A stretch of DNA of 61,744 bases from Candidatus Limnocylindria bacterium (GTDB lineage: Bacteria; Chloroflexota; Limnocylindria; QHBO01): assembly GCA_030146365.1 (NCBI GenBank), contig JASLBU010000234.1:1-61744 (forward strand), in the 5' to 3' direction. Every line of letters begins with the position of its first letter. Position 1 is the stretch's first letter. The notes beneath the pieces are model-generated. The model made no database searches and was not told where the DNA came from. It saw nothing but the letters and a program-made list of their open reading frames with translations. Below, piece after piece: positions 1 to 61,744 of the stretch. The translations under genes and the position numbers were made by a program.

Positions 1-41
1 CGTCCCGAACGACGCGCGCTACCAAGCTGCGCCACGCCCCG
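1..41 (-). tRNA. 5' part of tRNA-Pro (anticodon CGG), truncated by the window edge
   Basis: The reverse complement of 1-41 is CGGGGCGTGGCGCAGCTTGGTAGCGCGCGTCGTTCGGGACG. The acceptor and D-arm are almost identical to the complete tRNA-Pro at 40614-40690. The anticodon loop TTCGGGA gives CGG. The 3' half lies outside the window. Confidence 0.6.
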
Positions 42-100
42 ACCGAAGGGCGGCATCGTAACAGGCGGCGCGAGCATCGGTCCAACGGCAACCGGCCGCC

Positions 101-106
101 TATGAT
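101..106 (+). promoter_or_regulatory. Candidate -10 box TATGAT, 9 nt upstream of the ATG at 116 (near-leaderless)
   Basis: A TANNNT hexamer sits directly upstream of the start codon with no Shine-Dalgarno sequence between them. The same layout recurs at other operon-first genes in the window. Confidence 0.3.
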
Positions 107-115
107 CCGCGCGAC

Positions 116-1267
116 ATGCGAACGCTTCCGATCGGCCAGCATGACGAACTGCTCCTGGGGTGGACCATGCTCGCGAAGGCGGCGGTCCTCTTCGTCGGCT
201 TCATGGCCCTGTGGGCGGCCACCGCGGGCATCCCCGGCCCGCTTGACCCGTGGCACCGGTGGGATGCACCGCACTACACCGACATCGCGATCTGGGGCTA
301 CATGGCCCACGATCCGGGCACATTGACCTACCCGGGGTATCGGCAGGATTTCCCGGGTGACCTCGACCTCTACATCGTCTTCTTCCCGCTCTACCCGTGG
401 CTCGTCGGTGCCGTGAATGCGGTTCTGGGCCTTCCGGTTGTGTCGGCATTCGTGGTCAGCACGCTGGCGTCACTGTTCGTCGCGCCACTCCTCTACCGCC
501 TGGTATCCGTGGACCTCGGTCCTCGCGCGGGGCTCTGGGCGGCCGGCTTCCTCCTGATCTTTCCGACGGCGTACTTCCTCCACATCGGCTACACGGAGTC
601 GCTGTTCCTGGCGCTGGCGTTCGGTTCGCTCTGGCTGGCAAGGACCGACCGGTGGTGGGCGGCGGGGTTGTTGGGCGGGCTCGCGGCGCTGACCCGCGCC
701 AACGGTCTCGTCTTGATCCCGGCGCTCGCCGTGGAGGCCTACCTGCAGTGGCGCCTCACACGCCGGTTCGACGTGCGCTGGCCGGTCGCGCTCGCGGCCG
801 TCGCGATTGGCTTCGGGATCTACCTGGGCGTCAACGTCGCGGTGTACGGCGACCCGCTCGCCTTCAGCGAGATCCAGCGCTCGCACTGGTTCAAGGATCT
901 CTCGCCTCCGTGGGAGGGCATCGAGGGCATGCTCGGCTGGACGCGAAACGAGGACCCGGATACCGCCCTCATGCTCGGCTGGATGGAGCTGCTGTTCACC
1001 CTGATGGGGCTGCTGGCCACGGTCGCGACCGCGATCTGGCTCCGGCCGACCTGGGCGGCGTGGATGGCGGGGAACTGGCTGCTGATCGTGGGCACCGGCT
1101 TCGTGATGAGCGTGCCTCGCTACAGCCTGGTCCTGTTCGGCGTGATGGCATGGGCCGGGCTGGCGGCCGAGCGGTGGAGAGTCGTCGGCTGGCTGTTGGC
1201 GGCCGGGTCACTCGCCGCGATGGTGTACTTCACCTGGCGGTTCGGGGCGGGGCGCTGGGCGTTCTGA
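116..1267 (+). CDS. Integral-membrane GT-C-type glycosyl/mannosyltransferase (PIG-V / mannosyltransferase-2-like)
   Basis: The 383-aa ORF has many hydrophobic helices. The first loop motif HRWDAPHYTDIAIWGY resembles the WD..Y..IA..GY loop of the PIG-V family. Coding-like composition is seen only in this frame. Confidence 0.6.
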   Translation: MRTLPIGQHDELLLGWTMLAKAAVLFVGFMALWAATAGIPGPLDPWHRWDAPHYTDIAIWGYMAHDPGTLTYPGYRQDFPGDLDLYIVFFPLYPWLVGAVNAVLGLPVVSAFVVSTLASLFVAPLLYRLVSVDLGPRAGLWAAGFLLIFPTAYFLHIGYTESLFLALAFGSLWLARTDRWWAAGLLGGLAALTRANGLVLIPALAVEAYLQWRLTRRFDVRWPVALAAVAIGFGIYLGVNVAVYGDPLAFSEIQRSHWFKDLSPPWEGIEGMLGWTRNEDPDTALMLGWMELLFTLMGLLATVATAIWLRPTWAAWMAGNWLLIVGTGFVMSVPRYSLVLFGVMAWAGLAAERWRVVGWLLAAGSLAAMVYFTWRFGAGRWAF

Positions 1268-1617
1268 GCGCTCCGGGCATGCAAATGTCCTGAAGGAACC
1301 GCGGCGATCGTTGAGGCGATCTCGGACCGACCAGCTGCCCCTTCAGGACCTCCTCATCATCGTTCCGGGGACCGGCATGCGCAAGCCGTCCTGTCCACAA
1401 CTTCGGGATCGGCGCACCGGGTTATCCACGTCCTGTCCCCATCCCACATGGCCGGCGCGTGCCCCTTGAAACCTTTCCGGGACGGGGGGCGCTCTACGAG
1501 CGTCCATCCCATGGGTTGGGCCGTGGGCCTGTTGCCGTCCACGCGCCGCGCAGCCTCCGAACCGTCCCATCACGCCAGGCGCGGCATGGCGGGTGGCGGG
1601 GATGATCGCTACGGCGT

Positions 1618-3120
1618 TCACCGGCGACTGCGGTCGTCGACCACCTCGGTGACCGCGTGGCGTGCCGCCCGGAGCCAGGCTCCATCGACGTCCGCGACCG
1701 GGACGCTCGTCGCCAGGTATCCGTCCGGGCGGACGAGCCATGCCCGGTCGTTCCCGTAGACGGAGCCCGTGCCGATGACGACCACGGGGAGGACGGCCTC
1801 GACCGGCACCGGGGCCACCACGACGAAGCCGGCCCCAAGGCGCTCGCGCAGACGGCCCTTGGAGCCGAGACTCACGTCCGGCGCCACCGTCCCGTGGCGG
1901 GGCAGCCGGGCGTCGTCCGGACCGGCCGCGGGGTAGCGCGCCGGTTCAGCCAGCCGGCCGGAGTTCACGCGGCGCCGGAACCACGCCGACCAGGGCGCCA
2001 GGCGGAGGACGACGTCGCGCCATGCACGCCGGATGAGCCCATGGGGCGCCATGAACCGCATGGTGGCCGCGGTGGCAGCCAGGTTGTCCAGGGCGGCGGC
2101 GCGGCGTTCCACCTCGTAGCCCTCCAGGAGCCGGGCCGGCGCGCCGTGCTTCACGACCCACGCCAACCGCCAGGCGAGGTTCTCGGCATCGGCCACGCCT
2201 GAGTTCAGCCCACGCGCCCCGAACGGCGACATGACGTGCGCGGCGTCCCCGGCCAGGAACACCCGGCCCTGCCTGAATCGGTCCGCGACCCGCTGGCTGA
2301 AGCGATAGGCCGTCAGCCACACCAGCTCGTATGGCGTGGTCTCCCCCACGACCTGGCGGATGCGGCGGTCGAGCCGCCCGTTCGAGCGCTCGGCGTCGAC
2401 ATCGGTGTGGGGCGGGACCTGCCAGTCGATGCGCCACACGCCATCCGGCTGAGGGTGGATCAGCACCTGGCGCCCGGGGTTCCAGGGCGGATCGAAGTGG
2501 AAGTGCCGCTCGTTCGTGAACGCCAGGTCGGCTCGCACGTCGGCGATCAGGAACCGGTCGTCGAACGTCGAGCCCGGAAAGCCGGTGCCGGTCGCGTGGC
2601 GCGTCACGGAGTGCGCGCCGTCGGCACCGACCACCCACGCGAACCGCTCCTCGAGGACGCCGTCGGGGGTGGCGAGCGTGATATCGACGCCACCGTCGTC
2701 CTGGCGCAGGCCGGTGAGCCCGTGCCCCCTGCGAACCCGCACGCCGAGCTCCTCCAGCCGGCCTTCGAGCACCTCCTCCACCTCCGACTGGCTGATGTTC
2801 ACGAATGGCGGGAAGTGCTCGTCGCTGGTCGACAGCCGGACTTCGAAGAGCTCTCGTCCGCGGTACCACGTGCGGCCCACCTGCCACCGAACGCCACGCT
2901 CCGCGATGCGATCCCCCACGCCGATGCGCGCCCAGATCTCCAGCGTTTCGCGCTGCATGCAGATCGCCTTTGAGCCGATGCGCCGCGGCTCCACTTCCGC
3001 CTCGAAGACCGCCACGCCGACGCCGTGCTGTGCCAGCCGCGCGGCGAGCGTCAGGCCGACCGCTCCCGCGCCGATGACCGCGACCCGCGGCTCAGTCCGT
3101 GAGTGCGTCCCAGACCTCAC
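1618..3120 (-). CDS. FAD-dependent aromatic-ring monooxygenase (PheA/TfdB/MhpA-like)
   Basis: It has the dinucleotide fold VAVIGAGAVGLTLAARL, the DGAHSVTR motif and FLAGDAAHVMSPFGARGLNSGVADAENLAWRL. The ORF-track entry 1618..3597 carries an Arg/Ser-rich N-extension that overlaps the upstream MBL gene. The in-frame GTG at 3120 is the first plausible start. Confidence 0.8.
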   Translation of the reverse strand: MRSGTHSRTEPRVAVIGAGAVGLTLAARLAQHGVGVAVFEAEVEPRRIGSKAICMQRETLEIWARIGVGDRIAERGVRWQVGRTWYRGRELFEVRLSTSDEHFPPFVNISQSEVEEVLEGRLEELGVRVRRGHGLTGLRQDDGGVDITLATPDGVLEERFAWVVGADGAHSVTRHATGTGFPGSTFDDRFLIADVRADLAFTNERHFHFDPPWNPGRQVLIHPQPDGVWRIDWQVPPHTDVDAERSNGRLDRRIRQVVGETTPYELVWLTAYRFSQRVADRFRQGRVFLAGDAAHVMSPFGARGLNSGVADAENLAWRLAWVVKHGAPARLLEGYEVERRAAALDNLAATAATMRFMAPHGLIRRAWRDVVLRLAPWSAWFRRRVNSGRLAEPARYPAAGPDDARLPRHGTVAPDVSLGSKGRLRERLGAGFVVVAPVPVEAVLPVVVIGTGSVYGNDRAWLVRPDGYLATSVPVADVDGAWLRAARHAVTEVVDDRSRR

Positions 3121-4045
3121 GGTCCCGTTCGGCCGTCCAGATGCGGGGATGCTCGATGCCGTCGAGCTCGTCCCAGGCGCGCTGCACGTTGAACGGCATG
3201 GTGTGTTCGAAGATCGGGAAGCCCGCGTAGCGCGGGGCGAGCTGCCCGTGGACCCCCTCGAACGCCTCGCGCAGCGTGCCGCCAGCGTCTCGGACCGAGC
3301 GCGTGCCGGCGAGGGTGGTGCGGACGAATGCCCGGGTATCGTCGATGGCCGTTCCGACGGCGTCGCCGCGCACCACCGGCCCGCGACCGCCGACGAGCTG
3401 ATCGGCATCCAGCGCCGCCACGGCATCCAGGGTCGACGTGGACCACTCCGCCGGATACGAGTCGCCCATGTAGGGGGCGGCCTGCGCCTCCACCAGGTCG
3501 CCGGCGAACAGGATGCGCTCCTCCGGCAGCCACACCACGATGTCCCCGCTGGTGTGCCCGCGCCCGAGGTACCGCAGCTCGACCGTCCGATCACCAAGCT
3601 CGAGGCGCATCACCTCGTCGAACGTGTACGTCGGATGCGTCAGGCCGGGGATCGTCTCGGCACCGGCGAACAGGCGCGGCATGCGGCCTTGTTCGCTGGT
3701 CCAGTCCTGTTGCCCGCGCTCTTGGATGAGGGCCTTCGTGTTTGCGTGCGCGATCACGCGGCGCGCGCGAAAGGCACTTGCACCCAGTGTCCGGACGGCG
3801 TGATAGTGGGTGAGCACCAGGTCGCCGAAGGGCAGGCCGCTGATCCGCGCACGGATCACGTCGATCCACTTCTGCGCCATGAACGGCGTCGCGCGGGCCT
3901 CGATGGCGAGGACCGCATCGGTCCCGACGATGCACCCGACGTTCGGGTCGCCCTCCGCCGTGAACGCGAACACCCCCTCGGCCAGCTGCTCGATGGTCGC
4001 CTGCTTCTCCTCGAGATCCGCCGATGAGGCGAACGGCTTCGGCAT
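3092..4045 (-). CDS. MBL-fold metallo-hydrolase
   Basis: It contains LVLTHYHAVRTLG (an HxHxD-type region), GHTSGDIVVWLPEERILFAGDLVE and typical beta-lactamase-fold spacing. I chose the ATG at 4045 because TACCAT lies 6 nt upstream. An in-frame ATG at 4084 is an alternative start. Confidence 0.75.
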   Translation of the reverse strand: MPKPFASSADLEEKQATIEQLAEGVFAFTAEGDPNVGCIVGTDAVLAIEARATPFMAQKWIDVIRARISGLPFGDLVLTHYHAVRTLGASAFRARRVIAHANTKALIQERGQQDWTSEQGRMPRLFAGAETIPGLTHPTYTFDEVMRLELGDRTVELRYLGRGHTSGDIVVWLPEERILFAGDLVEAQAAPYMGDSYPAEWSTSTLDAVAALDADQLVGGRGPVVRGDAVGTAIDDTRAFVRTTLAGTRSVRDAGGTLREAFEGVHGQLAPRYAGFPIFEHTMPFNVQRAWDELDGIEHPRIWTAERDREVWDALTD

Positions 4046-4154
4046 GCCCAGATGGTACCCGGGAAATGGCACGCTTACGGTCATGGTTTTTCGGCGTGAT
4101 CCACAGGGCTTCGATTCGGTACGATTGGGTCCGTTTCTGCGCCCCGAGGAGCTC

Positions 4155-4685
4155 ATGGGACCCAGCCGACGCATCGTCCTGCTCGCCACCTGCCTGTCGC
4201 TCGCGATCGTTGGCAGTGTCGTCCCCCCGCCATCCGCCATCCGCGGCGGCACGACCCACCAGGTCGAGATCGTCGATTTCGCCTTTCACCCGCCATCGAT
4301 CACGATCACGGCAGGAGACACGGTGACCTGGACGAATGCCGATGCGGTGGCACACACGGCAACGAGTACGTCTGGCGTCTTCGATTCCGGAGCCCTGGAG
4401 CAGGGCCAGTCGTACAGCTTCACCTTCTCAATGCCCGGAACCTACGCCTATCTGTGCACGCCTCACCCGGCGATGACCGGTGAGGTCGTCGTGCTCCCGG
4501 CAACCGTCCCGACGGCCCCGCCTGCTGCCTCTCCCGCGCCATCATCGGGCGCCCTCCCCGATGTCGCGATGCAACCACCGAACAAGCCCGGGCCGCCGGG
4601 CGGCGTCGGCCTGTACGCGGCCGCCGGCATCCTGGCCGCGGCGCTGACGGTCCGACGAGTTGCCCGGCGCTGCAACGGGCACTGA
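4155..4685 (+). CDS. Secreted/membrane-anchored cupredoxin (plastocyanin/amicyanin-like blue copper protein)
   Basis: There is an N-terminal signal/TM segment, then TITAGDTVTWTNADAVAHTATS and the Cu ligands in YLCTPHPAM (C-x2-H-x2-M). The C-terminus has a Pro-rich linker plus a hydrophobic tail. GAGGAG lies 4 nt upstream of the ATG at 4155. Confidence 0.8.
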   Translation: MGPSRRIVLLATCLSLAIVGSVVPPPSAIRGGTTHQVEIVDFAFHPPSITITAGDTVTWTNADAVAHTATSTSGVFDSGALEQGQSYSFTFSMPGTYAYLCTPHPAMTGEVVVLPATVPTAPPAASPAPSSGALPDVAMQPPNKPGPPGGVGLYAAAGILAAALTVRRVARRCNGH

Positions 4686-4758
4686 CAGTCTCACGCCGAG
4701 GATCGGAGTGTTCGCGGGGGCGGCACGAGGTCGCGGAGTGCCCGGCGCGGTGCCAGCG

Positions 4759-6363
4759 TCACGGCACCGGCAGATCGACCACCCGAGCGTCGAGAATGCC
4801 GGCAACCCCCTGAAGGCGCCCGAGCACCGATGGACCGACCGGGTCATCCACCGAGACGAACATCATTGCCTCACCGCGCTCGGAAAGACGTGACAGCTCC
4901 AGCGAACTGATGTTGATGTCGGCATCCGCAAGGATCGTCCCCACCGCGCCGACGACGCCGGGACGGTCGTGGTGGCGTGTCACCAGCATGAGGCCCGTCA
5001 ACTCCGCATCGATCGTGAAGCCGTCCACCTCGGCGAGATGGGGTCGGCCGTGTGCGGTGGACCCCGCGAGGCGCAGAACCCCACGCTCGTCGGCTGCGCC
5101 GATGCTGAGCTTGACCAATGAAGCCCACGGCTCCGACGAAGGCGTCCGCTCCTCGCGGACGAGGAGGCCGCGGTCACCGGCCACGACATCGGCGTTCACC
5201 GCATTTACCCGCTGGTCCGTGACCGCTTCCAGGATGCCCGCCAGAGCTGCAGTGCGGATCGGCGCGCACTCCTCCGCGGCGATCTCTCCGGCGTACGTGA
5301 GCGCAATCGTGTCGAAGGCGGACGGCGCCAGCTGCCTCGCAAGGATGGCGAGCCGGCGCCCGAGCTCCACGTACGGGCGCAGCCGCGGCGCCGTGTCGGT
5401 CGCGATCGCCGGGGCGTTCACTGCGTAGGGCGGAGTGACGCCGCCGAGGGCCATGACGACCTGCTCGGCCATCTCGATGCCGACCCGGTCCTGGGCCTCG
5501 GCGGTCGAGGCTCCCAGGTGGGGCGTGAGGACCACGTTTGGGGCCGTTCGGAGCGGGTTGTCGTGCGCCATCGGCTCCGACGAAAAGACATCGATCGCGG
5601 CGCCCGCCAGGTGGCCCGCCCGGAGCGCATCAGCCATGGCCCGCTCATCGACCAGCCCGCCGCGGGCAACGTTGAGGATGAAGGCGCCGGGCTTGGTCGC
5701 ATCCAGCTGCGCCCGTCCAAGCATTCCGCGGGTTTGCGGCGTGAGCGGCGTGTGGATGGTGATCACGTCCGCCCGGTGAAGCACCTCGGCCAAGCCGACG
5801 AGCTTCGCCCCATGCTCGGCCGCCTGCTCCTCGGTGAGGTACGGGTCATTCGTCAGGATGCGCATCTCGAAGCCGGCTGCACGACGTGCCACCGCCTTGC
5901 CGATCTTTCCAAGGCCGATGATTCCCAGCGTCTTGCCGCGCAGCTCGCGTCCGGTGAAGGCGGCGCGTTCCCAGTCGCCGCGCCGTACCGAGTCGTTTGC
6001 TTCGGGGACGTGGCGGAGAAGCGCCAGCATCAGCGCCATGGTGTGCTCCGCCGCGGCGATCGTGTTGCCTGTCGGAGCATTCACGATCATCACCCCCGCG
6101 CGGGTGGCCGCCTCCACGTCGATTCGGTCGATGCCGACGCTTGCCACTCCGACGACGCTCAGCCTCGGCTCCGCGGCAGCCAGTAGCTCGGCGTCGACGC
6201 GAGTCTGCGAGCGGACGACGATGGCGTCCCACCCGTTGCCCTCGGCCAGCAATCCGAGCAGCGCTTCACGCGTCAACCCCGGCCGCAGCTCCGTCTCGTG
6301 CGCTGTGGAGAGCATGTCGATGGCGGCAGCCGCCACCGGTTCCGCGATCAGGATGCGTGACAT
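4759..6363 (-). CDS. serA: D-3-phosphoglycerate dehydrogenase (long form with ASB/ACT C-terminal domains)
   Basis: MSRILIAEP..., the NAD motif GIIGLGKIGKAVARR, the catalytic region NVARGGLVDE...DVF..EP and HLGAST, plus a C-terminal ACT-like domain. The start at 6363 is preceded by TAGACT and a 7-nt spacer. Confidence 0.9.
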   Translation of the reverse strand: MSRILIAEPVAAAAIDMLSTAHETELRPGLTREALLGLLAEGNGWDAIVVRSQTRVDAELLAAAEPRLSVVGVASVGIDRIDVEAATRAGVMIVNAPTGNTIAAAEHTMALMLALLRHVPEANDSVRRGDWERAAFTGRELRGKTLGIIGLGKIGKAVARRAAGFEMRILTNDPYLTEEQAAEHGAKLVGLAEVLHRADVITIHTPLTPQTRGMLGRAQLDATKPGAFILNVARGGLVDERAMADALRAGHLAGAAIDVFSSEPMAHDNPLRTAPNVVLTPHLGASTAEAQDRVGIEMAEQVVMALGGVTPPYAVNAPAIATDTAPRLRPYVELGRRLAILARQLAPSAFDTIALTYAGEIAAEECAPIRTAALAGILEAVTDQRVNAVNADVVAGDRGLLVREERTPSSEPWASLVKLSIGAADERGVLRLAGSTAHGRPHLAEVDGFTIDAELTGLMLVTRHHDRPGVVGAVGTILADADINISSLELSRLSERGEAMMFVSVDDPVGPSVLGRLQGVAGILDARVVDLPVP

Positions 6364-6370
6364 GCGCCCG

Positions 6371-6376
6371 AGTCTA
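6371..6376 (-). promoter_or_regulatory. Candidate -10 box TAGACT for a leaderless serA transcript
   Basis: The hexamer ends 7 nt upstream of the serA ATG (6363) and there is no SD. It lies in the 53-bp divergent spacer shared with ppa, which has CATACT 6 nt before its GTG at 6417. Confidence 0.35.
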
Positions 6377-6416
6377 CCCGCCGGTGGACTCGCGACCCGT
6401 CGAGCATACTGTCGGC

Positions 6417-6941
6417 GTGGACCCCGCCGTACGTGCGCCAATCGAGGTCGTCGTTGAGATTCCCTCGGGGAGCCGCAACAAGTACGAGTACGACCACGCG
6501 CGGCACCGGTTCGTGCTCGACCGGATCCTCTACTCGAGCGTGCACTACCCAGCCGACTACGGTTTCATCGAGGGGTCGATGGCCGAGGATGGTGACCCTC
6601 TCGACGTGCTGGTTCTGATTGCCGAGCCGACCTTCCCCGGATGCGTCGTGCGCGCCAGACCCATCGGCGTGCTGGACATGACCGATGACAAGGGACACGA
6701 CTACAAGATCCTCTCCGTCGCCCACGACGACCCGCGTTGGGAGCGCGTGTGGAGCATGGAGGACCTCGCGCCGCATCGACTTCGCGAGATCGAGAACTTC
6801 TTCGAGACCTACAAGACGCTCGAGGGCCGCCTGAGCCGCGTGGAGGGATGGCTCGGCATCGACGACGCCTGGCGGATCATCCAGGCGGCGATCATTGCGG
6901 GTGGTGAACCGCCCATTGCGCAGCCCGGCACCTGGCGCTGA
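6417..6941 (+). CDS. ppa: Inorganic pyrophosphatase (family I)
   Basis: IEVVVEIPSGSRNKYEYD, YPADYGFIEGSMAEDGDPLDVLVL and DDKGHDYKILSV are diagnostic. The GTG at 6417 is in frame and gives a normal ~174-aa length. Confidence 0.9.
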   Translation: MDPAVRAPIEVVVEIPSGSRNKYEYDHARHRFVLDRILYSSVHYPADYGFIEGSMAEDGDPLDVLVLIAEPTFPGCVVRARPIGVLDMTDDKGHDYKILSVAHDDPRWERVWSMEDLAPHRLREIENFFETYKTLEGRLSRVEGWLGIDDAWRIIQAAIIAGGEPPIAQPGTWR

Positions 6942-6953
6942 GCTGCCCGGCGG

Positions 6954-8249
6954 TCACTGGAGGCCGCGATGCAGGAACGCCGTCATCTGGCCGCGTGTGA
7001 CCGGCGCCCGCGGACAGAACCGGTCGCTCGCGCATCCGGCCGTCACGCCCGCCGCCGCGATGCGGTTGATGTCGGCCTCATGCGCCGACGCGTCGTCATC
7101 GCTGAAGAAGTCCCTCGCCTCGGGGGGCAGATCAAGCGCTCGGGCCAGGAAGCTGGCCATCTGTTCGCGCGTCACCATCCCGCGTGGGCAGAAGCGACCC
7201 GGGCCGCAGCCGGCGCTGATGCCGGCCTCCGCAACGCGGTTGATGTCACCCTGGTGCGACGATCCGCTGTCATCACTGAAGTAGTCCCCCGTAGCTGCCG
7301 GAAGCCGCAGCGCGCGGGCAAGGAAGCTGGCCATCTGTTCGCGCGTGACCGGGTTGCTCGTGCAGAACAGGTTCGGAGCGCAGCCGACGGTGATGCCCTC
7401 CTGGTACGCCCAGGCAATGTCGCTCCTGAAGATCGAGGACTCGATGTCGTTGATACAGGTGCGGCCGTTGCCCTCCACGGTCACCGCCGACGACGATCCG
7501 ATGCGCACCCGGGCCCAGGCGCACTGGTTGGTGTCGTCCGATTCCGAGAAGAATCCGTACGGATCCACGGTGGCACGAACGTAGTACGTGCCCGCCGGCA
7601 CGTTGGTGATGTCGACCCACTGCCACGCCAGGTAGTACTCGTACTGGTCGCCCCATCCCACGCTGATCCCCATCCGGTTGCTGAGCGCGCCAGAACTCGT
7701 CCCGCACATCGTGCCGCGGTAGTACGACCCGTTGTAGCCGGGGAGCGATGTGGCCCACGGGTGCGAGTCGAGGAAGCAGAAGCCGACCTTCGCACCGCGG
7801 AAGGTGCCACTGCTCCCCCACATGTCGTATCGCATCATCTCGTTGACGTGCCAGTGGTCGTGCCCGTCACCGGCGTACGATGCGACCGCATCGGTCAGCG
7901 CCTGGTGAACGACCGGTGCCGTGCGCGACGTGCTGTCGTAGAAGACCTGCGTCATCTGCATGGGCGACGAGGTGTCGGGTCGGCTCCCGCGAAGCTCGAA
8001 GTGCCCCTGCCCCACGTTGACCATCATGGCCGTGAAGCGGAGTAACCGGCGACCGTTGACGACCTCGATCCTGAAGTCCCGGAGCGGGGACATGGCGAGG
8101 TCAGGCTGCAGGCCAGCGCTCGCCTGAGCCGGAGACGCGGTAGCGAAGCTGGCCCCGCCCGCGACCATCACGCCGAGGAGGTAGACAAGGACAAGAACGG
8201 GGACGCCACGCCTCGGGGAAGCTCCGCGGCGTGGCCGCCCGGGTCGCAT
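6954..8249 (-). CDS. Secreted lysyl-oxidase-like copper amine oxidase fused to a 3x SLH-like C-terminal module
   Basis: A signal peptide precedes the catalytic domain. GDGHDHWHV is an HxHxH Cu site. GAKVGFCFLDS aligns with animal LOX GHKASFCLEDT, which holds the LTQ lysine. GDQYEYYLAWQWVDITNVPAGTYY aligns with DTY..CQWIDITDV.PGNY, which holds the LTQ tyrosine. The last 164 aa are three SLH-like repeats. Confidence 0.85.
   Translation of the reverse strand: MRPGRPRRGASPRRGVPVLVLVYLLGVMVAGGASFATASPAQASAGLQPDLAMSPLRDFRIEVVNGRRLLRFTAMMVNVGQGHFELRGSRPDTSSPMQMTQVFYDSTSRTAPVVHQALTDAVASYAGDGHDHWHVNEMMRYDMWGSSGTFRGAKVGFCFLDSHPWATSLPGYNGSYYRGTMCGTSSGALSNRMGISVGWGDQYEYYLAWQWVDITNVPAGTYYVRATVDPYGFFSESDDTNQCAWARVRIGSSSAVTVEGNGRTCINDIESSIFRSDIAWAYQEGITVGCAPNLFCTSNPVTREQMASFLARALRLPAATGDYFSDDSGSSHQGDINRVAEAGISAGCGPGRFCPRGMVTREQMASFLARALDLPPEARDFFSDDDASAHEADINRIAAAGVTAGCASDRFCPRAPVTRGQMTAFLHRGLQ
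6957..7448 (-). repeat. 3x SLH-like repeat module (Cys-pair variant) at the C-terminus of the LOX-like protein
   Basis: The repeats contain [36 protein letters not shown] and GCASDRFC..VTRGQMTAFL. The period is about 174 bp. Confidence 0.8.
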
Positions 8250-9931
8250 CAGTCGAGCCCGCGCTTCAAAAAGGCGGCCATCTGACCGCGAGTGACCAGC
8301 GCGCTCGGGCAGTACCGGTCTGTGCCGCAGCCACCGGTGATCCCCGACTTCGCCAACGCGTTGATGGAGTTCTCGTGGAGGTTGCCCTCATCGTCGGTGA
8401 AGTAGTCGGTGGTCGTCGACGACAGCTTCAGGGCCCGTACCAGGAAGCTGGCCATCTGTGCACGGGTGACGTTCGCTCGAGGACAGAAGCGAGCGGTGTC
8501 ACAGCCTCCCGTGACGCCCGCCGCGGCGAGCCGGTTGATGTCGCCCTCGTGCGGGGAGGAGTCGTCATCGGTGAAGAAGTCCCGCGTGGTGCCCGGCAGC
8601 TTCAGCGCACGGGCCAGGAAGCTGGCCATCTGCTCTCGGGTGACCGTCCCGGTGGGACAGAACTTGCCGCCACCGCAGCCGCCCGTGATGCCCGCGTAGT
8701 ACAGCCACAGGATCTCGTTGTAGAAGCTGCTGTTCGTGATGTCGGTGAACGGGGGTGCAACGACCCGATACAGGCGCCCGCCGTGATCGGTCATGTACAC
8801 CTCGCCGTTCTCGGCCTCGCCGAAGGACGTGATGTTCGCACTGGTATCTCGGTGGAAGAGAAGCGAGCTTCCACCGGCTGCGATGGTCCAGATCCGCCCC
8901 GAGCAGTAGTCACCGAGCACGTAGTGCCCGACGAAGTCCTCCTGGATGGAGCCGCGGTACACGTAGCCACCAGTCACGGCACAGTTGCCGTCAGTGTGGG
9001 TGCCGTACTCGGCGATGGGATCGGTGAATACCTTGCCACTGCATGAAATTCCAGGCGATGGGTCAGTGAACGGATGCGTGCCCTCGCGACAGTCCCAGCC
9101 GTAGTTGCGCCCGCCGCTGGCCGGGGGTTCCCGGTTGATCTCTTCCCAGTTGCCCTGACCGACATCCGCGATCCACAGGTGTCCGGTGGAACGGTCGAAG
9201 CTGGCACGCCACGGGTTCCGCAGGCCCATGTCCCAGACCAGGCCGCCCAGGGGGTTGCCGGGTGTCGTATAGCCGCCGTTCAGGTTCGGTGCGATCCGCA
9301 GCACCTTGCCGAGGGTGATGTCCGGATCCTGCCCGTTCTCATCGGGATCGCCACCGCCGCCGCCGTCGCCGGTGAAGATGTACAGGTAGCCATCCGGGCC
9401 GAAGAGCAGTTGGCCGCCGTTGTGGTTCGAGCGGGCGCTGTGCTCGATGACCAGGATGGGATCGTACGTGGACACCGACGCGCTGGTACCGGCGCCATTT
9501 GCCGTGAATTCGGCGATCACGAGGTCGCCGCCGCCGTTCGTGAAATAGGCGAATACCTTGCGGTTCGACTCGAAAGCGGGGTGGAATGCCAGTCCGAGCA
9601 ATCCCCGTTCCCCGCCGGTGGACAGGCCAGCCGATACGCTGCGGATGTCCAGGAAATTGCCCGCCAGGAGGCGATTGTTCTGGACGACCCGGACGGTCCC
9701 GCCCTGCTCCACCACGAATAGGCGGTTCGTTCCGTCGCCCGCGTTCGTGACGCCGATCGGCTGCACGAGCCCGGACACCGTCAGCTGGATATCGACCTGC
9801 CCGCCCGTGAACGCAGCCTCGCCCGCGCGGGAAGCCTGGGGCGCGGGGGTCGTCGGCAGAGCTGCCGCTGGAGCCGTCGTGGTGAGGACCAGGACCAGCG
9901 TCCCGATCATCGCAGTGAGCTTCCGCATCAT
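8249..9931 (-). CDS. Secreted PQQ-dependent (soluble glucose/sorbosone dehydrogenase-type) beta-propeller fused to a 3x SLH-like module
   Basis: The start MMRKLTAMIG is preceded by GAGGAG and followed by a signal peptide. The motifs NRLFVVEQGG.VRVV, ERGLLGLAFHP, NHNGGQLLFGPDGYLYI.TGDGG, GLRNPWR.SFD and LWIADVGQ..WEEIN match this family. The stop overlaps the LOX start by 1 nt (TGATG). Confidence 0.85.
   Translation of the reverse strand: MMRKLTAMIGTLVLVLTTTAPAAALPTTPAPQASRAGEAAFTGGQVDIQLTVSGLVQPIGVTNAGDGTNRLFVVEQGGTVRVVQNNRLLAGNFLDIRSVSAGLSTGGERGLLGLAFHPAFESNRKVFAYFTNGGGDLVIAEFTANGAGTSASVSTYDPILVIEHSARSNHNGGQLLFGPDGYLYIFTGDGGGGGDPDENGQDPDITLGKVLRIAPNLNGGYTTPGNPLGGLVWDMGLRNPWRASFDRSTGHLWIADVGQGNWEEINREPPASGGRNYGWDCREGTHPFTDPSPGISCSGKVFTDPIAEYGTHTDGNCAVTGGYVYRGSIQEDFVGHYVLGDYCSGRIWTIAAGGSSLLFHRDTSANITSFGEAENGEVYMTDHGGRLYRVVAPPFTDITNSSFYNEILWLYYAGITGGCGGGKFCPTGTVTREQMASFLARALKLPGTTRDFFTDDDSSPHEGDINRLAAAGVTGGCDTARFCPRANVTRAQMASFLVRALKLSSTTTDYFTDDEGNLHENSINALAKSGITGGCGTDRYCPSALVTRGQMAAFLKRGLD
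8252..8749 (-). repeat. 3x SLH-like repeat module (Cys-pair variant)
   Basis: The repeats contain [36 protein letters not shown] and GCGTDRYC..VTRGQMAAFL. Confidence 0.8.
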
Positions 9932-9991
9932 GTCTCCTCGCCCGCGTGGTGCTGTGACCAGCGCATTGTGCGCCGTATCGCATCGTCCGAC

Positions 9992-10018
9992 GCCGTACCG
10001 GCGCATCGGCGGTACGGC
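9992..10018 (-). terminator. Candidate stem-loop terminator after the csaB-glycosyltransferase operon
   Basis: A perfect 9-bp stem, GCCGTACCG / CGGTACGGC, encloses a 9-nt loop. It lies in the 97-bp gap between the GT4 stop (10029) and the next gene start (9931). There is no U-tract, so support is weak. Confidence 0.3.
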
Positions 10019-10028
10019 TCCGACCAGC

Positions 10029-11210
10029 TCACTGGGTCCCGGGCACCCGTACGATCCGACCATACGCCTCCAGCAGCGCTGCCGCTGAAGTCGACCAGTT
10101 GTACTCGCGCTCGACGGCACGCCGCCCTTTCAGTCCCATCGCGCCCGCGGTCGCGGGATCGTCGAGAAGGCGACGAACGGCACTCGCGATCTCCGCCGGG
10201 TTCGCGGTGTCGACCACGACCCCCGCGCCCGACCCCACGACCACGTCTCGGACCTGCGGGAAATCGCTGGCGACCACCGGGATTGCGGCCGCCATGTACT
10301 GAAACAGCTTGTTCGGCAGGGAGTAGCGGTAGTTCAGGCAGGACGGGACGATCGGGGAGACGCCGATGTCCGCCGACCTCGCGTACCCCACCACCTCGTC
10401 CGGTGGCACGGGGCCGACGATGTGGACCCGGTCGGCGCTCCCGGTGGCCTCCGCCAGCGCGAGGAGGTCGTCGGCGAGATGCCCCGCACCGAGCAACACG
10501 AGATGGGCGCCATCGATCGATGCCATGGCACGCACCAGGAACTCGATCCCTCGCCCGCCCATCAAGCCGCCCAGGTACAGCACGATGGGCCTGTCCGCCG
10601 GCAATGTCTCGAGGCCGGGACGCCCGCGGAGCTCGAACCGCCTGTCGTCGCCTGGCTGGTCCGGATAGTTCGGGACGAGGTGCACCACGGGGAGGCGGTA
10701 CGTCACGGCCAGGTGCTCCGCGATGGGACGACTCACGGTCAGTGTGGCCCGCGCGCGTGGCACGGCAATCCGCTCGATCACCCCGTAGTACCCGTTCTGT
10801 GCGCGGTGATAGAGCTCCGAGCGCTGTCGTCTCGGGCGATGCAGCCACAAATCGTGCGCGTCATACACGAATGGAGCACCCGTCCAACGAGAGGCAAGCG
10901 CGACCGGGACGAGCGCGTTCGAGTCATGAGCATGGAGCAGATCCGGGCGGAGGCTGCGAAGGATGCGCGCCAGCCGAACCTCATGCGCCACGAACGAGAT
11001 GCCCGGGATGCGAGGCCCTCGGCGCTCGACCCGGCGCACGCTGGTGCCGCTGCGCTCCTCCACAAGCGGGAGCCCCCGGCCCGCATCTGCCACGACGGTG
11101 ACCCGGTACCCGGCGTCGCGCAACGTGGCGGCCTCCTTCTCGACCCGGGAGTCGTGGGTGTACGGGTTGCGGACCAGCATCACGACGTGCACCGCCCGAG
11201 CCTCAGCCAT
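10029..11210 (-). CDS. Glycosyltransferase family 4 (GT-B)
   Basis: The N-terminus VHVVMLVRNPYTHDSRVEKEAATLRDAGYRVTVV matches the Glyco_trans_4-like type. The C-terminal GT1/GT4 core is YRYSLPNKLFQYMAAAIPVVASD. The ATG at 11210 overlaps the upstream stop by 8 nt. Confidence 0.8.
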   Translation of the reverse strand: MAEARAVHVVMLVRNPYTHDSRVEKEAATLRDAGYRVTVVADAGRGLPLVEERSGTSVRRVERRGPRIPGISFVAHEVRLARILRSLRPDLLHAHDSNALVPVALASRWTGAPFVYDAHDLWLHRPRRQRSELYHRAQNGYYGVIERIAVPRARATLTVSRPIAEHLAVTYRLPVVHLVPNYPDQPGDDRRFELRGRPGLETLPADRPIVLYLGGLMGGRGIEFLVRAMASIDGAHLVLLGAGHLADDLLALAEATGSADRVHIVGPVPPDEVVGYARSADIGVSPIVPSCLNYRYSLPNKLFQYMAAAIPVVASDFPQVRDVVVGSGAGVVVDTANPAEIASAVRRLLDDPATAGAMGLKGRRAVEREYNWSTSAAALLEAYGRIVRVPGTQ

Positions 11211-13248
11211 CCGACCGTCCCGAGGCGCCCGCGAGGACCGCCGCCCACGTCTCGGCCATGTCAGCCTGCCAGCGCTCCAGGCTGAACCGCTCGACCGTGT
11301 GCGATATCTCGACGGGGTCGTAGTCCGGGACTCGGGCGAGGGCACCGGCGAAGTCGCCATCCGAAACCAGCGTGCCGTTCACGCCATCCTGGACGATCTC
11401 GACGAGGCCCCCGACCGAGTTCGCCACGACCCAGCGACCGCTGGCGATGGCTTCGACCGCCACCAGCCCGAAGGCCTCGGTCAGCGATGGAACCAACACG
11501 ACGTCGTGGGCTGCCATGAGCGCGGGCACGTCCGCGTACTCGACCTCGCGCAGGCCCGGACCGATCAGGGTGTCGGCCAGGTCGCGGGCTGCCTGGTATC
11601 CCTTGTGGGAGACATTCCCGCCCATGTACAGGACCCGTCGCTCAGTCGGCCGGGCGGTCGGCCGAAAGCGAGAGAGGTCGGTACCCGGAACGATCACGTG
11701 CGGCGCGACGCCGATGGGCCGCAGCAGGTCGGCTGTGTGCTCCGAGTTGGTGATGACAGCGGCGCTGGACTGCACCACGAGGCGGGATAGCGAGCGCAGG
11801 ACCGCCGACTGTTCGACATAGCTGCGCACGTCCCGGCCGTGTGAGTACACGACCAGCGGCACCCGACGGGCTCGCGCGGCGATGAGTCCGACGAGGCCGG
11901 TCGGGAGGATCATGTGCGCCTCGACGCCGTCGATCCCGGCTGACCGACGCAGCGCATCCCAGAGCAGGACCGCATAGAGCAACGGCCGCGGCATCCCCTC
12001 GCGACGCGGCTTCACCACGCGCATCCCGGCCACGCCGAGTGTGCGTTCGCGGACGAACGTGCCGACGCCGGGCCGTTCGGTGGTGGGCCAAAGGCGCGTG
12101 ACCAATGCGATCTGGGGATATTCGGAGGCCCGGCCGGGATAGGCTCGGACGAGGCGCCGCGCGGCATCCGCCCACCGAAACCGATCCTGCAGCGAGCGTA
12201 GATCGGCGCGCACGGCCGCGTTGTGCTTCGGGTCACGCAGCCGCGCGATTCCCTCGTCCAGGGAGTCGTCGTCGACGAACACTTCTCCGATCCGGTGACG
12301 AGCACTGACCGCGGACAACTCGCCCTGGGCACGGAAGACGAGCGGCACGCTGTTCGAGATCGCGATGTACAGGTTGTTCGGCGCGGCGTGAGCGGCATAG
12401 GGATGGTCGGGCTTGAGGGCGTAGTACAGCGCATCAGCCGCGGCGAACAGCTCGGTCGTGTCAGCGACCCAGCCGAGCAGACGCACGTTCGGGATGCGTG
12501 CGGTGGCCTCGCGAAGCGCTGCCTCTGCATCGCCAGAACCCGCGATGAGAACGATGTCCTCCGGATGACGCCTGGCGTGCCGGATGAGGGGGTCGAGATC
12601 GCGCGAGCCGATGAGGCCGCCCGCGTAGACGACACAGAACTGGCCGCCCAACTCGAGCGACGCCCGGGCGCGTTCGCGATCAACGGTTCTCCGTGGGGCA
12701 TCCACCCAGTTGGGGACCGCCACGGAGCGGATTCCTCGAGCCTCGAAGTACGCCCGGCGGTCCTCGCCCGGCGTGATGACGAGATCCGCGAACCGCGGCA
12801 GGTAGCGCTCGGTGACGCGGATGACGGCGACGAGCCAACGCGGGTAGCGGTGAACGCCCATGAGCGCGTGGATCTCGAATGCGTCGTAGACGATTGCCGG
12901 CCGCCGCCCCGGAAGCATGGGTGCCAGTGCCAGTGCCACGATGAGCATGGGCAGGTCGACCGCGTGGATGACGCGCGGCGGGTCCGACCGCATGAGACGA
13001 AGGAATTCCCGCGCGACGCGGAACAGGAAGAAGATCTGGGTCCAGCCCCGGCTGGGACGGCTGAGCACGCGGATGCGATGGACGTGAATCGGCCCGTCCT
13101 CCGCCTCCTCGGGCCGCTCCCCGCTCCGGTCCCAGGCGAGGACCCGTGGCCGATATCCCGCCTCCGCGAGCGCGTAGCCCGTTCGCCTGACCCGCAGATC
13201 GGGGTCATAGGCCTTGGCGAGCAGGAAGTCGACGCGAGCTCCGCTCAT
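11203..13248 (-). CDS. Two-module glycosyltransferase (two GT-B/GT4-like halves in one 681-aa protein)
   Basis: The N-terminal half starts like the neighbouring GT4s (DPDLRVRRTGYALAEAGYRPRVL). The C-terminal half has VVYSHGRDV and the E-x7-E-type motif PSLTEAFGLVAVEAIASGRWVVA. Confidence 0.8.
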   Translation of the reverse strand: MSGARVDFLLAKAYDPDLRVRRTGYALAEAGYRPRVLAWDRSGERPEEAEDGPIHVHRIRVLSRPSRGWTQIFFLFRVAREFLRLMRSDPPRVIHAVDLPMLIVALALAPMLPGRRPAIVYDAFEIHALMGVHRYPRWLVAVIRVTERYLPRFADLVITPGEDRRAYFEARGIRSVAVPNWVDAPRRTVDRERARASLELGGQFCVVYAGGLIGSRDLDPLIRHARRHPEDIVLIAGSGDAEAALREATARIPNVRLLGWVADTTELFAAADALYYALKPDHPYAAHAAPNNLYIAISNSVPLVFRAQGELSAVSARHRIGEVFVDDDSLDEGIARLRDPKHNAAVRADLRSLQDRFRWADAARRLVRAYPGRASEYPQIALVTRLWPTTERPGVGTFVRERTLGVAGMRVVKPRREGMPRPLLYAVLLWDALRRSAGIDGVEAHMILPTGLVGLIAARARRVPLVVYSHGRDVRSYVEQSAVLRSLSRLVVQSSAAVITNSEHTADLLRPIGVAPHVIVPGTDLSRFRPTARPTERRVLYMGGNVSHKGYQAARDLADTLIGPGLREVEYADVPALMAAHDVVLVPSLTEAFGLVAVEAIASGRWVVANSVGGLVEIVQDGVNGTLVSDGDFAGALARVPDYDPVEISHTVERFSLERWQADMAETWAAVLAGASGRSDG

Positions 13249-14342
13249 TGCCCCGTCCCCGCAGTGAGGATCGCCGTGGCGAGGGAGTCTCTCTGCTCAC
13301 GCATGGCGGCCAGGCGACGACCGACCTCGGACCGACGCCCTTCGGACGCCGCCTCCGAGAGGCGCTCCAGCAGAACCGCCGCGCTGATGTCGGGGAGGCC
13401 GACCACCAGGTCGCCCAGGCCTAGCTGCTCCGCTGCGGCACGCACCTTCTCATCGTAGGCAATCGGCACGACGGGCACGCCTGCCAGCGCCGCGAGCAGC
13501 AGACCGTGCAGTCGCACGGTGATGACACCCGACAGCCTGGCGAGTCGCCCCAGCGCGTCAGCCGGGGTAGGACCCAGGGCCGCAATCGCGAGCGGACGCG
13601 ACCCCTCCGCCATGGCTGCAGCTCGCAGCCGCTCCGTGAACCCGACGTCCGCGCCCCCGCCCATGGTGAGCAGGACCGGCGACCGCCCGACGCCCTCGAG
13701 CATCCGGACGGTGTCGAGGATGACCTCGACCAGGCGGGGCTCTATGGGGGCGTCGGCGCGCGTGGGACCGCGGACGATCAGGCCGACGCCGCCGTCGGCC
13801 CGACGGCCGGGCGGGACGTTGAAGACCGATGGGTCGGGGACGACGCGGGACTGCGACCTGCTTCCCAGCACGCTGGCGCTTGCGGAATCACGCACCGTCA
13901 CGACATGAGCGAACCGGGCCCCGATGCGCGCCAACCAGGCGAGCGTGCGCCGGCGAACCGGCCCGACGCCGACGCCGATCCAGGCCACCTTGGCCCCGGC
14001 CAACCTGGCCGCCAGTGTCCAGCCGACATAGCGAGGGATGACTCCGATCCAGTGGTCGTTGAAGATGCCGCCTCCCGTGAGGAGCAGCATGTCGACTCGG
14101 CGCAGCGCGCGCCATGCACGCGGCGTGGGCAGGTGGCGACTGGCGACCACTCGTTCGGCATCCGGGAACGCCGCCACGGTGGCGGGCAATGGCCCGCTGA
14201 AGACGGTCGTCACCTCGACGTCTCGTTCACGGAGCAGCGCCTCGATCCCGGTGAGAATCGCCTCGTCACCGATGTTTCCGAAGCCCTGGAAGCCCACCGT
14301 GGCGACGCGCAGGGGCCGGTGGCGACGCCCCAACGGGCTCAC
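13245..14342 (-). CDS. csaB: Polysaccharide pyruvyl transferase, CsaB family
   Basis: VATVGFQGFGNIGDEAILTGIEALL, DMLLLTGGGIFNDHW, AWIGVGVGPV and the C-terminal VRLHGLLLAALAGVPVVPIAYDEKV match the PS_pyruv_trans/CsaB pattern. The GTG at 14342 forms a GTGA overlap with the epimerase stop. The longer ORF-track N-extension overlaps that gene. Confidence 0.8.
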   Translation of the reverse strand: MSPLGRRHRPLRVATVGFQGFGNIGDEAILTGIEALLRERDVEVTTVFSGPLPATVAAFPDAERVVASRHLPTPRAWRALRRVDMLLLTGGGIFNDHWIGVIPRYVGWTLAARLAGAKVAWIGVGVGPVRRRTLAWLARIGARFAHVVTVRDSASASVLGSRSQSRVVPDPSVFNVPPGRRADGGVGLIVRGPTRADAPIEPRLVEVILDTVRMLEGVGRSPVLLTMGGGADVGFTERLRAAAMAEGSRPLAIAALGPTPADALGRLARLSGVITVRLHGLLLAALAGVPVVPIAYDEKVRAAAEQLGLGDLVVGLPDISAAVLLERLSEAASEGRRSEVGRRLAAMREQRDSLATAILTAGTGQ

Positions 14343-15460
14343 GCGACGCGCGCCTCCCGGGCGAGGATGTCCACGATTCGGTCGGCGGCGTGTCCGTCGC
14401 CGTAGATGTCCCTGCCCGCTCGAGCCATGGCATCGAGCTCCGCCGGCTCGTCGAGAAGCCGGGTGACGGTCGTTCGAACCAGCTCCGCATCGGTTCCGAC
14501 GATGCGGACGGCACCGGCGTCCACCCCCTCGGGCCGCTCCGTGGTAGTCCTCGTGACGAGAACCGGCGTGCCCAGCGTCGGTGCCTCCTCCTGCACCCCG
14601 CCGGAGTCCGAGACCGCCAGCCGAGCGCCGGCGAGCAGCGACAGGAAGGTGGGATACGGCAGGGCGTCGACGACCATCGCTCGCTGCTCGTCCCCGAGGA
14701 TCGCCTGGACGGGGCCGCGTGCGATCGGGTTGGGATGCGTTGCGAACACCAGGCGCAGGTCCTCGTTCGCCGCAAGCACGCCGCGCAGGGCAGTCGCCAC
14801 GGAGGCGATGCCGCCGTCCCATGATTCCCGCCGATGGGCGGTGGCAAGCAGGTAGGGCTTGTCGCCGATGAACGTCGCAAACGGCTCCCCAAGGTCCGAT
14901 CGACCGGGATTGATGTAACCCAGCGCGTCGACCACCGTGTTGCCCACGACGTGGACGCCGGCGGCCACCCCCTCCCGACGCAGGTTGTCGGCGGATCGCT
15001 CGGTCGGTGCGAAGTGCCAGGTGGCGATCGCCGATGCCACCCGTCGGTTCATCTCCTCCGGAAACGGGTGTCCCATGTCGTGGGAGCGCAGGCCCGCCTC
15101 GACGTGCCCGACCGGGGCGCCGTGGTGGAAGGCGGCGAGGACCGAGCCGAGCACGCTGGTCGTGTCTCCCTGCACGACGACGGCGCGCGGTCGTCGCTCC
15201 CCCAGCAGCTCCCCGACGCGCCGCACCGCCCGCGCCAGAAGTTCATCAAGGGTCTGGCCAGGTCGCATGAGCCCGAGATCAGCGTCCGGCTGGATCGCGA
15301 ACAGCTCGAGCACGTCGCGCACCATGGCGCCGTGCTGGCCCGTCGTCACGACGATGTGCGGAAGATCGGCGCGGCGCATGGCGATCACGACGGGCGCCAG
15401 CTTTATCGCCTCGGGGCGGGTGCCGAGCAGCACGGCAACGGGCGCGACGGGGGTCGGCAT
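14339..15460 (-). CDS. wecB: UDP-N-acetylglucosamine 2-epimerase (non-hydrolysing; MnaA/WecB)
   Basis: VAVLLGTRPEAIKLAPV, VVTTGQH, VVVQGDTTSVL and GHVEAGLRS......PFPEEMNRR are diagnostic. Confidence 0.9.
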   Translation of the reverse strand: MPTPVAPVAVLLGTRPEAIKLAPVVIAMRRADLPHIVVTTGQHGAMVRDVLELFAIQPDADLGLMRPGQTLDELLARAVRRVGELLGERRPRAVVVQGDTTSVLGSVLAAFHHGAPVGHVEAGLRSHDMGHPFPEEMNRRVASAIATWHFAPTERSADNLRREGVAAGVHVVGNTVVDALGYINPGRSDLGEPFATFIGDKPYLLATAHRRESWDGGIASVATALRGVLAANEDLRLVFATHPNPIARGPVQAILGDEQRAMVVDALPYPTFLSLLAGARLAVSDSGGVQEEAPTLGTPVLVTRTTTERPEGVDAGAVRIVGTDAELVRTTVTRLLDEPAELDAMARAGRDIYGDGHAADRIVDILAREARVA

Positions 15461-15468
15461 GGTTGGCG

Positions 15469-15474
15469 AGTATA
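15469..15474 (-). promoter_or_regulatory. Candidate -10 box TATACT for a leaderless wecB-csaB operon transcript
   Basis: The hexamer ends 8 nt upstream of the ATG at 15460 and there is no SD. Confidence 0.35.
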
Positions 15475-15543
15475 GGGAGCACCACGACTCACGGACCGCG
15501 GGTCCCCCCGACCGGTGACGGGCCGTACGACCGCGGTCGGCAG

Positions 15544-15549
15544 TATTCT
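15544..15549 (+). promoter_or_regulatory. Candidate -10 box TATTCT for a leaderless transcript of the Wzy-like gene
   Basis: The hexamer ends 6 nt upstream of the ATG at 15556 and there is no SD. It is divergent from the wecB promoter. Confidence 0.35.
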
Positions 15550-15555
15550 GTCGCC

Positions 15556-17106
15556 ATGTCGACCATGGAGGGGCATCGACGGAGTGCACGGAACGTCATC
15601 CCGAGGCCGCTGCCTGCGCGGATGATCAGCCCTCGTGTCCTCGCTGTCATCGCCGGGTACCTGCTCCTGCTCGGAACGGTGGCCATCGTGCTGTTCTTCC
15701 CGAACGGCTGGCTTCCGGTCATCCTCGCTGGCGGCGCCACCCTGCTGCTGTCCTTCGATCGCAAGCTCGGCCCACTCCCGGCGGGGCTGTTCGTCATGCT
15801 GGTCCTGCCGGTCGGCCGCGGCAGCGAAGTCGGCTTGCCGCGGATCGTCGGCGACGTCCCGATTCGTGCGCACGACATCGTCCCGTTGGTGGCGGTGGCC
15901 CTGACGCTGCCAGCGATCGCGCGTCGCCTGCGGACCCCCTCGATGATCCCGTGGTCGTCCTTCGTCCCGGTGGCGGTGTTCTCGGGTGTCGGCCTGCTGG
16001 CGCTCGCCATCGGCTTCGCGGGCGACCAGACCATGCGCGACATCGTGCGTGACGCTCGGTGGTGGGCCTTCTACGGGATCGGCTTGGTTGCCCTTCTGGC
16101 CGGCACGCGGCGGCCGGCCATCATGCGGGCGGTGATCTGGGGGCTGACTATCTATGCCGCCGTCCTGCTCATCGCCCTGCTGATGCCGATGTTCAACGGT
16201 GGGCTCAAGTACGGGGCCTACGCGTACGACCCGCGCCTCCGCCTGCATTACGGACAGGCGGTCTTTCTGCTCGTGGCCGTGGCCATGGTCGTGGACCGGT
16301 TCGTTCGTCGCCCGAGCATTTCGCTCGGTGCGACCATTGCGCTCCTCGCTGCGGGAGTCGGCGTCACGCTCACCCGTACGCTCCTTGCCGGCGTGCTGGG
16401 GGTTGGTGTGATGGCTGCGGTGTGGGTCGCGCTCCAGGTAGCTCGGGGCGGAGCGCAAACCGAAATCCGGACGCTTGCCCTGCGGGCCGCGCTGGCGGTG
16501 CTTGCCATCGGCGTCGGGCTGGGGGCAGGCTTTGGCGCCTACCAGGCCGGGATCGGGATCTGGACGCCCGCCTGGGCGTACTCGAGCGATGGCGCCTCCG
16601 GTCCGTCCGGTGCTCCATCGGACACCCGTCCGGTGCGCCCGTCGATCGGGCGGGTGTTCGAAGACACCGAGAACGCCGGTTTCGGGGCACAGGCGGGAGG
16701 ACGGTTCACCTCGTACGGGCTGGCGTTCGCCCAGGCCGCGGAGTCGCCCATCTTCGGCCATGGCATCGGTCAGCCCGCCCGCATCCCCTGGGCCTGGGGT
16801 GGATTTCGCGCCTACACCGCGGGGAGCCAGCCCGGCGTCGACAATGCCTATCTCACCGTCGGGCTCAAGGCGGGCGCGTTGGGCATCGCGGCCTTCGCGG
16901 TCATGGTGCTGTGGCCATTGCGGCAGCTCATGGCATCAGGGCCGCGGCGGATGCGAGGCTGGTTCGTGCCCGCGTGGCTTGCGATCCTGGGCCTGATGCT
17001 GCTGCAGTCCTTCGCAGTCAGCGGCTACGCACCCTTCGTTCTCGCCACGCTCCTCGTGCTACCTGGCCTGCGGTCCGGTCGGGCCCGCAGCACCGTCCCT
17101 CGCTGA
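15556..17106 (+). CDS. Polytopic membrane protein, O-antigen ligase/polymerase (Wzy_C)-like
   Basis: There are many TM helices and a large extracytoplasmic loop. GHGIGQP and VDNAYLTVGLKAGALGIAAFAVMV resemble the O-antigen ligase-like family. Confidence 0.65.
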   Translation: MSTMEGHRRSARNVIPRPLPARMISPRVLAVIAGYLLLLGTVAIVLFFPNGWLPVILAGGATLLLSFDRKLGPLPAGLFVMLVLPVGRGSEVGLPRIVGDVPIRAHDIVPLVAVALTLPAIARRLRTPSMIPWSSFVPVAVFSGVGLLALAIGFAGDQTMRDIVRDARWWAFYGIGLVALLAGTRRPAIMRAVIWGLTIYAAVLLIALLMPMFNGGLKYGAYAYDPRLRLHYGQAVFLLVAVAMVVDRFVRRPSISLGATIALLAAGVGVTLTRTLLAGVLGVGVMAAVWVALQVARGGAQTEIRTLALRAALAVLAIGVGLGAGFGAYQAGIGIWTPAWAYSSDGASGPSGAPSDTRPVRPSIGRVFEDTENAGFGAQAGGRFTSYGLAFAQAAESPIFGHGIGQPARIPWAWGGFRAYTAGSQPGVDNAYLTVGLKAGALGIAAFAVMVLWPLRQLMASGPRRMRGWFVPAWLAILGLMLLQSFAVSGYAPFVLATLLVLPGLRSGRARSTVPR

Positions 17107-18606
17107 GACTGCGATCGGTTCTCGAGCCCACCCGAAGCCTCGCAGGGGTGGAGCCAAGAGTGAGGCGATCCCGATCACCATCCACACCACGACGCCGGGG
17201 AAGTTCCCTTCGAAGATCATCTCGGTCATGTTGTTGACCGTGACGACCGAGATCGCGGCGGCTGTCCCCGCGAGCAGCGTCCGCCGGCGCGGATCTCCTT
17301 CGGCGAGGGCGGCACGCACGAATCGGAGCCACAGCAGGAAGATGGCGGCCACGAAGACCAGACCGCCGATCACTCCCACCTCGCCGAAGAGATGCAGCCA
17401 GAAGTTGTGGATGGTCCGGAAGCCGTAGAGGCCGGCGCCGTACTCCTCGTACACCGGAGACGGGACGATGGCCGAGGCAGCCCCGCCATATCGGCCCGGT
17501 CCCACGCCGAGCCAGGGGTTGTCGAGGACGATCGGTATCCCCTCGCGGATGAACCGCATTCGCAGGTCACGCCGCTCGTAGACCTCGTCCAGCCGGTCGA
17601 TGGTGGAGTCGATGATGCTCGGCGTCCCGGTCTCCGGGAAGTAGATCGGCAGGTCCGCCTCGGCGACGAGCAGGTTGCGCGGCATGACGATCGTCACCAC
17701 CCAGGCAACGCCGACGGCGATGATCAGCGTCCGCAGCGCTCGCCAATCGAGCACAAGCAGGCTCACGACCAGGCCGACCACGACGGCCAACCACGCTCCT
17801 CGGGAGAACGTCAGCAGCAACGCTACGCAAAAGACGACCAGGGTGCCGAACGCCATCCAGCGACCCCGGTCGGTGACCAAGTGGCGCGATGCGAAGAGAG
17901 GAAACGGCAGAGTGAATCCGACCACGGCCGCGACCATGTTCGGGTTGCCGAGAAAGGAGGTGATCCTGCCTCCCTCGCCGAAGCGCCCCGCGAACGAGGC
18001 GAGCCCGAGCAGGTTGGGGTGCAGGACCACCTGCAGGATGCCGGTCACCGCCGCGAATAGCGCCACGGCCACGACCGCCGTGATGGCAGCTGTCGCCTGT
18101 CGCTGCGTGGTCGGCACCATGCGCGCGATGAAATACACGGCGACTGCGTCGACCGTCATGACGATTCCGAGCAGCGCCACCCGCGGCGGGGTGGCATTCA
18201 CCAGCGCCGATACGATCGCGATCACCACGAAGAGCGACATGAACCAGAGGAGCGGGTCGCGAAGAGCGCTCCAGAAGGTGCCACGCCGGACCGCCGCTAC
18301 CGTGACGACGGTGCCTGTGACCGCCAGCATCGGCTCGCTGGCTCCGATCGGGCCGATCTCGATGCTCGCCGGCAGCACGGTGCGAAGGAGCACTGTGTCG
18401 AACAGCACGAAGAGGGCGGAGACCACCAGGGTCGGAAGAGGCCAGCGATGGGCCGAGTACGCGAGGAGTGCCAGGGCGGCGGCGGCGACGATGGCGAACA
18501 CCGGCCACGCGACCCATGCACCCGCCACGGTGGCCGCGAAGAGTGCGATGGCGCCGAGCGCGACATGAGAGGGGTGCGGGTCGAAGCGATGGACCGAGCT
18601 CGTCAT
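17059..18606 (-). CDS. O-antigen ligase / polymerase family membrane protein (Wzy_C)
   Basis: TFSRGAWLAVVVGLVV is the SRGAW core of Wzy_C. GVGPGRYG and HNFWLHLFGEVGVIGGLVFV also fit. The 3' end overlaps the convergent Wzy-like gene by 48 nt. Confidence 0.75.
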   Translation of the reverse strand: MTSSVHRFDPHPSHVALGAIALFAATVAGAWVAWPVFAIVAAAALALLAYSAHRWPLPTLVVSALFVLFDTVLLRTVLPASIEIGPIGASEPMLAVTGTVVTVAAVRRGTFWSALRDPLLWFMSLFVVIAIVSALVNATPPRVALLGIVMTVDAVAVYFIARMVPTTQRQATAAITAVVAVALFAAVTGILQVVLHPNLLGLASFAGRFGEGGRITSFLGNPNMVAAVVGFTLPFPLFASRHLVTDRGRWMAFGTLVVFCVALLLTFSRGAWLAVVVGLVVSLLVLDWRALRTLIIAVGVAWVVTIVMPRNLLVAEADLPIYFPETGTPSIIDSTIDRLDEVYERRDLRMRFIREGIPIVLDNPWLGVGPGRYGGAASAIVPSPVYEEYGAGLYGFRTIHNFWLHLFGEVGVIGGLVFVAAIFLLWLRFVRAALAEGDPRRRTLLAGTAAAISVVTVNNMTEMIFEGNFPGVVVWMVIGIASLLAPPLRGFGWAREPIAVSARDGAAGPTGPQAR

Positions 18607-18729
18607 GGCGGTGCGGGACTCTGCTCTTTCACGGTCCGTCCGCCAGGGACATAGGCTCGAATTCCCTGATCGACTCGGGCTTCGCGGTATGCCGAACCGG
18701 ACCACGGCCATTGTAGAGAACCCGGTGGA

Positions 18730-19782
18730 TCACGGCCGCTCCAGGAGGCCGAGGACAGTCCGCGCGCGCACCCGCCAGGACGAGCGGACGGCGGCATCGT
18801 TCGCGTTCGCCGACCAGCGATCCAGCAGGCCGGCGTCGGCTTCCACGACTCGCGTGATCCCGCGGGCCAGCGCCGGCACCTCATCCGCCACGACGATTCC
18901 TGCATCGGCCTCCCGGACGATGCGTGCCTGCTCTGTGCAGTCGGTCACGATGAGCGGGCGCCCGTAGCTGAGGTACTCCATCACCTTGATCGGCACCGCC
19001 AAATCGTTGTAGGGGCTCCGCAGGCGCGGCTGGACGGTGGCGATCACATCCGGAAGCAGCTCTCGGATCCCGGCCCCGGAGGTGTGCTCGACGCGGATCC
19101 ACGGAGCCAGGGGTTCTGGAGGCTCCTCACCCGGACGTGAGACGCAGACCAGCTCGACCTGGTGGCCCGCGGCACGGACGCGCTCGATCGCACCGAGCAG
19201 GAGGTCCAGGCCGTGGACCGGATAGCGCATCGCCCCCACGAAGAGAAGGGCCCTCGCCCCGGGCCGCCGTTCCGTGCCGGCGGGCGCGGGACTTCCCGGC
19301 GGAACCAGGACGGGATCCGGGTCGCGGTCGCCGACCGCCCGGGCGAGGCCGATCGACGGGTACGCCGCTCGGGTCGAGACCCGTCGAAGTGCGCCGATGG
19401 CTGGCCGGAAGAGTGCGCGCGCCACGCGCCGTTTCAGGGAGGTGAGCGGGTAATACTCCTCGAACAGGTGCTGCGCATCGCGGATGTACGTCACCACCGG
19501 GATCCCCAACGCTCGCGCGAGCGCGAGGAACGCAATGTCCGTTTCAGAGGGCAGTGTCGAGCTGTTCTCGACGTAGATGCCTTTCAAGCCGCGAAGCCGC
19601 CCCCCTACGGCATAACGCGCCAGCGCTGCCCGACGCGGGCCTCGCTCCGCGGCGATGACATCCAGGTCGGCCAGCGTGGCCAACTGGTCGCGCAGATTGG
19701 TGATCCGGGCGACGGGTCCCCACACCCCTCGGTCGAGTGGGTACATCGAGATCAGCAGAATGCGCCGGTTGCGCCGAGACAT
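18730..19782 (-). CDS. Glycosyltransferase (GT-B, GT1/GT4-like)
   Basis: The start RRILLISMYPLDRGVWGPVARI is followed by the C-terminal nucleotide-sugar domain PIKVMEYLSYGRPLIVTD. TATGCT lies 6 nt upstream of the ATG at 19782. Confidence 0.7.
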   Translation of the reverse strand: MSRRNRRILLISMYPLDRGVWGPVARITNLRDQLATLADLDVIAAERGPRRAALARYAVGGRLRGLKGIYVENSSTLPSETDIAFLALARALGIPVVTYIRDAQHLFEEYYPLTSLKRRVARALFRPAIGALRRVSTRAAYPSIGLARAVGDRDPDPVLVPPGSPAPAGTERRPGARALLFVGAMRYPVHGLDLLLGAIERVRAAGHQVELVCVSRPGEEPPEPLAPWIRVEHTSGAGIRELLPDVIATVQPRLRSPYNDLAVPIKVMEYLSYGRPLIVTDCTEQARIVREADAGIVVADEVPALARGITRVVEADAGLLDRWSANANDAAVRSSWRVRARTVLGLLERP

Positions 19783-19788
19783 TGGCCG

Positions 19789-19794
19789 AGCATA
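19789..19794 (-). promoter_or_regulatory. Candidate -10 box TATGCT (leaderless GT gene)
   Basis: The hexamer ends 6 nt upstream of the ATG at 19782. Confidence 0.3.
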
Positions 19795-19851
19795 CTTCGA
19801 TGGACGGTCGCCACCGACCGGCGCCCCCGCGGCCAGCCCGGTACCGACGGC

Positions 19852-19857
19852 TAGAAT
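19852..19857 (+). promoter_or_regulatory. Candidate -10 box TAGAAT for a leaderless wzx-pse operon transcript
   Basis: The hexamer ends 7 nt upstream of the GTG at 19865. That GTG gives an N-terminus collinear with the paralogous flippase at 54676. Confidence 0.4.
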
Positions 19858-19864
19858 CCGGCCG

Positions 19865-21334
19865 GTGAGCCTTCGACGCCTGCTTCGGGAGTCGACCCTG
19901 TACAGCATCGGCAATATCGCTCCGAAGCTCGGAGCGTTCCTGCTGCTGCCCGTCTACGTGCGGTTCCTCTCGCAGGCTGACTACGGGGCACTTGCCCTCC
20001 TGACCTCGGTGGCTGGCGTCCTGGGCATCGTCTATCACCTGGGAACGGACGCGGCGCTGATGCGCCTCCACTTCGATCGGTCAGGGCGCGACCAGGCACG
20101 CCTGTACAGCACCGTGACGATCTTCTCCATGGCCATGGCCGGCGGTCTGACGCTGCTGCTCACGGTCGCCGTTGGCCCGTTCTTCCAGGAGCTGTTCGCC
20201 GGGACCCCATTCATCCCCCTGGGACTCCTCGCGCTCCTGCTGGCGGCCGTCGGGTCGATCACCTACGTTCCCTCGACGCTCTATCGCGCCACAGGCCAGG
20301 CGGCCCGATTCCTCCGCCTGAACGTGGGGTCGTTCGTCATCAGCAGCACCATCTCGGTTGTCCTGGTGACGGTGTTCGGCTTCGGCGCCGCAGGGGTCCT
20401 CACCGGCCAACTGATCGCCACCACGGGGGTGATGATCGTCGCCCTGGTGGTCGTCAGCAGGATGGGTGCGTGGACGTTCGACGGGCGCACCCTCCGCGGC
20501 GCCCTGGCATTGGGCCTCCCCATGCTTCCCCATGCGCTGTCGGCATGGGCGCTTCGACTCGCGGATCGCTGGCTGATCGCAGTCTTCATCGGGGTCTCCG
20601 CGCTGGAGGCGCGTGCCCAGGTCGGCGTGTATGCCGTTGGTTACCAGCTCGGCTACGTCGTTGGCATCGCCATCACCTCGTTCAATGCGGCGTGGTCGCC
20701 GTACTTCTTCCGCATCGGCTATCGACCCTCCGCACCCGAGCTGTACAAACAGATGACGTCGGTCGTCATCGGTGGCTTCCTGGTGATCGCGGTCGGCGTC
20801 TCATCGCTCGCTCCCGAGATCGTCGCCGTCGTCGCTCGTCCCGGCTACGAGCCGGCCGCTGACGTGATGCCGTTGATCGCGTTCGCCTCCATCTTCCAGG
20901 GGCTGTACGTGATGTTCGTCACGGTCGTCTTCCTCACGAAGCGGACGGGTCCCCTGGCGTTCATCACCTTCTCCGCGGCTACCTTGAATGTCGGGGCCAA
21001 CGCGCTGCTGATCCCCCGGTTCGGGATCATGGGGGCAGCCTGGGCGACTCTTCTCGCATATGCCGGGTTCGCCGCCGGCACGTATCTGCTGGCGCGGCGG
21101 CAATATCCGATGCGGATAGATTGGGCGCGGTTGGTCGTCCTGGGGCTGACCGCCGCAGCATCCGTGCTGCTCGCCAGGACGCTCGCGCCGAACGCGTCGG
21201 TCACAAACGCGGCAGCCCACGCCGGCGTCTGGATCGCCTACGCGTGCGTCGCGACAGCCGTCTGTGCAGCTCCGGTGCGCCGGCTGCGGATCCTCTCGCG
21301 GGACGTGGGAGCGGAGGTTCCGGCCGCGCCATGA
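19865..21334 (+). CDS. wzx: Polysaccharide flippase, MOP/PST (Wzx) family
   Basis: SIGNIAPKLGAFLLLPVYVRFLSQADYGALALL is the typical Wzx N-terminus, and the protein has about 12-14 hydrophobic helices. It is paralogous to 53207..54676, which reads ANLLPRAGAFLLLPIYARFLSQADFG. Confidence 0.8.
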   Translation: MSLRRLLRESTLYSIGNIAPKLGAFLLLPVYVRFLSQADYGALALLTSVAGVLGIVYHLGTDAALMRLHFDRSGRDQARLYSTVTIFSMAMAGGLTLLLTVAVGPFFQELFAGTPFIPLGLLALLLAAVGSITYVPSTLYRATGQAARFLRLNVGSFVISSTISVVLVTVFGFGAAGVLTGQLIATTGVMIVALVVVSRMGAWTFDGRTLRGALALGLPMLPHALSAWALRLADRWLIAVFIGVSALEARAQVGVYAVGYQLGYVVGIAITSFNAAWSPYFFRIGYRPSAPELYKQMTSVVIGGFLVIAVGVSSLAPEIVAVVARPGYEPAADVMPLIAFASIFQGLYVMFVTVVFLTKRTGPLAFITFSAATLNVGANALLIPRFGIMGAAWATLLAYAGFAAGTYLLARRQYPMRIDWARLVVLGLTAAASVLLARTLAPNASVTNAAAHAGVWIAYACVATAVCAAPVRRLRILSRDVGAEVPAAP

Positions 21335-22806
21335 GGGGCGACGAGCAGTCCGCTCGCGAGCGGGCCAGGAATCTGATCGACGCACTGCCGGATCGCATCC
21401 TGGCTGCGCTGAGGTGGCGGGACATCGACCTGACCGCGGCCGCCGAGCACCTCCTGTATACGGCCATCCTTCGCCCCGGCGCCTCGCCGAAGCGTCAAAT
21501 GACGGCAGTCCATTCCGCTGCGCGAGCCGCGAATGCCGGCGTGGCCGCACTCCGCCACGGCCCGCGCACCAAGCCCAGCGATCGGGTCGATGTCATTGCC
21601 CTGGTAACCCAGCCGATCCACGCCGAGCTGTTCGCCCAGATCGAACGTGAGCTCGCGAAACGCGGAGCCCACTCGCTCGTCGTGGATGCTGAGACTCGGA
21701 AGGGCAGATCCGTCCGCGGGGCACAGGCCCGAATGGCCGGCGCACTCCAGCCATCGGCCATCCCATCACTCATGGCGCATGCGATCGATACGGCGTGGAG
21801 ACTGTCGAGTGCGCCAGATGCCTGGTCGACTCATGTGCCCGAGCGGGAGGTTGATCGGCTCTGGGCGCTGCTCGCTCGGGGCATTCCCATTCTGGCCCTG
21901 GACGCTGCCCGAGTCGACGGGTTGCTGTCACGGCACCGACCCGGCGTCGTCGCGTGCTTCAGTGAGTCTGGTCAGCTGGCCCGCATCGTTCCCGCGGTTG
22001 GGCGCACGCTCCACATCCCGGTGGTGGACCTGCCGCACGCTGAGGCGGCCGACCCATGGGGCAGCGCTGGTCTGGCGTACGACGCGGTCGCCGTCTATGG
22101 GCCACGCGCGGCGGAGATCATGCGCCTGGCGGGCGTGGCAACCGAGCGAATCCGCCAGATCGGGCCTCTCCGGCACGACGCGCTGGTGGCCAAGGAAGAC
22201 GCCGAGCCCCCGGACGATCCCCGCCGTGTGCTGTTCGCGGCACAGCCGACGGATGAGGACCACCCCGCTCTACGGAGCGCAATTCAGCGCACAGCGATGG
22301 AGGCTGCGGTTGCGGTCACCGCGCAACTCGAGCCGGCGGAGCTGATCGTCCTTCCCCATCCGACACAGCACCCGCGCGCCGTGGAGGAACTCCTCGGGTC
22401 GATCCAGCGCCCTCCGGGCATGGCCGCCCGTGTCGAGCGAGACGGCTCCCTGCACACATGGCTCGCACAGGCGTGGCTCCTGGTCACCGCGTCATCCCAG
22501 AGCGTCTTCGATGCGGTTCTCGCGGGGGTGCCGGCCATGACGGTCACTCCGACCGGCATCATTGACCCGGTGACCTTCGCGCACGATGGGATCGCGCTCG
22601 GCGTCGGGAGCGCCGAAGCCGCCGCGGAAGCAGCGAATCAGCTGCGCGGGCGAACTGCCCGGGACGACCTCCTCGCCGGACAGCGCGCGGCCCTTGGCGG
22701 CCGCATCGGGCTCCTCGACGGTCGTGCTGCCGAACGTGCCGCGATGTGGCTTCTGGAAGTCAGCGGTGCGGAGTGGCCCCGCGGCACTACAATCGGCCGC
22801 CAATGA
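21331..22806 (+). CDS. Uncharacterised GT-B-like protein; candidate CMP-sugar / TagF-like transferase
   Basis: This 491-aa soluble-looking protein is coupled by ATGA overlaps to wzx (upstream) and pseB (downstream). The C-terminal half has LIVLPHPTQHP followed by TASSQSVFDAVLAGVPAMTV. That is reminiscent of the HP and SS motifs of TagF-like and bacterial sialyl/Kdo-type transferases. No family can be assigned by eye. Confidence 0.5.
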   Translation: MRGDEQSARERARNLIDALPDRILAALRWRDIDLTAAAEHLLYTAILRPGASPKRQMTAVHSAARAANAGVAALRHGPRTKPSDRVDVIALVTQPIHAELFAQIERELAKRGAHSLVVDAETRKGRSVRGAQARMAGALQPSAIPSLMAHAIDTAWRLSSAPDAWSTHVPEREVDRLWALLARGIPILALDAARVDGLLSRHRPGVVACFSESGQLARIVPAVGRTLHIPVVDLPHAEAADPWGSAGLAYDAVAVYGPRAAEIMRLAGVATERIRQIGPLRHDALVAKEDAEPPDDPRRVLFAAQPTDEDHPALRSAIQRTAMEAAVAVTAQLEPAELIVLPHPTQHPRAVEELLGSIQRPPGMAARVERDGSLHTWLAQAWLLVTASSQSVFDAVLAGVPAMTVTPTGIIDPVTFAHDGIALGVGSAEAAAEAANQLRGRTARDDLLAGQRAALGGRIGLLDGRAAERAAMWLLEVSGAEWPRGTTIGRQ

Positions 22807-23777
22807 GCATTCTCGACGGTCGGTCTCTGCTCGTCACCGGAGGAACCGGCTCGTTCGGCAAGCGGTTCCTCCGCACCGTTCTCGACGAGACGGACGTCCG
22901 ACGGGTCATCGTCTTCAGTCGCGACGAGCTGAAGCAGTACGAGATGCAGCAGCTGTACCCCGGAGAAGGAAGGCTGCGGTTCTTCCTCGGGGACGTACGG
23001 GACCGCGATCGCCTGTATCGCGCCTTCCACGGCGTCGACTTCGTGGTGCATGCCGCAGCCCTCAAACAGGTACCCGCCGCCGAGTACAACCCGTTCGAAG
23101 CGGTCAAGACCAACGTTCACGGTGCTCAGAACGTGATCGATGCCGCAATCGACTGCGGTGTGGAGCGGGTCGTGGCTCTCTCGACCGACAAGGCGTGCAG
23201 CCCGATCAATCTGTACGGCGCCACGAAGCTGGTCAGCGACAAGCTGTTCGTGAACGGCAATGCCTACTCGGCCGGCCGGGGAACCCGCTTTTCCGTCGTT
23301 CGGTATGGAAACGTCGTCGGAAGCCGCGGGAGCGTCGTGCCCTTCTTCCGGCAGCTGGCTCCTTCCGGGGTTCTCCCGATCACGGACGAGCGGATGACTC
23401 GGTTCTGGATCACCCTGCAGCAGGGCGTTCAGTTCGTGCTGAGCTCGCTCGAGAGGATGCACGGCGGGGAGCTGTTCGTGCCGAAGATTCCGAGCATGCG
23501 CGTCGTCGACCTCGCGGCGGCCATGGCACCCGGGGCGAGACTGGAGATGGTGGGGATCCGCCCGGGGGAGAAGCTGCACGAGGAGATGATCAGCGCCAGC
23601 GACGCGCGCTCTACCGTCGACGCCGGGGAGTACTACGTCATACAGCCGGAGCTGGACTTCTGGCCGGAGGGACGAACAGTTGGCTCACCCATTCCCGAAG
23701 GCTTCTCCTATGCAAGCGACACGAATGACCGCTGGCTCAGCGTGGACGAGCTGAGACACATGATCGCGGATGCCTGA
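22803..23777 (+). CDS. pseB: UDP-N-acetylglucosamine 4,6-dehydratase (inverting), PseB/FlaA1 type
   Basis: LLVTGGTGSFGKRF, VIVFSRDELKQ, GDVRD, HAAALKQVP.AEYNP.EAVKTNV.G..NVI.A and ALSTDKA..P.NLYGATKL are diagnostic. Confidence 0.9.
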   Translation: MSILDGRSLLVTGGTGSFGKRFLRTVLDETDVRRVIVFSRDELKQYEMQQLYPGEGRLRFFLGDVRDRDRLYRAFHGVDFVVHAAALKQVPAAEYNPFEAVKTNVHGAQNVIDAAIDCGVERVVALSTDKACSPINLYGATKLVSDKLFVNGNAYSAGRGTRFSVVRYGNVVGSRGSVVPFFRQLAPSGVLPITDERMTRFWITLQQGVQFVLSSLERMHGGELFVPKIPSMRVVDLAAAMAPGARLEMVGIRPGEKLHEEMISASDARSTVDAGEYYVIQPELDFWPEGRTVGSPIPEGFSYASDTNDRWLSVDELRHMIADA

Positions 23778-24915
23778 CCCGATTCCCTATGGCCGCCAGT
23801 GGATCGACGAGGACGACATTGCTGCCGTCACCGAGGTGCTGCGAAACGACTTCCTGACGACCGGGCCGGCGGTCCCGGCATTCGAAGCCGCGCTGACCGA
23901 GTTCACCGGTGCCCATCACGCCGTCGCGGTCAACTCCGGTACGGCCGCCCTGCACGCCATGTATTTCGCGGCCGGCATCGGACCCGGTGACGAGGTGATC
24001 ACGTCACCGCTCACCTTCGCGGCCACCGCCAACGCCGCGCTCTACCTCGGCGCGACAGTTCGCTTCGCTGATGTTGAGCCGGCTACGGGCAACATCGACC
24101 CGGCCGCCGCCGCCGCGCAGGTGACCGATCGAACTCGAGCCGTCGTGGCCATCGACTTCGCGGGCCAGCCGGCGGACTACGACGCGCTGCGTTCGGCCAT
24201 CGGCTCACGTGACATCGCTGTTCTCGCCGATGCGGCCCATTCCCTCGGCGCAACCGACGGCGGCCGACCCGTCGGGACCCTGGCCGATGCGAGCGCGCTC
24301 AGTTTCCACCCGGTCAAGCCGATCACGACGGCCGAGGGCGGTGCGGTGCTCACGGATGATTCGCAGCTTGCCGGACGCGCCGCTCGCTTTCGCACACATG
24401 GGATCACCCGTGACCCGGGAGAGATGCTGAATCCAGACGTCGGCGGCTGGTCCAACGAGCAGCATGACCTCGGCTTCAACTACCGCCTCACCGACGTGCA
24501 GGCCGCGCTGGGCCGCAGCCAACTGCGGCGCCTCGACGCGTTCATCGCCCGGCGGCGAGAGATTGCAGCGCGCTACGACGCGGCCTTTGCCGAGGTCGAG
24601 GGGATTCAATCTCCCAGCGTTCGGGCGGGCGTGGAGCCCGGTTGGCACCTGTACGTCGTGCTCGTCCGGGAGGCTCACCGGCGTCGTGCCTTCTTCGACC
24701 GCCTCCGGGCAGAGGGCCTCGGAGTTCAGGTCCACTACGTTCCGGTCTATCTGCATCCGTACTACCGAAGCCTCGGCTTCAACCCCGGCCTATGCCCCGC
24801 TTCCGAGGACTACTACTCCCGTGCGGTAAGTCTGCCCGTGTTTCCACGGCTCTCGGATGACGAGGTGGACTCCGTGATCGAACGGGTCAGTCGGGCAGCG
24901 TCGGACGTCCTCTGA
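23770..24915 (+). CDS. pseC: UDP-4-amino-4,6-dideoxy-N-acetyl-beta-L-altrosamine transaminase (DegT/DnrJ/EryC1; PseC-like)
   Basis: PYGRQWIDEDDIAAV, NSGTAALH, and the PLP-Lys region SFHPVKPITTAEGG fit the family. Its position between pseB and pseF supports the call. Confidence 0.85.
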   Translation: MPDPIPYGRQWIDEDDIAAVTEVLRNDFLTTGPAVPAFEAALTEFTGAHHAVAVNSGTAALHAMYFAAGIGPGDEVITSPLTFAATANAALYLGATVRFADVEPATGNIDPAAAAAQVTDRTRAVVAIDFAGQPADYDALRSAIGSRDIAVLADAAHSLGATDGGRPVGTLADASALSFHPVKPITTAEGGAVLTDDSQLAGRAARFRTHGITRDPGEMLNPDVGGWSNEQHDLGFNYRLTDVQAALGRSQLRRLDAFIARRREIAARYDAAFAEVEGIQSPSVRAGVEPGWHLYVVLVREAHRRRAFFDRLRAEGLGVQVHYVPVYLHPYYRSLGFNPGLCPASEDYYSRAVSLPVFPRLSDDEVDSVIERVSRAASDVL

Positions 24916-24917
24916 CA

Positions 24918-25640
24918 GTGGGGACCTGCATCATCATCCAGGCGCGCATGGGCTCGACGCGACTTCCGGGAAAGGTCGCGATGGACGTGGCGGGGCTTCC
25001 CATGATCGGCCGCGTCCTGGAGCGGGCGGCTCGTGTCCAGGGCGTCGATGACATCGTCGTGGCGATCCCCGACCTGGTGGAGGACGACGGTCTGTCGGAC
25101 CTCGTCCACAGCCTGGGACACCGTGTCGTGCGGGGTCCGTCGGCCGACGTCCTGGAGCGGTACCTGATCGCGGCAGAGGCCACCGGCGCGGACGTGATCG
25201 TGCGGCTCACCGCCGACTGCCCGCTGCTCTCCCCCTCCGTGTCCGCGCAGGTGATCGAGCGTTTCCGGACCGCTCGTGTCGACTACTGCTCGAATACCCT
25301 CCAGCGCAGCTGGCCGCGCGGGCTCGACACGGAGGTCGTCGACATCCGAGCACTCCGGATCGCCGGCCAGGAGGCGGTCAGTGCGTCCGATCGTGAGCAC
25401 GTGACGCCGTTCGTGTGGCGGCAGCCCGAGCGTTTTCGCCTGGCACCGGTATCGACGCTGCCCGACCGCTCCGACCTGCGGTGGACCGTGGACACCGCAG
25501 ACGACCTGGAGATGGTGAGACGCGTTTTCGCCGGCATCGGTGGCGACGACTTCGACCTGCCGGAGATCCTGTGCCTGCTCGAGCGCGACCCGTCTCTCGC
25601 TCTGGTGAATCGAGACGTTCGCCAGAAGCCGCTCGCCTGA
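24918..25640 (+). CDS. pseF: Cytidylyltransferase (SpsF/PseF-type; CMP-pseudaminic acid synthetase candidate)
   Basis: IIIQARMGSTRLPGKV and RLTADCPL are hallmarks of the SpsF-type CTP transferase_3 family. The gene sits inside the pse gene order. Confidence 0.7.
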   Translation: MGTCIIIQARMGSTRLPGKVAMDVAGLPMIGRVLERAARVQGVDDIVVAIPDLVEDDGLSDLVHSLGHRVVRGPSADVLERYLIAAEATGADVIVRLTADCPLLSPSVSAQVIERFRTARVDYCSNTLQRSWPRGLDTEVVDIRALRIAGQEAVSASDREHVTPFVWRQPERFRLAPVSTLPDRSDLRWTVDTADDLEMVRRVFAGIGGDDFDLPEILCLLERDPSLALVNRDVRQKPLA

Positions 25641-27067
25641 TGCGAGTCGTCATCCATGCAGATTCCTCCGCGGAAGTCGGCGCCGGCCACGCGGTCCGGT
25701 CCCTGGCGTTGGGCCGAGCACTCGTCGCCCGCGGGACCACCGTCGAGCTGGCGAGCGCATGCCTGATGGACCCCCACCGAGCGCTTGCTCAGGATCACGC
25801 GATCAAGGTGGTCGATCGCGATGCGGCGGAACGCAGGCCCGACTGGATCGTCGTGGACGGATACCACCTGGGCCCCGCCCAGCGGGCCGTGCTGGCTGAC
25901 CCCGATGTTCCGCGCCTGGTGTTCGATGACCTCGGCATGGATGCCTCGGACGCGGCGATGGTAGTGAACGGCAACCTCTACGCATCCCCCGGCCGCTGGG
26001 GCCCCATGTACTCGGCCGAAGGCCTGCTCGGCCCGGCGTACGCGCCACTTCACACGGAGATCACCGGCGGGAGACCGGACCGGGAACAGCCCGCCATCGC
26101 CGACCGAGCCGTCGTCACCATGGGCGGGTCCGACCCCAGCGACGCCACGCGTGTGGTGATCGACGCCTTGGCCGGGATCCGCCCAGCAATCCAGGCTCGG
26201 GTCGTCATCGGCGCCGCGCATCCGGCGGCCGCCGAACGTGAGCGGCAGGCTCGTGATGCGAACTTCGAGGTGGTGCGAGCGCCGAAAACGCTCGTTCGCG
26301 AGCTCGCGTGGTGTGACGTGGCAATCAGTGCCTGCGGCTCAACCGTCCTCGAAGCGGCCAGGCTCGGCCGGCCGATCGTGGGGGTGGTGATCGCGGACAA
26401 CCAACGTCTCGTCGCTGGCGGGGTCGCGACTGAAGGGCTCGGGGTCATCGCCGGCGAACATCCCGGATTGGGCCCTCATGCGGTCGCGAGCGCATTCGTC
26501 ACCCTGCAGGGTGACCTCAGCCGGCGGGCCGCCATGTCGGCCCTCGGGCCGCGGTTGGTGGACGGGAATGGAGCTCGGCGGATTGCCCAGGCAATGACCG
26601 TCGGCGCGCTACGCCTTCGCGCGGCAGAGCCGGCCGATGGCGGTCGTCTCCTCGCGTGGCGCAACGACCCGATCAGCCTCCACGCCTCGTTCAATACGCG
26701 CCCGGTGGAGCCTGCCGAACACCGTTTGTGGCTCGCGGACCGGCTGGCGAGCCACGGCCACCGGATCTGGATCGGCGAGCTCCGCAGCGGACCGGTCGGG
26801 GTCGTGCGGTTCGAGCTGGAGGGGGCCCGAGCGACGATATCGGTCACGGTCGCTCCCGAGCAGCGCAACGCCGGCATCGGCACCCGGCTGATCGCTGCCG
26901 GGATGGCGCGGCTGGCCGCTGAAGGCCGGCACCTCGATGTCCTTGCGTGGATACGCGCTGAGAATGCAGCGTCGATCGCTGCGTTTCTGGCCGCGGGCTT
27001 CCGCCTCGCCGAGTCGCCTTCGCCGGATCGGGTGCTGCTGCGCCAGCCCGTGCTGCCGGTGGGATAA
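25640..27067 (+). CDS. pseG: Fusion protein: PseG-like UDP-sugar hydrolase (GT28-like N-domain) plus PseH-like GNAT N-acetyltransferase
   Basis: The N-terminus MRVVIHADSSAEVGAGHAVRSLALGRAL and the later AISACGSTVLEAARLGRP are PseG-like. The C-terminal ~150 aa have the GNAT signature VAPEQRNAGIGTRLI. The start overlaps the pseF stop (TGATG). Confidence 0.75.
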   Translation: MRVVIHADSSAEVGAGHAVRSLALGRALVARGTTVELASACLMDPHRALAQDHAIKVVDRDAAERRPDWIVVDGYHLGPAQRAVLADPDVPRLVFDDLGMDASDAAMVVNGNLYASPGRWGPMYSAEGLLGPAYAPLHTEITGGRPDREQPAIADRAVVTMGGSDPSDATRVVIDALAGIRPAIQARVVIGAAHPAAAERERQARDANFEVVRAPKTLVRELAWCDVAISACGSTVLEAARLGRPIVGVVIADNQRLVAGGVATEGLGVIAGEHPGLGPHAVASAFVTLQGDLSRRAAMSALGPRLVDGNGARRIAQAMTVGALRLRAAEPADGGRLLAWRNDPISLHASFNTRPVEPAEHRLWLADRLASHGHRIWIGELRSGPVGVVRFELEGARATISVTVAPEQRNAGIGTRLIAAGMARLAAEGRHLDVLAWIRAENAASIAAFLAAGFRLAESPSPDRVLLRQPVLPVG

Positions 27068-27074
27068 TCGCCTG

Positions 27075-28133
27075 ATGCAGATCGCCGGACGCCGGATCGG
27101 GCACGGGGCGCCGACGTACGTGATCGCCGAGCTGTCGGCGAATCACCGGCACGAGTACCAGGCCGCGGTCGACCTTGTCGAAGCCGCGGCCGACTCGGGA
27201 GTCGATGCGGTCAAGCTCCAGACGTATACACCGGACACGATCACACTCAATACGGACCGCCCGGAGTTTCGGGTCGGGTCGGGCACGGTCTGGGACGGAC
27301 GCACGCTGCACGACCTGTACGCCGAGGCATACACGCCGTGGGAGTGGCACGAGCCGCTTCAGCAGGTGGCGATGGCGCGCGGACTTCACTTTTTCTCGTC
27401 CCCGTTCGACTCGAGCGCAGTCGACCTGCTCGAGGGGCTCGGCGTACCCGCATACAAGATCGCCTCCTTCGAACTCGTCGACCTCGGTCTCATCCGGCGC
27501 GTCGCGGAGACGGGCAAGCCGATGATCATGTCGACCGGCATGGCGACCCTCCAGGAGATCACCGAGGCCGTGGACGCGGCGCGAACGGCCGGGGCGCACG
27601 AGATCGCACTGTTGAAGTGCACCAGCGCCTACCCGGCACCACCGGAAGAGGCCAACCTTCGTACGATCCCCGACCTCCTCAGCCGCTTCGGCCTGCCGGT
27701 CGGTCTGTCGGATCACACCCTGGGCACGGCGGTGGCGAGTGCAGCCGTCGCCGTCGGGGCCTCGATCGTCGAGAAGCACCTCACACTCTCACGCGCCGAT
27801 GGCGGGCCGGACGGCGGGTTCTCACTCGAGCCCGTCGAACTCCGCGCCATGGTCGACCAGATTCGGCTCACCGAGAAAGCGCTGGGGACCATCAGCTACA
27901 CGCCATCCGCAACCGAGGCGGCGAGCCGCATCCTGCGACGCTCGCTCTTCGCGGCGGCTCCGATCCGGGCCGGTGAGCCCTTCACGGAGCTCAACGTGCG
28001 TAGCGTTCGGCCCGGCCATGGTTTGCATACCCGGTACCTCCCCGATCTCATCGGCAAGCGAGCCGCTCGCGACATCGAACCGGGGACACCAATGGACTGG
28101 GACCTCGTTCTCGGGAACCGTCCCGGCGGCTAG
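27075..28133 (+). CDS. pseI: Pseudaminic acid synthase (NeuB family with C-terminal SAF domain)
   Basis: YVIAELSANH, DAVKLQTY, AYKIASFE, PMIMSTGMAT, LKCTSAYPAP and GLSDHT fit the family, together with the SAF-domain tail. Confidence 0.9.
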   Translation: MQIAGRRIGHGAPTYVIAELSANHRHEYQAAVDLVEAAADSGVDAVKLQTYTPDTITLNTDRPEFRVGSGTVWDGRTLHDLYAEAYTPWEWHEPLQQVAMARGLHFFSSPFDSSAVDLLEGLGVPAYKIASFELVDLGLIRRVAETGKPMIMSTGMATLQEITEAVDAARTAGAHEIALLKCTSAYPAPPEEANLRTIPDLLSRFGLPVGLSDHTLGTAVASAAVAVGASIVEKHLTLSRADGGPDGGFSLEPVELRAMVDQIRLTEKALGTISYTPSATEAASRILRRSLFAAAPIRAGEPFTELNVRSVRPGHGLHTRYLPDLIGKRAARDIEPGTPMDWDLVLGNRPGG

Positions 28134-29497
28134 AACGCCTCCAGGTAGCGTTCCACCTCCCATGCACTGACCTGGTTGCGGTACTCGTCCCACTCCTCGG
28201 TCTTCGCCTCGACGAACCGCTCGAAGACGTGATCTCCTAGAGCGTCTCGGATGACCTCGTCGCGGCTCAACTCGTCGAGCGCCTCACGCAGGGTCCCGGG
28301 GAGCTGCCTGATGTTGCGCGACTCCAGCTTGGCGGCGTCGAAGTGGTAGAGGTTCTCCTCGACCGGATCCGGCGGAGTCAGCTTGCGCTCCATGCCATCC
28401 AGCCCGGCCGCGAGCATTGCCGCGAAGGCGAGATACGGGTTGGACGACGGGTCCGGGCAGCGCAGCTCGATACGCACCGAGTTGAACTGGCCCTTGCTGC
28501 TCTGCGGGATGCGGATGAGTGCTGAGCGGTTGATCCGCGCCCAACCGACGTAGACCGGAGCCTCGTAGCCCGGCACGAGCCGCTTGTACGAGTTCACCAA
28601 CGGCGCCAGGATCGCGATCATGCCCCGCGCGTGCTCGAGCGTTCCCGCGATGTACTGTCGCGCCGTCTCGGACAGCCCGTATGGGTCCTTCGGATCGCTG
28701 AACGCGTTCTTCCCCTTCTTGATATCCCAGAGCGACTGGTGGGTGTGCATTCCCGAGCCATTGATCCCGAAGAGCGGCTTCGGCATGAAGGTGGCGTACA
28801 GGCCCTTCGAGGCGGCGACGGCCTTGAGGGTCGTCTTGAAGGTGACCGCGTTGTCGGCGGTGCGCAGCGCATCGGCGTACTCGAAGTCGATCTCGTGCTG
28901 TCCCGTCGCCACCTCGTGGTGCGCCGTCTCCACCTTGATCCCGAACTGCTCCAGCGAGTTCATCATCTCTTTGCGCACTTCCGTGCCGAGGTCCTCGGAG
29001 AGGTCGAAGTAGCCGGCCGCGTCGTGCGGAAGCGGCTCCACCGTCCCGTTGGATCGGCGCAGGAGAAAGAACTCGAGCTCGGGCCCGGTGTTGAAGACAA
29101 AGCCGAGGTTCTTTGCACGGTCGATCTGGCGCCGCAGGACCCAGCGCGGGTCGCCCGGGAAGGGGTCGCCGTCAGGCGTAAACACGTCGCAGATGACGCG
29201 CGCGCTCCCGGTCGCCAGCTTCTCCTTTCCGTCGGGACCGATACCCGGCTCCCACGGGATCTCGGAGAACGTGTCCAGGTCCGGGACGAGGAACATATCC
29301 GACTCGGCGATGCGGGCGAATCCCTCGATACTCGAGCCATCGAACCACTTCCCGTGCTCGACCGCTTCTTCCAGCTGGTGCATCGGCACCTGCACGCTCT
29401 TCACCTGGCCGACGATGTCCGTGAACTGGAGGCTCACGAACCGAAGATTGCGATCGTCCGCCAGCTCGAGAGCAGCGGCCAGCTTACGGCTTGCCAT
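28130..29497 (-). CDS. glnA: Glutamine synthetase, type I
   Basis: FVSLQFTDIVGQVKSV, the beta-grasp domain, and MPKPLFGINGSGMHTHQSLW are diagnostic. GGAGGA lies upstream of the ATG at 29497. The ORF-track entry is N-extended. Confidence 0.9.
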   Translation of the reverse strand: MASRKLAAALELADDRNLRFVSLQFTDIVGQVKSVQVPMHQLEEAVEHGKWFDGSSIEGFARIAESDMFLVPDLDTFSEIPWEPGIGPDGKEKLATGSARVICDVFTPDGDPFPGDPRWVLRRQIDRAKNLGFVFNTGPELEFFLLRRSNGTVEPLPHDAAGYFDLSEDLGTEVRKEMMNSLEQFGIKVETAHHEVATGQHEIDFEYADALRTADNAVTFKTTLKAVAASKGLYATFMPKPLFGINGSGMHTHQSLWDIKKGKNAFSDPKDPYGLSETARQYIAGTLEHARGMIAILAPLVNSYKRLVPGYEAPVYVGWARINRSALIRIPQSSKGQFNSVRIELRCPDPSSNPYLAFAAMLAAGLDGMERKLTPPDPVEENLYHFDAAKLESRNIRQLPGTLREALDELSRDEVIRDALGDHVFERFVEAKTEEWDEYRNQVSAWEVERYLEAF

Positions 29498-29566
29498 GGT
29501 CGTCCTCCGGGGAATGTACGATGGGTCGCCCATGACCATATCCGACCGTGAGCCCGCGGAGGCTGC

Positions 29567-30367
29567 GTGACCCTCCGCACGGACGGCCAACCTGATGTGC
29601 AAAGTGCACAGACAACGACGCCCCCCCGGATCGTCCTGCTCACGCGCGGCACGAGCCACGCGGCCCGCATTCTCGAGGGCCTGTCGGAACACGGCATCCG
29701 CGCGGATGCCATCCTTCTCGAACGACCGGTCGGGCGCCAGCTCATGCGGCGCGTCCGTGACGTCGTCCGGCGCCGCGGCCTCAGGGCCATGATCCGGGCG
29801 TTGGTGAGCCGCGCCGCGGCGAGGGTGCACCCCGGTCGACAACCATGGCTCACGGCCGACTTCTATGCCCTGCGCACGAGCCGTCTCGTGAGGGTGCCGT
29901 CGCTGGCTGGCCCCGCTGCAGTGGCGGCGCTCGAGGAGCTCCAGCCGGATCTGCTCGTCCTCGCGGGAGCACCGGTTCTACCTGCCGCCGTACTCGACAC
30001 GGCGGCACGCGGGACGTTGAATGCACATCCCGGGCTGCTGCCGAGGTATCGGGGAGTCGACGTGGTGCCGCACGCGGTGCTGAACGGCGACCCGGTCGGT
30101 GCGACCGTCCACTTCGTGGACCCCGGAATCGACACCGGTGCCATCGTGGGGCGAGTCGAGGTCCAGGCCGCTCCAGGGGATACGCTGGCCACGCTCCAGG
30201 AGCGCGTGGAGGCGGCGGGGGCAGCGCTCCTCGCGGACGCCGTCGCCCGTTTCGTGCGCGATGGCCATCTCCCGACTGAGGACCAGGCGGAGCGTCACCG
30301 GCTCTGCAAACGCCTGAGCACTGCCCAGAGGCGGGACGCCGAGGCGCGACTCCGGGCGACGGCGTGA
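29567..30367 (+). CDS. Formyltransferase-domain protein (Fmt/ArnA-N/sugar N-formyltransferase-like)
   Basis: PDLLVLAGAPVLP, NAHPGLLPRYRG (the HPSLLP-type motif) and FVDPGIDTGAIVG (catalytic Asp) are present. GGAGG lies 4 nt upstream of the GTG at 29567. Confidence 0.7.
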   Translation: MTLRTDGQPDVQSAQTTTPPRIVLLTRGTSHAARILEGLSEHGIRADAILLERPVGRQLMRRVRDVVRRRGLRAMIRALVSRAAARVHPGRQPWLTADFYALRTSRLVRVPSLAGPAAVAALEELQPDLLVLAGAPVLPAAVLDTAARGTLNAHPGLLPRYRGVDVVPHAVLNGDPVGATVHFVDPGIDTGAIVGRVEVQAAPGDTLATLQERVEAAGAALLADAVARFVRDGHLPTEDQAERHRLCKRLSTAQRRDAEARLRATA

Positions 30368-31758
30368 ACGAGCTTCGCTGGTTCCTGGAGTCCGATACGC
30401 CGGCCCGTCGGTACGCCGTCGAGCTTCTCAGCGATGCGACCGGCCTGCGGGCGAGGATCGTCGACCGACCACCCACCGATGGGACGCCCTACATTCACCA
30501 CGGACGGGGCGAGGCGCTCGGTCCGCGCGCGCTGCTGATCCCGCACCACCCCGATGCTGCGCCGATACTGTCGCCGCAGGTCTCCGATGGAGATCCGCCA
30601 TGGCGGCTGAACGGCGACATCGTCGACGGAACCCTCGCCTTCGTCACCGATGCCGTCCACGATGGCGTCGGGGTTGCTGCGCTTGACGCTCACGGCCGCT
30701 TGCGTGCGGAAGCCAGCCACCTCGCCGCCCGCGGGGCCGTCACCGATCCGGTGGTGAACCGCTACGTCGCGATTCTCGAGCGAGCGCTGCCCAGGCTGGG
30801 AACGTACGAACCGCGACCTCGGTGGCCGAACGGAGCGCGTGCGGCGATCGGGATCTCGCACGACGTCGATCGGCCCGAGAAGTACGCCATCCTGCGTGCG
30901 CTCCGCGAGGGGCGCCTTCCCCCGGCACCACGGCTGCCCTGGTTCGCCGCGCGCGCGGCGCGCGACTTCGCGCATCGCGTTCGCGACTCCCACCCGGATG
31001 ACTTCTGGCTCTTCAACGAGGTGGTGGCTGCCGAGGCCGCGCATGGCTTCCGCTCGACCTTCCTGTTTTCGGTCGTTCCGGCCTACGCGGCCTACGGTTC
31101 GACGAACGACGTCCTGTACGACGCGGCATGGCCGCACCTGACGCATGAGATGCGACGGCTACGCGGCCAGGGCATCGAGCTGGGCCTGCACGCAAGCTAT
31201 AACGCCTGGCGGCGTCCTTCACGCTTTGCCGCGGAAAGGAGCCGGCTCGAGGAGCTGAGCGGGGGACCGATCCGCGGGCTGCGACATCATTTCTGGCAGG
31301 TCGGTGGCGACGTCCCGGGTACCCTGAGAGCCCATGAGTCCGCCGGGTTCGAATATGACTCGTCACTCGCATTCAATGACGCAGTCGGCCTGCGCCGCGC
31401 CATCGCACTTCCCTACCGGCCTTGGGACGCGATGGAACAACGGGCGCTGCGCACCTGGCAGCTCCCGGTGATCGCCCTCGACAGCGCGGCATGTACCCGG
31501 GCGGACTCGCCGACCGATGCGATCGATGCGGTGTGGGCCGGCATCCAACGCGTGATCGATGTCGGGGGCCTGGCGGTCCTCGATTGGCACGTCCGCTGTT
31601 CCTATCCCGGCAACGAACGCTACCGCCTGTGGGGAGAGACGTATCTCGGGATCCTCGAGCGGCTGGGGGCGGCGTCCGGGGTGTGGGTCGCCGGACTTGG
31701 CCAGATCACCGATTGGGCGGCCACGAGGTCGCGTGCGATCGTAGAAGCTGGTGCCTAG
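30364..31758 (+). CDS. Polysaccharide deacetylase-like (CE4/ArnD-like) protein with an N-terminal extra domain
   Basis: AAIGISHDVDRPEKY, RSTFLFSV and GIELGLHASY resemble the Asp/His metal motifs of the NodB-fold family. It is GTGA-coupled to the formyltransferase. Confidence 0.6.
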   Translation: MNELRWFLESDTPARRYAVELLSDATGLRARIVDRPPTDGTPYIHHGRGEALGPRALLIPHHPDAAPILSPQVSDGDPPWRLNGDIVDGTLAFVTDAVHDGVGVAALDAHGRLRAEASHLAARGAVTDPVVNRYVAILERALPRLGTYEPRPRWPNGARAAIGISHDVDRPEKYAILRALREGRLPPAPRLPWFAARAARDFAHRVRDSHPDDFWLFNEVVAAEAAHGFRSTFLFSVVPAYAAYGSTNDVLYDAAWPHLTHEMRRLRGQGIELGLHASYNAWRRPSRFAAERSRLEELSGGPIRGLRHHFWQVGGDVPGTLRAHESAGFEYDSSLAFNDAVGLRRAIALPYRPWDAMEQRALRTWQLPVIALDSAACTRADSPTDAIDAVWAGIQRVIDVGGLAVLDWHVRCSYPGNERYRLWGETYLGILERLGAASGVWVAGLGQITDWAATRSRAIVEAGA

Positions 31759-32765
31759 CGTTCCTCGTGTGAGGAATCCGCCTGCCGCATGAGGCGGAGC
31801 GCATCCTCGGACCGGCGAGGATCGATTCCAGTCTCCGCAGCGGCACGACGTAACCGGTAGAGCACGGTGTTGCGGTGGACGCCGAGGGCCCGCGCCGCGG
31901 GTGCGATGCGACCGTTGGCGCGAGCCACCGCAAGCAGTGTGTCCCGCATCGGATCGCCGGTCGACGGCGGGAGGCGCCGCCCGGCTCGGGGGCCGGCCGG
32001 GGTGAGCTGCTGAATACTCGGACGGCGCAGCAGCGCACGCAGCGTGATTGCCAGCGCGTCGAGCGCCACCTCGTCGATGGCCGCGAAGGGGAGGTCGTCG
32101 AACAACCACGCGGCTGCGCCGGAGGACACCGGCCGTTCGAGCAGAAAGAGCCCATCGCGGAATCGATCGGTGGCATTCGGCCGCGATCGCGCCAGCAGGC
32201 GTGCATGCGTCGCCGCGAAGCGGGTGGCGAGAGCCGTCCCCGCTGGCCGGGGGTGCAGGGCCACCAACGACCCACCGCTCGTGACGGCGACCCCTCGTCG
32301 CAGCCGGGCTGCCACGAGTCCCGCAGCCGCGCCCGGCTGCGGATCGGCCAGGGCGGCCTCAGCCGTCGCGAGCCGCAGCTCGGCCACGACCGTGGCGAGG
32401 TGCGATCGCTCGTCCTCCAGGTATCCGGCCACTCGTTGTGTAAGCCGCGTCACGGTCCCATGGCCTGCCAGTACGGGGAGCGCATCGGCCGCGGGTTCGA
32501 ACCGGGTCACGTCCTCGCAGAGGATCCACACCCCGGCAGGATCCAGATGCGCCTCCCGCAACGTCGTGACGAGCTCGTCGAGGTGGCGTTGGAGCACTCC
32601 GGCATCCGCCAACAGGACCTGCCCGGGAATGAGGGCGGGAAGGTGGGGCGGAGCGGCACGCGTGCGGGCCAGGCCACGCACGGGGCGTGCGAGCTGCTCG
32701 ACCGCACCGGAGATGAGCCGGGCCTCCGGGTCGATGGCCCGCCAGATGTCGATGACGCTCGTCAC
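31755..32765 (-). CDS. PucR/CdaR-family transcriptional regulator
   Basis: The C-terminal HTH ...NGRIAPAARALGVHRNTVLYRLRRAAAETGIDP is typical of the family. The GTG at 32765 forms a GTGA overlap with the upstream stop. Confidence 0.7.
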   Translation of the reverse strand: MTSVIDIWRAIDPEARLISGAVEQLARPVRGLARTRAAPPHLPALIPGQVLLADAGVLQRHLDELVTTLREAHLDPAGVWILCEDVTRFEPAADALPVLAGHGTVTRLTQRVAGYLEDERSHLATVVAELRLATAEAALADPQPGAAAGLVAARLRRGVAVTSGGSLVALHPRPAGTALATRFAATHARLLARSRPNATDRFRDGLFLLERPVSSGAAAWLFDDLPFAAIDEVALDALAITLRALLRRPSIQQLTPAGPRAGRRLPPSTGDPMRDTLLAVARANGRIAPAARALGVHRNTVLYRLRRAAAETGIDPRRSEDALRLMRQADSSHEER

Positions 32766-34009
32766 GCGCGCGCTCCGAGCCGCTCGGCGATCCGCTCCAG
32801 CTCGGCCGCCGGCCGATCGAAGCGCTCGCCACGGAGCACGATGCGGGCGGCATTCGCGTGCGGCCGCACCGTGAGTCGCCGGCGCGGCAGCCAGAACGTG
32901 ATCGCCAGCGACACGCACAGGAGTGCTGCACCGGCGAAGAGCACTCCAAGCCCAGGGTCGCTGCGAGAGAGGAAGGTGACCCACGCGTCGAAGCCCGAGA
33001 AGCTGACCACCAGGGCGCCGAGCCGTACCTCGTCGCCGGGTTGCAACCGAGCCACCTCCACCAGCCCATCGGCTCCCACGACACTGATACCGAGCTCGTT
33101 TGCGGTAGCGTCCGCCAGGGCCAAGCCGAGCGTGAGTCCCGCAGTGGGCAGCTGGACCGAACCAGCGAGTGCGCCCCCGGTTTCCGCTTGCAGCGGGATC
33201 GCAGCGTCGAGCAGCGTGCCGCCGGCGAGGGTCGTGACCCGGACGCGAGCCGCGGGCCCGTACGACCACGGATGAACGAGATAGCCGTCGAATGCACCCG
33301 GCTCGTTCACTCGCAGGAGACCGCCCCGCACTACGGCGCCGTCACGCAGGAACGTCACGGCCGTATCGAGGCGACGCGCGCGGCCGTCGGGGCCGAACTC
33401 CGCCTCGAGCGATTCCAGCCGCACAGCCGAGGAGAACCCGGCCCGGGGCGTGTCCAGGAGCGCCTGGTCGCCGGGCAGCAGCGAGAACGTCGTCTCAGAA
33501 CCGAAGGCCGCGCCGATCGCCGTCCCGATCACGATGAGCACGAAGGCGAGGTGGCTTGTCTGGCCGGCGAAGCGCGACCAACCGCGGCGGACGCCATGGA
33601 TCGCCCAGCCGCCGCGCACGCGCTCGCGCCGCGTGCGGTAGCCGGCGCCCTGCAGGGCCCGCTCGACGGTATCGGGCTCCGGCGCCGGGTCGAGCGAAGA
33701 CTCCACAGCGCCGGGGCCTGGGCGGGTCGGGCCAGGGTGCCGCCACTCGCGCCATGTCGCCGGCACGCGGACGGCAGCCGCGGCGACGGCACTCAGCGTA
33801 AGGACTCCGAGCAGCAGCGCGTACGGCCATTCGCCGAGCAGGGCCGGCCCGTCGGGCAGAAGGGCAGCCGCGGCGTTCGCCACGCCGGCGGCAGCCAGCA
33901 GACCGAGGCCGACCCGGCCGTCACCGATGGTCCGCAACAAGCGCTCGGCGCCCCGAGACAGCCGGTCGGTCGCCCGCAGCGACCTCGTGGTCACGCGGGT
34001 TGCGGCCAT
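32762..34009 (-). CDS. ResB/Ccs1-like cytochrome c biogenesis membrane protein (short form)
   Basis: An N-terminal TM segment is followed by RRGWSRFAGQTSHLAFVLIVIG and a large loop containing LRVNEPGAFDGYLVHPWSYG (compare VN.P....G...YQ). A C-terminal TM segment follows. No ccsA/resC partner lies in the window. Confidence 0.6.
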   Translation of the reverse strand: MAATRVTTRSLRATDRLSRGAERLLRTIGDGRVGLGLLAAAGVANAAAALLPDGPALLGEWPYALLLGVLTLSAVAAAAVRVPATWREWRHPGPTRPGPGAVESSLDPAPEPDTVERALQGAGYRTRRERVRGGWAIHGVRRGWSRFAGQTSHLAFVLIVIGTAIGAAFGSETTFSLLPGDQALLDTPRAGFSSAVRLESLEAEFGPDGRARRLDTAVTFLRDGAVVRGGLLRVNEPGAFDGYLVHPWSYGPAARVRVTTLAGGTLLDAAIPLQAETGGALAGSVQLPTAGLTLGLALADATANELGISVVGADGLVEVARLQPGDEVRLGALVVSFSGFDAWVTFLSRSDPGLGVLFAGAALLCVSLAITFWLPRRRLTVRPHANAARIVLRGERFDRPAAELERIAERLGARA

Positions 34010-35187
34010 CAGGCCGGTGCGGCGGCCGCCAGCAGGTCGGCGACCAGGTCCTCCGCGTCCTCGAGGCCGATCGAGACGCGCAGGGTTCCTGGCCCCAAGC
34101 CGGCCTCGGCAAGGGCGGCGTCGCTGAGCTGGCGGTGGGAAGAGCTGGCCGGGTGGCTCACCAGCGTCTCGACGCTTCCGAGGCTCGTGGCATGCACTGC
34201 GACGCGCATGCGACCCAGAAACCGCTCGGCGGCAGGGCGTCCCCCCGCGAGATCGATCGCCAGCATTCCACCGGCCTTCCCATCACGCAGGATGCGCCGC
34301 GCCAAGTCGTGCTGAGGGTGCGACTTCAACCCGGGGTACCGAACGACGTCAACCCCCGGAGCGCCCTCGAGGGCGTGTGCCACCGCGAGCGCATTGCTCG
34401 AATGGCGCTCCATCCTGAGGGCGAGCGTCTTGAGGCCGCGGAGCGCGAGGAACGCCTCCCACGGGGAGGCGTTGCCACCGACGCTGGCGACGATCCTCCG
34501 CGCATCGCCCGCCCGTTTCGCGGAGCCCACCACGACCCCGCCGATGATGTCGGAGTGGCCGCCGATGTACTTCGTGGTGGAGTGCACGACGAGGTCGGCG
34601 CCGAGGGCCATCGGCGTGGCAAGGGCAGGCGATGCGAAGGTGTTGTCCACGGCGACCAGGACGCCCCGACCGTGCGCGAGTTCCGAAAGCGCCGATACAT
34701 CGGCCACCGCGGTCGTCGGGTTGCTGATCGTTTCCAGCCACAGCAGGCGTGTGCGTTCACCTATGGCCGCCTCCACGGCCGGATAAGCCGTGGTGTCCAC
34801 CGACCGAGCAGTGATGCCAGAGCGCTCGAGGACGGCGGAGACGATGCCGATGATGCCGCCGTAGACCGCTCTGGGCACGAGCACCTCGTCACCGACGCGG
34901 AGGACCGAGAGCAGGACGGCATGGACCGCCGCCATGCCGGAGGCGGTGGAGACGGCCGCCTCAGCGCCCTCGAGCTCGGCAACGGCTTCCTCGAGAGCAG
35001 CATGGGTCGGATTGGAGTAGCGCGAGTAGGAGTGACCGGGACGCGCGAACTCGAGCAGGTCCGCGAGCTCGGAGGCCCCGCCGACCTCGAACGCGCTCGT
35101 GGCGTAGATCGGGACGTTGAGCGGAGGCTGTGGAGCGGCGGGCACGCGGCTGGCAGCCCGGATCGCGCGCGTGGAGAAACCCGGCAT
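34009..35187 (-). CDS. Cys/Met-metabolism PLP enzyme (cystathionine gamma-synthase / gamma-lyase / O-acylhomoserine sulfhydrylase family)
   Basis: STRAIRA, PIYATSAF, YSRYSNPT and the PLP lysine region HSTTKYIGGHSD fit the family. The ATG at 35187 is preceded by TGcTAGACT and an 8-nt spacer. The ORF-track N-extension is the antisense of a PT-linker. Confidence 0.85.
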   Translation of the reverse strand: MPGFSTRAIRAASRVPAAPQPPLNVPIYATSAFEVGGASELADLLEFARPGHSYSRYSNPTHAALEEAVAELEGAEAAVSTASGMAAVHAVLLSVLRVGDEVLVPRAVYGGIIGIVSAVLERSGITARSVDTTAYPAVEAAIGERTRLLWLETISNPTTAVADVSALSELAHGRGVLVAVDNTFASPALATPMALGADLVVHSTTKYIGGHSDIIGGVVVGSAKRAGDARRIVASVGGNASPWEAFLALRGLKTLALRMERHSSNALAVAHALEGAPGVDVVRYPGLKSHPQHDLARRILRDGKAGGMLAIDLAGGRPAAERFLGRMRVAVHATSLGSVETLVSHPASSSHRQLSDAALAEAGLGPGTLRVSIGLEDAEDLVADLLAAAAPA

Positions 35188-35195
35188 CGCGCCTG

Positions 35196-35204
35196 AGTCT
35201 AGCA
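35196..35204 (-). promoter_or_regulatory. Candidate extended -10 (TGcTAGACT) for a leaderless transcript of the PLP-enzyme/resB/pucR operon
   Basis: The motif ends 8 nt upstream of the ATG at 35187 and there is no SD. Confidence 0.35.
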
Positions 35205-35248
35205 GTGGGCTCGCAGGCCTCCGGACGAGTCGGTAGCATGGTGCCTCC

Positions 35249-36400
35249 ATGCATCGCCTCCGCGGCGGCCCTGCGCTGCTTGTGCCGGGCGGGCTCCTCC
35301 TCCTGGTCATCGCCCTGGGCGCTGCCGTCACGCTGCGGCCGGCCACGGCGGAACCAACCCCGATTGCGAGCCCGGTGCCATCTCCAAGCGCCACGCCAAG
35401 CCCGACACCCAGTCCCATGCCGACGGCGTCACCCACGCCATCCCCTACCCCGTCGCCCACGCCGGTCGCCGTGTGCCCGCTCGACGGCACGCCGCTCGCC
35501 GATCCCGACCTGGCTGATCAGGTCCCGATCATGGCCCAGATCGAGAACCACCCCATTGCCCGACCTCCCTCTGGCTTGAACCTGGCCGACCTGGTCATCG
35601 AGGCACCCGTCGAGGGCAACACGACGCGCTTCAGCGCCTTCTTCATGTGCGACGAGCAGGTGGACGCGGTCGTGGGCCCGATTCGTTCGATACGCTACTT
35701 CAACCTCGACCACTGGCAGCAGGCTCGCGCGCTCACGTTCGTCTTCGGCGGGGCCGGTCAGGTCCTCAGCCGCATGACCAACAACGGCATGCCCTTCGTG
35801 AACGGCATCACCGGTGATTGGCCGTTCTTCTTCCGTGCCGGCCCGTGGGGGGCTCCTCACAACGTGTTCTTCGACGTCGACGCTGCCCGCGCGGAAATGG
35901 AAGAGGGCGGGGCGCTCGCCACCCTGGCGGACCGCGCCGGTGAACCGCGCGGTCCGCTCATCTTCGGGACCGATCCGGAGATTCCGGGCGGCCGAACCGT
36001 GGATTCCATTCACCTTGAGACCGCGAGCTTCTGGAATTTCGGCTGGGAGTGGGGAGGCGGGGGTGGCTGGCTGCGCCTCGATGCCGGCGTACCGAACCAT
36101 GACGCGGTCAGCGGCGATCGCATCTCCGCCCGCACCATCCTTGTCCAGGTGGTCCGCACTCAGGTGCTCGTCGGTGAGAACGACCCCGGTGGCTTCCCGC
36201 GCAGCCAGCTCTACCTCGTGGGCGAAGGCGACGGCCTGCTCTACATCAATGGCCAGGGCCACAACGTCCGCTGGTCTCGCCCCACCGAGCATGATGTGAC
36301 GACCTGGACCTACGCGGAGAGCGGCGCTCCGGTCATCCTCCCCCCAGGGCGTACCTGGTGGGAGATCGTACCGATCGGCAGCGGCATCACCGAACGGTGA
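35249..36400 (+). CDS. Secreted DUF3048 (YerB-like) protein with a Pro/Thr/Ser-rich linker
   Basis: The N-terminal TM/signal is followed by a PT-rich stretch (about 35346-35470). The region CPLDGTPL....VPIMAQIENHPIARPPSGLNLADLVIEAPVEGNTTRF is characteristic of DUF3048. Confidence 0.7.
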   Translation: MHRLRGGPALLVPGGLLLLVIALGAAVTLRPATAEPTPIASPVPSPSATPSPTPSPMPTASPTPSPTPSPTPVAVCPLDGTPLADPDLADQVPIMAQIENHPIARPPSGLNLADLVIEAPVEGNTTRFSAFFMCDEQVDAVVGPIRSIRYFNLDHWQQARALTFVFGGAGQVLSRMTNNGMPFVNGITGDWPFFFRAGPWGAPHNVFFDVDAARAEMEEGGALATLADRAGEPRGPLIFGTDPEIPGGRTVDSIHLETASFWNFGWEWGGGGGWLRLDAGVPNHDAVSGDRISARTILVQVVRTQVLVGENDPGGFPRSQLYLVGEGDGLLYINGQGHNVRWSRPTEHDVTTWTYAESGAPVILPPGRTWWEIVPIGSGITER

Positions 36401-37901
36401 GCCCGCCGCGCTGGTGCTCGGACGGCGTCGGCTCCACATGCTGAGCCGACGCCGGCGACGGGGAGAAGAACGCGTCCATGACGCGGCGCACCTGGTGGTC
36501 CGGGTCGAACGAGCGGCTTGCTGTGGCGATTCGTCGGCGGACTTCCCGCGGGTCAGGCTCCGCGTCATCGATCTCGGAGGCGCCGCGGGAGTCCGGAGCA
36601 GGGATCGGCCCGAGGGGAATGGCGACGGCATCACTCGCCGGCGCGGGTGACGTGTCGCCGGCCGGGCCGGTCGAGGTGGGGCTGGGAGCCGGAGGAACCG
36701 GCGCCGGCGTGACCAGGGTGGATCTTCGCGCCAGCAGCGGGGGACGAGGACGCGGATTCCCGCTGATCTGGTTCTTGCCCTGCGACTTCGCGTGGTACAT
36801 GGCGCGGTCAGCGGCAAGCATCAACTCCTCTGCGCTCATCCCGTCCTCTGGATGGGACACGAGACCGATGCTCACGCTGGTGTGCAGTCCGGCGCTGACC
36901 TCAAGGTCCTCCGCTCCGAGCCGGATCTTCTCCGCCACGACGAACGCGCCGACGATGTCCGTTTCGGGGAGCAGCACCACGAACTCGTCGCCGCCGTAAC
37001 GGTATGCGCTGTCGACGGCCCGTATCGAGCCACCGATGACGGCGCCCACTCCCCGCAGGACCTGGTCGCCGCGAAGGTGGCCGACCGTGTCATTCATGGC
37101 CTTCAGGCCGTCGAGATCGATCATGAGCAGGCAGAAGCCGCGATCGCTCCGACGCGTGCGGCTGACCTCCTGCTCAAGCGTGACGAAGAGGTGTGAACGG
37201 TTGAAGAGCCCCGTCAGCGGGTCGGTGCGCGACAACTCGAGAGCGCGCTGCATCGCGGCGCGCTGACGATCGGCGTGCGCAATGGCGACGAACGCCAACA
37301 GCCATGTGGCCCCCAGGCCGAACGACAGGCGAAGGATGTCGTCCGGGCCATAGGTACGGAGCGCGGGGTCGGCAAGCAGCACGACCCCAAAGGCGACGCT
37401 GGCGAGCGCGGCGGCGGTGATGCCCGCAGCGGAACCGAAGCCGAGGGCCGCGGCGACGGCAATGAGCGCGAACAGCATCGCGAATGGTGATGAGGCGAAG
37501 CCGGTCAGGCTCAGGAGTCCGGCCACCAGGACGATGGCCGCAACCAGCTCCGCCAACCGGATGACTCGTTTGCGTCGGCGCGATCCAGCGATCTCGTGGA
37601 AGGCGATGACCCCGAGGACGCCGGCGCCCCCGAGCGCGAATATCGGGGCTTCGTCGGTGCGGAACGAGCCGCTGATTCCGACTCCGAGCAGGACGATCGT
37701 GATCGTCAGCCACCACGCAACCCGAAGGGACTCATCGGTCGCCGGCCCGGCCGACTCAGCCGTGCCACCGCTCGCCGAGGGCCGAGGACGTGACGCTTCC
37801 GCATCGGAAGCGTCAGTGCTACGTCCGGCTAGCGTGATACCCACCAGCAGGAGACCAGCAAGGAGCGCGGTCGTGGCGATGATCGTGAGCTCGAGGGGCA
37901 C
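36387..37901 (-). CDS. Membrane diguanylate cyclase (GGDEF) with an I-site and a Pro-rich C-terminal tail
   Basis: There are about 6 N-terminal TM helices. DPLTGLFNRSH and RAVDSAYRYGGDEFVVLL are present, with RxxD exactly 5 residues before GGDEF. The last ~130 aa are low-complexity. The start (GTG at 37901) is uncertain. Confidence 0.8.
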   Translation of the reverse strand: MPLELTIIATTALLAGLLLVGITLAGRSTDASDAEASRPRPSASGGTAESAGPATDESLRVAWWLTITIVLLGVGISGSFRTDEAPIFALGGAGVLGVIAFHEIAGSRRRKRVIRLAELVAAIVLVAGLLSLTGFASSPFAMLFALIAVAAALGFGSAAGITAAALASVAFGVVLLADPALRTYGPDDILRLSFGLGATWLLAFVAIAHADRQRAAMQRALELSRTDPLTGLFNRSHLFVTLEQEVSRTRRSDRGFCLLMIDLDGLKAMNDTVGHLRGDQVLRGVGAVIGGSIRAVDSAYRYGGDEFVVLLPETDIVGAFVVAEKIRLGAEDLEVSAGLHTSVSIGLVSHPEDGMSAEELMLAADRAMYHAKSQGKNQISGNPRPRPPLLARRSTLVTPAPVPPAPSPTSTGPAGDTSPAPASDAVAIPLGPIPAPDSRGASEIDDAEPDPREVRRRIATASRSFDPDHQVRRVMDAFFSPSPASAQHVEPTPSEHQRGGLTVR

Positions 37902-38096
37902 GGCGCAGGGCTTCCCATGGTATGGCAGGGCCGGTAGACGTCGGCGCGGCCAGTATGGGGGTGCGGACGAGCGTGGTGCAAACGTACTAACCCATCCGTA
38001 CCACCCCAGTGATGACGCTTGGCAACGCGACCGCTCCGGACGGACCGGCGGCCCTCTCGTTTGTGCCACCCGCCATCCGTCCAATCGAGCGGTGAG

Positions 38097-38105
38097 TGCT
38101 AGAAT
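38097..38105 (+). promoter_or_regulatory. Candidate extended -10 promoter (TGcTAGAAT) for the LCP gene
   Basis: It lies 32 nt upstream of the ATG at 38138, in a 236-bp divergent intergenic region. GGTGAG lies immediately before the ATG. Confidence 0.35.
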
Positions 38106-38137
38106 CCCCGCTCTTCCCCCACGTAGCAACCGGTGAG

Positions 38138-39619
38138 ATGGCGCTAGCCGAACGCCCGCGTCAACCTTGGCTCGCCGCGCTCTTGTCCTTCTTTGCCCCC
38201 GGCCTGGGGCAGGCCTACCTAGGACGCTGGACGATCGCGGTTCTGCTTCTCATTCCGTTCGCCCTCGTGGTCGCCGCGGCGGCGGCCGTGTGGCTGGTCG
38301 GAATGGATGCTCTTCGAGCACAGGCCTTCTCGACGCGATTCCTGCTCGGGGTGTTCGTTCTCAACGCAAGCCTCCTGGCATGGCGCGTCTTCGCCATCGC
38401 CCACGCCGGCCTGGCGGTCGGGGGACACGAGCGATCGGTCGGATCCGTGCGCCGCGGCTGGCGTGCGCGAGCCAGCATCGGCATCGTGGCGCTGCTCGTG
38501 CTCACCTCCGTCGCGATGCACGCCTATGTCGCGATGGTGGTGATCCAGCTCAACGCCACACTCGGAGAGGTCTTCACCGAGCCCCAGGGCGAGGGTCGCG
38601 GCGTGGGGCAGGCCCCCGACACCAAGAACGAGGAAGCGCCTGACCCGGACGAGTCCCCACGAGTCGAATGGAACGGCCGGGAGCAGATCAACTTCCTGCT
38701 CATCGGAGTGGACGAGCTGCCGGGCCGTGACGCCTCGCTCACCGACACCATTCTGGCGATGATCGTCGATCCGGTCGACGAAAGCGCAACGATGATCTCG
38801 ATTCCGCGCGACACGGCATTCATGCCCCTGGCGTCTGCCTCCGTGTACACCGGTGGCTTCTATCCCTACAAGATCAACCAGCTGGCGGCGGAGGCGGCTG
38901 CGAACCCTTCGACGTGGTGCCCGGAAATGGTCATCGACACTGCCGATGAGGCAACCGAATGCGGAATCGCCACCCTCCGGAAGACGGTGGGCCTCTACCT
39001 CGGCATTCCGATCCACTACTACGCGAGAGTCGACATCGCCGGCTTCGAACGACTGATCGACGCCGTCGGGGGGATCGAGCTGTGCCTGCCCGGACGCCTG
39101 ATCGATCCGCTGTACTCGGATTCGGTCACCGGGCAGCTTGGGCTCGAGCTTCCGGCTGGGTGCAGCCGGTACGACGGCAAATCGGCGCTGGCGTATGCGC
39201 GCAGCCGGCAGGGATGGATCGAGATGCCGGATGGAACCCGCGAACCACAGAACGATTTCCTGCGGGCCGACCGACAACAAGAGATCCTGATCGCCCTCCG
39301 CGACGAACTCGAAGACGCCAACCTGGTCTTCGATCTGCCGCCCCTGCTCGACGCCATCGGCTCGTTGGTGCGGACGGACTTCCCTCGGGCGCGCGCTGGC
39401 GATCTCGCCACACTCGTTCCGCTCGTCGCCGGCCCAGCGATCGAACGAGTCGTGCTGGGCCACCCGGAGTTCGTCGATCTCCCGCCCGACCCGGAGGCCA
39501 ACTACCTGCTCACGCCAAGGCGGGACTCGGTGCGTGCTGGCATGAAGGAGCTCCTCGGGCCCGGGACACGGCTCGAAGGCTGGTACCTCGGCACCACAGG
39601 CGACGCCCCCTCACGCTGA
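38138..39619 (+). CDS. LytR-CpsA-Psr (LCP) family glycopolymer-to-peptidoglycan ligase
   Basis: Two N-terminal TM helices are followed by INFLLIGVDELPGRDASLTDTILAMIVDP....MISIPRDT and ALAYARSR, which are LCP hallmarks. Confidence 0.85.
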   Translation: MALAERPRQPWLAALLSFFAPGLGQAYLGRWTIAVLLLIPFALVVAAAAAVWLVGMDALRAQAFSTRFLLGVFVLNASLLAWRVFAIAHAGLAVGGHERSVGSVRRGWRARASIGIVALLVLTSVAMHAYVAMVVIQLNATLGEVFTEPQGEGRGVGQAPDTKNEEAPDPDESPRVEWNGREQINFLLIGVDELPGRDASLTDTILAMIVDPVDESATMISIPRDTAFMPLASASVYTGGFYPYKINQLAAEAAANPSTWCPEMVIDTADEATECGIATLRKTVGLYLGIPIHYYARVDIAGFERLIDAVGGIELCLPGRLIDPLYSDSVTGQLGLELPAGCSRYDGKSALAYARSRQGWIEMPDGTREPQNDFLRADRQQEILIALRDELEDANLVFDLPPLLDAIGSLVRTDFPRARAGDLATLVPLVAGPAIERVVLGHPEFVDLPPDPEANYLLTPRRDSVRAGMKELLGPGTRLEGWYLGTTGDAPSR

Positions 39620-39633
39620 CCGGTCGCTCCAAT

Positions 39634-40587
39634 TCAACCGATGCGGGCAGTCAGGATTGCGACGATGGCTCCGACCGCCGCCGCCGCCGTCAGCACCAGC
39701 ATCGCGTCCCGCTGAGTCACCCCACGCCTGAGCAGCTGGTGATGGATGTGGCTTCGGTCGGCCTCGAAGACCGAACCGCCACTCAGGGCGCGGCGGAGGA
39801 TCGCCCAGGTGGTATCGGCGATGGGGATGAAGAGGGCGAGGACCGGGAACCAGGGCGCAGCGGGGTTGGCGCCATCCTGGGTCAGCGAGATCGCGAGCGC
39901 GGCGACGATGAACCCGAGGAACATTGACCCGGTGTCGCCCATGATGATCGATGCCGGATGGAGGTTGTACGCCAGAAAGCCGACTGCAGCTCCGGATGTC
40001 GCCGCGATGACGATCAGTGCCGGATCGACGCGGCCGAGCGCGGCGACGACCGCGAATGCTCCGAGGGCGGCGAGGACCACGCCGGAGGCCAGGCCGTCCA
40101 GCCCGTCGATCAGGTTGACCGCATTGATGATCGCGACCATCCACAGGATCGTGGCAGGGAGCGACAGCCACCCGAGAACGAGGACGATCGACGGCAGATG
40201 CAGGGCGTCGATGCTCAGCCCCAATGCCCACGCGATGACCGCGGCCGCCACCTGGGCGGCCAGCTTGACGCGCGCGGGCGTTCCGCGCAGATCGTCGATC
40301 ACGCCGATCACCACCAGGACCGCCGTGCCCGCCATGATCGCGAGCACGCGGTCATACCGGAGCCCGGTGGGACCCCCCATGGTCTGCGCGCCGAGCGCGG
40401 CCACGCCGATCGCGATGAGGAAGGCCGCGACGATCGCGATTCCGCCCAACCGCGGGATCGGCGTCTGATGGATCTTGCGCCCGCCGGGGAGGTCGAGGTA
40501 ACCGCGCCGCAGCGCCATTCCGCGCACGATGGGGGTGGCGAGGAGGGCAGCTGTCAGTGCGACGGCGAAGGTCAGGGCGGTCAGCAT
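39634..40587 (-). CDS. wecA: Polyprenyl-phosphate HexNAc-1-phosphate transferase (MraY/WecA/TagO family)
   Basis: IHQTPIPRLGGIAI, VIGVIDDLRG, AINLIDGLDGLA and GDTGSMFLGF are diagnostic of the family. Confidence 0.85.
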   Translation of the reverse strand: MLTALTFAVALTAALLATPIVRGMALRRGYLDLPGGRKIHQTPIPRLGGIAIVAAFLIAIGVAALGAQTMGGPTGLRYDRVLAIMAGTAVLVVIGVIDDLRGTPARVKLAAQVAAAVIAWALGLSIDALHLPSIVLVLGWLSLPATILWMVAIINAVNLIDGLDGLASGVVLAALGAFAVVAALGRVDPALIVIAATSGAAVGFLAYNLHPASIIMGDTGSMFLGFIVAALAISLTQDGANPAAPWFPVLALFIPIADTTWAILRRALSGGSVFEADRSHIHHQLLRRGVTQRDAMLVLTAAAAVGAIVAILTARIG

Positions 40588-40613
40588 CCGCGCCGATCAT
40601 AGGCTCGCTCGCT

Positions 40614-40690
40614 TGGTCGGGGCGGCCGGATTCGAACCGGCGACCTCCTGCTCCCAAAGCAGGCGCGCTGCCAGGCTGCGCCACGCCCCG
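40614..40690 (-). tRNA. tRNA-Pro (anticodon UGG), 77 nt including encoded CCA
   Basis: The reverse complement is CGGGGCG TG GCGC AGCCTGGCA GCGC G CCTGC TTTGGGA GCAGG AGGTC GCCGG TTCGAAT CCGGC CGCCCCG A CCA. This is a perfect cloverleaf. The anticodon loop TTTGGGA gives TGG. Confidence 0.9.
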
Positions 40691-40796
40691 ACCGCTCGGG
40701 CCCGAGGCGCCTCGCTGACCCACGGCCCTGGGCCGCCTCAGACTACCATCGCTCGCCAGGTCGCGAGCCTCCGGCGGCCCGTCGGGTGCTGGTAGG

Positions 40797-43148
40797 ATGC
40801 GCGCGGCACCGCCTACTCGAGGACCCGTGAAACCAACTGACGATCTCGGACCTGCCGGGCGTGGTGGCCACCTGGTGCTGCGCACAGCGCTCGTGGTCGC
40901 CGTCATCGTCGGCCAACTCCTGTTTCCGGGTAGGTCCGCCTCGGCGCCAGTCGAGCGGGAGATCACGCCGCAGTCGGGCTCGGCCGCCGTCGTTGGGCCG
41001 TTCTCCTTCGAGATCGGCCCGTACGAGTTGTCGCGCCTGCCGATCGAGGTCCAGCGCGACTACGGGACAACGGTCGTCAGCTGCCCGCTCACGGACGCGC
41101 TGGGTGTTGCCATGTACCGAGCGGCCGACGGGAACATCCACAACCACCCCGTCGCACAGGCACGTTGCGCGGCGTACATGCTCCGCAATTACTGGCTCAC
41201 CGATGATCCGGTCTACCTGCAGCGCGCGATCGCGAACGGAGAACGGCTCCTCGCGACCAGCGAGCTGCACGGCAGCGCCATGTTCTTCCCCTACTCCTTC
41301 AACTACAACACCGGCCGAAGCTCCTTCACCGCCCCGTGGTATTCGGCGATGGCGCAGGGCCTCGCACTGTCGGCATTCGTCCGGCTGTTCGAGTGGACCC
41401 ATGACGCCAGATGGCGGCAGGCGGCCGATCGGGTCTTCGCGTCGTTCAAGGTTTCACGGCTGGGCAGCCGCCCGTGGGTCGTGGGCGTCGAGAACAACCG
41501 GCTGTGGCTGGACGAATATCCGACGGTGCCCTTGGATCGGACGTTCAACGGCCACAACTTCTCGCTGTTCGGCCTGTACGACTACTGGCGCATCACGGAC
41601 AACGCAGAGGCCAGGTTGCTGACGCTGGGAGCCATGCACAGCGCCTACGTCGGCGGGGCGGGACCCGCACGTATTCCCGGCGGGATCAGCCAGTACTGCT
41701 TCAGCCAGGTATGCCTGGACCGAAAGATCCGAAACCCTGCGTATCACCCCACTCACGTCAACCAGTTCGTGTCGATGTTCCGAATCACCGGCCATTGGCA
41801 CTTCGGATCGCTCGCCGAAGCGTACATCGGCGACAACCCCCGGCCGTACGCGGGCTCGGTGCAGCTGAGCCCGGGCCGGCACGACGGCTACACGTTCGAC
41901 TCCGCGGGCAGGGGGACCCTCGCCAAGTCGGTCACCCTCGCCGAAACGGTTGTGGCCCCGTATTCGCGCCGTGACGTGCCGGGAGGCAGGTATCAGCCCG
42001 GCAACGGGATCTGGATGCACGTCACCCATGGGGCCCTTGCGGGACACTGGGTTCGGGAGTCCGCGCGTGCATTTCCGCTGGGCTTCACGGACGACCTCTA
42101 TTTCTATCGCCATCGATCGGTTCGGACCGAGGCTGGAACCTACATCGGTTCAGCATTCGACGCATCGGGCAGGGTGACCCGGACGGCTTCAGCATCCGCG
42201 TCGGCAGGCACATGGACGTATGCGCACTACAGCCGCATCAACGGAAAACCGTCCGTCCTGCTTACCAGCGGCCCGCTCAGCGGATTGTGGATGGCCCTCG
42301 ACACCAGGACGCTTCGGGATTCGACCGCGATGACGGACATCGATGCGTCGATCTTTCGCTCGGACATCATCTGGCTCACCACCAAGGGGATCACCCGCGG
42401 GTGTGACACCTACGCCTACTGCCCTTCGGCCTCGGTGACGCGCGAGCAGATGGCCAGTTTCCTGGTTCGGGCGCTGAAGCTTCCGGCCACGACCCGCAAC
42501 TTCTTCACCGATGACGATGGCAGCGCGCACCACTCTGACATCAATCGCCTGGCGGCCGCAGGGATCACGGCCGGATGTGGACCGGGGCGGTTCTGCCCCC
42601 GGGCGCCAGTGACTCGCGAGCAGATGGCAAGCTTCCTGGTCAGAGGCTTCACGCTGCCGGCCGCCGGGCGGGACTATTTCGTGGATGACCTCGGCAGCCC
42701 CCACGAAGGAGACATCAATCGGCTGGCGGCGGCCGCCATCACCGGAGGCTGCGACGTGAGCCGTTTCTGTCCGCGCGACCATATCTCGCGTGGCCAGATG
42801 GCCGCGTTCCTCCACCGGGGCCTGGCGCACGTGGCGACAACTGCCGGCGGTACGGCCGAGCCCTCGAGTCGCACCGCCGAGAGCTCGCCACCCGAGCCTT
42901 CGGCAACGCCATCGGCAACGCCCAGCCCGTCAGCCGACCCGACGACGACGCCCACGCCATCACCCACCGCAACGCCCGTATCGACACCGACGCCCGCCGC
43001 CACACCGACGCCCGTGGCGACGCCCACGCCCGTGGCGACGCCGACGCCGACGCCGTCGCCGTCATCCGCGCCGTCCTCGCCATCAGTACCGGCCCCGACA
43101 CCGTCACCCACGATCACTCCCGCTCCGAGTCCTCCAGGCGGCGGGTGA
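40797..43148 (+). CDS. Secreted D-glucuronyl C5-epimerase-domain protein with two internal ~65-aa repeats, a 3x SLH-like module and a PT-rich tail
   Basis: A hydrophobic signal/anchor is followed by IHNHPVAQARCAAYMLRNYWLT.D, APWYSAMAQGLALSAFVRLFEWT.D and WLDEYPT.....FNGHNFSLFGLYDYWRIT, which match the C5-epimerase C-terminal domain pattern. The start is uncertain: the ATG at 40797 lies inside a TAGGAT hexamer, and the downstream in-frame GTGs at 40827 and 40875 are possible. Confidence 0.8.
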   Translation: MRAAPPTRGPVKPTDDLGPAGRGGHLVLRTALVVAVIVGQLLFPGRSASAPVEREITPQSGSAAVVGPFSFEIGPYELSRLPIEVQRDYGTTVVSCPLTDALGVAMYRAADGNIHNHPVAQARCAAYMLRNYWLTDDPVYLQRAIANGERLLATSELHGSAMFFPYSFNYNTGRSSFTAPWYSAMAQGLALSAFVRLFEWTHDARWRQAADRVFASFKVSRLGSRPWVVGVENNRLWLDEYPTVPLDRTFNGHNFSLFGLYDYWRITDNAEARLLTLGAMHSAYVGGAGPARIPGGISQYCFSQVCLDRKIRNPAYHPTHVNQFVSMFRITGHWHFGSLAEAYIGDNPRPYAGSVQLSPGRHDGYTFDSAGRGTLAKSVTLAETVVAPYSRRDVPGGRYQPGNGIWMHVTHGALAGHWVRESARAFPLGFTDDLYFYRHRSVRTEAGTYIGSAFDASGRVTRTASASASAGTWTYAHYSRINGKPSVLLTSGPLSGLWMALDTRTLRDSTAMTDIDASIFRSDIIWLTTKGITRGCDTYAYCPSASVTREQMASFLVRALKLPATTRNFFTDDDGSAHHSDINRLAAAGITAGCGPGRFCPRAPVTREQMASFLVRGFTLPAAGRDYFVDDLGSPHEGDINRLAAAAITGGCDVSRFCPRDHISRGQMAAFLHRGLAHVATTAGGTAEPSSRTAESSPPEPSATPSATPSPSADPTTTPTPSPTATPVSTPTPAATPTPVATPTPVATPTPTPSPSSAPSSPSVPAPTPSPTITPAPSPPGGG
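42333..42824 (+). repeat. 3x SLH-like repeat module (Cys-pair variant)
   Basis: The repeats contain [36 protein letters not shown] and GCDVSRFC..ISRGQMAAFL. Confidence 0.8.
42835..43145 (+). repeat. Pro/Thr/Ser/Ala-rich low-complexity tail, including an 18-bp tandem duplication at 43008-43043
   Basis: The translation reads ...PSATPSATPSPSADPTTTPTPSPTATPVSTPTPAATPTPVATPTPVATPTPTPSPSS.... ACGCCCGTGGCGACGCC(C/G) occurs twice in tandem. Confidence 0.8.
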
Positions 43149-43152
43149 GAAG

Positions 43153-44334
43153 TCAGACGGAGCCCGCCATCCGATTGATGATCCGGAGGTAACGTGCCTT
43201 CTGCAGCTGCCATCCGTACGCGGCTGCCTCCCGTTGCGCCGTGAGCCCCAGGAGGGCCGTCCTCTTCGGATCGGCGACGAGTGCCTCGATGGCGGCGACG
43301 AGTGCCTCGGGCTGACGTCCGGGCACGAAGCGAATCGCATCATCAGTGAAGTGGTGACGGAACGTCGCCAGATCCGTGGCCACGATCGGCACGGCCATCG
43401 CGGCATACTCGAGCAGCTTCGTGCTCAAGGAGTACTCCAGGTACGGCTCGTCGATCGATGGGACCAGGCCAATGTCCGCGGCCGCGAGGAGCGCCGGAAG
43501 GTCGTCCATCGGGACCCGCCCGTGGAGCGTGACGCGGCGGTCCGTCCCGGTTCGAGCGATGGCCGCCTCGACCTGCGGTCGCCACGGCCCGTCGCCGTAG
43601 ACGTCGAGACGCCACTCCAGGTCGGCCCGGATGCGGGCGAGTCCTTCGATTGCGACGTCGAGGCCGTAGATGCGCTGGAGGTTCGAGTGGTGGACGAGAC
43701 GTAAGACGCCATCGGCCATGAAGGCACGGCGCTCGTGGCGAGTGGGGTCAAAGAGGCGGGTGTCGGCGCTGTTCATCACCACGTCGATCTTTTCCGGCGC
43801 CACTCCCCGGGCGACCGACAACTGCCGAAGTGGCTCGTGGACGGTGATCAGGTGGTCCGCGACGGCCGCCGCCGCTCGGGAACTGGCCGACACGATCGGC
43901 AGGAGCGGGCGCAGCAGCGGAGTGGAGAATCGGTCGCGGAAGAACTCGGGCATGTCCTCGTGCAGGTCGAGGAGCAGCGGAACCCCGAGGAGCTTCTCGG
44001 GCATCGCGGCGAAGGCGAGGAAGTCCGGCACGGTTGCCACCTGCACGAGGTCGTAGCGGCGCCGGCGGTGCTCGCGTGCAAGCGCCACAGTGGCCATGGC
44101 CGTGAAGGCCAGGTACTCGGCCACATGGCCCGCGAAGCCGATGTAGGTTCGGTCGAGTGGGAGGCGCACCAGCCTCACGCCGCGTTCGACGGCCTCGGCC
44201 GGCTCACCGGGCTGGCGGAGGCAGATGACGTCCACGTCGTAGCCGGCCTCGACGAGCGCGTCGGTCTGGCGTCGCACGCGCGGGTCACCGGGAACGACCG
44301 CGTGCACCACGATCACCACACGGTGGGCCCTCAT
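43153..44334 (-). CDS. Glycosyltransferase family 4 (GT-B)
   Basis: The N-terminus RVVIVVHAVVPGDPRVRRQTDALVEAGYDVDVI is the same subfamily signature as 10029..11210. The C-terminal core is YSLSTKLLEYAAMAVPIVATD. There is an ATGA overlap with mazG. Confidence 0.8.
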   Translation of the reverse strand: MRAHRVVIVVHAVVPGDPRVRRQTDALVEAGYDVDVICLRQPGEPAEAVERGVRLVRLPLDRTYIGFAGHVAEYLAFTAMATVALAREHRRRRYDLVQVATVPDFLAFAAMPEKLLGVPLLLDLHEDMPEFFRDRFSTPLLRPLLPIVSASSRAAAAVADHLITVHEPLRQLSVARGVAPEKIDVVMNSADTRLFDPTRHERRAFMADGVLRLVHHSNLQRIYGLDVAIEGLARIRADLEWRLDVYGDGPWRPQVEAAIARTGTDRRVTLHGRVPMDDLPALLAAADIGLVPSIDEPYLEYSLSTKLLEYAAMAVPIVATDLATFRHHFTDDAIRFVPGRQPEALVAAIEALVADPKRTALLGLTAQREAAAYGWQLQKARYLRIINRMAGSV

Positions 44335-45443
44335 CGGTGCTTCACCTCGTCCCACAGGACATCCTTCTCGGCGAGCGACAGATCGTCGAGAACGATCCCC
44401 CGCTCCGTCGCCAGCCCTTCGACACGGCGGTAGCGGTCCACCCAGCGGTGGTTCGCGGCGCGAAGGGCCTCCTCGGGATCCACTTCCATCCAGCGCGCCA
44501 GGTTGACCAGGGCGAACAGCGTGTCACCGAGCTCGTGCCGCCGCTCGTCCGGCGTCGTCGCCTCCCGCAGCTCCTGGATCTCCTCGGCGACCTTGTCCCA
44601 CACGCCCTCGACCGCATCCCAGTCCCAGCCCAGCGTGGAGGCTCGCTCCTGGATCTCGCGGCTCGCGGGCAGGGCGGGCAGCGCGCGGGCCACGCCACCG
44701 AAGGCACCGTCGGCGGCCTTTCCTCGCTCCGCCCGCTCGTCCGCCTTGATCGCCTCCCAGTTCGCGACCACCTGGCGCTCCCCGTCGACCGTCACGTCGC
44801 CGAAGACGTGGGGATGCCGGCGCACGATCTTGGCGGCGATCGAGCGGTACACGTCCGTCAGGTCGAAGGCGCCCTCCTCCGCGGCGAACTGGGCGTGCAG
44901 GATGACCTGGAGCAGCAGATCGCCGAGCTCCTCCGCGAGGTCCGACGGCGACCCGTGCTCGATGGCGTCGACCGTCTCGTACGCCTCCTCCAGCAGGTAC
45001 GGCCGCAACGTCAGGTGCGTCTGCTTCCGGTCCCATGGACATCCATCCGGCGCCCGCAGCCGGGCGCTGATCGCGGCCATGCCGTGCGGACTCGCCAGGT
45101 TGTCGATCGGGTCGAGGGGCGGCAGCAGCCAGTCCGAGCCTGCCAGGGCGACGTCATCCAGGGCGTCGATGCGCACGGCGGTCCCGGCCGGCAGGGGCCG
45201 GGCCTCGTGCGCATCGGGGTACAGCGCACGGAGGACCTCGTGCACCGATGGGCGGGCGTGGCGACCGGGCAGGACCGCCGCGGGGGCCTGACCGCCGGCG
45301 TCGGCCAGGATGAGCAGCGGCAGCGACGGGTCGAATGGGATGGCTGCCAGCCGAGACGCCGCGACGACCTGCAGCCCCGTGCCGGGATCCAGGCCGGCCG
45401 TCGCAAGGAGGTCATCGAGCCGCCTCGGCGCGGCGGCGCTCAT
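44331..45443 (-). CDS. mazG: MazG-family nucleoside triphosphate pyrophosphohydrolase (YabN-like, with N-terminal methylase-like remnant)
   Basis: CPWDRKQTH.TLRPYLLEEAYE..DAI, LAEELGDLLLQV and IVRRHPHVFGD are present, followed by a second MazG repeat ELGD.LFALVNLARW. Confidence 0.85.
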   Translation of the reverse strand: MSAAAPRRLDDLLATAGLDPGTGLQVVAASRLAAIPFDPSLPLLILADAGGQAPAAVLPGRHARPSVHEVLRALYPDAHEARPLPAGTAVRIDALDDVALAGSDWLLPPLDPIDNLASPHGMAAISARLRAPDGCPWDRKQTHLTLRPYLLEEAYETVDAIEHGSPSDLAEELGDLLLQVILHAQFAAEEGAFDLTDVYRSIAAKIVRRHPHVFGDVTVDGERQVVANWEAIKADERAERGKAADGAFGGVARALPALPASREIQERASTLGWDWDAVEGVWDKVAEEIQELREATTPDERRHELGDTLFALVNLARWMEVDPEEALRAANHRWVDRYRRVEGLATERGIVLDDLSLAEKDVLWDEVKHR

Positions 45444-45447
45444 CGGA

Positions 45448-47178
45448 TCAGCTCGCCTCCGACGTGGAGGAGTACTGAGGGTCGATCCAGGTGTCCACCG
45501 GGGCACGGACCTCCTCGTCGAGCCAGCGCTCGAACCCGGCGTTCCGGATCTCGTCGAGCCGCTCCTCCTCGATCTCGCGGCTCTCGCTGGTCTCGAGCAG
45601 CTTGAAGATCGAGATGCCGCTGCCGTCGTCGATCGGGTCGCTGATCTCGCCGACCTCGGTCAGCGCGAAGACGGCATCCTCCTGCATGCGGGAGAGCTGG
45701 TACGGCGCGACCCAGCCGAGCTCGCCATCCTCCCGTGCAGTCGCCTCGTCCTCGCTGGCCAGGCGAGCCGTCTCACCGAACGAGTCCGGGTCCTCCCGCA
45801 GCTGCTCGACGAGCTCCGCTGCCTGCTGCTCCGGGCTCTCCCGTTCACCGGTCTTCTGGATGACGTGGTAGCCGAAGTCGGTGCGCACCGGGTCGCTGAC
45901 CTCCCCCACCTCCAGCTCCGCCAGCGCCGCCCCGAACGCCTCCACGTACGGAGAGCTGGCCGGGTCGCTCCACCCCAGGTCGCCCCCACGGGCACCGGAG
46001 CCGGTGTCATCGCTGTGCTCCTCCGCGATGGCGAACCAGTCGGCGTCATCGGCGCTCACCTGCTCCTGGACGTCACGCGCCTCCTCCAACGCGGCATCCC
46101 ACTGCTCGTCGGTCGCCTGTGCCTGGTCCTGCAGCTCGGGGTCCGGCTGGACCAGGACGTGCCGAGCCCGCTGCTGCGGAACGGGCTCGCCGGACACGGG
46201 GGCGATGAAGATCTGCGCGACACGCCGCTGTGCGGTCGGTGAGACGACCACGGACTCCTCGAAGTGGTCACGGTAGGCGTCCACCAGCAGCTCCTCGCGG
46301 ACGTACTCCCTGTAGGCCGCGTCATCGAGGCCCTGCTCATCGAGGCGCGACTGCAGGCCACCCTCGGTGGTGCGCTCCCGCCGCTCGACGAGCTCGAGGA
46401 CGGCGAACCCGCGGTCAACCTCCACGGGGCCGACGATCTCGCCCACGTCCGCATCAGCCAGGGCGTCGAAGTATTCGGCGTACGCCGCGTCGTCCTCCTG
46501 GAACCAGCCGAGCGCCCCACCGGTCGATGCGGTGAAGTCGTCGCTCACCTCTGAGGCGACCGCACCGAATACGGCCCCGCCCTCGAGCCGTTCCGCCGCG
46601 TCGGCGGCCTCCGCCTCCGCCGCCTCGAGCTGCTCGTCGGTCGGCTCGGCATCGGCCTCGGCGTCCTCGGGCAGCGGGTCGACGAGCACCAGCTGCGCAT
46701 TGATGCGCTCCGGGAGCGTCAGGCGCTCGGCGACCTCGGCGTCGAGCGCCGCATCGTCCACCGCCACGTCGTAGTCGTCCGCCCGCGCCGCCAGCGTCGC
46801 GCCGTCGAGAAGGGAGCCGGCCGCGACGGACTCGAGGCTGTTGAGCTGCAGTGTGAGCGAGTCGATCTGCTGTTGGAGGACCTGGTCCCTCGGACCACCC
46901 AGCTGAGCGTTGAGCTCGGTGATCTGCGCGATCGTCTCGGCCGCGACGATGCGCTGCCGGACGTCGAGATCGGCGGTGGCGAACGACCTCCCCTCCACGG
47001 CGGCGACGGGACGGAAGTGGCTCTCCCAGTACCCGTTCCAGACCGCGGCGCCGAAGATCCCCAGCGACAGGGCAATGGCCACGGCGAAGCCCAGCACCGT
47101 GAGTTGTTGGGTGCGGAGCTCGTCCTGCCAGCGTGGTCGGTGCTTGCGGTCGAGGACCGGTCGGGAGCGTAGGGTCAT
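45448..47178 (-). CDS. Membrane-anchored peptidyl-prolyl isomerase (parvulin/PpiC domain; PrsA/SurA-like)
   Basis: An N-terminal TM segment is followed by an acidic chaperone-like region. The parvulin core is ARHVLVQ......GGDLGW......FGAALAELEVGEVSDPVRTDFGYHVIQ. Confidence 0.8.
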   Translation of the reverse strand: MTLRSRPVLDRKHRPRWQDELRTQQLTVLGFAVAIALSLGIFGAAVWNGYWESHFRPVAAVEGRSFATADLDVRQRIVAAETIAQITELNAQLGGPRDQVLQQQIDSLTLQLNSLESVAAGSLLDGATLAARADDYDVAVDDAALDAEVAERLTLPERINAQLVLVDPLPEDAEADAEPTDEQLEAAEAEAADAAERLEGGAVFGAVASEVSDDFTASTGGALGWFQEDDAAYAEYFDALADADVGEIVGPVEVDRGFAVLELVERRERTTEGGLQSRLDEQGLDDAAYREYVREELLVDAYRDHFEESVVVSPTAQRRVAQIFIAPVSGEPVPQQRARHVLVQPDPELQDQAQATDEQWDAALEEARDVQEQVSADDADWFAIAEEHSDDTGSGARGGDLGWSDPASSPYVEAFGAALAELEVGEVSDPVRTDFGYHVIQKTGERESPEQQAAELVEQLREDPDSFGETARLASEDEATAREDGELGWVAPYQLSRMQEDAVFALTEVGEISDPIDDGSGISIFKLLETSESREIEEERLDEIRNAGFERWLDEEVRAPVDTWIDPQYSSTSEAS

Positions 47179-47286
47179 CTGGTCACGGTCATGCGGCGGC
47201 TCGGCGGGCGGCCCGTGCGGGCCGTGCGGCACGGCGAGGCGCCATGCTAGCCGATGGTGCCACCCCTCGCACGTCCGACCGCTGGG

Positions 47287-48078
47287 TCACCTTCGCCGCA
47301 GAACGGCGTCGCGGATGGCCGTCAGCCGCAGACGGATGACGAGCAGCATCGCCTCGCGGACGATGCCACCGCTCATCTTGGAGGAACCGGCCACCCGTTC
47401 GCGGAAGGTGATCGGAACCTGGACGATTCGCGCCCCGCGGCGGTGGGCCCACCACGTGGTCTCGATCTGGAAGCCGTACCCTGATCCGGAGGTTTCGCGG
47501 AGGCGAATCGCGTCCAGCAGCTCTCGACGCCACGCCTTGAATCCCCCTGTCATGTCCCGATAGGGCAGCAACAGCACGGTGCGCGCGAACAGCGTGCCAC
47601 CTCTGCTGATCAGCTTGCGGAATGCCGGCCAGCCGACCGTGCTGCCCCCGGGCATGTAGCGGGTGCCCAGCACGAGATCGGCGCCGCGCATCAGCGGCGC
47701 CAGCAGCGCGGGCAGCGCCGACGGCTCGTGAGAGAAGTCGGCGTCCATCTGCACGATCGCCCTGGCCTCCGGCCGGCCGAGCACCCAGCGGAATCCTTCC
47801 CGGTACGCGACCCCGAGTCCCTCCTTGCCGGGGCGGTGGAGGACGGAGACCCGGGGCTCGCGGGCCGCGATCGTGTCGGCCAGCAGTCCCGTCCCGTCGG
47901 GCGATCCATCGTCCACCACGAGGAGTGACGCCTCGGGCAGCGCGGCCAGGATGGCCGCCGCCATCGGCTCGATGTTCTCACGCTCGTTGTATGTCGGAAG
48001 GACCACCCACACCCCCCGGCCGGCGGCGAGGCCGACGGACGGAAGCGCGGCGCCATCCTCAGCGCCCGATGCCGACAT
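47287..48078 (-). CDS. Polyprenol-phosphate mannosyl/glycosyltransferase (GT2, DPM1/Ppm1-like)
   Basis: VWVVLPTYNERENI, LLVVDDGSPDGT, GKEGLGVAY and QMDADFSH fit the family. The start is uncertain: the ATG at 48078 overlaps the upstream gene by 20 nt, and a GTG near 48010 is an alternative. Confidence 0.8.
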   Translation of the reverse strand: MSASGAEDGAALPSVGLAAGRGVWVVLPTYNERENIEPMAAAILAALPEASLLVVDDGSPDGTGLLADTIAAREPRVSVLHRPGKEGLGVAYREGFRWVLGRPEARAIVQMDADFSHEPSALPALLAPLMRGADLVLGTRYMPGGSTVGWPAFRKLISRGGTLFARTVLLLPYRDMTGGFKAWRRELLDAIRLRETSGSGYGFQIETTWWAHRRGARIVQVPITFRERVAGSSKMSGGIVREAMLLVIRLRLTAIRDAVLRRR

Positions 48079-49336
48079 ACCGAGTGCCGTCTCGCTCCCA
48101 CCGCTCCCGATCAGCCACGTTGCGACCGTCGACGAACAGCTCCAGGCCCGGAAGGTCCGACGGGGCAAGGTCCGAGTACCGCTGATGGGCCGCCTGGAGG
48201 ATCGCGACGCGCACGTCCGCGGGCCGTTCGAGGTCGTAGGGCTCGAAGCCCAGGCGTCTCAGATGATCGTCGTCGAAGTAGGGGTCGTGGCCGTAGACCC
48301 GGGCTCCGGCGGCAACGAGTTCGTCACGCAGCCGGAACGCGGAGCTGAACGCGTCCTCCCGCACGTCGCCGCGGTACGCGACCCCGAGCACGACCACCGA
48401 CTGGCCGTCGAGCGAGCCGAGGCGGTCCTCCACGAGGTCGATGGTGAAGGCGCCCATGCCCTCGTTGATCTCGCGAGCGAGCGGCGGGATCCGAAGCTCC
48501 GCGTCGTGGTTGAACAGAAAGTGCGGATAGACAGGGATGCAGTGGCCCCCGACCCCGACGCCCGGCTGGTGGATGTGGCTGTACGGCTGGGAGTTGGCGG
48601 CGCCGATCACCTCGCTGACGTCGATGCCGTTGCGGGCGGCGACCCGCGCGAGCTCGTTCGCGTAGGCGATGTTCACGTCGCGGTACGTGGTCTCGGCCAG
48701 CTTCGTCATCTCCGCCGTCTCGGCGTTGGCCACCTGCCACACCTCGGTGCCTTCATCGAGCACCGAGCGATACAGGGCGACCGCTCGGCGCGTGCTCTCC
48801 TCGCTCGTGCCGCCGACGATCTTCGGGTACCGCTGGAGGTCGAGGAAGACACGGCCGACGAGGACACGCTCCGGGCTGAAGGCGAGGAACAGATCCTCGT
48901 CGAGCGTGAGCCCGCTGCCCTCGGCAAGCATCGGCCCGAAGCGGTTGCGGGTCGTGCCGATCGGCAACGTGGTCTCGTACACGACCAGCGCGCCGCGTCC
49001 GACGTGCCGGGCGACGTCGCGCGTGGCCGCGTCGATGGGCCCGTAGTCGATCTGCCGCTCCGTGTCGACGACGACGGGCACGATGACCACGATCGCCTCG
49101 GCGTCTCGGACGGCATCCGCATCGGCCCACGTCGTTGCGCGAAGGAGCCCGTCGGCATGGAGCCGCGGCACGCGATCGACGAGCGCCTGCTCGTCCCGGT
49201 GCGGCGACTCTCCTCGGTTGATGGCCTCGACGATCTCCGGTGCGATATCGACCCCGATCACTTCGTGTCCGCGGGACGCGTACTGCACCGCCAGCGGCAG
49301 GCCGATGTGCCCGAGGCCGATGACCGCGATCTTCAT
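48059..49336 (-). CDS. wbpA: UDP-N-acetyl-D-hexosamine 6-dehydrogenase (WbpA/WecC-type nucleotide-sugar dehydrogenase)
   Basis: MKIAVIGLGHIGLPLAV is a Rossmann fold. The catalytic Cys is in GVGGHCIPV. The C-terminal UDP-binding domain reads VVVLGVAYRGD. Confidence 0.85.
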   Translation of the reverse strand: MKIAVIGLGHIGLPLAVQYASRGHEVIGVDIAPEIVEAINRGESPHRDEQALVDRVPRLHADGLLRATTWADADAVRDAEAIVVIVPVVVDTERQIDYGPIDAATRDVARHVGRGALVVYETTLPIGTTRNRFGPMLAEGSGLTLDEDLFLAFSPERVLVGRVFLDLQRYPKIVGGTSEESTRRAVALYRSVLDEGTEVWQVANAETAEMTKLAETTYRDVNIAYANELARVAARNGIDVSEVIGAANSQPYSHIHQPGVGVGGHCIPVYPHFLFNHDAELRIPPLAREINEGMGAFTIDLVEDRLGSLDGQSVVVLGVAYRGDVREDAFSSAFRLRDELVAAGARVYGHDPYFDDDHLRRLGFEPYDLERPADVRVAILQAAHQRYSDLAPSDLPGLELFVDGRNVADRERWERDGTRYVGIGR

Positions 49337-50376
49337 TGCAAGACCTCCTGGAGCGCCGGTCCGGCGACCACACTGCCCGCCTGGGCCGAGTCCACCATCA
49401 GCCGCGCCAACAGGAGGGCGATCATCGCATCGTGAGGATCCACCGGTGCTGCACCTCCGTCTCGAACGGCGGCGGCAAACTCCGACAGCTCGACCACGAG
49501 GGGCTCCTGGCGGCGAATGGAGTAGCGGGTCATCTCCCCCTCCGAGACCGAGGTGATCGTCGTGTCGGCGCGTGGGCGCTCCCACGTCTCGACCGCGTGG
49601 AGGTTCGCGAACAGCACGAGGTCCTGGGCAATGTAGTCCGCCAGGTACATTCCCCGTTCTCCCGTGACGGTCAGCTGCCGCTGTTTGGTGGGTGTCAGCC
49701 AGTTGATGTCCAGCACCCCTATGACGCCGTTCGCGAACTTCATCACGCCGTTGAACAGGTCCTCGTGGTCGGTGTGGATTCGCCGCTCCGTCTCCGCGTA
49801 CAGGCGAATCGGCTCCGAGCCGACCAGGTACCGCATGACGTCGATGTCATGCGGGCCGAGGTCCACGACGACCCCGACGTCACGGATACGAGCCGGGAAG
49901 GGACCGAGGCGCGTCGCCTTGACCTGGAAGATTCGACCGAGCTCGCCCGCCTGGACGCGGCGGCGCAGCTCGCGGATGGCCGGGTTGAACCGTTCGATGT
50001 GCCCGACGGTCAGGATGCGCTGTGCCGCCGCGGCCGCGGCGATCATCTCGAGAGCTTCCTCGCGGGTGGCGGCAATCGGCTTCTCGACGAGCACGTGCAC
50101 CCCGGCCCCCAGCGCCGCGAGAGTGACCGGCAGGTGCAGGCTGGTCGGCGCGACGATGCTGACCAGGTCGAGGCCCTCCTCGCCCAGCATGCGCTCCACA
50201 CTGGCGTAGCCACGCGCCCTCCGGCCGGCGGTGGCCCGTTCGACGGCGTCAGCATCGGGGTCCGCGACGGCGACCAGCTCGACGTTCGGCACCGCCTCGT
50301 CCCACACGCGGACATGGTTTCGACCCATCATTCCCAACCCGACGACGCCGGCCCGCAGCGGCTTCGCGTCACTCAT
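49333..50376 (-). CDS. wbpB: Gfo/Idh/MocA oxidoreductase (WbpB-like UDP-GlcNAcA 3-dehydrogenase candidate)
   Basis: LRAGVVGLGMMGRNHVRVW and VLVEKPIA fit the family. Its position between the dehydrogenase and the aminotransferase supports the call. Confidence 0.75.
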   Translation of the reverse strand: MSDAKPLRAGVVGLGMMGRNHVRVWDEAVPNVELVAVADPDADAVERATAGRRARGYASVERMLGEEGLDLVSIVAPTSLHLPVTLAALGAGVHVLVEKPIAATREEALEMIAAAAAAQRILTVGHIERFNPAIRELRRRVQAGELGRIFQVKATRLGPFPARIRDVGVVVDLGPHDIDVMRYLVGSEPIRLYAETERRIHTDHEDLFNGVMKFANGVIGVLDINWLTPTKQRQLTVTGERGMYLADYIAQDLVLFANLHAVETWERPRADTTITSVSEGEMTRYSIRRQEPLVVELSEFAAAVRDGGAAPVDPHDAMIALLLARLMVDSAQAGSVVAGPALQEVLQ

Positions 50377-51475
50377 GGACCGACACAGCCTCGACCGGCC
50401 CGAGCTCCGCGGCGGTGGCGTTCACGGCCTCGATCACCGCGGACACCTCATCGTCGTCGAGCGACGGGTGCACCGGAATGCTCAGGACCTCCGCGGTCAG
50501 GCGATCCGTGATCGGGTAGGACTCCTCCCCGTAGCCGAGGGCGAGGAAGGGCTTCTGGCGATGCACGGGGATCGGGTAGTAGATCGCGCTGCCCACGCCG
50601 AGCGACTTCAGCCGCTCCGCGAATGCGTCGCGCTCCCGAACCCGGATCGTGTACTGGTGGTAGACGTGCGCGACGCCGGGTCGGACCGCCGGCATCACGA
50701 CGCCCCGCAGCTCCGCGTCGTAGCGGGCGGCGATCGCACGTCGCCGATCGTTGAACTGGTCCAGCTTCGGCAGCTGGGCCAGGCCGATCGAGGCCGCAAT
50801 ATCGGTCATGCGGAAGTTGTAGCCGACGATGTCGTGGTGGTAGCGCACCTTCATCCCGTGCTCGCGAAGCAGGCGCACCCGCTCGGCGAGCTCGGGGTCG
50901 TCGGTGGTCAGCATCCCGCCCTCTCCGGTCGTCATGTTCTTCGTCGGGTAGAAGCTGAAGGTGCCGGCGCCCCAGGTTCCGCTCCGACGGCCATCGATCG
51001 CGGCACCATGCGCCTGGCAGGCGTCCTCCACCACGGCCAGGCCGTGCCGGGTCGCAAGCTCCTGGATCTCGTCCATGCGCGCCGGCTGCCCGTACAGGCT
51101 CACGGGCAGGATCGCCTTCGTCCGAGGCGTGAGCGCCGCCTCGACCCTGGCGACGTCCATCGTGAAATCCCGCTCGTCGATGTCCACGAACACCGGGCGC
51201 GCCCCCGTGAAGAGAATGCTGTTCGCGCTGGCGATGAAGGTGAACGGCACGGTCACCACCTCGTCGCCCTCGCCGATGCCGTTGGCGAGCAGCGCCAGGT
51301 GCAGGGCCGTGGTTCCGGAGCTCGTGGCCACGGCATGCGCCACGCCGATGTACTGCGCGAACTGCTCCTCCAGCGCCTGCACGCGGGGCCCCTGCGCCAG
51401 GGATCCAGAGGCCATCGCCTCCCAGACACGAGATTTCTCCTCGTCGCCCATCTGGGGACGCGCGATCGGGATCAC
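50369..51475 (-). CDS. wbpE: DegT/DnrJ/EryC1 aminotransferase (WbpE-like)
   Basis: IPIARPQMGDEEK, SSGTTALHLAL, and the PLP-Lys region SFYPTKNMTTGEGG are diagnostic. Confidence 0.85.
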   Translation of the reverse strand: MIPIARPQMGDEEKSRVWEAMASGSLAQGPRVQALEEQFAQYIGVAHAVATSSGTTALHLALLANGIGEGDEVVTVPFTFIASANSILFTGARPVFVDIDERDFTMDVARVEAALTPRTKAILPVSLYGQPARMDEIQELATRHGLAVVEDACQAHGAAIDGRRSGTWGAGTFSFYPTKNMTTGEGGMLTTDDPELAERVRLLREHGMKVRYHHDIVGYNFRMTDIAASIGLAQLPKLDQFNDRRRAIAARYDAELRGVVMPAVRPGVAHVYHQYTIRVRERDAFAERLKSLGVGSAIYYPIPVHRQKPFLALGYGEESYPITDRLTAEVLSIPVHPSLDDDEVSAVIEAVNATAAELGPVEAVSVHE

Positions 51476-52587
51476 GATGCGGTTGCCTCCTGTGCATTGG
51501 TCGCACCAGCGGCAGTGTGGTGCTGTTCGAGTGCCGCGACGATCCGGGTCGCAGCACAGCCGTCACCGTACAACTCCGGTCGGGGCCGGGAGCGATCGAG
51601 GAAAGCGGGGTCGGCGAGGGCCGCGCGCAGTGCGGCCGGATCGTCGTCCACCACGCGGTTCCAGCCGGCGTCGACCGTCTCGACCCACTCGGTCTCGGAG
51701 CGGAGGGTCACGCACGGCACGCCGGAAAGGTACGCCTCCTTCTGCACTCCGCCCGAGTCGGTGGCGATGACGTGGGCCCGCGCCTCGAGCGCCACCATCT
51801 GCAGGAACCCCACGGGGTCGATGGCGATGACATTGATCGGGAGGCCGTGGAGGCCTCGCTCGAGAATCCCACGCGTCCGCGGATGGACGGGAAAGATGAT
51901 CGGCAGGTCGACTTCCAGGCCCGACAGGATCCGGCGGAAGCGCTCCGGGTGGTCGACGTTCTCCGCACGATGGATGGTCAGAAGCACGTACGGAGCGTGC
52001 CTGCGCGCGATGTCCGGGAGGTGCGCATCAGCCCGCGCCGCGGCCCAGGCGTGCGCATCGACCATCACGTCGCCGACCAGCTTTGCCCGCTCGCCGAGGC
52101 CCTCCCGGCGCAGGTGCCCCATGGCCGTCGCGGTCGGCGCCAGGGCGAGATCGGCAAGGTGGTCCACTGCCACGCGATTCCGCTCCTCAGGCATGCGGCG
52201 GTTGAACGACCGCAGGCCGGCCTCGACGTGCGCCAACCAGGGGCGTCGCCCACCCGGGTAGGCCAGCTTGGCGGCGACCAGCGCGGCGGCGAGCGTCGAA
52301 TTGGTGTCGCCGAAGACGACCACGCCATCCGGCTCGTGCTCCAGCACGACCGGCTCCAGTCGCTGGAGCATCTGTCCGGTCATGGACCCGTGCGACCCGC
52401 TCCCGACCTCCAGGTTCACGGCAGGCTCCGGGATCTCCAGGTCGCGAAAGAAGTCCCCGCTCATCGACGCGTCGTAGTGCTGGCCGGTGTGGACCAGGAT
52501 CTCGGCATGTGACGTGCGAAGCGCCCGGCTGACGGGGGCGGCCTTGACGAACTGCGGCCGCGCTCCGACCACTGTCATCACCTTCAC
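51472..52587 (-). CDS. wbpI: UDP-N-acetylhexosamine(uronate) 2-epimerase (WbpI/WecB-like)
   Basis: MTVVGARPQFVKAAPV, VHTGQHYD, VVVFGDTNSTLA and HVEAGLRSFNRRMPEE are present. The start is either the GTG at 52587 (GTGA overlap) or the ATG at 52578. Confidence 0.85.
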   Translation of the reverse strand: MKVMTVVGARPQFVKAAPVSRALRTSHAEILVHTGQHYDASMSGDFFRDLEIPEPAVNLEVGSGSHGSMTGQMLQRLEPVVLEHEPDGVVVFGDTNSTLAAALVAAKLAYPGGRRPWLAHVEAGLRSFNRRMPEERNRVAVDHLADLALAPTATAMGHLRREGLGERAKLVGDVMVDAHAWAAARADAHLPDIARRHAPYVLLTIHRAENVDHPERFRRILSGLEVDLPIIFPVHPRTRGILERGLHGLPINVIAIDPVGFLQMVALEARAHVIATDSGGVQKEAYLSGVPCVTLRSETEWVETVDAGWNRVVDDDPAALRAALADPAFLDRSRPRPELYGDGCAATRIVAALEQHHTAAGATNAQEATAS

Positions 52588-53180
52588 CCGGGCACGCCTG
52601 GCGGGAAGGCCGCACCACAACGCGGGCATGCCCCGACGTACTCACCGCCGTCAGCGTCGCGAAGCGGCTGGCCACACGAACAGACGCTGCCGAGCCGTCG
52701 CGCCGGGTTGCCGGCCACGAGTTGGTGTGCGGCGACGTCGCGCGTGACGACGCTTCCCGAGCCGACCATCGCCCACTGGCCGATCGTGACGCCCGGGAGG
52801 ATCGTGGCGTTCGCCCCGAGCGCGGCGCCGTAGCGGATGACGATCGGCGACACCTCCCAGTCGGCATCGACCTTGAGGGTACCGTCCGGGTTGATGGCCC
52901 GCGGAACGCGGTCATTGGTAAAGCACACGTGCGGGCCGACGAACACGCCGTTCTCGATCGTCACACCGCGAAACACGCTGACGTTGTTCTGAATCTTGAC
53001 GTCGTCTCCGATGACCACGTCCACGTCGATATATGCATTCTTTCCGACGATGCAGCGGGCGCCGATGCTGGCGCGCTCGCGCACCTGGGCCTGGTTCCAG
53101 ATGCTGGTGCCGGGACCGATGCGCGCCTCGGGCGATACGTCGGCCGTGGAGTGGATGCGCACCGCCGCACGCTCAGTCAT
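52584..53180 (-). CDS. wbpD: Left-handed beta-helix N-acetyltransferase (WbpD-like) with a Cys4 C-terminal tail
   Basis: The hexapeptide repeats IGPGTSIWNQAQVRERASIGARCIVGKNAYIDVDVVIGDDVKIQNNVSVFRGVTIENGVFVGP fit the family. AAGGAG lies 6 nt upstream of the ATG at 53180. The tail is CSCGQPLRDADGGEYVGACPRC. Confidence 0.85.
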   Translation of the reverse strand: MTERAAVRIHSTADVSPEARIGPGTSIWNQAQVRERASIGARCIVGKNAYIDVDVVIGDDVKIQNNVSVFRGVTIENGVFVGPHVCFTNDRVPRAINPDGTLKVDADWEVSPIVIRYGAALGANATILPGVTIGQWAMVGSGSVVTRDVAAHQLVAGNPARRLGSVCSCGQPLRDADGGEYVGACPRCGAAFPPGVPG

Positions 53181-53206
53181 TTGCGCTCCTTGGGGCTGCA
53201 CCGATT

Positions 53207-54676
53207 CTACCCGAAGGCACCGCCGGGTTCGGCTGGCGCGACCGTTGCCCTGAGCGCGGCCCGCAGGCGTCCGAGCGGTGCCCGCGCGACGATGAGGATC
53301 GCTGCCACCGCGACGGCGGCCACCCCCCCGCGGACGACAACGGGGGGGAGCGCGTTGAGCCGGCCCGCCAGCGTCACCGACCAGATGGCACAGCCCGCCG
53401 CCACGGCGACGATCATCCCGAGACGTCCAGCGTCGAGGGAGATTGCGACGCGATGGCGCGCCAGCGCCCCGATAAGCACCGCGAGCACCGTGTAGGCCGC
53501 CAACGTCGACCACGCCGCCCCCATGATGCCGATGCCGGGGATCAGGACGATGTTGAGGACGACGCTCACCAGTGCCGCCACCAACGTCAGGACCGGCATC
53601 CGGCGAGTGTCACGAACGAGGTAGAGGCCGCTGGCGAGCATGAGCCCCGCCGCGTGAACCGCCGAAGCGAGCGCCACGACGGCGGCGACATCGCCGGCGG
53701 CGGCCCATTCGGGTGGCGCGACGAGCGCAACGAGGTCCGGCGCCAGGGCCGCGATGACGGCAGCCATGGCCGCGAAGCCGGCGATCACCACGGTGGTGGC
53801 CTCCCGCAGCACGATCTTCGCGTGCGGGGTACCCGACAATCGGTACAGCAGCGGGAGCCACGCCGCGTTGAAGGAGATGGCCGCCAGACCGACCGCATAT
53901 CCGAGCTGGTAGCCGAGTGAGTACACTCCGATCTCCGCCAGCCTTTCGGCCGCCGAGACGCCCAGTAGCAGCCCGAGCAGCCATCTATCGGAGACGTTGA
54001 GTAGCCACCCGGCCAGCGCATGCGGAAGGAGCGGCAGGCCGAAGTCCAGAGAGCGGCGCGCGAGGTCTTTTCGGAACCGCCACGGGCGTTGCGACCACAG
54101 GATGGCTCCCGCGGCCGTCGCCATCACCGTGGCGCCGGCGAGCTGCCCGACGAGGCTGCCGATCGCCCCGAGGCGGGCGACCACGACCAGTGCCAGCGTG
54201 GCCGCCACGACGGCCGCGAATGCCGCGACGGCGAGGGCGAGGTACCGCTCGGTCTGCTCATGTGCCCGAAACCAGACTGATGGCACGTATTGGAACGCGT
54301 TCGCGGCGGCGATGCCAATCGCCAGCAGGAAGACGAGGTGGCTGCCGGTGTCGGGAGCCAGCACCGGCGCCAGGATGACGCCCAGAAGCGTTGAGACCGC
54401 CGCGGCGGTGAGGCTCATGGCCGCCACCGTCGCGTAGAGCGACCGGCGCCCGACGCCTTCGACGTCGAAGTGGAGCCGCAGCAGCGCTGCGTCGAGGCCG
54501 AGCCGATAGACGGTTGCCAGCAGCAGGGCGGCCGATCCGGCCAGGCTCACCGTGCCGAAGTCCGCCTGGCTGAGGAAGCGAGCATAGATCGGGAGCAGCA
54601 GGAACGCGCCCGCCCGGGGCAGCAGGTTGGCGATCGTCACCAGCACCGAACCACGCGCCAACGCGCGCAGCATCAC
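53207..54676 (-). CDS. wzx: Polysaccharide flippase, MOP/PST (Wzx) family, second copy
   Basis: The N-terminus ANLLPRAGAFLLLPIYARFLSQADFGTVSL is followed by many TM helices. It is collinear with 19865..21334. Confidence 0.8.
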   Translation of the reverse strand: MMLRALARGSVLVTIANLLPRAGAFLLLPIYARFLSQADFGTVSLAGSAALLLATVYRLGLDAALLRLHFDVEGVGRRSLYATVAAMSLTAAAVSTLLGVILAPVLAPDTGSHLVFLLAIGIAAANAFQYVPSVWFRAHEQTERYLALAVAAFAAVVAATLALVVVARLGAIGSLVGQLAGATVMATAAGAILWSQRPWRFRKDLARRSLDFGLPLLPHALAGWLLNVSDRWLLGLLLGVSAAERLAEIGVYSLGYQLGYAVGLAAISFNAAWLPLLYRLSGTPHAKIVLREATTVVIAGFAAMAAVIAALAPDLVALVAPPEWAAAGDVAAVVALASAVHAAGLMLASGLYLVRDTRRMPVLTLVAALVSVVLNIVLIPGIGIMGAAWSTLAAYTVLAVLIGALARHRVAISLDAGRLGMIVAVAAGCAIWSVTLAGRLNALPPVVVRGGVAAVAVAAILIVARAPLGRLRAALRATVAPAEPGGAFG

Positions 54677-54735
54677 CGAGATGACCGGAGCGTGGGATTC
54701 ACGGCCCGAATTCTACGGGCCGCCTGTTTCGAGAC

Positions 54736-57225
54736 TCAGTCGCCGAGCGCGCGGTGCAGGAATGCCGCCATCTGCTCGCGCGTGATGGTCATCTTCGGGC
54801 AGTACGTCGTCGCGCTGCAGCCGCCGGTGATGCCGGCGTGCGCCAGGCGATTGATATCCGCCTCGTGCGGGCTCCCGGCGTCATCGGTGAAGTAATCCCG
54901 CGGCGCCGTGGGCAGCTGCAGCGCGCGAGACAGGAAGCTGGCCATCTGTTCGCGGGTCACTGCCCCACGGGGACAGAAACGGCCCGGAGCACAGCCGCCG
55001 GTGATAGCCGAGCCGGCCAATCGGTTGATGTCCGCCTGGTGCGGGCTGGCGGAGTCGTCGGTGAAGTAGTCCGCGGTCGTCAGCGGGAGGGCAAGGGCTC
55101 GGCCGAGGAAGCTGGCCATCTGCTCGCGGGTCACGGTTGCCTGCGGGCAGAACTCGTCGGTGGCGCAGCCGGCGGTGATGCCGGTCTCCGCCAGCCAGGC
55201 GATGTCATATTCGAAGGAAGAACCGATGGTGTCAGAGAAGCCGCTGATTCCGGTGGTGAAGGTCCAGGACGTCGGGCTGACCGCGTTCCCGGCCGTGTCG
55301 CGGACGGCAGCGGTGACCTCGACGCGGTGGAGGCGCTCTGCCGCGAGCTTGGTGCCGATCGTCAGCGTGGCCTGCCGGCGGCTGGCGTCGTATGTCACGG
55401 TGGCGGGAGCCACCGCATTCGTGGCCATGTCGCGCACCAGAATGGTGCTCGTCGAGACGTTGGTGACCGGTTCGTCGAACCCGACGACAACCGCGCCGAA
55501 CCGGCTCACGTTCAGCGCGCCGGGTGCTGGGAGGCGAGACGTGACCGTGGGCGCGACGGTGTCGACGTAGCTCGGTGTGATCGAGTAGGGCGACCGGCTC
55601 CCATTGGCGTAGAAGTTGATGACTCGCACCAGGAGGCGGGTCGGTCCGCTGACGGCGTGCTGAGCGAGCTCGACGCCCGACTCCCATTCGTTGTCCACCC
55701 GCTTGATCAGGGTGCCATTGGTGGTGTAGAGCTCCACGATGGGGTCGACCGGCAGGGAGCTCTGGCGCCAGGTCCAGTCGAGCGTCTCGACCACGCCGGT
55801 CACCCGGACGTCCAGTCGTCCGGCCCGCGGCACATCGACCGCGAACACGTCGGCGTCGCCGGCCGGGTAGATCGTCGGCAGGGTGGCGGTCTCGAGCGGA
55901 ATCCACCGCGCGGCGTCGAGGCTGTCGTTGGTCTCGAGGCCGTCCCCCGCCGGACGGGGCGAGGCGGCGACGCTGGCGCCGAGGGCTCGGTACGCGTTGA
56001 CGCGGCCGCGTCCATATCGATTATCAAAGCCGGTGTAGCCGAGATCGTCGACGGTGGCGTACAGCCGATCCACCACCTGCTGCGGCGTCCAGGCCGGATT
56101 CCTGGCGCGGATGAGCGCAACGACGCCGGCCACATTTGGCGTCGCGAACGACGTTCCGCTGATGTAGGTGTGCGAACCCCACGACGCATGCGGACAGCTG
56201 CTCGCGATGCAGTTCGTCGTGAGGACCGATGAGCCCGGGGCGCTGACGTCGACCGCCGGCCCATAGCTGGACCAGTGGCTGAACTCGTCCCGCGGCTGAG
56301 TCGCGCTGACGCTGATGACATGATTGAGGCTCGCCGGGTAGAAGCTCTCCTCCCGGTTGTTGTTGCCGGCCGCACCGACGAGGACGGCCCCCTTGTTCCA
56401 GGCGTAGGTCACCGCGTCCTGGACGGCCTGGCTGTACGGGAATCCGCCCACGCTCATGTTGATCACGGTGGCGCCGTTATCGGCCGCCCAGATGATCCCG
56501 TTCACGAGGGCCGACGTGGAGCCGGTGCCGGAGCTGTTCATGATCTTCACCGGCAGGATCTTGTCGGACCAGCTGATGCCGGCGATGCCGTAGCCGTCGT
56601 CCGGCTTGGCCGCGATGATGCCGGCCACCCAGGTGCCGTGGCCGTTGTCGTCCGCAGCGTTCAAGTCGCCGTTGACGAAGTCGCGGCCGGGCAGGACGCG
56701 TCCGGAGAGGTCGGGATGGTCGGGCTGGACGCCCGTATCCAGCACGGCGACTTTCCCCGCTCCGCCCTTCGACAGCGACCACGCATCCCGCACGCGCATG
56801 CGGTCGAGCGAGTACTGGCCCTCGGTCTGCGGATCGTTCACGCCCACGGCGGCCACCGCGCCGTCATTGATGACGCGGACCACGTAGCTCGGCTCCGCGT
56901 AGTCGACCCCGGGGTCGGCACGAAGCTCGGCGAGCACCTGGTCGACCGGGCGACCACCGGTCGTTGCGGCCACCGGGAGCCCGACACCCTGTGGCCCCGC
57001 CGGGGCGGCGATCGCGAGGCCGCGCGCCCGCGCGGCATCGCCGGCCGTGGCGCCGTCGCGGAACTTGACGATCACCTCGCCCGGGACCACCTCGGCAGCC
57101 TCGTGCACCACGGGAGGCGCATCGGCCTCGGCGGGAGGGGCAGGCTTGGGTCCATCGGCCGCGACCGGCAGTACGCCGGCGAGCAGGAGAAGAAAGGCGA
57201 GGAGAGTCGAGAGGGCTCGGGACAC
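54736..57225 (-). CDS. Secreted subtilisin-like S8 protease with I9 propeptide, PPC domain, Ig-like (SbsA/Big_5-like) domain and a 3x SLH-like module
   Basis: The catalytic triad lies in VAVLDTGV, GHGTWVAGIIAA and GTSFATPNVAGVVAL. The PPC-like region is YPAGDADVFAVDV. The Ig-like region is DTVAPTVTSRLPAPGALNVS....VVGFDEPV. The GTG at 57225 is preceded by GGAG and gives a signal peptide. Confidence 0.85.
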   Translation of the reverse strand: MSRALSTLLAFLLLLAGVLPVAADGPKPAPPAEADAPPVVHEAAEVVPGEVIVKFRDGATAGDAARARGLAIAAPAGPQGVGLPVAATTGGRPVDQVLAELRADPGVDYAEPSYVVRVINDGAVAAVGVNDPQTEGQYSLDRMRVRDAWSLSKGGAGKVAVLDTGVQPDHPDLSGRVLPGRDFVNGDLNAADDNGHGTWVAGIIAAKPDDGYGIAGISWSDKILPVKIMNSSGTGSTSALVNGIIWAADNGATVINMSVGGFPYSQAVQDAVTYAWNKGAVLVGAAGNNNREESFYPASLNHVISVSATQPRDEFSHWSSYGPAVDVSAPGSSVLTTNCIASSCPHASWGSHTYISGTSFATPNVAGVVALIRARNPAWTPQQVVDRLYATVDDLGYTGFDNRYGRGRVNAYRALGASVAASPRPAGDGLETNDSLDAARWIPLETATLPTIYPAGDADVFAVDVPRAGRLDVRVTGVVETLDWTWRQSSLPVDPIVELYTTNGTLIKRVDNEWESGVELAQHAVSGPTRLLVRVINFYANGSRSPYSITPSYVDTVAPTVTSRLPAPGALNVSRFGAVVVGFDEPVTNVSTSTILVRDMATNAVAPATVTYDASRRQATLTIGTKLAAERLHRVEVTAAVRDTAGNAVSPTSWTFTTGISGFSDTIGSSFEYDIAWLAETGITAGCATDEFCPQATVTREQMASFLGRALALPLTTADYFTDDSASPHQADINRLAGSAITGGCAPGRFCPRGAVTREQMASFLSRALQLPTAPRDYFTDDAGSPHEADINRLAHAGITGGCSATTYCPKMTITREQMAAFLHRALGD
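54739..55239 (-). repeat. 3x SLH-like repeat module (Cys-pair variant)
   Basis: The repeats contain [36 protein letters not shown] and GCSATTYC..ITREQMAAFL. Confidence 0.8.
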
Positions 57226-57361
57226 GCTATGGGGACTCCGGTGCGGTGGACGCAGTCGAGGGCCGATGTGGCGACACCCCGTTTGACCTGCGTCAACCGT
57301 ATGGTTCCGCACCACATTCCACGACCGGACCAATGTCGGCCACCCGACTGGGACCGATGGA

Positions 57362-57946
57362 CTAGTCGGCGCCCACCAGCGCTCGCAGCGTGGGGAGGGC
57401 GGCGGCGACGGCACGGCCGCGGTGGCTGACCCGATCCTTGGCGGGCTCCGGCAGCTCGGCCATGGTGGTCCCCGACGGAAGCAGGAAGATCGGGTCGTAG
57501 CCGAACCCGCCGCCGCCCCGCTGCTCGAGCGCCACGCTGCCCCCCACGACGCCTTGGAACGTGGCCGTCACGGATGCGCGGGGGGGAATCGCCACCGCCA
57601 CGACGCAGACCATGCGCGCCCGGCGGTCCGGCTCCGCACCGAGGGCCTCGAGGACCCGCTCGGCGTTTCGACCGCCGCCCCAGCGCGCGCTCCGTACGCC
57701 CGGACCCCAGTCGAGCGCCGCGATCTCGATCCCCGAGTCATCGGCCAGGCTCGGCAGGCCGGAGGCGCCGGCGTAGGCCTCCGCCTTGACGATGGCGTTC
57801 TCTGCATAGGTTTCATGGGGCTCATCCACCTGGAGGTCGAGCCCGATCTCGTCCGGGGTGACCAGCTCCGCAGGCAGCTGCGCCAGCAGACGGCGGAACT
57901 CCCGCTGCTTGCCCGCGTTCGTCGTGGCGATGAGCAGCCGGCTCAC
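57362..57946 (-). CDS. rdgB: Non-canonical purine NTP pyrophosphatase (RdgB/HAM1)
   Basis: [32 protein letters not shown] and GFGYDPIF are diagnostic. There is a GTGA overlap with rph. Confidence 0.9.
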
Positions 57947-58686
57947 TCGCTCTTGGGCGCGTCGATGGCCTGTCGCTGGAGGCCGAAGAGCTGCCGGATT
58001 CCCGCGGCGGCGAGATCGATCATGGCGTCCATCTGCCCGCGAGTGAACGCGCCGTGCTCGGCCGTGCCCTGCACTTCGATCAGGCGGTCGTCATCGACCA
58101 TGACCACGTTGAAGTCGACGTCGGCGGTCGAATCCTCGCTGTAGTCCAGGTCGAGGAAGGTCTGGCCACCCACGACCCCGACGCTCACCGCGGCCACCTG
58201 CCCCGTGATGAGGTGGGCCATGCCGTAGGTGGTGAGCGCGCGGGCCAGCGCCACGTAGGCCCCGGTGATGCTGGCGGTTCGGGTGCCGCCATCGGCCTGG
58301 ATCACATCGCAGTCGACGGTGATCGTTCGTTCACCGAGCTTGGCCATGTCAACGACGCCGCGCAGACTGCGGCCGATGAGCCGCTGGATCTCGTGCGTGC
58401 GCCCGCCGACGGAGCCGCGCGCCGCCTCCCGCTGGCTGCGTTGGGTTCCTGCCCGCGGCAGCATGCTGTACTCGGCAGTGACCCAGCCGCGACCCTTGCC
58501 GCGCATCCAGCCCGGCACGCGGTCCTCGATCGTGACCGCACAGATGACCCGCGTGTCACCGACGCGGATCAGCACTGATCCCTCGGCGAACTTCAGGTAG
58601 TCGGGAACGATCTTGACGGGCCGGAGCTGGTTGGAGACCCGGCCGTCGTTACGACGGCCGGGTCCGGTGGCGCTGGAAGTCGTCAT
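57943..58686 (-). CDS. rph: Ribonuclease PH
   Basis: RPVKI...[27 protein letters not shown] and [16 protein letters not shown] are diagnostic. Confidence 0.9.
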
Positions 58687-58720
58687 GTGGCTGCCGATTC
58701 TACCGGCAGCCGGGCGGAGC

Positions 58721-59725
58721 CTACCCGCCGAACGCGCGCTCGAGGAAGCCGGCCATCTGCTCCCGGGTCACGGGCGAATTCGGGCAGAACTGTCCGGCTG
58801 AGCAACCGCCGGTGATTCCGGCGGCGGCGAGGGAGTTGACGGCTCCCTCGTGCGTGGTCCCGTTGTCATCCCAGAAGTAGTCTCGGGCCGAGACCGGCAG
58901 GCTCAACGTCCGCGCCAGGAAGCTTGCCATCTGGCCGCGCGTCACCGTGCTGGTCGGGCAGTAGCGGGCGTCGGTGCACCCCACGGCGATCTTCGCCGCG
59001 GCGATGCCGTTGATGTCGGCTCGGTGCATTGACGATGAAACGTCGGTGAACCATCCGCTCGACTGCGCCGGCAGGCCGGTCACGCGGCGGAGGAAGCTGG
59101 CCATCTGCTCGCGCGTGACGGCTGCCCTGGGGCAGAACTTGCTGGCGGTGCAGCCCGCGGTGACCTCGTTGGTGACGAGCCAGCCGATCTCCGCCTTGAA
59201 TGCAGACAGACCGATGTCCGTGAAGCCGCTCGTGGTGGTCGTGTCGCTCGTTCCGCAGAGTTCGGCGAAGATCATGGCCCCGTAGTGCCGAGACTCCGGC
59301 CCCGGTGAAGTGCTTCCGCCCGCGTGCGTGTATCCGTCGCCGAGCATGATCTCGCGATGCGAGGTCGACTTGAACCATTGCTCGCCGAAGCGAGTGATCG
59401 AGCCTGTCCCGTTGTAGGCGATGATCTCGCCGAAGGTTCGCCAGCAGACGCCCGAGGCGTTGAGCCGGGCCCCGATCAGGTCGAGGTCATGCGCCATATG
59501 GTCGGCCTCCGCCATGGCGTTCGAGCGCTCGACGGCAATGGCCTCCAGGACGGCGTTCGCCCCGACCGGAGGAACCTCGGCCGCGCCGCGATACTGGTTC
59601 GTCACCGCGAGAAACTCGGCATTGCCCGCCGCCCGCACCGGCGCGGCAACGCTGGGGAGGATGAGCGCGGCCAGGAGCGCGGCAGCGAGCATCGGGGTGA
59701 AACCATGGTGCAGGACGCGGAACAT
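58721..59725 (-). CDS. Secreted CAP/SCP (PR-1-like, YkwD-type) domain protein with a 3x SLH-like module
   Basis: A signal peptide is followed by [14 protein letters not shown]...[20 protein letters not shown]...GEIIAYNG...[14 protein letters not shown], a CAP pattern. The last 167 aa are the SLH-like module. Confidence 0.8.
58724..59224 (-). repeat. 3x SLH-like repeat module (Cys-pair variant)
   Basis: The repeats contain [36 protein letters not shown] and [18 protein letters not shown]. Confidence 0.8.
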
Positions 59726-59839
59726 GAGTGACTCCAGGCAGGAATACGGGTGGGTGGGTACGCCCACACCGTAGGTCTCGTCATCCCGGCTGGCGATGGT
59801 CCGTATGGCTGACTGAGGTATGACCCGATCGGCTGAGCC

Positions 59840-61726
59840 TCAGCGTGTCAGTCCGCGATGAAGGAAGGCAGCCATCTGCTCGCGCGTGACGCTCGCCCGT
59901 GGGCAGAACGTGCTCGTCCCACATCCACCGGTGATGCCGGAAGCCGCCAGACGGTTGATGTCACCCTGATGGCCACTGGCGGCATCGTCACTGAAGTAGT
60001 CGGTCCCGGTCGTCGGAAGAGCCAGGGCCCGTGCCAGGAAGCTCGCCATCTGCTCACGGGTGACCGTGGCCCTCGGGCAGAAGCTGCCGGGCCCGCAGCC
60101 TCCGGTGATACCCGAGGCCGCTAGCCGATTGATGTCGCCCTGGTGAGCGCTGCCCGCATCATCGGTGAAATAGTCGGTCGCGGTGGCGGGCAGCTTCAGA
60201 GCCCGGACCAGGAAGCTCGCCATCTGTTCGCGGGTGACCACACCCTGAGGACAGAAGGTCGTCTGCGAGCAGCCGCCCGTGATCGCCCGGTCCGCGAGCC
60301 AGATGATGTCGAAGACGAACGGCGAATCGGAGATATCGGTGAACGGTAGTGGGCCGAACCGCACGTAGATGGTGTCCCAGAGCTCCGGCCTGGACCCGTC
60401 CATGAGCAGATGCCAGACGCCGATTCCGCGCAGCCCATTGCCCTTCACCATGGCGTACTTGGCGTTGAGCGAGGTCGCATCATCGTAGTAGCCCTGGACC
60501 CAGGTCCCGTACGCGCTGCTCTGGTACCGGTACCACGGAACCTGGCCGGTGGGATCCCACAGCCGACCGTGCTCCCTGACCGCCTCGAGCGCATTGACGT
60601 AGCCCGGCGCCCAGCTGCGGCCGAATGGCTCCGAGGCCGGCTTTGCCGTTGGGCAGATCGTCGATGATCTGCAGGTGAGGGAGTGCGCCGTGCCGGCCTG
60701 TGTGGTCCACGCGCGGCCGTAGTACGGCACGCCCCAGATCAACTTGGACGCGGGGACGATGGCCAGGTGGTCCCGCATCGCTGTGCGCGCGTCGAAGATG
60801 TACGGACTGTCGATGGGCGCCACGCCGCCAGCGCGCGCGGACCCGGACCAGCTGAAGTCATAGGCCATGACCATCAGCGCATCCGCCGCACCCGGTGCGC
60901 TGAGGGCCGCGACGTCGTACCCGGTGCTCCACGACGCGGCACCCGCCATGGTTGCCACGGACACGTACGAGCCGGCGCCCTGTGCCGTCAGCCCGGCCTT
61001 CAGCTCACGGACGAACGTCGTGAACTGCGAGCGCAGACCGGAGGGCACCGGCTCGAAGTCGACGTTGACCCCATCGGCACCCCGCGCCTTGATGGTTGAG
61101 CCGATCTCCTGGATCAGCCTGGCGCGGTTGGTCGAGCTGGCGAGAAGCTCGGTCATCGCCGAATAGTCACCGTTCCACGCCATCATCGTGACGGTCAGCA
61201 CCACGCGGACGCCAAGCTGGTGCGACTTCGTGATGACCCCTGTCATGGCCGACGAGGCCCAGCCGGCCCACTCCGTCGTTGGCACCCCCGTCGCCGTGGT
61301 CTTTGCCAGCGTGCCTGCGCCGGTGGCGCTCACCGCGAAGTAGGCGATCGTGGAGACGTGGTCATACCGCAGGTGCTGCATGCTCGCCGAGCTCAGCGCC
61401 CAGTAGGGCAGGTACCCGAACACCTCGTGGCTGAGTCCATTCGGGAGCGCAACGACGCCGGCCGTCTTCCCATCGCTCAATGACATCGTGCCGCCATCGC
61501 GCCCCGGCAACGAGAGTGGCGGCGGCATGTCGCCTGGCTGGAACTCGTGGCTCTCTCCAGAGCGCTCGAGCAACATCTCAGCGTGGATGCCGGGAGCCAC
61601 GGCCGGCGCATCCGGCGCTGGCTGAGGGCTCGGCGAGGGGTCCGACGCGCGCGCGGGCGTGACGGCCGGCAGAAGGAAGAACAGGGACAGGAGGGCGGCA
61701 AGCGGCCGGACGCGCGGCTTGAACAT
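59840..61726 (-). CDS. Secreted glycoside hydrolase family 18 (chitinase/YaaH-like) protein with a 3x SLH-like module
   Basis: The signal peptide is MFKPRVRPLAALLSLFFLLPAVTPARA. The GH18 catalytic motif GADGVNVDFEPV (DxxDxDxE), MAYDFSW and GVPYYGRAW are present. The last 167 aa are the SLH-like module. Confidence 0.85.
   Translation of the reverse strand: MFKPRVRPLAALLSLFFLLPAVTPARASDPSPSPQPAPDAPAVAPGIHAEMLLERSGESHEFQPGDMPPPLSLPGRDGGTMSLSDGKTAGVVALPNGLSHEVFGYLPYWALSSASMQHLRYDHVSTIAYFAVSATGAGTLAKTTATGVPTTEWAGWASSAMTGVITKSHQLGVRVVLTVTMMAWNGDYSAMTELLASSTNRARLIQEIGSTIKARGADGVNVDFEPVPSGLRSQFTTFVRELKAGLTAQGAGSYVSVATMAGAASWSTGYDVAALSAPGAADALMVMAYDFSWSGSARAGGVAPIDSPYIFDARTAMRDHLAIVPASKLIWGVPYYGRAWTTQAGTAHSLTCRSSTICPTAKPASEPFGRSWAPGYVNALEAVREHGRLWDPTGQVPWYRYQSSAYGTWVQGYYDDATSLNAKYAMVKGNGLRGIGVWHLLMDGSRPELWDTIYVRFGPLPFTDISDSPFVFDIIWLADRAITGGCSQTTFCPQGVVTREQMASFLVRALKLPATATDYFTDDAGSAHQGDINRLAASGITGGCGPGSFCPRATVTREQMASFLARALALPTTGTDYFSDDAASGHQGDINRLAASGITGGCGTSTFCPRASVTREQMAAFLHRGLTR
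59843..60343 (-). repeat. 3x SLH-like repeat module (Cys-pair variant)
   Basis: The repeats contain [36 protein letters not shown] and GCGTSTFC..VTREQMAAFL. Confidence 0.8.
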
Positions 61727-61744
61727 ATGACCGCACGCTACTCC

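Follow-up and report, generated by a model that had tools for sequence, protein, structure and literature searches.

SLH-anchored exoenzymes are found in thermophilic clostridia and Thermoanaerobacterium, where they include xylanases, pullulanases and the anchoring scaffoldins of cellulosomes. Other close systems are B. anthracis Sap, EA1 and BSLs with their CsaB-pyruvylated polysaccharide (3PYW and 6BT4, the latter a complex of Sap with a pyruvylated SCWP unit), and P. alvei SpaA and SlhA, which bind 4,6-Pyr-beta-D-ManNAc (PDB 6CWC-6CWR, 7SV3-7SV6; PMC6081394, PMC8942822). The roles of Gly29 and Arg43 in ligand binding are known from SLH structures, and the loop from SLH-27 to SLH-37 lines each groove, is flexible in SpaA SLH1, and contains Gly29, which flips on ligand binding (PMC6081394, whose residue numbering is used throughout). 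SpaA SLH3 carries the motif TRAQ as a functional pyruvate-binding variant (PMC6081394).

We analysed a 61,744-nt stretch of DNA (the window) from Candidatus Limnocylindria, an uncultured soil or freshwater member of the Chloroflexota. A first-pass annotation had described 18 cysteine-pair repeats, three on each of six coding sequences. Translations and a six-frame motif scan gave exactly these 18 repeats, and an HMM built from them and run on all six frames returned exactly 18 domains in the window. In each of the six proteins the Cys positions recurred at intervals of exactly 58 aa, so the repeat period is 58 aa and not about 57 aa as first reported. Counted from F/I/M-x-D through the last residue of repeat 3, the module is 167 aa long (6957-7454, 8252-8749, 42330-42830, 54739-55239, 58724-59224 and 59843-60343). 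In the translations it forms the extreme C-terminus of five of the six proteins, the exception being the C5-epimerase-like protein, as originally noted. G-C-x5-C was present in 18/18 repeats, but the Pro claimed to follow in every repeat was present in 17, with repeat 1 of the lysyl-oxidase-like protein reading GCAPNLFCT. The motif scan confirmed TR[EGA]Q in 17/18 repeats and SRGQ in the third C5-epimerase repeat. The F[TS]D start assigned to all first repeats held for four of the six modules, while the lysyl-oxidase-like and C5-epimerase-like proteins start with IND and MTD, respectively.

The cargo domains belong to unrelated Pfam families, in agreement with the earlier description of unrelated enzymes. 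The lysyl-oxidase-like protein (6954..8249, minus strand; Lysyl_oxidase 3.2e-14, SLH 1.6e-17 in three stretches) has Cys pairs at aa 290/296, 348/354 and 406/412, and an N-terminal hydrophobic core with AxA motifs. The glucose/sorbosone-dehydrogenase-like (GSDH-like) protein (8249..9931, minus strand; GSDH 1.1e-33, SLH 9.6e-23 in three stretches) has pairs at aa 419/425, 477/483 and 535/541. The C5-epimerase-like protein (40797..43148, plus strand; C5-epim_C 2.7e-26, SLH 1.6e-13) has pairs at aa 536/542, 594/600 and 652/658, and its translation continues after the module with a 105-aa Pro/Thr/Ser-rich tail (42831-43145). The subtilase (S8; 54736..57225, minus strand), which has a prodomain and Big_5 (Peptidase_S8 5.4e-58, Big_5 4.2e-16, SLH 3.2e-16), carries pairs at aa 687/693, 745/751 and 803/809, and an 80% identical orthologue was found in another Limnocylindria MAG (locus L019). 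The remaining two are a CAP/SCP-family protein (58721..59725, minus strand; CAP 9.9e-09, SLH 1e-15; pairs at aa 192/198, 250/256 and 308/314) and a GH18 chitinase-like protein (59840..61726, minus strand; Glyco_hydro_18 1.2e-33, SLH 3.9e-19). By inspection, all six N-termini showed a signal-peptide-like segment with a basic n-region, a hydrophobic core of at least 12 residues (mean Kyte-Doolittle 2.5-3.1) and AxA-type sites. All six proteins are thus predicted to be exported, as the first-pass annotation had proposed.

The repeats had been described as SLH-like and collinear with SLH; the relation stood, but the wording was too weak. PF00395, searched as had been suggested, gave all six proteins scores of 50.8-80.3 bits (gathering score 20.8), and 17 of 18 isolated repeats matched at E<=0.01 (best 4.3e-10). 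The whole triple aligned to Sap (3PYW, 6BT4) and SbsB (4AQ1) with E about 1e-7. The AlphaFold (AF2) model of the module of the GH18 protein (pLDDT 97.7, pTM 0.90) predicted six helices, and in Foldseek the top 15 matches of this model were all SLH trimers. The modelled fold matched the three-prong spindle: superposed on the Sap SLH trimer of B. anthracis (3PYW) it gave TM 0.87 with an rmsd of 2.3 Angstrom, and on 6BT4 TM 0.85. The 18 repeats are genuine SLH domains, a catalogued family that PROSITE lists as PS51272, and NCBI names relatives "S-layer homology domain-containing protein".

SLH-Gly29, which directly precedes the first Cys, and SLH-Arg43 were invariant in 18/18 repeats. Gly25 was less conserved, since five repeats had A, E or K there. 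Position 45, a third column of the ligand-binding motifs, was Gln and not Glu in all 18 repeats; TRxQ is not new, because the canonical SpaA SLH3 already has TRAQ. No Trp was present at profile position 13 in any of the 18 repeats, where the canonical SLH-Trp13 stacks on ManNAc, while position 14 was His in repeats 2 and 3 and Phe in repeat 1. Because SLH-Trp13 is absent and His or Phe stands one position later, details of the ligand may differ. The family conserves Trp13 but does not absolutely require it, since both the profile and fold tests were passed without it.

The Cys pair occupies SLH-30 and SLH-36, directly after Gly29 and, when mapped onto the published numbering, within the SLH-27 to SLH-37 loop (PMC6081394), consistent with its earlier placement in the loop that shapes the ligand groove. 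The Cys also proved to be conserved in orthologues: 963 of 976 homologous repeats (about 99%) carried both, 11 carried neither and two carried one. The wider search with the HMM built from the 18 repeats detected 437 domains, 426 of them with both Cys; the 11 exceptions were truncated fragments, save one P0158 protein (at two loci) that has lost both Cys. Both Cys were kept throughout at loop lengths from x5 to x10. Paired loss was seen in P0143, P0158 and P0132, and in P0143 one repeat keeps both Cys while three have neither. The total Cys counts of the six proteins were all even (10, 10, 10, 8, 8 and 8), as were the counts in 64/73 related cargo regions, a raw tally over sequences that may share ancestry. 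This bias towards even counts in the cargo suggests export into an oxidising compartment. Among the genes of the window we identified none for a thiol oxidase (DsbA or VKOR). The i to i+6 spacing, the high loop pLDDT and the even Cys parity are indirect indications of a C30-C36 bond, and an intradomain disulfide is strongly suggested. The Cys pair is the lineage-specific feature, a proposed subfamily trait of SLH, and we found no published description of it. None of the outcomes that the first-pass annotation had named as counting against its reading was obtained.

All 83 related ORFs (83/83) were SLH-positive, and their cargo included S8, GH18, GSDH, CAP, LOX, VanY, M14 and phosphoesterase domains. 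The module was C-terminal in 87/105 complete related ORFs, and the repeat spacing was exactly 58 aa in 175/198 cases. The Cys-pair subtype also occurs in Acidimicrobiia, with F, H or Y at position 14. Each of the six proteins had an orthologue in other MAGs, module included, at 62-81% identity. This distribution suggests that the module serves as a general wall anchor for varied cargo.

The strongest functional evidence came from a CsaB/WecB wall-polymer cluster in the window that the first-pass annotation had passed over. A CsaB-like polysaccharide pyruvyl transferase is encoded at 13245..14342 (minus strand; PS_pyruv_trans, PF04230, 93 bits, cutoff 25.3). Its only NCBIfam match was TIGR03609 S_layer_CsaB (E 2.5e-36, positions 2-290 of 301), at 125.5 bits and so below the 213.1-bit equivalog cutoff. 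Its probable GTG start at 14342 overlaps by 4 nt the stop of a gene for a non-hydrolysing UDP-GlcNAc 2-epimerase (WecB/MnaA, UDP-ManNAc supply; 14339..15460, minus strand; TIGR00236 wecB 386 bits, above the cutoff of 210, and Epimerase_2 3.3e-96), and the two genes are apparently translationally coupled. The CsaB-like enzyme is the probable maker of the pyruvate ketal of the SLH ligand. Two GT4 glycosyltransferase genes (10029..13248, minus strand; 10029-11360, and 11203-13248 encoding a double GT4; Glyco_trans_1_4, Glyco_transf_4 and Glyco_trans_4_4) lie on the same strand between csaB and the genes of the GSDH-like and lysyl-oxidase-like SLH proteins. In metagenome loci, too, the double GT4 comes after csaB; the wecB-csaB-GT4 order was kept in four metagenome contigs (L080, L083, L084 and L085), and one of these carries three Cys-type SLH modules.

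Further wall-polymer genes were present. These encode a LytR-CpsA-Psr (LCP) glycopolymer-to-peptidoglycan ligase (38096..39619, plus strand; LytR_cpsA_psr 6e-26, TIGR00350 81.5 bits, cutoff 62.3) and an initiating WecA/TagO-like polyprenyl-phosphate GlcNAc-1-phosphate transferase (39634..40587, minus strand; Glycos_transf_4 6.4e-38), whose best NCBIfam match, ECA_wecA (1.9e-39), was below cutoff. Amino-sugar genes (48059..52629, minus strand) encode a UDP-ManNAc-dehydrogenase-like protein (48059-49585; NDP-sugar dehydrogenase 318 bits), a GFO/IDH/MocA oxidoreductase, a DegT aminotransferase and another WecB (51472-52629; 275 bits, again above the cutoff of 210). Wzx and Wzy genes are also in the window, and no TagA-type ManNAc transferase was found within it. 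As annotated, this gene set is the classical toolkit for SLH anchoring to a pyruvylated wall polymer. We know of no characterised wall polymer for any Limnocylindria isolate.

As a whole, we consider it probable that the six SLH pseudo-trimers are non-covalent wall anchors for Sec-exported enzymes, with a pyruvylated, ManNAc-containing secondary cell-wall polymer on the Candidatus Limnocylindria cell as ligand. This polymer would most likely be the product of genes that the window itself carries: the WecA/TagO-like enzyme would initiate it, WecB/MnaA would supply UDP-ManNAc, the GT4 glycosyltransferases would extend the chain, the CsaB-like enzyme would add the pyruvate ketal, Wzx/Wzy would carry out its export and polymerisation, and ligation to peptidoglycan would fall to the LCP enzyme. 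Binding would occur in the grooves between repeats through SLH-Arg43 of TR[EGA]Q and the SLH-Gly29 backbone, as in Sap and SpaA. After export, a C30-C36 intradomain disulfide would close and stiffen the groove-lining loop directly after Gly29. We hold this joint claim, of polymer binding that anchors the enzymes and of a Cys pair joined as a disulfide, to be likely.

The SLH fold could also be retained in a subtype that recognises another anionic wall glycan in place of pyruvyl-ManNAc. The missing Trp13 with His/Phe at position 14, the Gln at position 45 and the sub-cutoff TIGR03609 score of the CsaB-like protein would fit such a change, and another anionic ligand could come from a complete pseudaminic/legionaminic-type nonulosonic-acid cluster in the window (22746-28133; PseB/PseC/cytidylyltransferase/GNAT/NeuB); the UDP-ManNAc-dehydrogenase-like gene would allow a ManNAcA-containing polymer. 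However, the two elements that contact pyruvate, Arg43 and Gly29, do not vary among the repeats, TRAQ binds pyruvate in SpaA SLH3 (PMC6081394), and the best structural matches include the pyruvylated complex 6BT4. The apparent coupling of csaB to wecB, with a linkage and nearby Cys-type SLH genes that are kept in other contigs, also argues for the pyruvylated polymer, and we regard an altered ligand as unlikely.

Free thiols, a metal (Cu/Zn) site, or inter-repeat or intermolecular bonds in place of the intradomain disulfide are quite unlikely. His14 of repeats 2 and 3 is a possible third metal ligand, nearby genes specify a cupredoxin and a copper-dependent lysyl-oxidase-like enzyme, and in LysBT1, an SLH-bearing endolysin, cysteines stabilise the protein without disulfides. 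In contrast, repeat 1 has Phe at position 14 and yet both Cys, the Acidimicrobiia subtype varies there, and two thiolates alone make a poor metal site. Because both Cys are kept while loop length varies, a loop-closing disulfide fits better than a fixed metal geometry; the loss of Cys as a pair and the oxidising compartment indicated by the even-Cys bias point the same way. Bonds between repeats are unlikely because the three loops lie on separate lobes of the spindle (PMC6081394). That the modules arose recently in this genome by duplication, shuffling of domains or gene conversion, and not as a selected functional anchor, was considered in view of six copies in 61 kb and the tandem SLH gene pairs (LOX/GSDH and CAP/GH18), but the probability of this is negligible. 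Modules aligned in register are 50-68% identical in aa and 59-68% in nt; codons differ for 36-54% of the identical residues, and no exact nucleotide run common to modules is longer than 24 nt. These values exclude recent duplication or gene conversion. The position-specific differences of repeats 1, 2 and 3 are common to all six proteins, and every protein has its module-bearing orthologue elsewhere. The earlier statement that codons differ between copies and that conservation is at the protein level was borne out, and both codon strings quoted for it were located (7326-7349, minus strand; 42609-42632, plus strand).

The disulfide-closed anchor bound to pyruvylated polymer would extend a known anchoring system to a new lineage, the Cys pair being a subfamily trait. 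It shares with the B. anthracis system three tandem SLH domains in a three-prong spindle (predicted match TM 0.85-0.87), conserved Gly29 of GIIxG and TRAE-type Arg43, one anchor for many surface enzymes, and, in the genome, a UDP-GlcNAc 2-epimerase and a pyruvyl transferase, here a CsaB-like one. However, sequence identity is only 25-26%, the module is N-terminal in Sap and C-terminal here, and the Limnocylindria modules have Cys at SLH-30 and SLH-36, lack Trp13, and carry TRxQ in place of TRAE. The hosts also differ, B. anthracis being a Firmicute and the present one a high-GC member of the Chloroflexota.

P. alvei SpaA and SlhA have the same fold (TM 0.74-0.79), and putative analogues of their TagO, MnaA and CsaB pathway are present in the window. 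SpaA likewise has TRAQ in SLH3 and lines its groove with the loop after Gly29. One SpaA repeat is degenerate (TVEE), whereas all three Limnocylindria repeats keep Arg43 and Gly29, and the flexible, Cys-free groove loop of SpaA contrasts with one bracketed by a conserved Cys pair. In the exoenzymes of thermophilic clostridia and Thermoanaerobacterium, too, a C-terminal triple SLH serves unrelated hydrolases alike as wall anchor, but theirs is the canonical Cys-free type on mostly polysaccharide hydrolases, while the Limnocylindria cargo includes lysyl-oxidase-like, GSDH, CAP and C5-epimerase-like proteins. OmpM and Deinococcus SlpA (PMC10628300, PMC9388160) belong to the same Pfam SLH family and tie an envelope part to a peptidoglycan-linked polymer. 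They have a single SLH per chain and trimerise via coiled coil and beta-barrel, and the OmpM1 SLH structure (8BZ2) gave a fold match of TM 0.18 only; in Limnocylindria, on the other hand, three SLH domains stand on one chain, fused to soluble enzymes.

A six-frame motif scan and an independent search of the six frames with an HMM of the repeats agreed on 18 repeats, three in each of six coding sequences, as the first-pass annotation had read them, and both found no further copies in the window. The six proteins are lysyl-oxidase-like (LOX, 6954-8249, minus strand), glucose/sorbosone-dehydrogenase-like (GSDH, 8249-9931, minus), C5-epimerase-like (40797-43148, plus), S8 (54736-57225, minus), CAP (58721-59725, minus) and GH18 (59840-61726, minus). 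The cysteines of successive repeats were spaced by exactly 58 residues in all six proteins, and the module, counted from its F/I/M-x-D start, was 167 aa long. It forms the extreme C-terminus of five proteins and, as had also been noted, is followed by a tail in the C5-epimerase-like protein; this tail is Pro/Thr/Ser-rich and 105 aa long (42831-43145, plus). G-C-x5-C was present in 18/18 repeats, but the proline said to follow it everywhere was found in only 17, with LOX repeat 1 reading CT. TR[EGA]Q was present in 17 of the 18, as reported. The F[TS]D start attributed to the first repeat of every module held for four of the six modules, but not for the other two.

Recent duplication or gene conversion was refuted as the source of this similarity. 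Compared in register, the modules showed 50-68% amino acid identity and 59-68% nucleotide identity, used different codons at 36-54% of identical residues, and had a longest common exact run of 24 nt. The two codon strings quoted in the first-pass annotation were located at 7326-7349 (minus) and 42609-42632 (plus). The similarity has therefore been kept at the protein level, which agrees with the earlier conclusion.

The repeats, previously called SLH-like, are bona fide SLH domains. PF00395 matched all six proteins at 51-80 bits (gathering score 20.8) and 17 of the 18 isolated repeats at E<=0.01, while the sole NCBIfam match was the triple-SLH tail of a Bacillus NEAT/LRR protein. The full triple aligned end to end with the SLH trimers of Bacillus anthracis Sap (3PYW, 6BT4) and of SbsB (4AQ1) at E ~1e-7; 6BT4 is the complex of Sap with a pyruvylated unit of the secondary cell-wall polymer (SCWP). 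The GH18 module, modelled with AlphaFold2 on a 68-sequence alignment, had a pLDDT of 97.7, a pTM of 0.90 and two helices per repeat. When this predicted model was compared with the PDB by Foldseek, the top 15 matches were all SLH trimers, with TM scores of 0.87 to 3PYW, 0.85 to 6BT4 and 0.74-0.79 to structures of Paenibacillus alvei SpaA-SLH, in line with the expected SLH spindle.

We numbered the cysteine pair by the PROSITE/SpaA scheme, in which GIIxG occupies positions 25-29 and TRAE positions 42-45 (PMC6081394). The repeats aligned to it without gaps from Gly25 to Thr42, which puts the first cysteine at SLH-30, the second at SLH-36 and the proline at SLH-37, followed by Thr42, Arg43 and Gln45. 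The backbone of Gly29 in SpaA flips upon ligand binding, and the groove-lining loop, SLH-27 to 37, is conformationally variable in SLH1 (PMC6081394). Cys30 stands immediately after Gly29 and the pair brackets this loop, so its earlier placement in the loop that shapes the groove was correct. In SpaA the pyruvate carboxylate is contacted by Gly29 and Arg43 (PMC6081394); both were invariant in all 18 repeats, and thus all three grooves of each module could be binding-competent. Trp13 was not conserved, and position 14 was His in repeats 2 and 3 or Phe in repeat 1.

We are fairly confident that Cys30 and Cys36 form a disulfide within each domain, and several lines of indirect evidence are consistent with it. 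The cysteines were conserved in homologues: among 976 repeats from 391 fetched homologues, 963 had both, 11 had neither and two had one, and one of these two was a fragment. An HMM-based count over 632 kb gave both cysteines in 426/437 domains, and the exceptions were truncated fragments except for one protein (P0158, at two loci) that had lost both. The pair was kept across loop lengths of x5, x6, x7, x8, x9 and x10. Paired loss was seen in P0158 (GYPDGTYDP), in P0132 (GTGPNTFSP) and in P0143, where one GCNPAGDRYCP repeat is followed by three GDANGDYNP repeats. Cysteine counts were even in all six window proteins, with 4, 4, 4, 2, 2 and 2 in the cargo regions, and in 64 of 73 cysteine-containing cargo regions of relatives (binomial p ~1e-11, a value that ignores shared ancestry). 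That the cysteines serve some purpose other than a disulfide is, with this pattern of joint retention and joint loss, quite improbable. A metal site is unlikely because the sole nearby conserved His is missing in repeat 1 and in many repeats from Acidimicrobiia, and because the loop length is not fixed.

The cargo regions belong to mutually unrelated Pfam families (Lysyl_oxidase, GSDH, C5-epim_C, Peptidase_S8 with Big_5, CAP and GH18). By inspection, each of the six N-termini combines a basic n-region with a strongly hydrophobic core and AxA-type sites. The first-pass reading therefore held on all four points that could have overturned it, namely an SLH-family match, the predicted fold, conservation of the cysteines in orthologues and a predicted location outside the cytoplasm; the disulfide itself we infer. 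Short-range cysteine pairs were also observed in the cargo of GH18 (C-x5-C-P, aa 352-358), S8 (C-x4-C, aa 339-344) and the C5-epimerase-like protein (C-x4-C, aa 301-306), and secreted proteins of this organism may commonly contain small disulfide loops. Among the secreted-protein genes lies one for a 594-aa predicted PrsA/SurA-like extracytoplasmic foldase (45448-47232, minus), which has three rotamase domains of PPIC type and an N-terminus weakly similar to SurA_N. A PMT_2-family gene resembling protein O-mannosyltransferases is found at the start of the window (116-1267, plus), and the tail of the C5-epimerase-like protein might serve as an O-glycosylated spacer.

A scan of one genome per species returned more than 504 relatives. 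All relatives recovered were MAGs or metagenome contigs, and the MAG labels were almost all Candidatus Limnocylindria, Chloroflexota or uncultured Chloroflexia. The window was syntenic with one Limnocylindria-type MAG (loci L001 and L019), with identities of 94% for RNase PH, 80% for S8-SLH and 71-74% for GH18-SLH and CAP-SLH. Its GC content of ~69% agrees with the 68.9% of the class (PMC10608941). The module profile matched 126,095 representative clusters (50% identity) at E<=1e-3 and 7,828 at E<=1e-30. When profile and database size were kept the same, the canonical Sap triple scored only 2e-10 and the window modules 3e-75 to 5e-86, so several thousand clusters are far nearer to this subtype than classical SLH is.

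All 83 complete related ORFs were positive for Pfam SLH, and their cargo included S8 (17), GH18 (11), GSDH (10), CAP (6), LOX (5), VanY, M14 and phosphoesterase domains. The module was C-terminal in 87/105 complete ORFs, 175/198 of the spacings between repeats measured exactly 58 aa, and a few related proteins had an N-terminal module. With such varied cargo and a mostly C-terminal position, the Cys-type module is, as predicted from these architectures, a general wall anchor of the secretome of this lineage. At four loci (L034, L065, L069 and L070) 245-304 residues follow the last repeat of a Cys-type triple in ORFs of 415-474 aa, which places the module near the N-terminus. Cys-type, mostly x7, repeats were also seen in giant surface proteins of 2852 aa (P0125, six x7 repeats detected), 2205 aa (P0128, four) and 3352 aa (P0205); the Pfam matches of P0128 include SWM_repeat and Cadherin-like repeats, and its gene (locus L088) lies on a 4.57-Mb contig.

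The cysteine pair is not confined to Limnocylindria, and by NCBI MAG labels its range extends beyond Chloroflexota. A sister subtype whose loop has eight residues, GCNPPxNDRFCP, was recurrent in MAG proteins labelled Acidimicrobiia or Actinobacteria, and both cysteines were present in 271/271 repeats of this set. Cys-type SLH proteins were further found in MAGs labelled Steroidobacteraceae (L017, L018, L029), Ca. Angelobacter (L038, L062) and Myxococcota (P0264). Wrong binning or labelling of public MAGs probably accounts for these three labels; Limnocylindria-like neighbours stand beside some of the proteins, such as an RNase PH at 88% identity at L038.

Annotation with Pfam and NCBIfam, using GC3-based gene calls with overlapping ORFs resolved by Pfam matches, left a few small ORFs unannotated and showed that the window is a cell-envelope glycopolymer island, which the first-pass annotation had overlooked. 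From 15460 down to 6954, the minus strand encodes, in this order, WecB/MnaA, a UDP-GlcNAc 2-epimerase that scored 386 bits (cutoff 210), a CsaB-like polysaccharide pyruvyl transferase with a PF04230 score of 93 bits, a double GT4, a GT4, GSDH-SLH and LOX-SLH. The sole NCBIfam match of the CsaB-like protein was TIGR03609 S_layer_CsaB (E 2.5e-36, under the equivalog cutoff). The likely GTG start of its gene overlaps the wecB stop by 4 nt (GTGA, 14339-14342), which suggests that UDP-ManNAc supply and pyruvylation are translationally coupled. The wecB-csaB-GT4 order was repeated in four independent metagenome contigs with CsaB identities of 40-65%, and one 15-kb contig (L085) had three Cys-type SLH modules around it. 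Elsewhere the window encodes two Wzy_C proteins and two Wzx flippases, together with a WecA/TagO-like transferase for the initiating step, an LCP ligase that joins glycopolymer to peptidoglycan, another WecB and a UDP-ManNAc-dehydrogenase-like enzyme (48059-49585, minus). The last shares the island with the predicted wall-anchored D-glucuronyl-C5-epimerase-like enzyme, a hint that uronic acid residues of the wall glycan may be epimerised at the polymer level. A complete nonulosonic-acid pathway of pseudaminic/legionaminic type (22746-28133, plus) comprises PseB-like Polysacc_synt_2, DegT aminotransferase, CMP-sugar cytidylyltransferase, a GT/GNAT fusion and NeuB with SAF; its product might be added to the SCWP or to a surface glycoprotein.

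Some gene calls in the island overlap. The Wzy_C (O-antigen ligase/polymerase-like) ORFs at 15463-17106 (plus) and 17059-18711 (minus) are convergent with a slight overlap; the former scored 29.6 bits, under the Pfam gathering score of 31.7, and is perhaps spurious or a degenerate paralogue. A PucR-like ORF (31755-33269) and a ResB-like ORF (32762-34009), both on the minus strand, overlap by ~500 nt, so one or both must have been given a wrong start or frame. The only tRNA of the window, tRNA-Pro (TGG; 40614-40690, minus), lies between the WecA-like and C5-epimerase-SLH genes.

We consider it quite likely that exported, disulfide-closed SLH trimers bind a pyruvylated ManNAc wall polymer. The proteins would be exported by the Sec pathway, the cysteines of each repeat would be oxidised to close the loop, and the three repeats are predicted to form a three-prong spindle. 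Arg43 and the Gly29 amide would bind the pyruvate ketal of a ManNAc-containing polymer, which products encoded in the window (WecA-like, WecB, GT4s, CsaB-like and Wzx/Wzy) would make and LCP would link to peptidoglycan. In this way the wall would retain proteases, glycosidases, oxidoreductases and an epimerase acting on polymers. The nonulosonic-acid and UDP-ManNAc-dehydrogenase-like genes are what another anionic ligand, for instance a polymer of ManNAcA or a nonulosonic acid, would draw on; given the recurrent csaB neighbourhood and the invariant pyruvate-contacting residues, we think such a ligand unlikely. It would be a long shot to see in the Limnocylindria x5 and Acidimicrobiia x8 forms a distinct, phylum-spanning Cys30-Cys36 subfamily with redox-gated or specificity-shifted anchoring. 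If it were redox-gated, the disulfide beside the Gly29 flip would control ligand binding, and the extracellular redox state would set retention or release of the whole wall-bound exoenzyme set; if specificity-shifted, the rigid loop and the loss of Trp13 would retune the groove to a glycan other than pyruvyl-ManNAc.

Candidatus Limnocylindria (formerly Ellin6529) is a widespread class of soil and freshwater, and SLH/pyruvylated-polymer systems are best known from Firmicutes. We found no description of the Limnocylindria cell envelope in the literature. Our predictions indicate that these bacteria display a broad exoenzyme set on the wall through such a system, and the clustering of the polymer genes with several clients gives a concrete handle on their envelope and surface-acting enzymes. 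The cysteine pair beside the glycine that flips upon ligand binding offers a natural experiment on loop flexibility in SLH ligand binding, and because of it, expression of Cys-type modules would need an oxidising host.

Much of this is already known. The family is well catalogued, its homologues carry the NCBI name "S-layer homology domain-containing protein", and there is textbook precedent for the domain, the fold, the architecture and the gene partners. New are the uncultured Limnocylindria lineage and a sharply conserved Cys-pair subtype, apparently undescribed and also found in Acidimicrobiia. A literature search that included Chloroflexota and Limnocylindria found no publication describing Cys-containing SLH domains; the sole paper found on SLH and disulfides, on LysBT1, explicitly reports no disulfides, with cysteines mostly in the amidase domain. 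In Firmicutes, the same classical toolkit makes the pyruvylated ManNAc epitope that is bound by SLH trimers (PMC6081394). The module of Sap is N-terminal, like that of the four minority loci, and SpaA has one degenerate repeat, whereas the window modules retain Gly29 and Arg43 in all repeats.

Follow-up and report, generated by a model that had tools for sequence, protein, structure and literature searches.

Anchoring of SLH proteins to wall polysaccharide that carries pyruvate is a major route of protein display and outer-membrane tethering in Terrabacteria. The SLH ligand that has been characterised, 4,6-Pyr-beta-D-ManNAc, is made by a pathway that is, to our knowledge, understood only in few Firmicutes. 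Bacillus anthracis depends on CsaB-mediated pyruvylation for the retention of many SLH proteins (PMC7759979; model in PMC6030368). The SCWP pathway of Paenibacillus alvei comprises MnaA, TagO, TagA, and CsaB, with SpaA and SlhA as SLH proteins (PMC6030368, PMC10435577, PMC6081394), and pyruvate transfer by CsaB can be assayed by phosphate release or by LC-MS/NMR (PMC6030368, PMC8615578). A broad survey reports that SLH and CsaB were lost in the clade of Chloroflexi, CPR, and Dormibacteraeota, and the name Limnocylindria does not occur in its examined supplement (10.1101/2021.05.31.446380).

Here, we analyzed a 61,744-nt stretch of a Candidatus Limnocylindria genome (the window), the host lineage of which has no cultured representative; all evidence on the operon described below is computational. 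On balance, we favor the interpretation that the operon wecB-csaB-GT4a/b-GT4c builds lipid-linked repeat units for a cell-wall polysaccharide with ketal-pyruvylated ManNAc, on which SLH enzymes dock. The operon and its surroundings on the minus strand are as follows.

15469 to 15475, minus strand: CTATACT, -10-like box of an inferred promoter, located 8 nt ahead of the ATG of wecB
14339 to 15460, minus strand: wecB/mnaA, non-hydrolysing UDP-GlcNAc 2-epimerase (PF02350, TIGR00236)
13245 to 14342, minus strand: csaB-like polysaccharide ketal-pyruvyltransferase (PF04230; best NCBIfam model TIGR03609)
12214 to 13248, minus strand: GT4a, N-terminal module of a 681-aa double glycosyltransferase (Pfam GT4 N-domain)
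11203 to 12213, minus strand: GT4b, C-terminal module of the double glycosyltransferase (canonical GT4 domains)
10029 to 11210, minus strand: GT4c, single-module GT4 of 393 aa (Pfam GT4 domains)

Sequence and Pfam matches agree with the four minus-strand genes of the initial annotation, and the overlaps of GTGA, ATGA, and 8 nt read exactly as described there. At the wecB/csaB junction (...cgcGTGAgcc...), the wecB stop at 14341-14339 overlaps the csaB GTG start at 14342, and at the next junction (...caATGAgcg...) the csaB stop at 13247-13245 overlaps the start of the double glycosyltransferase at 13248. The third junction (...gATGGCTGAgg...) places the GT4c ATG at 11210 ahead of the double-glycosyltransferase stop at 11205-11203. 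Overlapping junctions are also kept in relatives. In high-GC operons, however, overlaps of 4 nt are an ordinary feature, so that the coupling, overstated in the initial annotation, is in itself unremarkable. CTATACT occurs a single time in the whole 61.7-kb window, and CCTATACT is kept in the related loci L001, L010, and L005, where it likewise lies 7-9 nt ahead of the start codon. No Shine-Dalgarno sequence was found before wecB. It is possible that CTATACT is the wecB promoter and gives rise to a leaderless transcript.

Both enzymes at the head of the operon match the families proposed for them. The wecB product matches Epimerase_2 (PF02350, E 2.3e-96) and passes the cut-off of TIGR00236 (386.8 vs. 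210.15 bits), an equivalog score that identifies it as the non-hydrolysing UDP-GlcNAc 2-epimerase type predicted to make UDP-ManNAc. A second wecB is present in the window, inside a second glycan cluster. The csaB product, encoded by a frame of coding-type composition (GC1/2/3 = 0.76/0.55/0.84), matches PF04230 PS_pyruv_trans with 94.7 bits against a gathering cut-off of 25.3 (E 1.2e-26) and covers nearly the complete domain (profile positions 1-279 of 280). TIGR03609 S_layer_CsaB is its best NCBIfam match with 127.1 bits and is matched at full length (2-290 of 301), with WcaK as the second-best curated model (21 bits). The identification as CsaB proper was thus only partly upheld, as the equivalog cut-off of 213.1 bits is not reached and the acceptor-site tyrosine discussed below is absent.

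Residues R151 (VRD), R277-x-H279, and K299 of the csaB product are invariant among 22 clade members, and K299 lies exactly 20 residues past H279, which is the same His-to-Lys spacing as in P. alvei CsaB. On the basis of motif and spacing rather than an alignment, they are the counterparts of R148, R306/H308, and K328 in P. alvei, which bind PEP and are experimentally critical (PMC10435577). Family match and residues together assign the csaB product to the PS_pyruv_trans family with a conserved predicted PEP site. The acceptor site reads GFQGF in the window and SGYYGF in P. alvei CsaB, the N-terminus of which was taken from a primer (PMC6030368, Table 1). Phe16 of P. alvei corresponds to the conserved Phe21 of the window protein, whereas Tyr14 corresponds to Gln19, a residue found in at least 90% of clade members; the Y14A mutant of P. 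alvei CsaB is inactive. The csaB product is modelled by AF2 (pLDDT 93) with a GT-B-like fold, and its Foldseek matches include Pvg1p (5ax7, E 1.8e-6). The acceptor would be lipid-linked ManNAc.

The window encodes six SLH cargo proteins, the first two directly downstream of the operon.

8249 to 9931, minus strand: cargo 1, secreted glucose/sorbosone-dehydrogenase-fold (GSDH) protein with three C-terminal SLH repeats (PF07995, 3 x PF00395)
6954 to 8249, minus strand: cargo 2, lysyl-oxidase-domain (LOX) protein with three SLH repeats (PF01186, PF00395)
40797 to 43148, plus strand: cargo 3, C5-epimerase-like domain with three SLH repeats (PF06662, PF00395)
54736 to 57414, minus strand: cargo 4, subtilase S8 with Big_5 and SLH repeats
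58721 to 59767, minus strand: cargo 5, CAP-domain protein with SLH repeats
59840 to 61726, minus strand: cargo 6, GH18 chitinase-like domain with SLH repeats

Pfam thus confirms the two downstream genes, previously noted as SLH-like, as GSDH-SLH and LOX-SLH genes, and the cargo carries bona fide triple SLH domains. N-terminal signal peptides were seen on the cargo; cargo 1 has a signal-peptide-like N-terminus and a GAGGAGA Shine-Dalgarno sequence ahead of its ATG, and the start of cargo 2 overlaps the stop of cargo 1. SLH-Gly29 (GIIxG) and SLH-Arg43 (TRAE position) are each present in all 18 repeats of the six proteins, while SLH-Trp13 is confined to repeat 1 in every protein (6/6), leaving one fully equipped groove per trimer. 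In SpaA and Sap, Gly29 and Arg43 bind the pyruvate, and Trp13 is likewise a criterion (PMC6081394). In addition, the repeats of the window share an invariant C-x6-C pair and have TRxQ instead of the canonical TRAE. The adjacency of operon and cargo is weakened as an argument because SLH genes are so frequent in the window (6 of ~50 genes).

The operon is part of a much larger Wzx/Wzy locus, which also encodes a flippase, two Wzy-like proteins, and the whole pseudaminic-acid (Pse) pathway. Further genes for glycan assembly in the window are listed here.

116 to 1267: PMT_2-type glycosyltransferase
15463 to 17106, plus strand: WzyA, polytopic Wzy/WaaL-like membrane protein (weak Wzy_C match, E 7e-7, 29.6 bits, under the cut-off of 31.7)
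17059 to 18711, minus strand: WzyB, polytopic Wzy_C polymerase/ligase-like protein (PF04932, E 1.2e-18), kept in L001 and L002
18730 to 19914, minus strand: further group 1 glycosyltransferase (PF13692, PF00534), kept in L001-L003
19655 to 21334, plus strand: Wzx-type flippase (PF01943, PF13440)
38096 to 39619, plus strand: LCP (LytR-CpsA-Psr) glycopolymer-to-peptidoglycan ligase (PF03816, TIGR00350)
39634 to 40587, minus strand: WecA/TagO-type polyprenyl-phosphate HexNAc-1-phosphate transferase, candidate initiator (PF00953)

WzyA has multiple hydrophobic segments, is divergent from wecB, and probably starts at 15556 or later; it is kept and divergent from the epimerase gene in L001, L002, and L007, and in L011 its place is taken by an unannotated divergent gene. 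The presence of an LCP and a TagO/WecA-type gene in the window, as described initially, was corroborated by Pfam. The LCP protein exceeds both cut-offs (PF03816, 91.8 vs. 24.6 bits, E 6e-26; TIGR00350, 81.5 vs. 62.3 bits). In two relatives, L009 and L010, an LCP gene adjoins the csaB operon. The polytopic WecA/TagO-type protein matches PF00953 with 130.7 vs. 27 bits (E 6e-38); it scores 135.8 bits with TIGR02380 wecA, missing the cut-off of 326, and lower, 67 bits, with the MraY model. This enzyme, encoded 24 kb away, may serve the csaB operon.

We compared the window with 12 related neighborhoods from uncultured Chloroflexota/Limnocylindria (CsaB identity 41-73%), a set in which synteny is partly inherited and not independent evidence. 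Epimerase_2 and csaB genes lie in one same-strand gene run in 11 of these 12 relatives and overlap directly in all seven loci with a CsaB identity of at least 49%. The GSDH-SLH and LOX-SLH cargo genes are found no more than 9 kb from the csaB homologue in eight relatives, with the cargo 1 orthologue adjoining the operon in 8/12 and cargo 2 kept in L001, L003, L005, L007, L010, and L012, while no SLH gene was found within 9 kb in the other four. The cargo of L007 is located on the opposite side of the operon, which indicates that the linkage outlasted rearrangement. The flippase gene is inside the csaB operon itself in L006, L007, L009, and L013, and the sugar modules around the core vary between relatives. 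L007, a distant relative of the window, has the gene order Epimerase_2 - flippase - Glyco_tran_WecG (GT26, E about 1e-56) - csaB, with a 4-nt overlap of TagA and csaB. It thereby encodes the canonical MnaA/TagA/CsaB trio of P. alvei (PMC6030368).

L007 is the sole carrier of TagA, as no TagA/GT26 was found in the stretches examined of the other 11 relatives. The reported absence of a GT26 TagA/WecG enzyme from the window was reproduced: no GC3-supported ORF matched PF03808, and a six-frame tblastn search of the window with TagA (WecG) of L007 retrieved nothing (best E = 8). According to Pfam, the 681-aa protein consists of two complete GT4 modules and the 393-aa protein of one, and the earlier suggestion that a GT4 fills the TagA role can be narrowed to one likely module, GT4a. 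Its orthologue is constant across the 12 relatives, located directly 3' of csaB or fused as N-half of a double glycosyltransferase. GT4a shares 51-55% identity with the stand-alone GT4 directly after csaB in L006-L009, exceeding the conservation of CsaB itself (41-46%). No sequence relative of GT4a was found in the PDB, and its GT4 N-domain was matched with the C-domain under threshold (25.6 vs. 27 bits). The closest folds to its AF2 model (pLDDT 92) are the retaining GT4 enzymes SPS, MshA, and BshA (TM 0.75-0.78). The E-x7-E motif defines GT4; GT4a lacks it and has APNNLYxAIA in its place. GT4b carries the motif (TEAFGLVAVEA), is MshA/BshA-like by sequence, and has a gene of its own in L003 and L012. 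GT4c carries LPNKLFQYMA and is 64-80% identical in L001-L003; in L010 and L012 a GT4 lies at the corresponding position.

GT4 enzymes are retaining, so that ManNAc added by a GT4 would be alpha-linked, unlike the beta-linked ligand, which counts against an SLH-ligand function. We tentatively propose, as an idea we would not bet on, that TagA was displaced in Limnocylindria by the divergent retaining-type GT4a, that the ligand is an alpha-linked pyruvyl-ManNAc made via Wzx/Wzy, and that both the SLH repeats, with their invariant Cys pair and a Trp confined to repeat 1, and the acceptor site of CsaB, where Gln stands in place of Tyr14, co-evolved with it. If true, SLH proteins would be anchored by a second route that does without TagA, and this in a phylum from which the system has been reported lost.

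The favored pathway would operate at the cytoplasmic face of the membrane, where the lipid-linked repeat would be assembled. Briefly, WecB, of an enzyme type shown by its equivalog score, would convert UDP-GlcNAc to UDP-ManNAc, and a polyprenyl-phosphate sugar-phosphate transferase, possibly the distant WecA-type enzyme, would prime undecaprenyl phosphate. ManNAc might be added by GT4a, a retaining-type GT-B enzyme and constant partner of the pyruvyltransferase, and further sugars by GT4b, GT4c, and neighboring glycosyltransferases. The CsaB-like enzyme, as its family and PEP site suggest, would transfer pyruvate from PEP, presumably to the lipid-linked ManNAc. By analogy to B. anthracis and P. 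alvei, Wzx would flip the unit, the two Wzy/WaaL-like proteins would polymerise or handle it, and the LCP enzyme would join the polymer to peptidoglycan. The C-terminal SLH trimers of secreted enzymes, including the six encoded in the window with two directly downstream of the operon, could then dock non-covalently on the pyruvylated sugar via their conserved Arg/Gly pocket.

The Wzx/Wzy locus and the second wecB/glycan cluster leave room for a pyruvylated polysaccharide unrelated to SLH anchoring. The operon could serve a Wzx/Wzy-dependent exopolysaccharide, capsule, or surface heteropolysaccharide with pyruvate ketals, such as colanic acid, succinoglycan, or xanthan, and SLH genes could be neighbors by ancestry or abundance. 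We consider this rather unlikely, although PS_pyruv_trans is a broad family, the CsaB cut-off is missed, Tyr14 is replaced, TagA is absent from the window, and Wzx, two Wzy-like proteins, extra glycosyltransferases, and a complete Pse pathway surround the operon. Differing sugar modules are moreover typical of O-antigen and capsule loci, L006 and L008 have, instead of the WecA/TagO-type enzyme, a Bac_transf initiator typical of exopolysaccharide and capsule loci, and 4/12 relatives lack a nearby SLH gene. Yet among curated pyruvyltransferase models CsaB alone scores meaningfully (127 vs. 21 bits for WcaK), the coupling of epimerase and csaB points to ManNAc, the specific CsaB substrate, TagA overlaps csaB in L007, and the SLH cargo pair is still linked after rearrangement. 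SLH proteins with intact pyruvate-binding residues also need a pyruvylated ligand, and the csaB product is the sole pyruvyltransferase seen in the window.

Glycosylation of S-layer proteins or exoproteins, with a Wzy/WaaL-like protein as O-oligosaccharyltransferase and pseudaminic acid as cap, is a far less plausible purpose. S-layer proteins of other bacteria can carry O-glycans capped with Pse/Leg, and the window combines an adjacent Pse pathway, a PMT_2-type glycosyltransferase, and two Wzy_C/WaaL-clan proteins. One of these weakly matches TIGR03097 (putative O-glycosylation ligase); this match, however, reaches 25.7 bits, far under the cut-off of 188, Pse genes are not kept with the core and are missing in L007, L010, and L012, and LCP ligases are encoded nearby, both in the window and in L009 and L010. 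The combination of epimerase, CsaB, and SLH proteins would also be left unexplained. A hydrolysing NeuC/LegG-type epimerase that feeds the adjacent NeuB-family synthase for sialic or legionaminic acid would render the csaB coupling uninformative on ManNAc, and the Epimerase_2 gene indeed shares its locus with such a synthase, an aminotransferase, and a cytidylyltransferase. This identity is effectively refuted by the TIGR00236 score above its cut-off and a score of 59.3 bits, far under the cut-off of 235.9, with the NeuC_NnaA model TIGR03568. In agreement, the nonulosonate genes are PseB, PseC, PseG, and PseI equivalogs, the Pse pathway requires no 2-epimerase, and epimerase-csaB adjacency survives in relatives without Pse genes. 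The initial proposal of an operon for the SLH ligand is partly supported, by gene identities, synteny, the TagA-csaB overlap in L007, and the PEP and SLH residues, and is weakened by the missed CsaB cut-off, the lost Tyr14, and generic Wzx/Wzy surroundings.

If our favored interpretation is correct, the locus puts SLH anchoring in Limnocylindria, an abundant, uncultured class of soil and freshwater, and provides a rationale for the surface display of oxidoreductases, proteases, and chitinase-like enzymes in these bacteria. It also delimits a compact conserved core of epimerase, flippase, pyruvyltransferase, GT4a, and Wzy, and nominates GT4a, an unnamed glycosyltransferase family, as the working transferase of CsaB where TagA is absent. 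As the components are soluble or standard membrane enzymes, this could be tested directly by the in-vitro reconstitution established for P. alvei.

The system is well known in Bacillus and is here probably present in a lineage reported to be without it, with no TagA nearby. The window shares with P. alvei the non-hydrolysing epimerase, a PF04230 enzyme in which PEP-binding residues and their spacing are the same, a candidate initiator of the WecA/TagO type, cargo with SLH trimers that have the Gly29/Arg43 pocket, and, as judged from gene layout, co-transcription of csaB with glycan-assembly genes near cargo genes. Co-location of csaB, SLH cargo, and tagO, initially regarded as unusual, is instead the classic P. 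alvei arrangement (PMC6030368). In contrast to P. alvei, mnaA is inside the csaB operon rather than elsewhere, tagO is 24 kb from the operon rather than within it, TagA is absent and the divergent retaining-type GT4a is the constant partner, CsaB is shorter (365 vs. 402 aa), and a Wzx/Wzy-type route with several extra glycosyltransferases is present. The B. anthracis SCWP system (TagO, TagA1/2, Sap/EA1/BSL proteins) is paralleled by two Wzy/WaaL-clan proteins (WpaA/WpaB in B. anthracis), a flippase, LCP ligases, and many different enzymes on SLH trimers. The window belongs to another phylum, has no GT26 and a different glycosyltransferase set, and contains an adjacent pseudaminic-acid module. 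Whereas OmpM/SlpA tethering in Thermus, Deinococcus, Cyanobacteria, and Negativicutes relies on porins with N-terminal SLH domains (10.1101/2021.05.31.446380), the window encodes exoenzymes with C-terminal SLH trimers. The PF04230 enzymes of exopolysaccharides and capsules (WcaK, EpsO, GumL, PssM, Pvg1p) share family, GT-B-like fold, and PEP dependence with the window enzyme but act on Gal, Glc, or Man and, unlike the window enzyme, have no known link to a UDP-GlcNAc 2-epimerase or SLH cargo.

The four minus-strand genes that the initial annotation had read as an operon for synthesis of an SLH ligand were confirmed at their coordinates by Pfam domain matches, and the two models it had named as a check, PS_pyruv_trans and Epimerase_2, both found their genes:

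15460-14339, minus strand: Epimerase_2 (wecB), Pfam E 2.3e-96
14342-13245, minus strand: PS_pyruv_trans (PF04230; csaB), 94.7 bits (gathering score 25.3), E 1.2e-26
13248-11203, minus strand: double glycosyltransferase of 681 aa with two complete GT4 modules (Pfam), GT4a (N-terminal, 13248-12214) and GT4b (C-terminal, 12213-11203)
11210-10029, minus strand: single GT4 (GT4c; Pfam)

The GTGA, ATGA and 8-nt overlaps described at the junctions are present in the sequence as read, and overlapping operon junctions were found again in relatives; operons of high G+C content routinely have 4-nt overlaps, and the G+C content of the window is ~69%. An ORF antisense to csaB, preferred by a crude GC3 gene caller, was ruled out by Pfam, homologues and frame composition (the csaB frame has a coding-type GC3 of 0.84), and the minus-strand csaB is therefore the real gene. 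A CTATACT box lies 8 nt 5' of the wecB ATG, occurs only once within the window and is kept 7-9 nt before the start codon in three relatives (L001, L010 and L005). No Shine-Dalgarno sequence was found before wecB, and we infer that the box may be the -10 element of a leaderless transcript. The first cargo gene downstream has a strong GAGGAGA ribosome-binding site and follows GT4c after a 97-nt gap, in which the hairpin was no better than in shuffles (z = -0.9) and no convincing terminator was found. Scanning 6700-15900 for promoter and terminator consensus sequences gave nothing exceeding chance, and an Rfam scan of the window matched solely a tRNA, with no riboswitch or leader.

Typing of the epimerase matters because the full pseudaminic acid (Pse) pathway 7 kb away could have implied NeuC or LegG. 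The protein scores 386.8 bits against TIGR00236 (cut-off 210) and 59.3 bits against the hydrolysing NeuC model (cut-off 235.9). By these equivalog scores it is of the non-hydrolysing WecB/MnaA type, and a NeuC/LegG enzyme feeding a NeuB-family synthase was ruled out.

For the pyruvyltransferase, the best curated model is S_layer_CsaB (TIGR03609), a full-length match of 127.1 bits that stays below the equivalog cut-off of 213.1, as compared to 21 bits for the runner-up WcaK. Alignment of 22 clade members shows R151 (VRD), R277-x-H279 and K299 to be invariant, with the lysine exactly 20 residues after the histidine; by motif and spacing they correspond to R148, R306/H308 and K328 of P. alvei CsaB, which are experimentally critical PEP-binding residues (PMC10435577). 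The acceptor-site motif reads GFQGF as compared to SGYYGF in P. alvei CsaB (the latter taken from a cloning primer, PMC6030368), so that Phe16 is kept, and Tyr14, whose mutation to Ala inactivates the P. alvei enzyme, is replaced by a Gln that hardly varies. AlphaFold predicts, at a pLDDT of 93, a GT-B-like fold, for which Foldseek returned generic GT-B matches, with the yeast pyruvyltransferase Pvg1p at rank 50, a result that is consistent and not discriminating; a PDB sequence search found no relative. Neither the score nor the position equivalent to Tyr14 places the protein within the CsaB equivalog. Membership was established for PF04230, WecB, SLH and LCP, and the window lacks a GT26 component.

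The nearest loci and proteins all derive from uncultured Chloroflexota, several of them named Candidatus Limnocylindria, and the G+C content of the window agrees with the 68.9% reported for this class (PMC10608941). We compared 12 related neighbourhoods (L001-L003, L005-L013; CsaB identity 41-73%). Epimerase_2 and the pyruvyltransferase share one same-strand gene run in 11 of them, and the two genes directly overlap in each of the seven loci whose CsaB identity is 49% or higher; a flippase gene sits between them in L006, L007, L009 and L013. The same GSDH-SLH and LOX-SLH cargo proteins as in the window (glucose/sorbosone-dehydrogenase fold and lysyl oxidase) are encoded at most 9 kb away in 8/12 neighbourhoods, and in L007 they lie on the opposite side, so linkage to the core has outlived a rearrangement. 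The order in L007 is Epimerase_2, flippase, Glyco_tran_WecG (PF03808, E 1.3e-56) and csaB with a 4-nt overlap, i.e., the canonical MnaA/TagA/CsaB trio that was reconstituted for P. alvei (PMC6030368). A six-frame search with the L007 TagA gave a best E of 8 in the window and nothing in the stretches examined from other relatives. The sugar-nucleotide genes beside the core vary: the window, L001 and L005 have Pse genes, L006 has another nonulosonate set (legionaminic-type by gene content), and L007 and L010 carry NDP-sugar genes of other kinds. This pattern suggests a conserved core with a variable side-sugar decoration. In L003, an apparent epimerase-pyruvyltransferase fusion ORF of 725 aa (8873-11050) was rejected, as the epimerase C-terminus (residues 305-367) continues out of frame at 9786-9974; the frameshift near 9800 probably reflects either an indel from long-read assembly or a pseudogene.

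The initial annotation had proposed that one of the GT4 enzymes fills the role of TagA, and this can be narrowed to GT4a as a predicted function. The GT4 directly after csaB in L006-L009 is orthologous to GT4a (51-55% identity), whose conservation exceeds that of CsaB at equal distances. L003 and L012 encode GT4a and GT4b as two genes, and the 681-aa protein is thus a fusion of two independent transferases. Relatives that carry the double GT4 include L001 (CAVPGY010000001), L005, L010 and L011. In structural superposition, the GT4a model (pLDDT 92) comes closest to sucrose-phosphate synthase, MshA and BshA (TM 0.75-0.78). These are retaining GT4 enzymes, and several of them use UDP-HexNAc donors; a PDB sequence search with GT4a found no relative. 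The E-x7-E motif is present in GT4b and absent from GT4a, which has the family-specific invariant motifs AWDR, HAVDLPML, VYDAFE and PDHPYA..APNNLY. The GT4a homologues, each with 50% identity or more, have generic names only. At least 14 of them agree exactly with CsaB matches in the length of their longest contig, a soft indication that both genes lie on the same contigs. In L006, no glycosyltransferase other than GT4a is present in the core beside the epimerase. GT4a would therefore be the best candidate ManNAc transferase where TagA is absent. A simple rule, by which loci with TagA have a single GT4 and loci without it a double GT4, was discarded because a single GT4a occurs without TagA in the stretches examined of L006, L008, L009 and L013. 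GT4 enzymes retain configuration, so the product of GT4a would be alpha-linked, whereas that of TagA is beta-ManNAc. No precedent for a ManNAc transferase of family GT4 was found in the literature accessible to the search.

Six proteins of the window carry three SLH repeats each (Pfam), including the two "SLH-like" genes directly downstream of the operon, whose repeats are bona fide:

9931-8249, minus strand: GSDH-fold SLH protein
8249-6954, minus strand: lysyl-oxidase-like SLH protein
40797-43148, plus strand: C5-epimerase-like SLH protein
54736-57414, minus strand: subtilase (S8) SLH protein
58721-59767, minus strand: CAP-domain SLH protein
59840-61726, minus strand: GH18 SLH protein

The trimer is C-terminal in five; in the C5-epimerase-like protein it is followed by a ~110-aa Pro/Thr/Ser/Ala-rich tail. 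N-termini of those cargo proteins checked are signal-peptide-like. The longest ORF of the S8 protease begins with ~60 residues unlike a signal peptide, and its true start is probably further downstream. We scored the 18 repeats against the SpaA/Sap determinants (PMC6081394). SLH-Gly29 and SLH-Arg43 are kept in every repeat, and the domains are therefore predicted to be equipped for pyruvate-ketal binding. The TRAE motif reads T-R-x-Q/E (TREQ, TRGQ or TRAQ). Trp13, which stacks on the ligand, is confined to repeat 1 in every cargo protein, repeats 2 and 3 having a conserved His-x3-(I/V)-N in this region, and each trimer probably has one fully formed groove. Directly after Gly29, all 18 repeats have an invariant Cys pair (G-C-x6-C-P), probably a disulfide-stapled loop.

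The LCP gene (38096-39619) and the WecA/TagO-type transferase gene (39634-40587) are both real. In the stretch 40587-40610, a TATGAT box precedes the ATG of the latter by 8 nt, in the same leaderless-type geometry as for wecB, and a tRNA-Pro (TGG; 40614-40690, minus strand) lies immediately upstream of the gene. A monotopic Bac_transf (WbaP/PglC-type) initiator adjoins the csaB core in L006 (2-712, minus strand) and L008 (17615-18130) as compared to the WecA-type of the window, so the reducing-end sugar of the polymer may differ between lineages. Beside the LCP gene, and overlapping it head to head, is a GGDEF diguanylate cyclase ORF (36387-38129, minus strand), which may link c-di-GMP to wall-polymer attachment. 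The Pse module (22746-28133, plus strand, with 21121-22806) comprises PseB, PseC, a CTP_transf_3 cytidylyltransferase, a PseG-GNAT (PseH-like) fusion and PseI, and is swapped for other sugar genes in some relatives. The scores of PseB, PseC and PseI (525, 463 and 472 bits) exceed the respective equivalog cut-offs, and that of the PseG match in the fusion falls just short (134.4 bits, cut-off 153.55). A DUF6716 putative glycosyltransferase, which may be the Pse transferase, precedes these genes. Further glycan genes form a second cluster:

43153-54676, minus strand: second glycan cluster, with its own Wzx at 53207-54676
51472-52629, minus strand: second non-hydrolysing wecB (275 bits)

It also encodes a hexapeptide acetyltransferase, a DegT aminotransferase, a UDP-GlcNAc 3-dehydrogenase-like GFO oxidoreductase and a UDP-ManNAc-dehydrogenase-like enzyme, with GT2, GT4, MazG and a triple-PPIase protein interspersed, and resembles a UDP-ManNAc3NAcA (WbpABEDI-type) pathway. 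A PMT_2/PIG-V-like polytopic mannosyltransferase at the window edge (116-1267, plus strand) could indicate mannosylation of protein or lipid-linked glycan in the same organism.

We favour, with moderate confidence, a pyruvylated-ManNAc wall polymer that would serve as the SLH ligand. WecB, by its family, would make UDP-ManNAc; GT4a would install ManNAc on a lipid-linked primer, and GT4b, GT4c and neighbouring glycosyltransferases would add further sugars. The CsaB-like enzyme, whose family and PEP site are recognizable and whose acceptor is predicted, would then add pyruvate from PEP at the lipid-linked stage. Wzx would flip the unit, two Wzy/WaaL-clan proteins would handle it, the LCP enzyme would presumably ligate the polymer to peptidoglycan, and the SLH exoenzymes would dock on it. 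The main alternative is that the locus makes a Wzx/Wzy exopolysaccharide that is pyruvylated and has nothing to do with SLH anchoring. In its favour are a CsaB score below the cut-off, the change of Tyr14 to Gln, the lack of TagA and the resemblance of the locus to an O-antigen cluster. We regard this alternative as rather improbable. Action of the clade on ManNAc is argued for most strongly by the TagA-csaB arrangement of L007.

SLH domains and CsaB were reported as lost in the monoderm clade Chloroflexi/CPR/Dormibacteraeota by an outer-membrane-tethering survey (10.1101/2021.05.31.446380). The accessible portion of its supplement contains Chloroflexi genomes and no Limnocylindria or Ellin6529 name, and Limnocylindria were probably not sampled. 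A literature search on SLH, S-layers or CsaB in Limnocylindria found nothing specific. Judged from sequence, the system of the window would work like the SLH/pyruvylated secondary cell-wall polymer systems of P. alvei and B. anthracis, and its two Wzy/WaaL-clan proteins have a parallel in B. anthracis WpaA/WpaB. The clustering of csaB with genes for cargo and initiation, which the initial annotation had called unusual, is the classic pattern of P. alvei, in which csaB-tagA-tagO are co-transcribed and adjoin spaA and slhA (PMC6030368), and is therefore not unusual. New here are the lineage, the epimerase within the csaB operon, GT4a as constant partner in place of TagA, and the Wzx/Wzy context.
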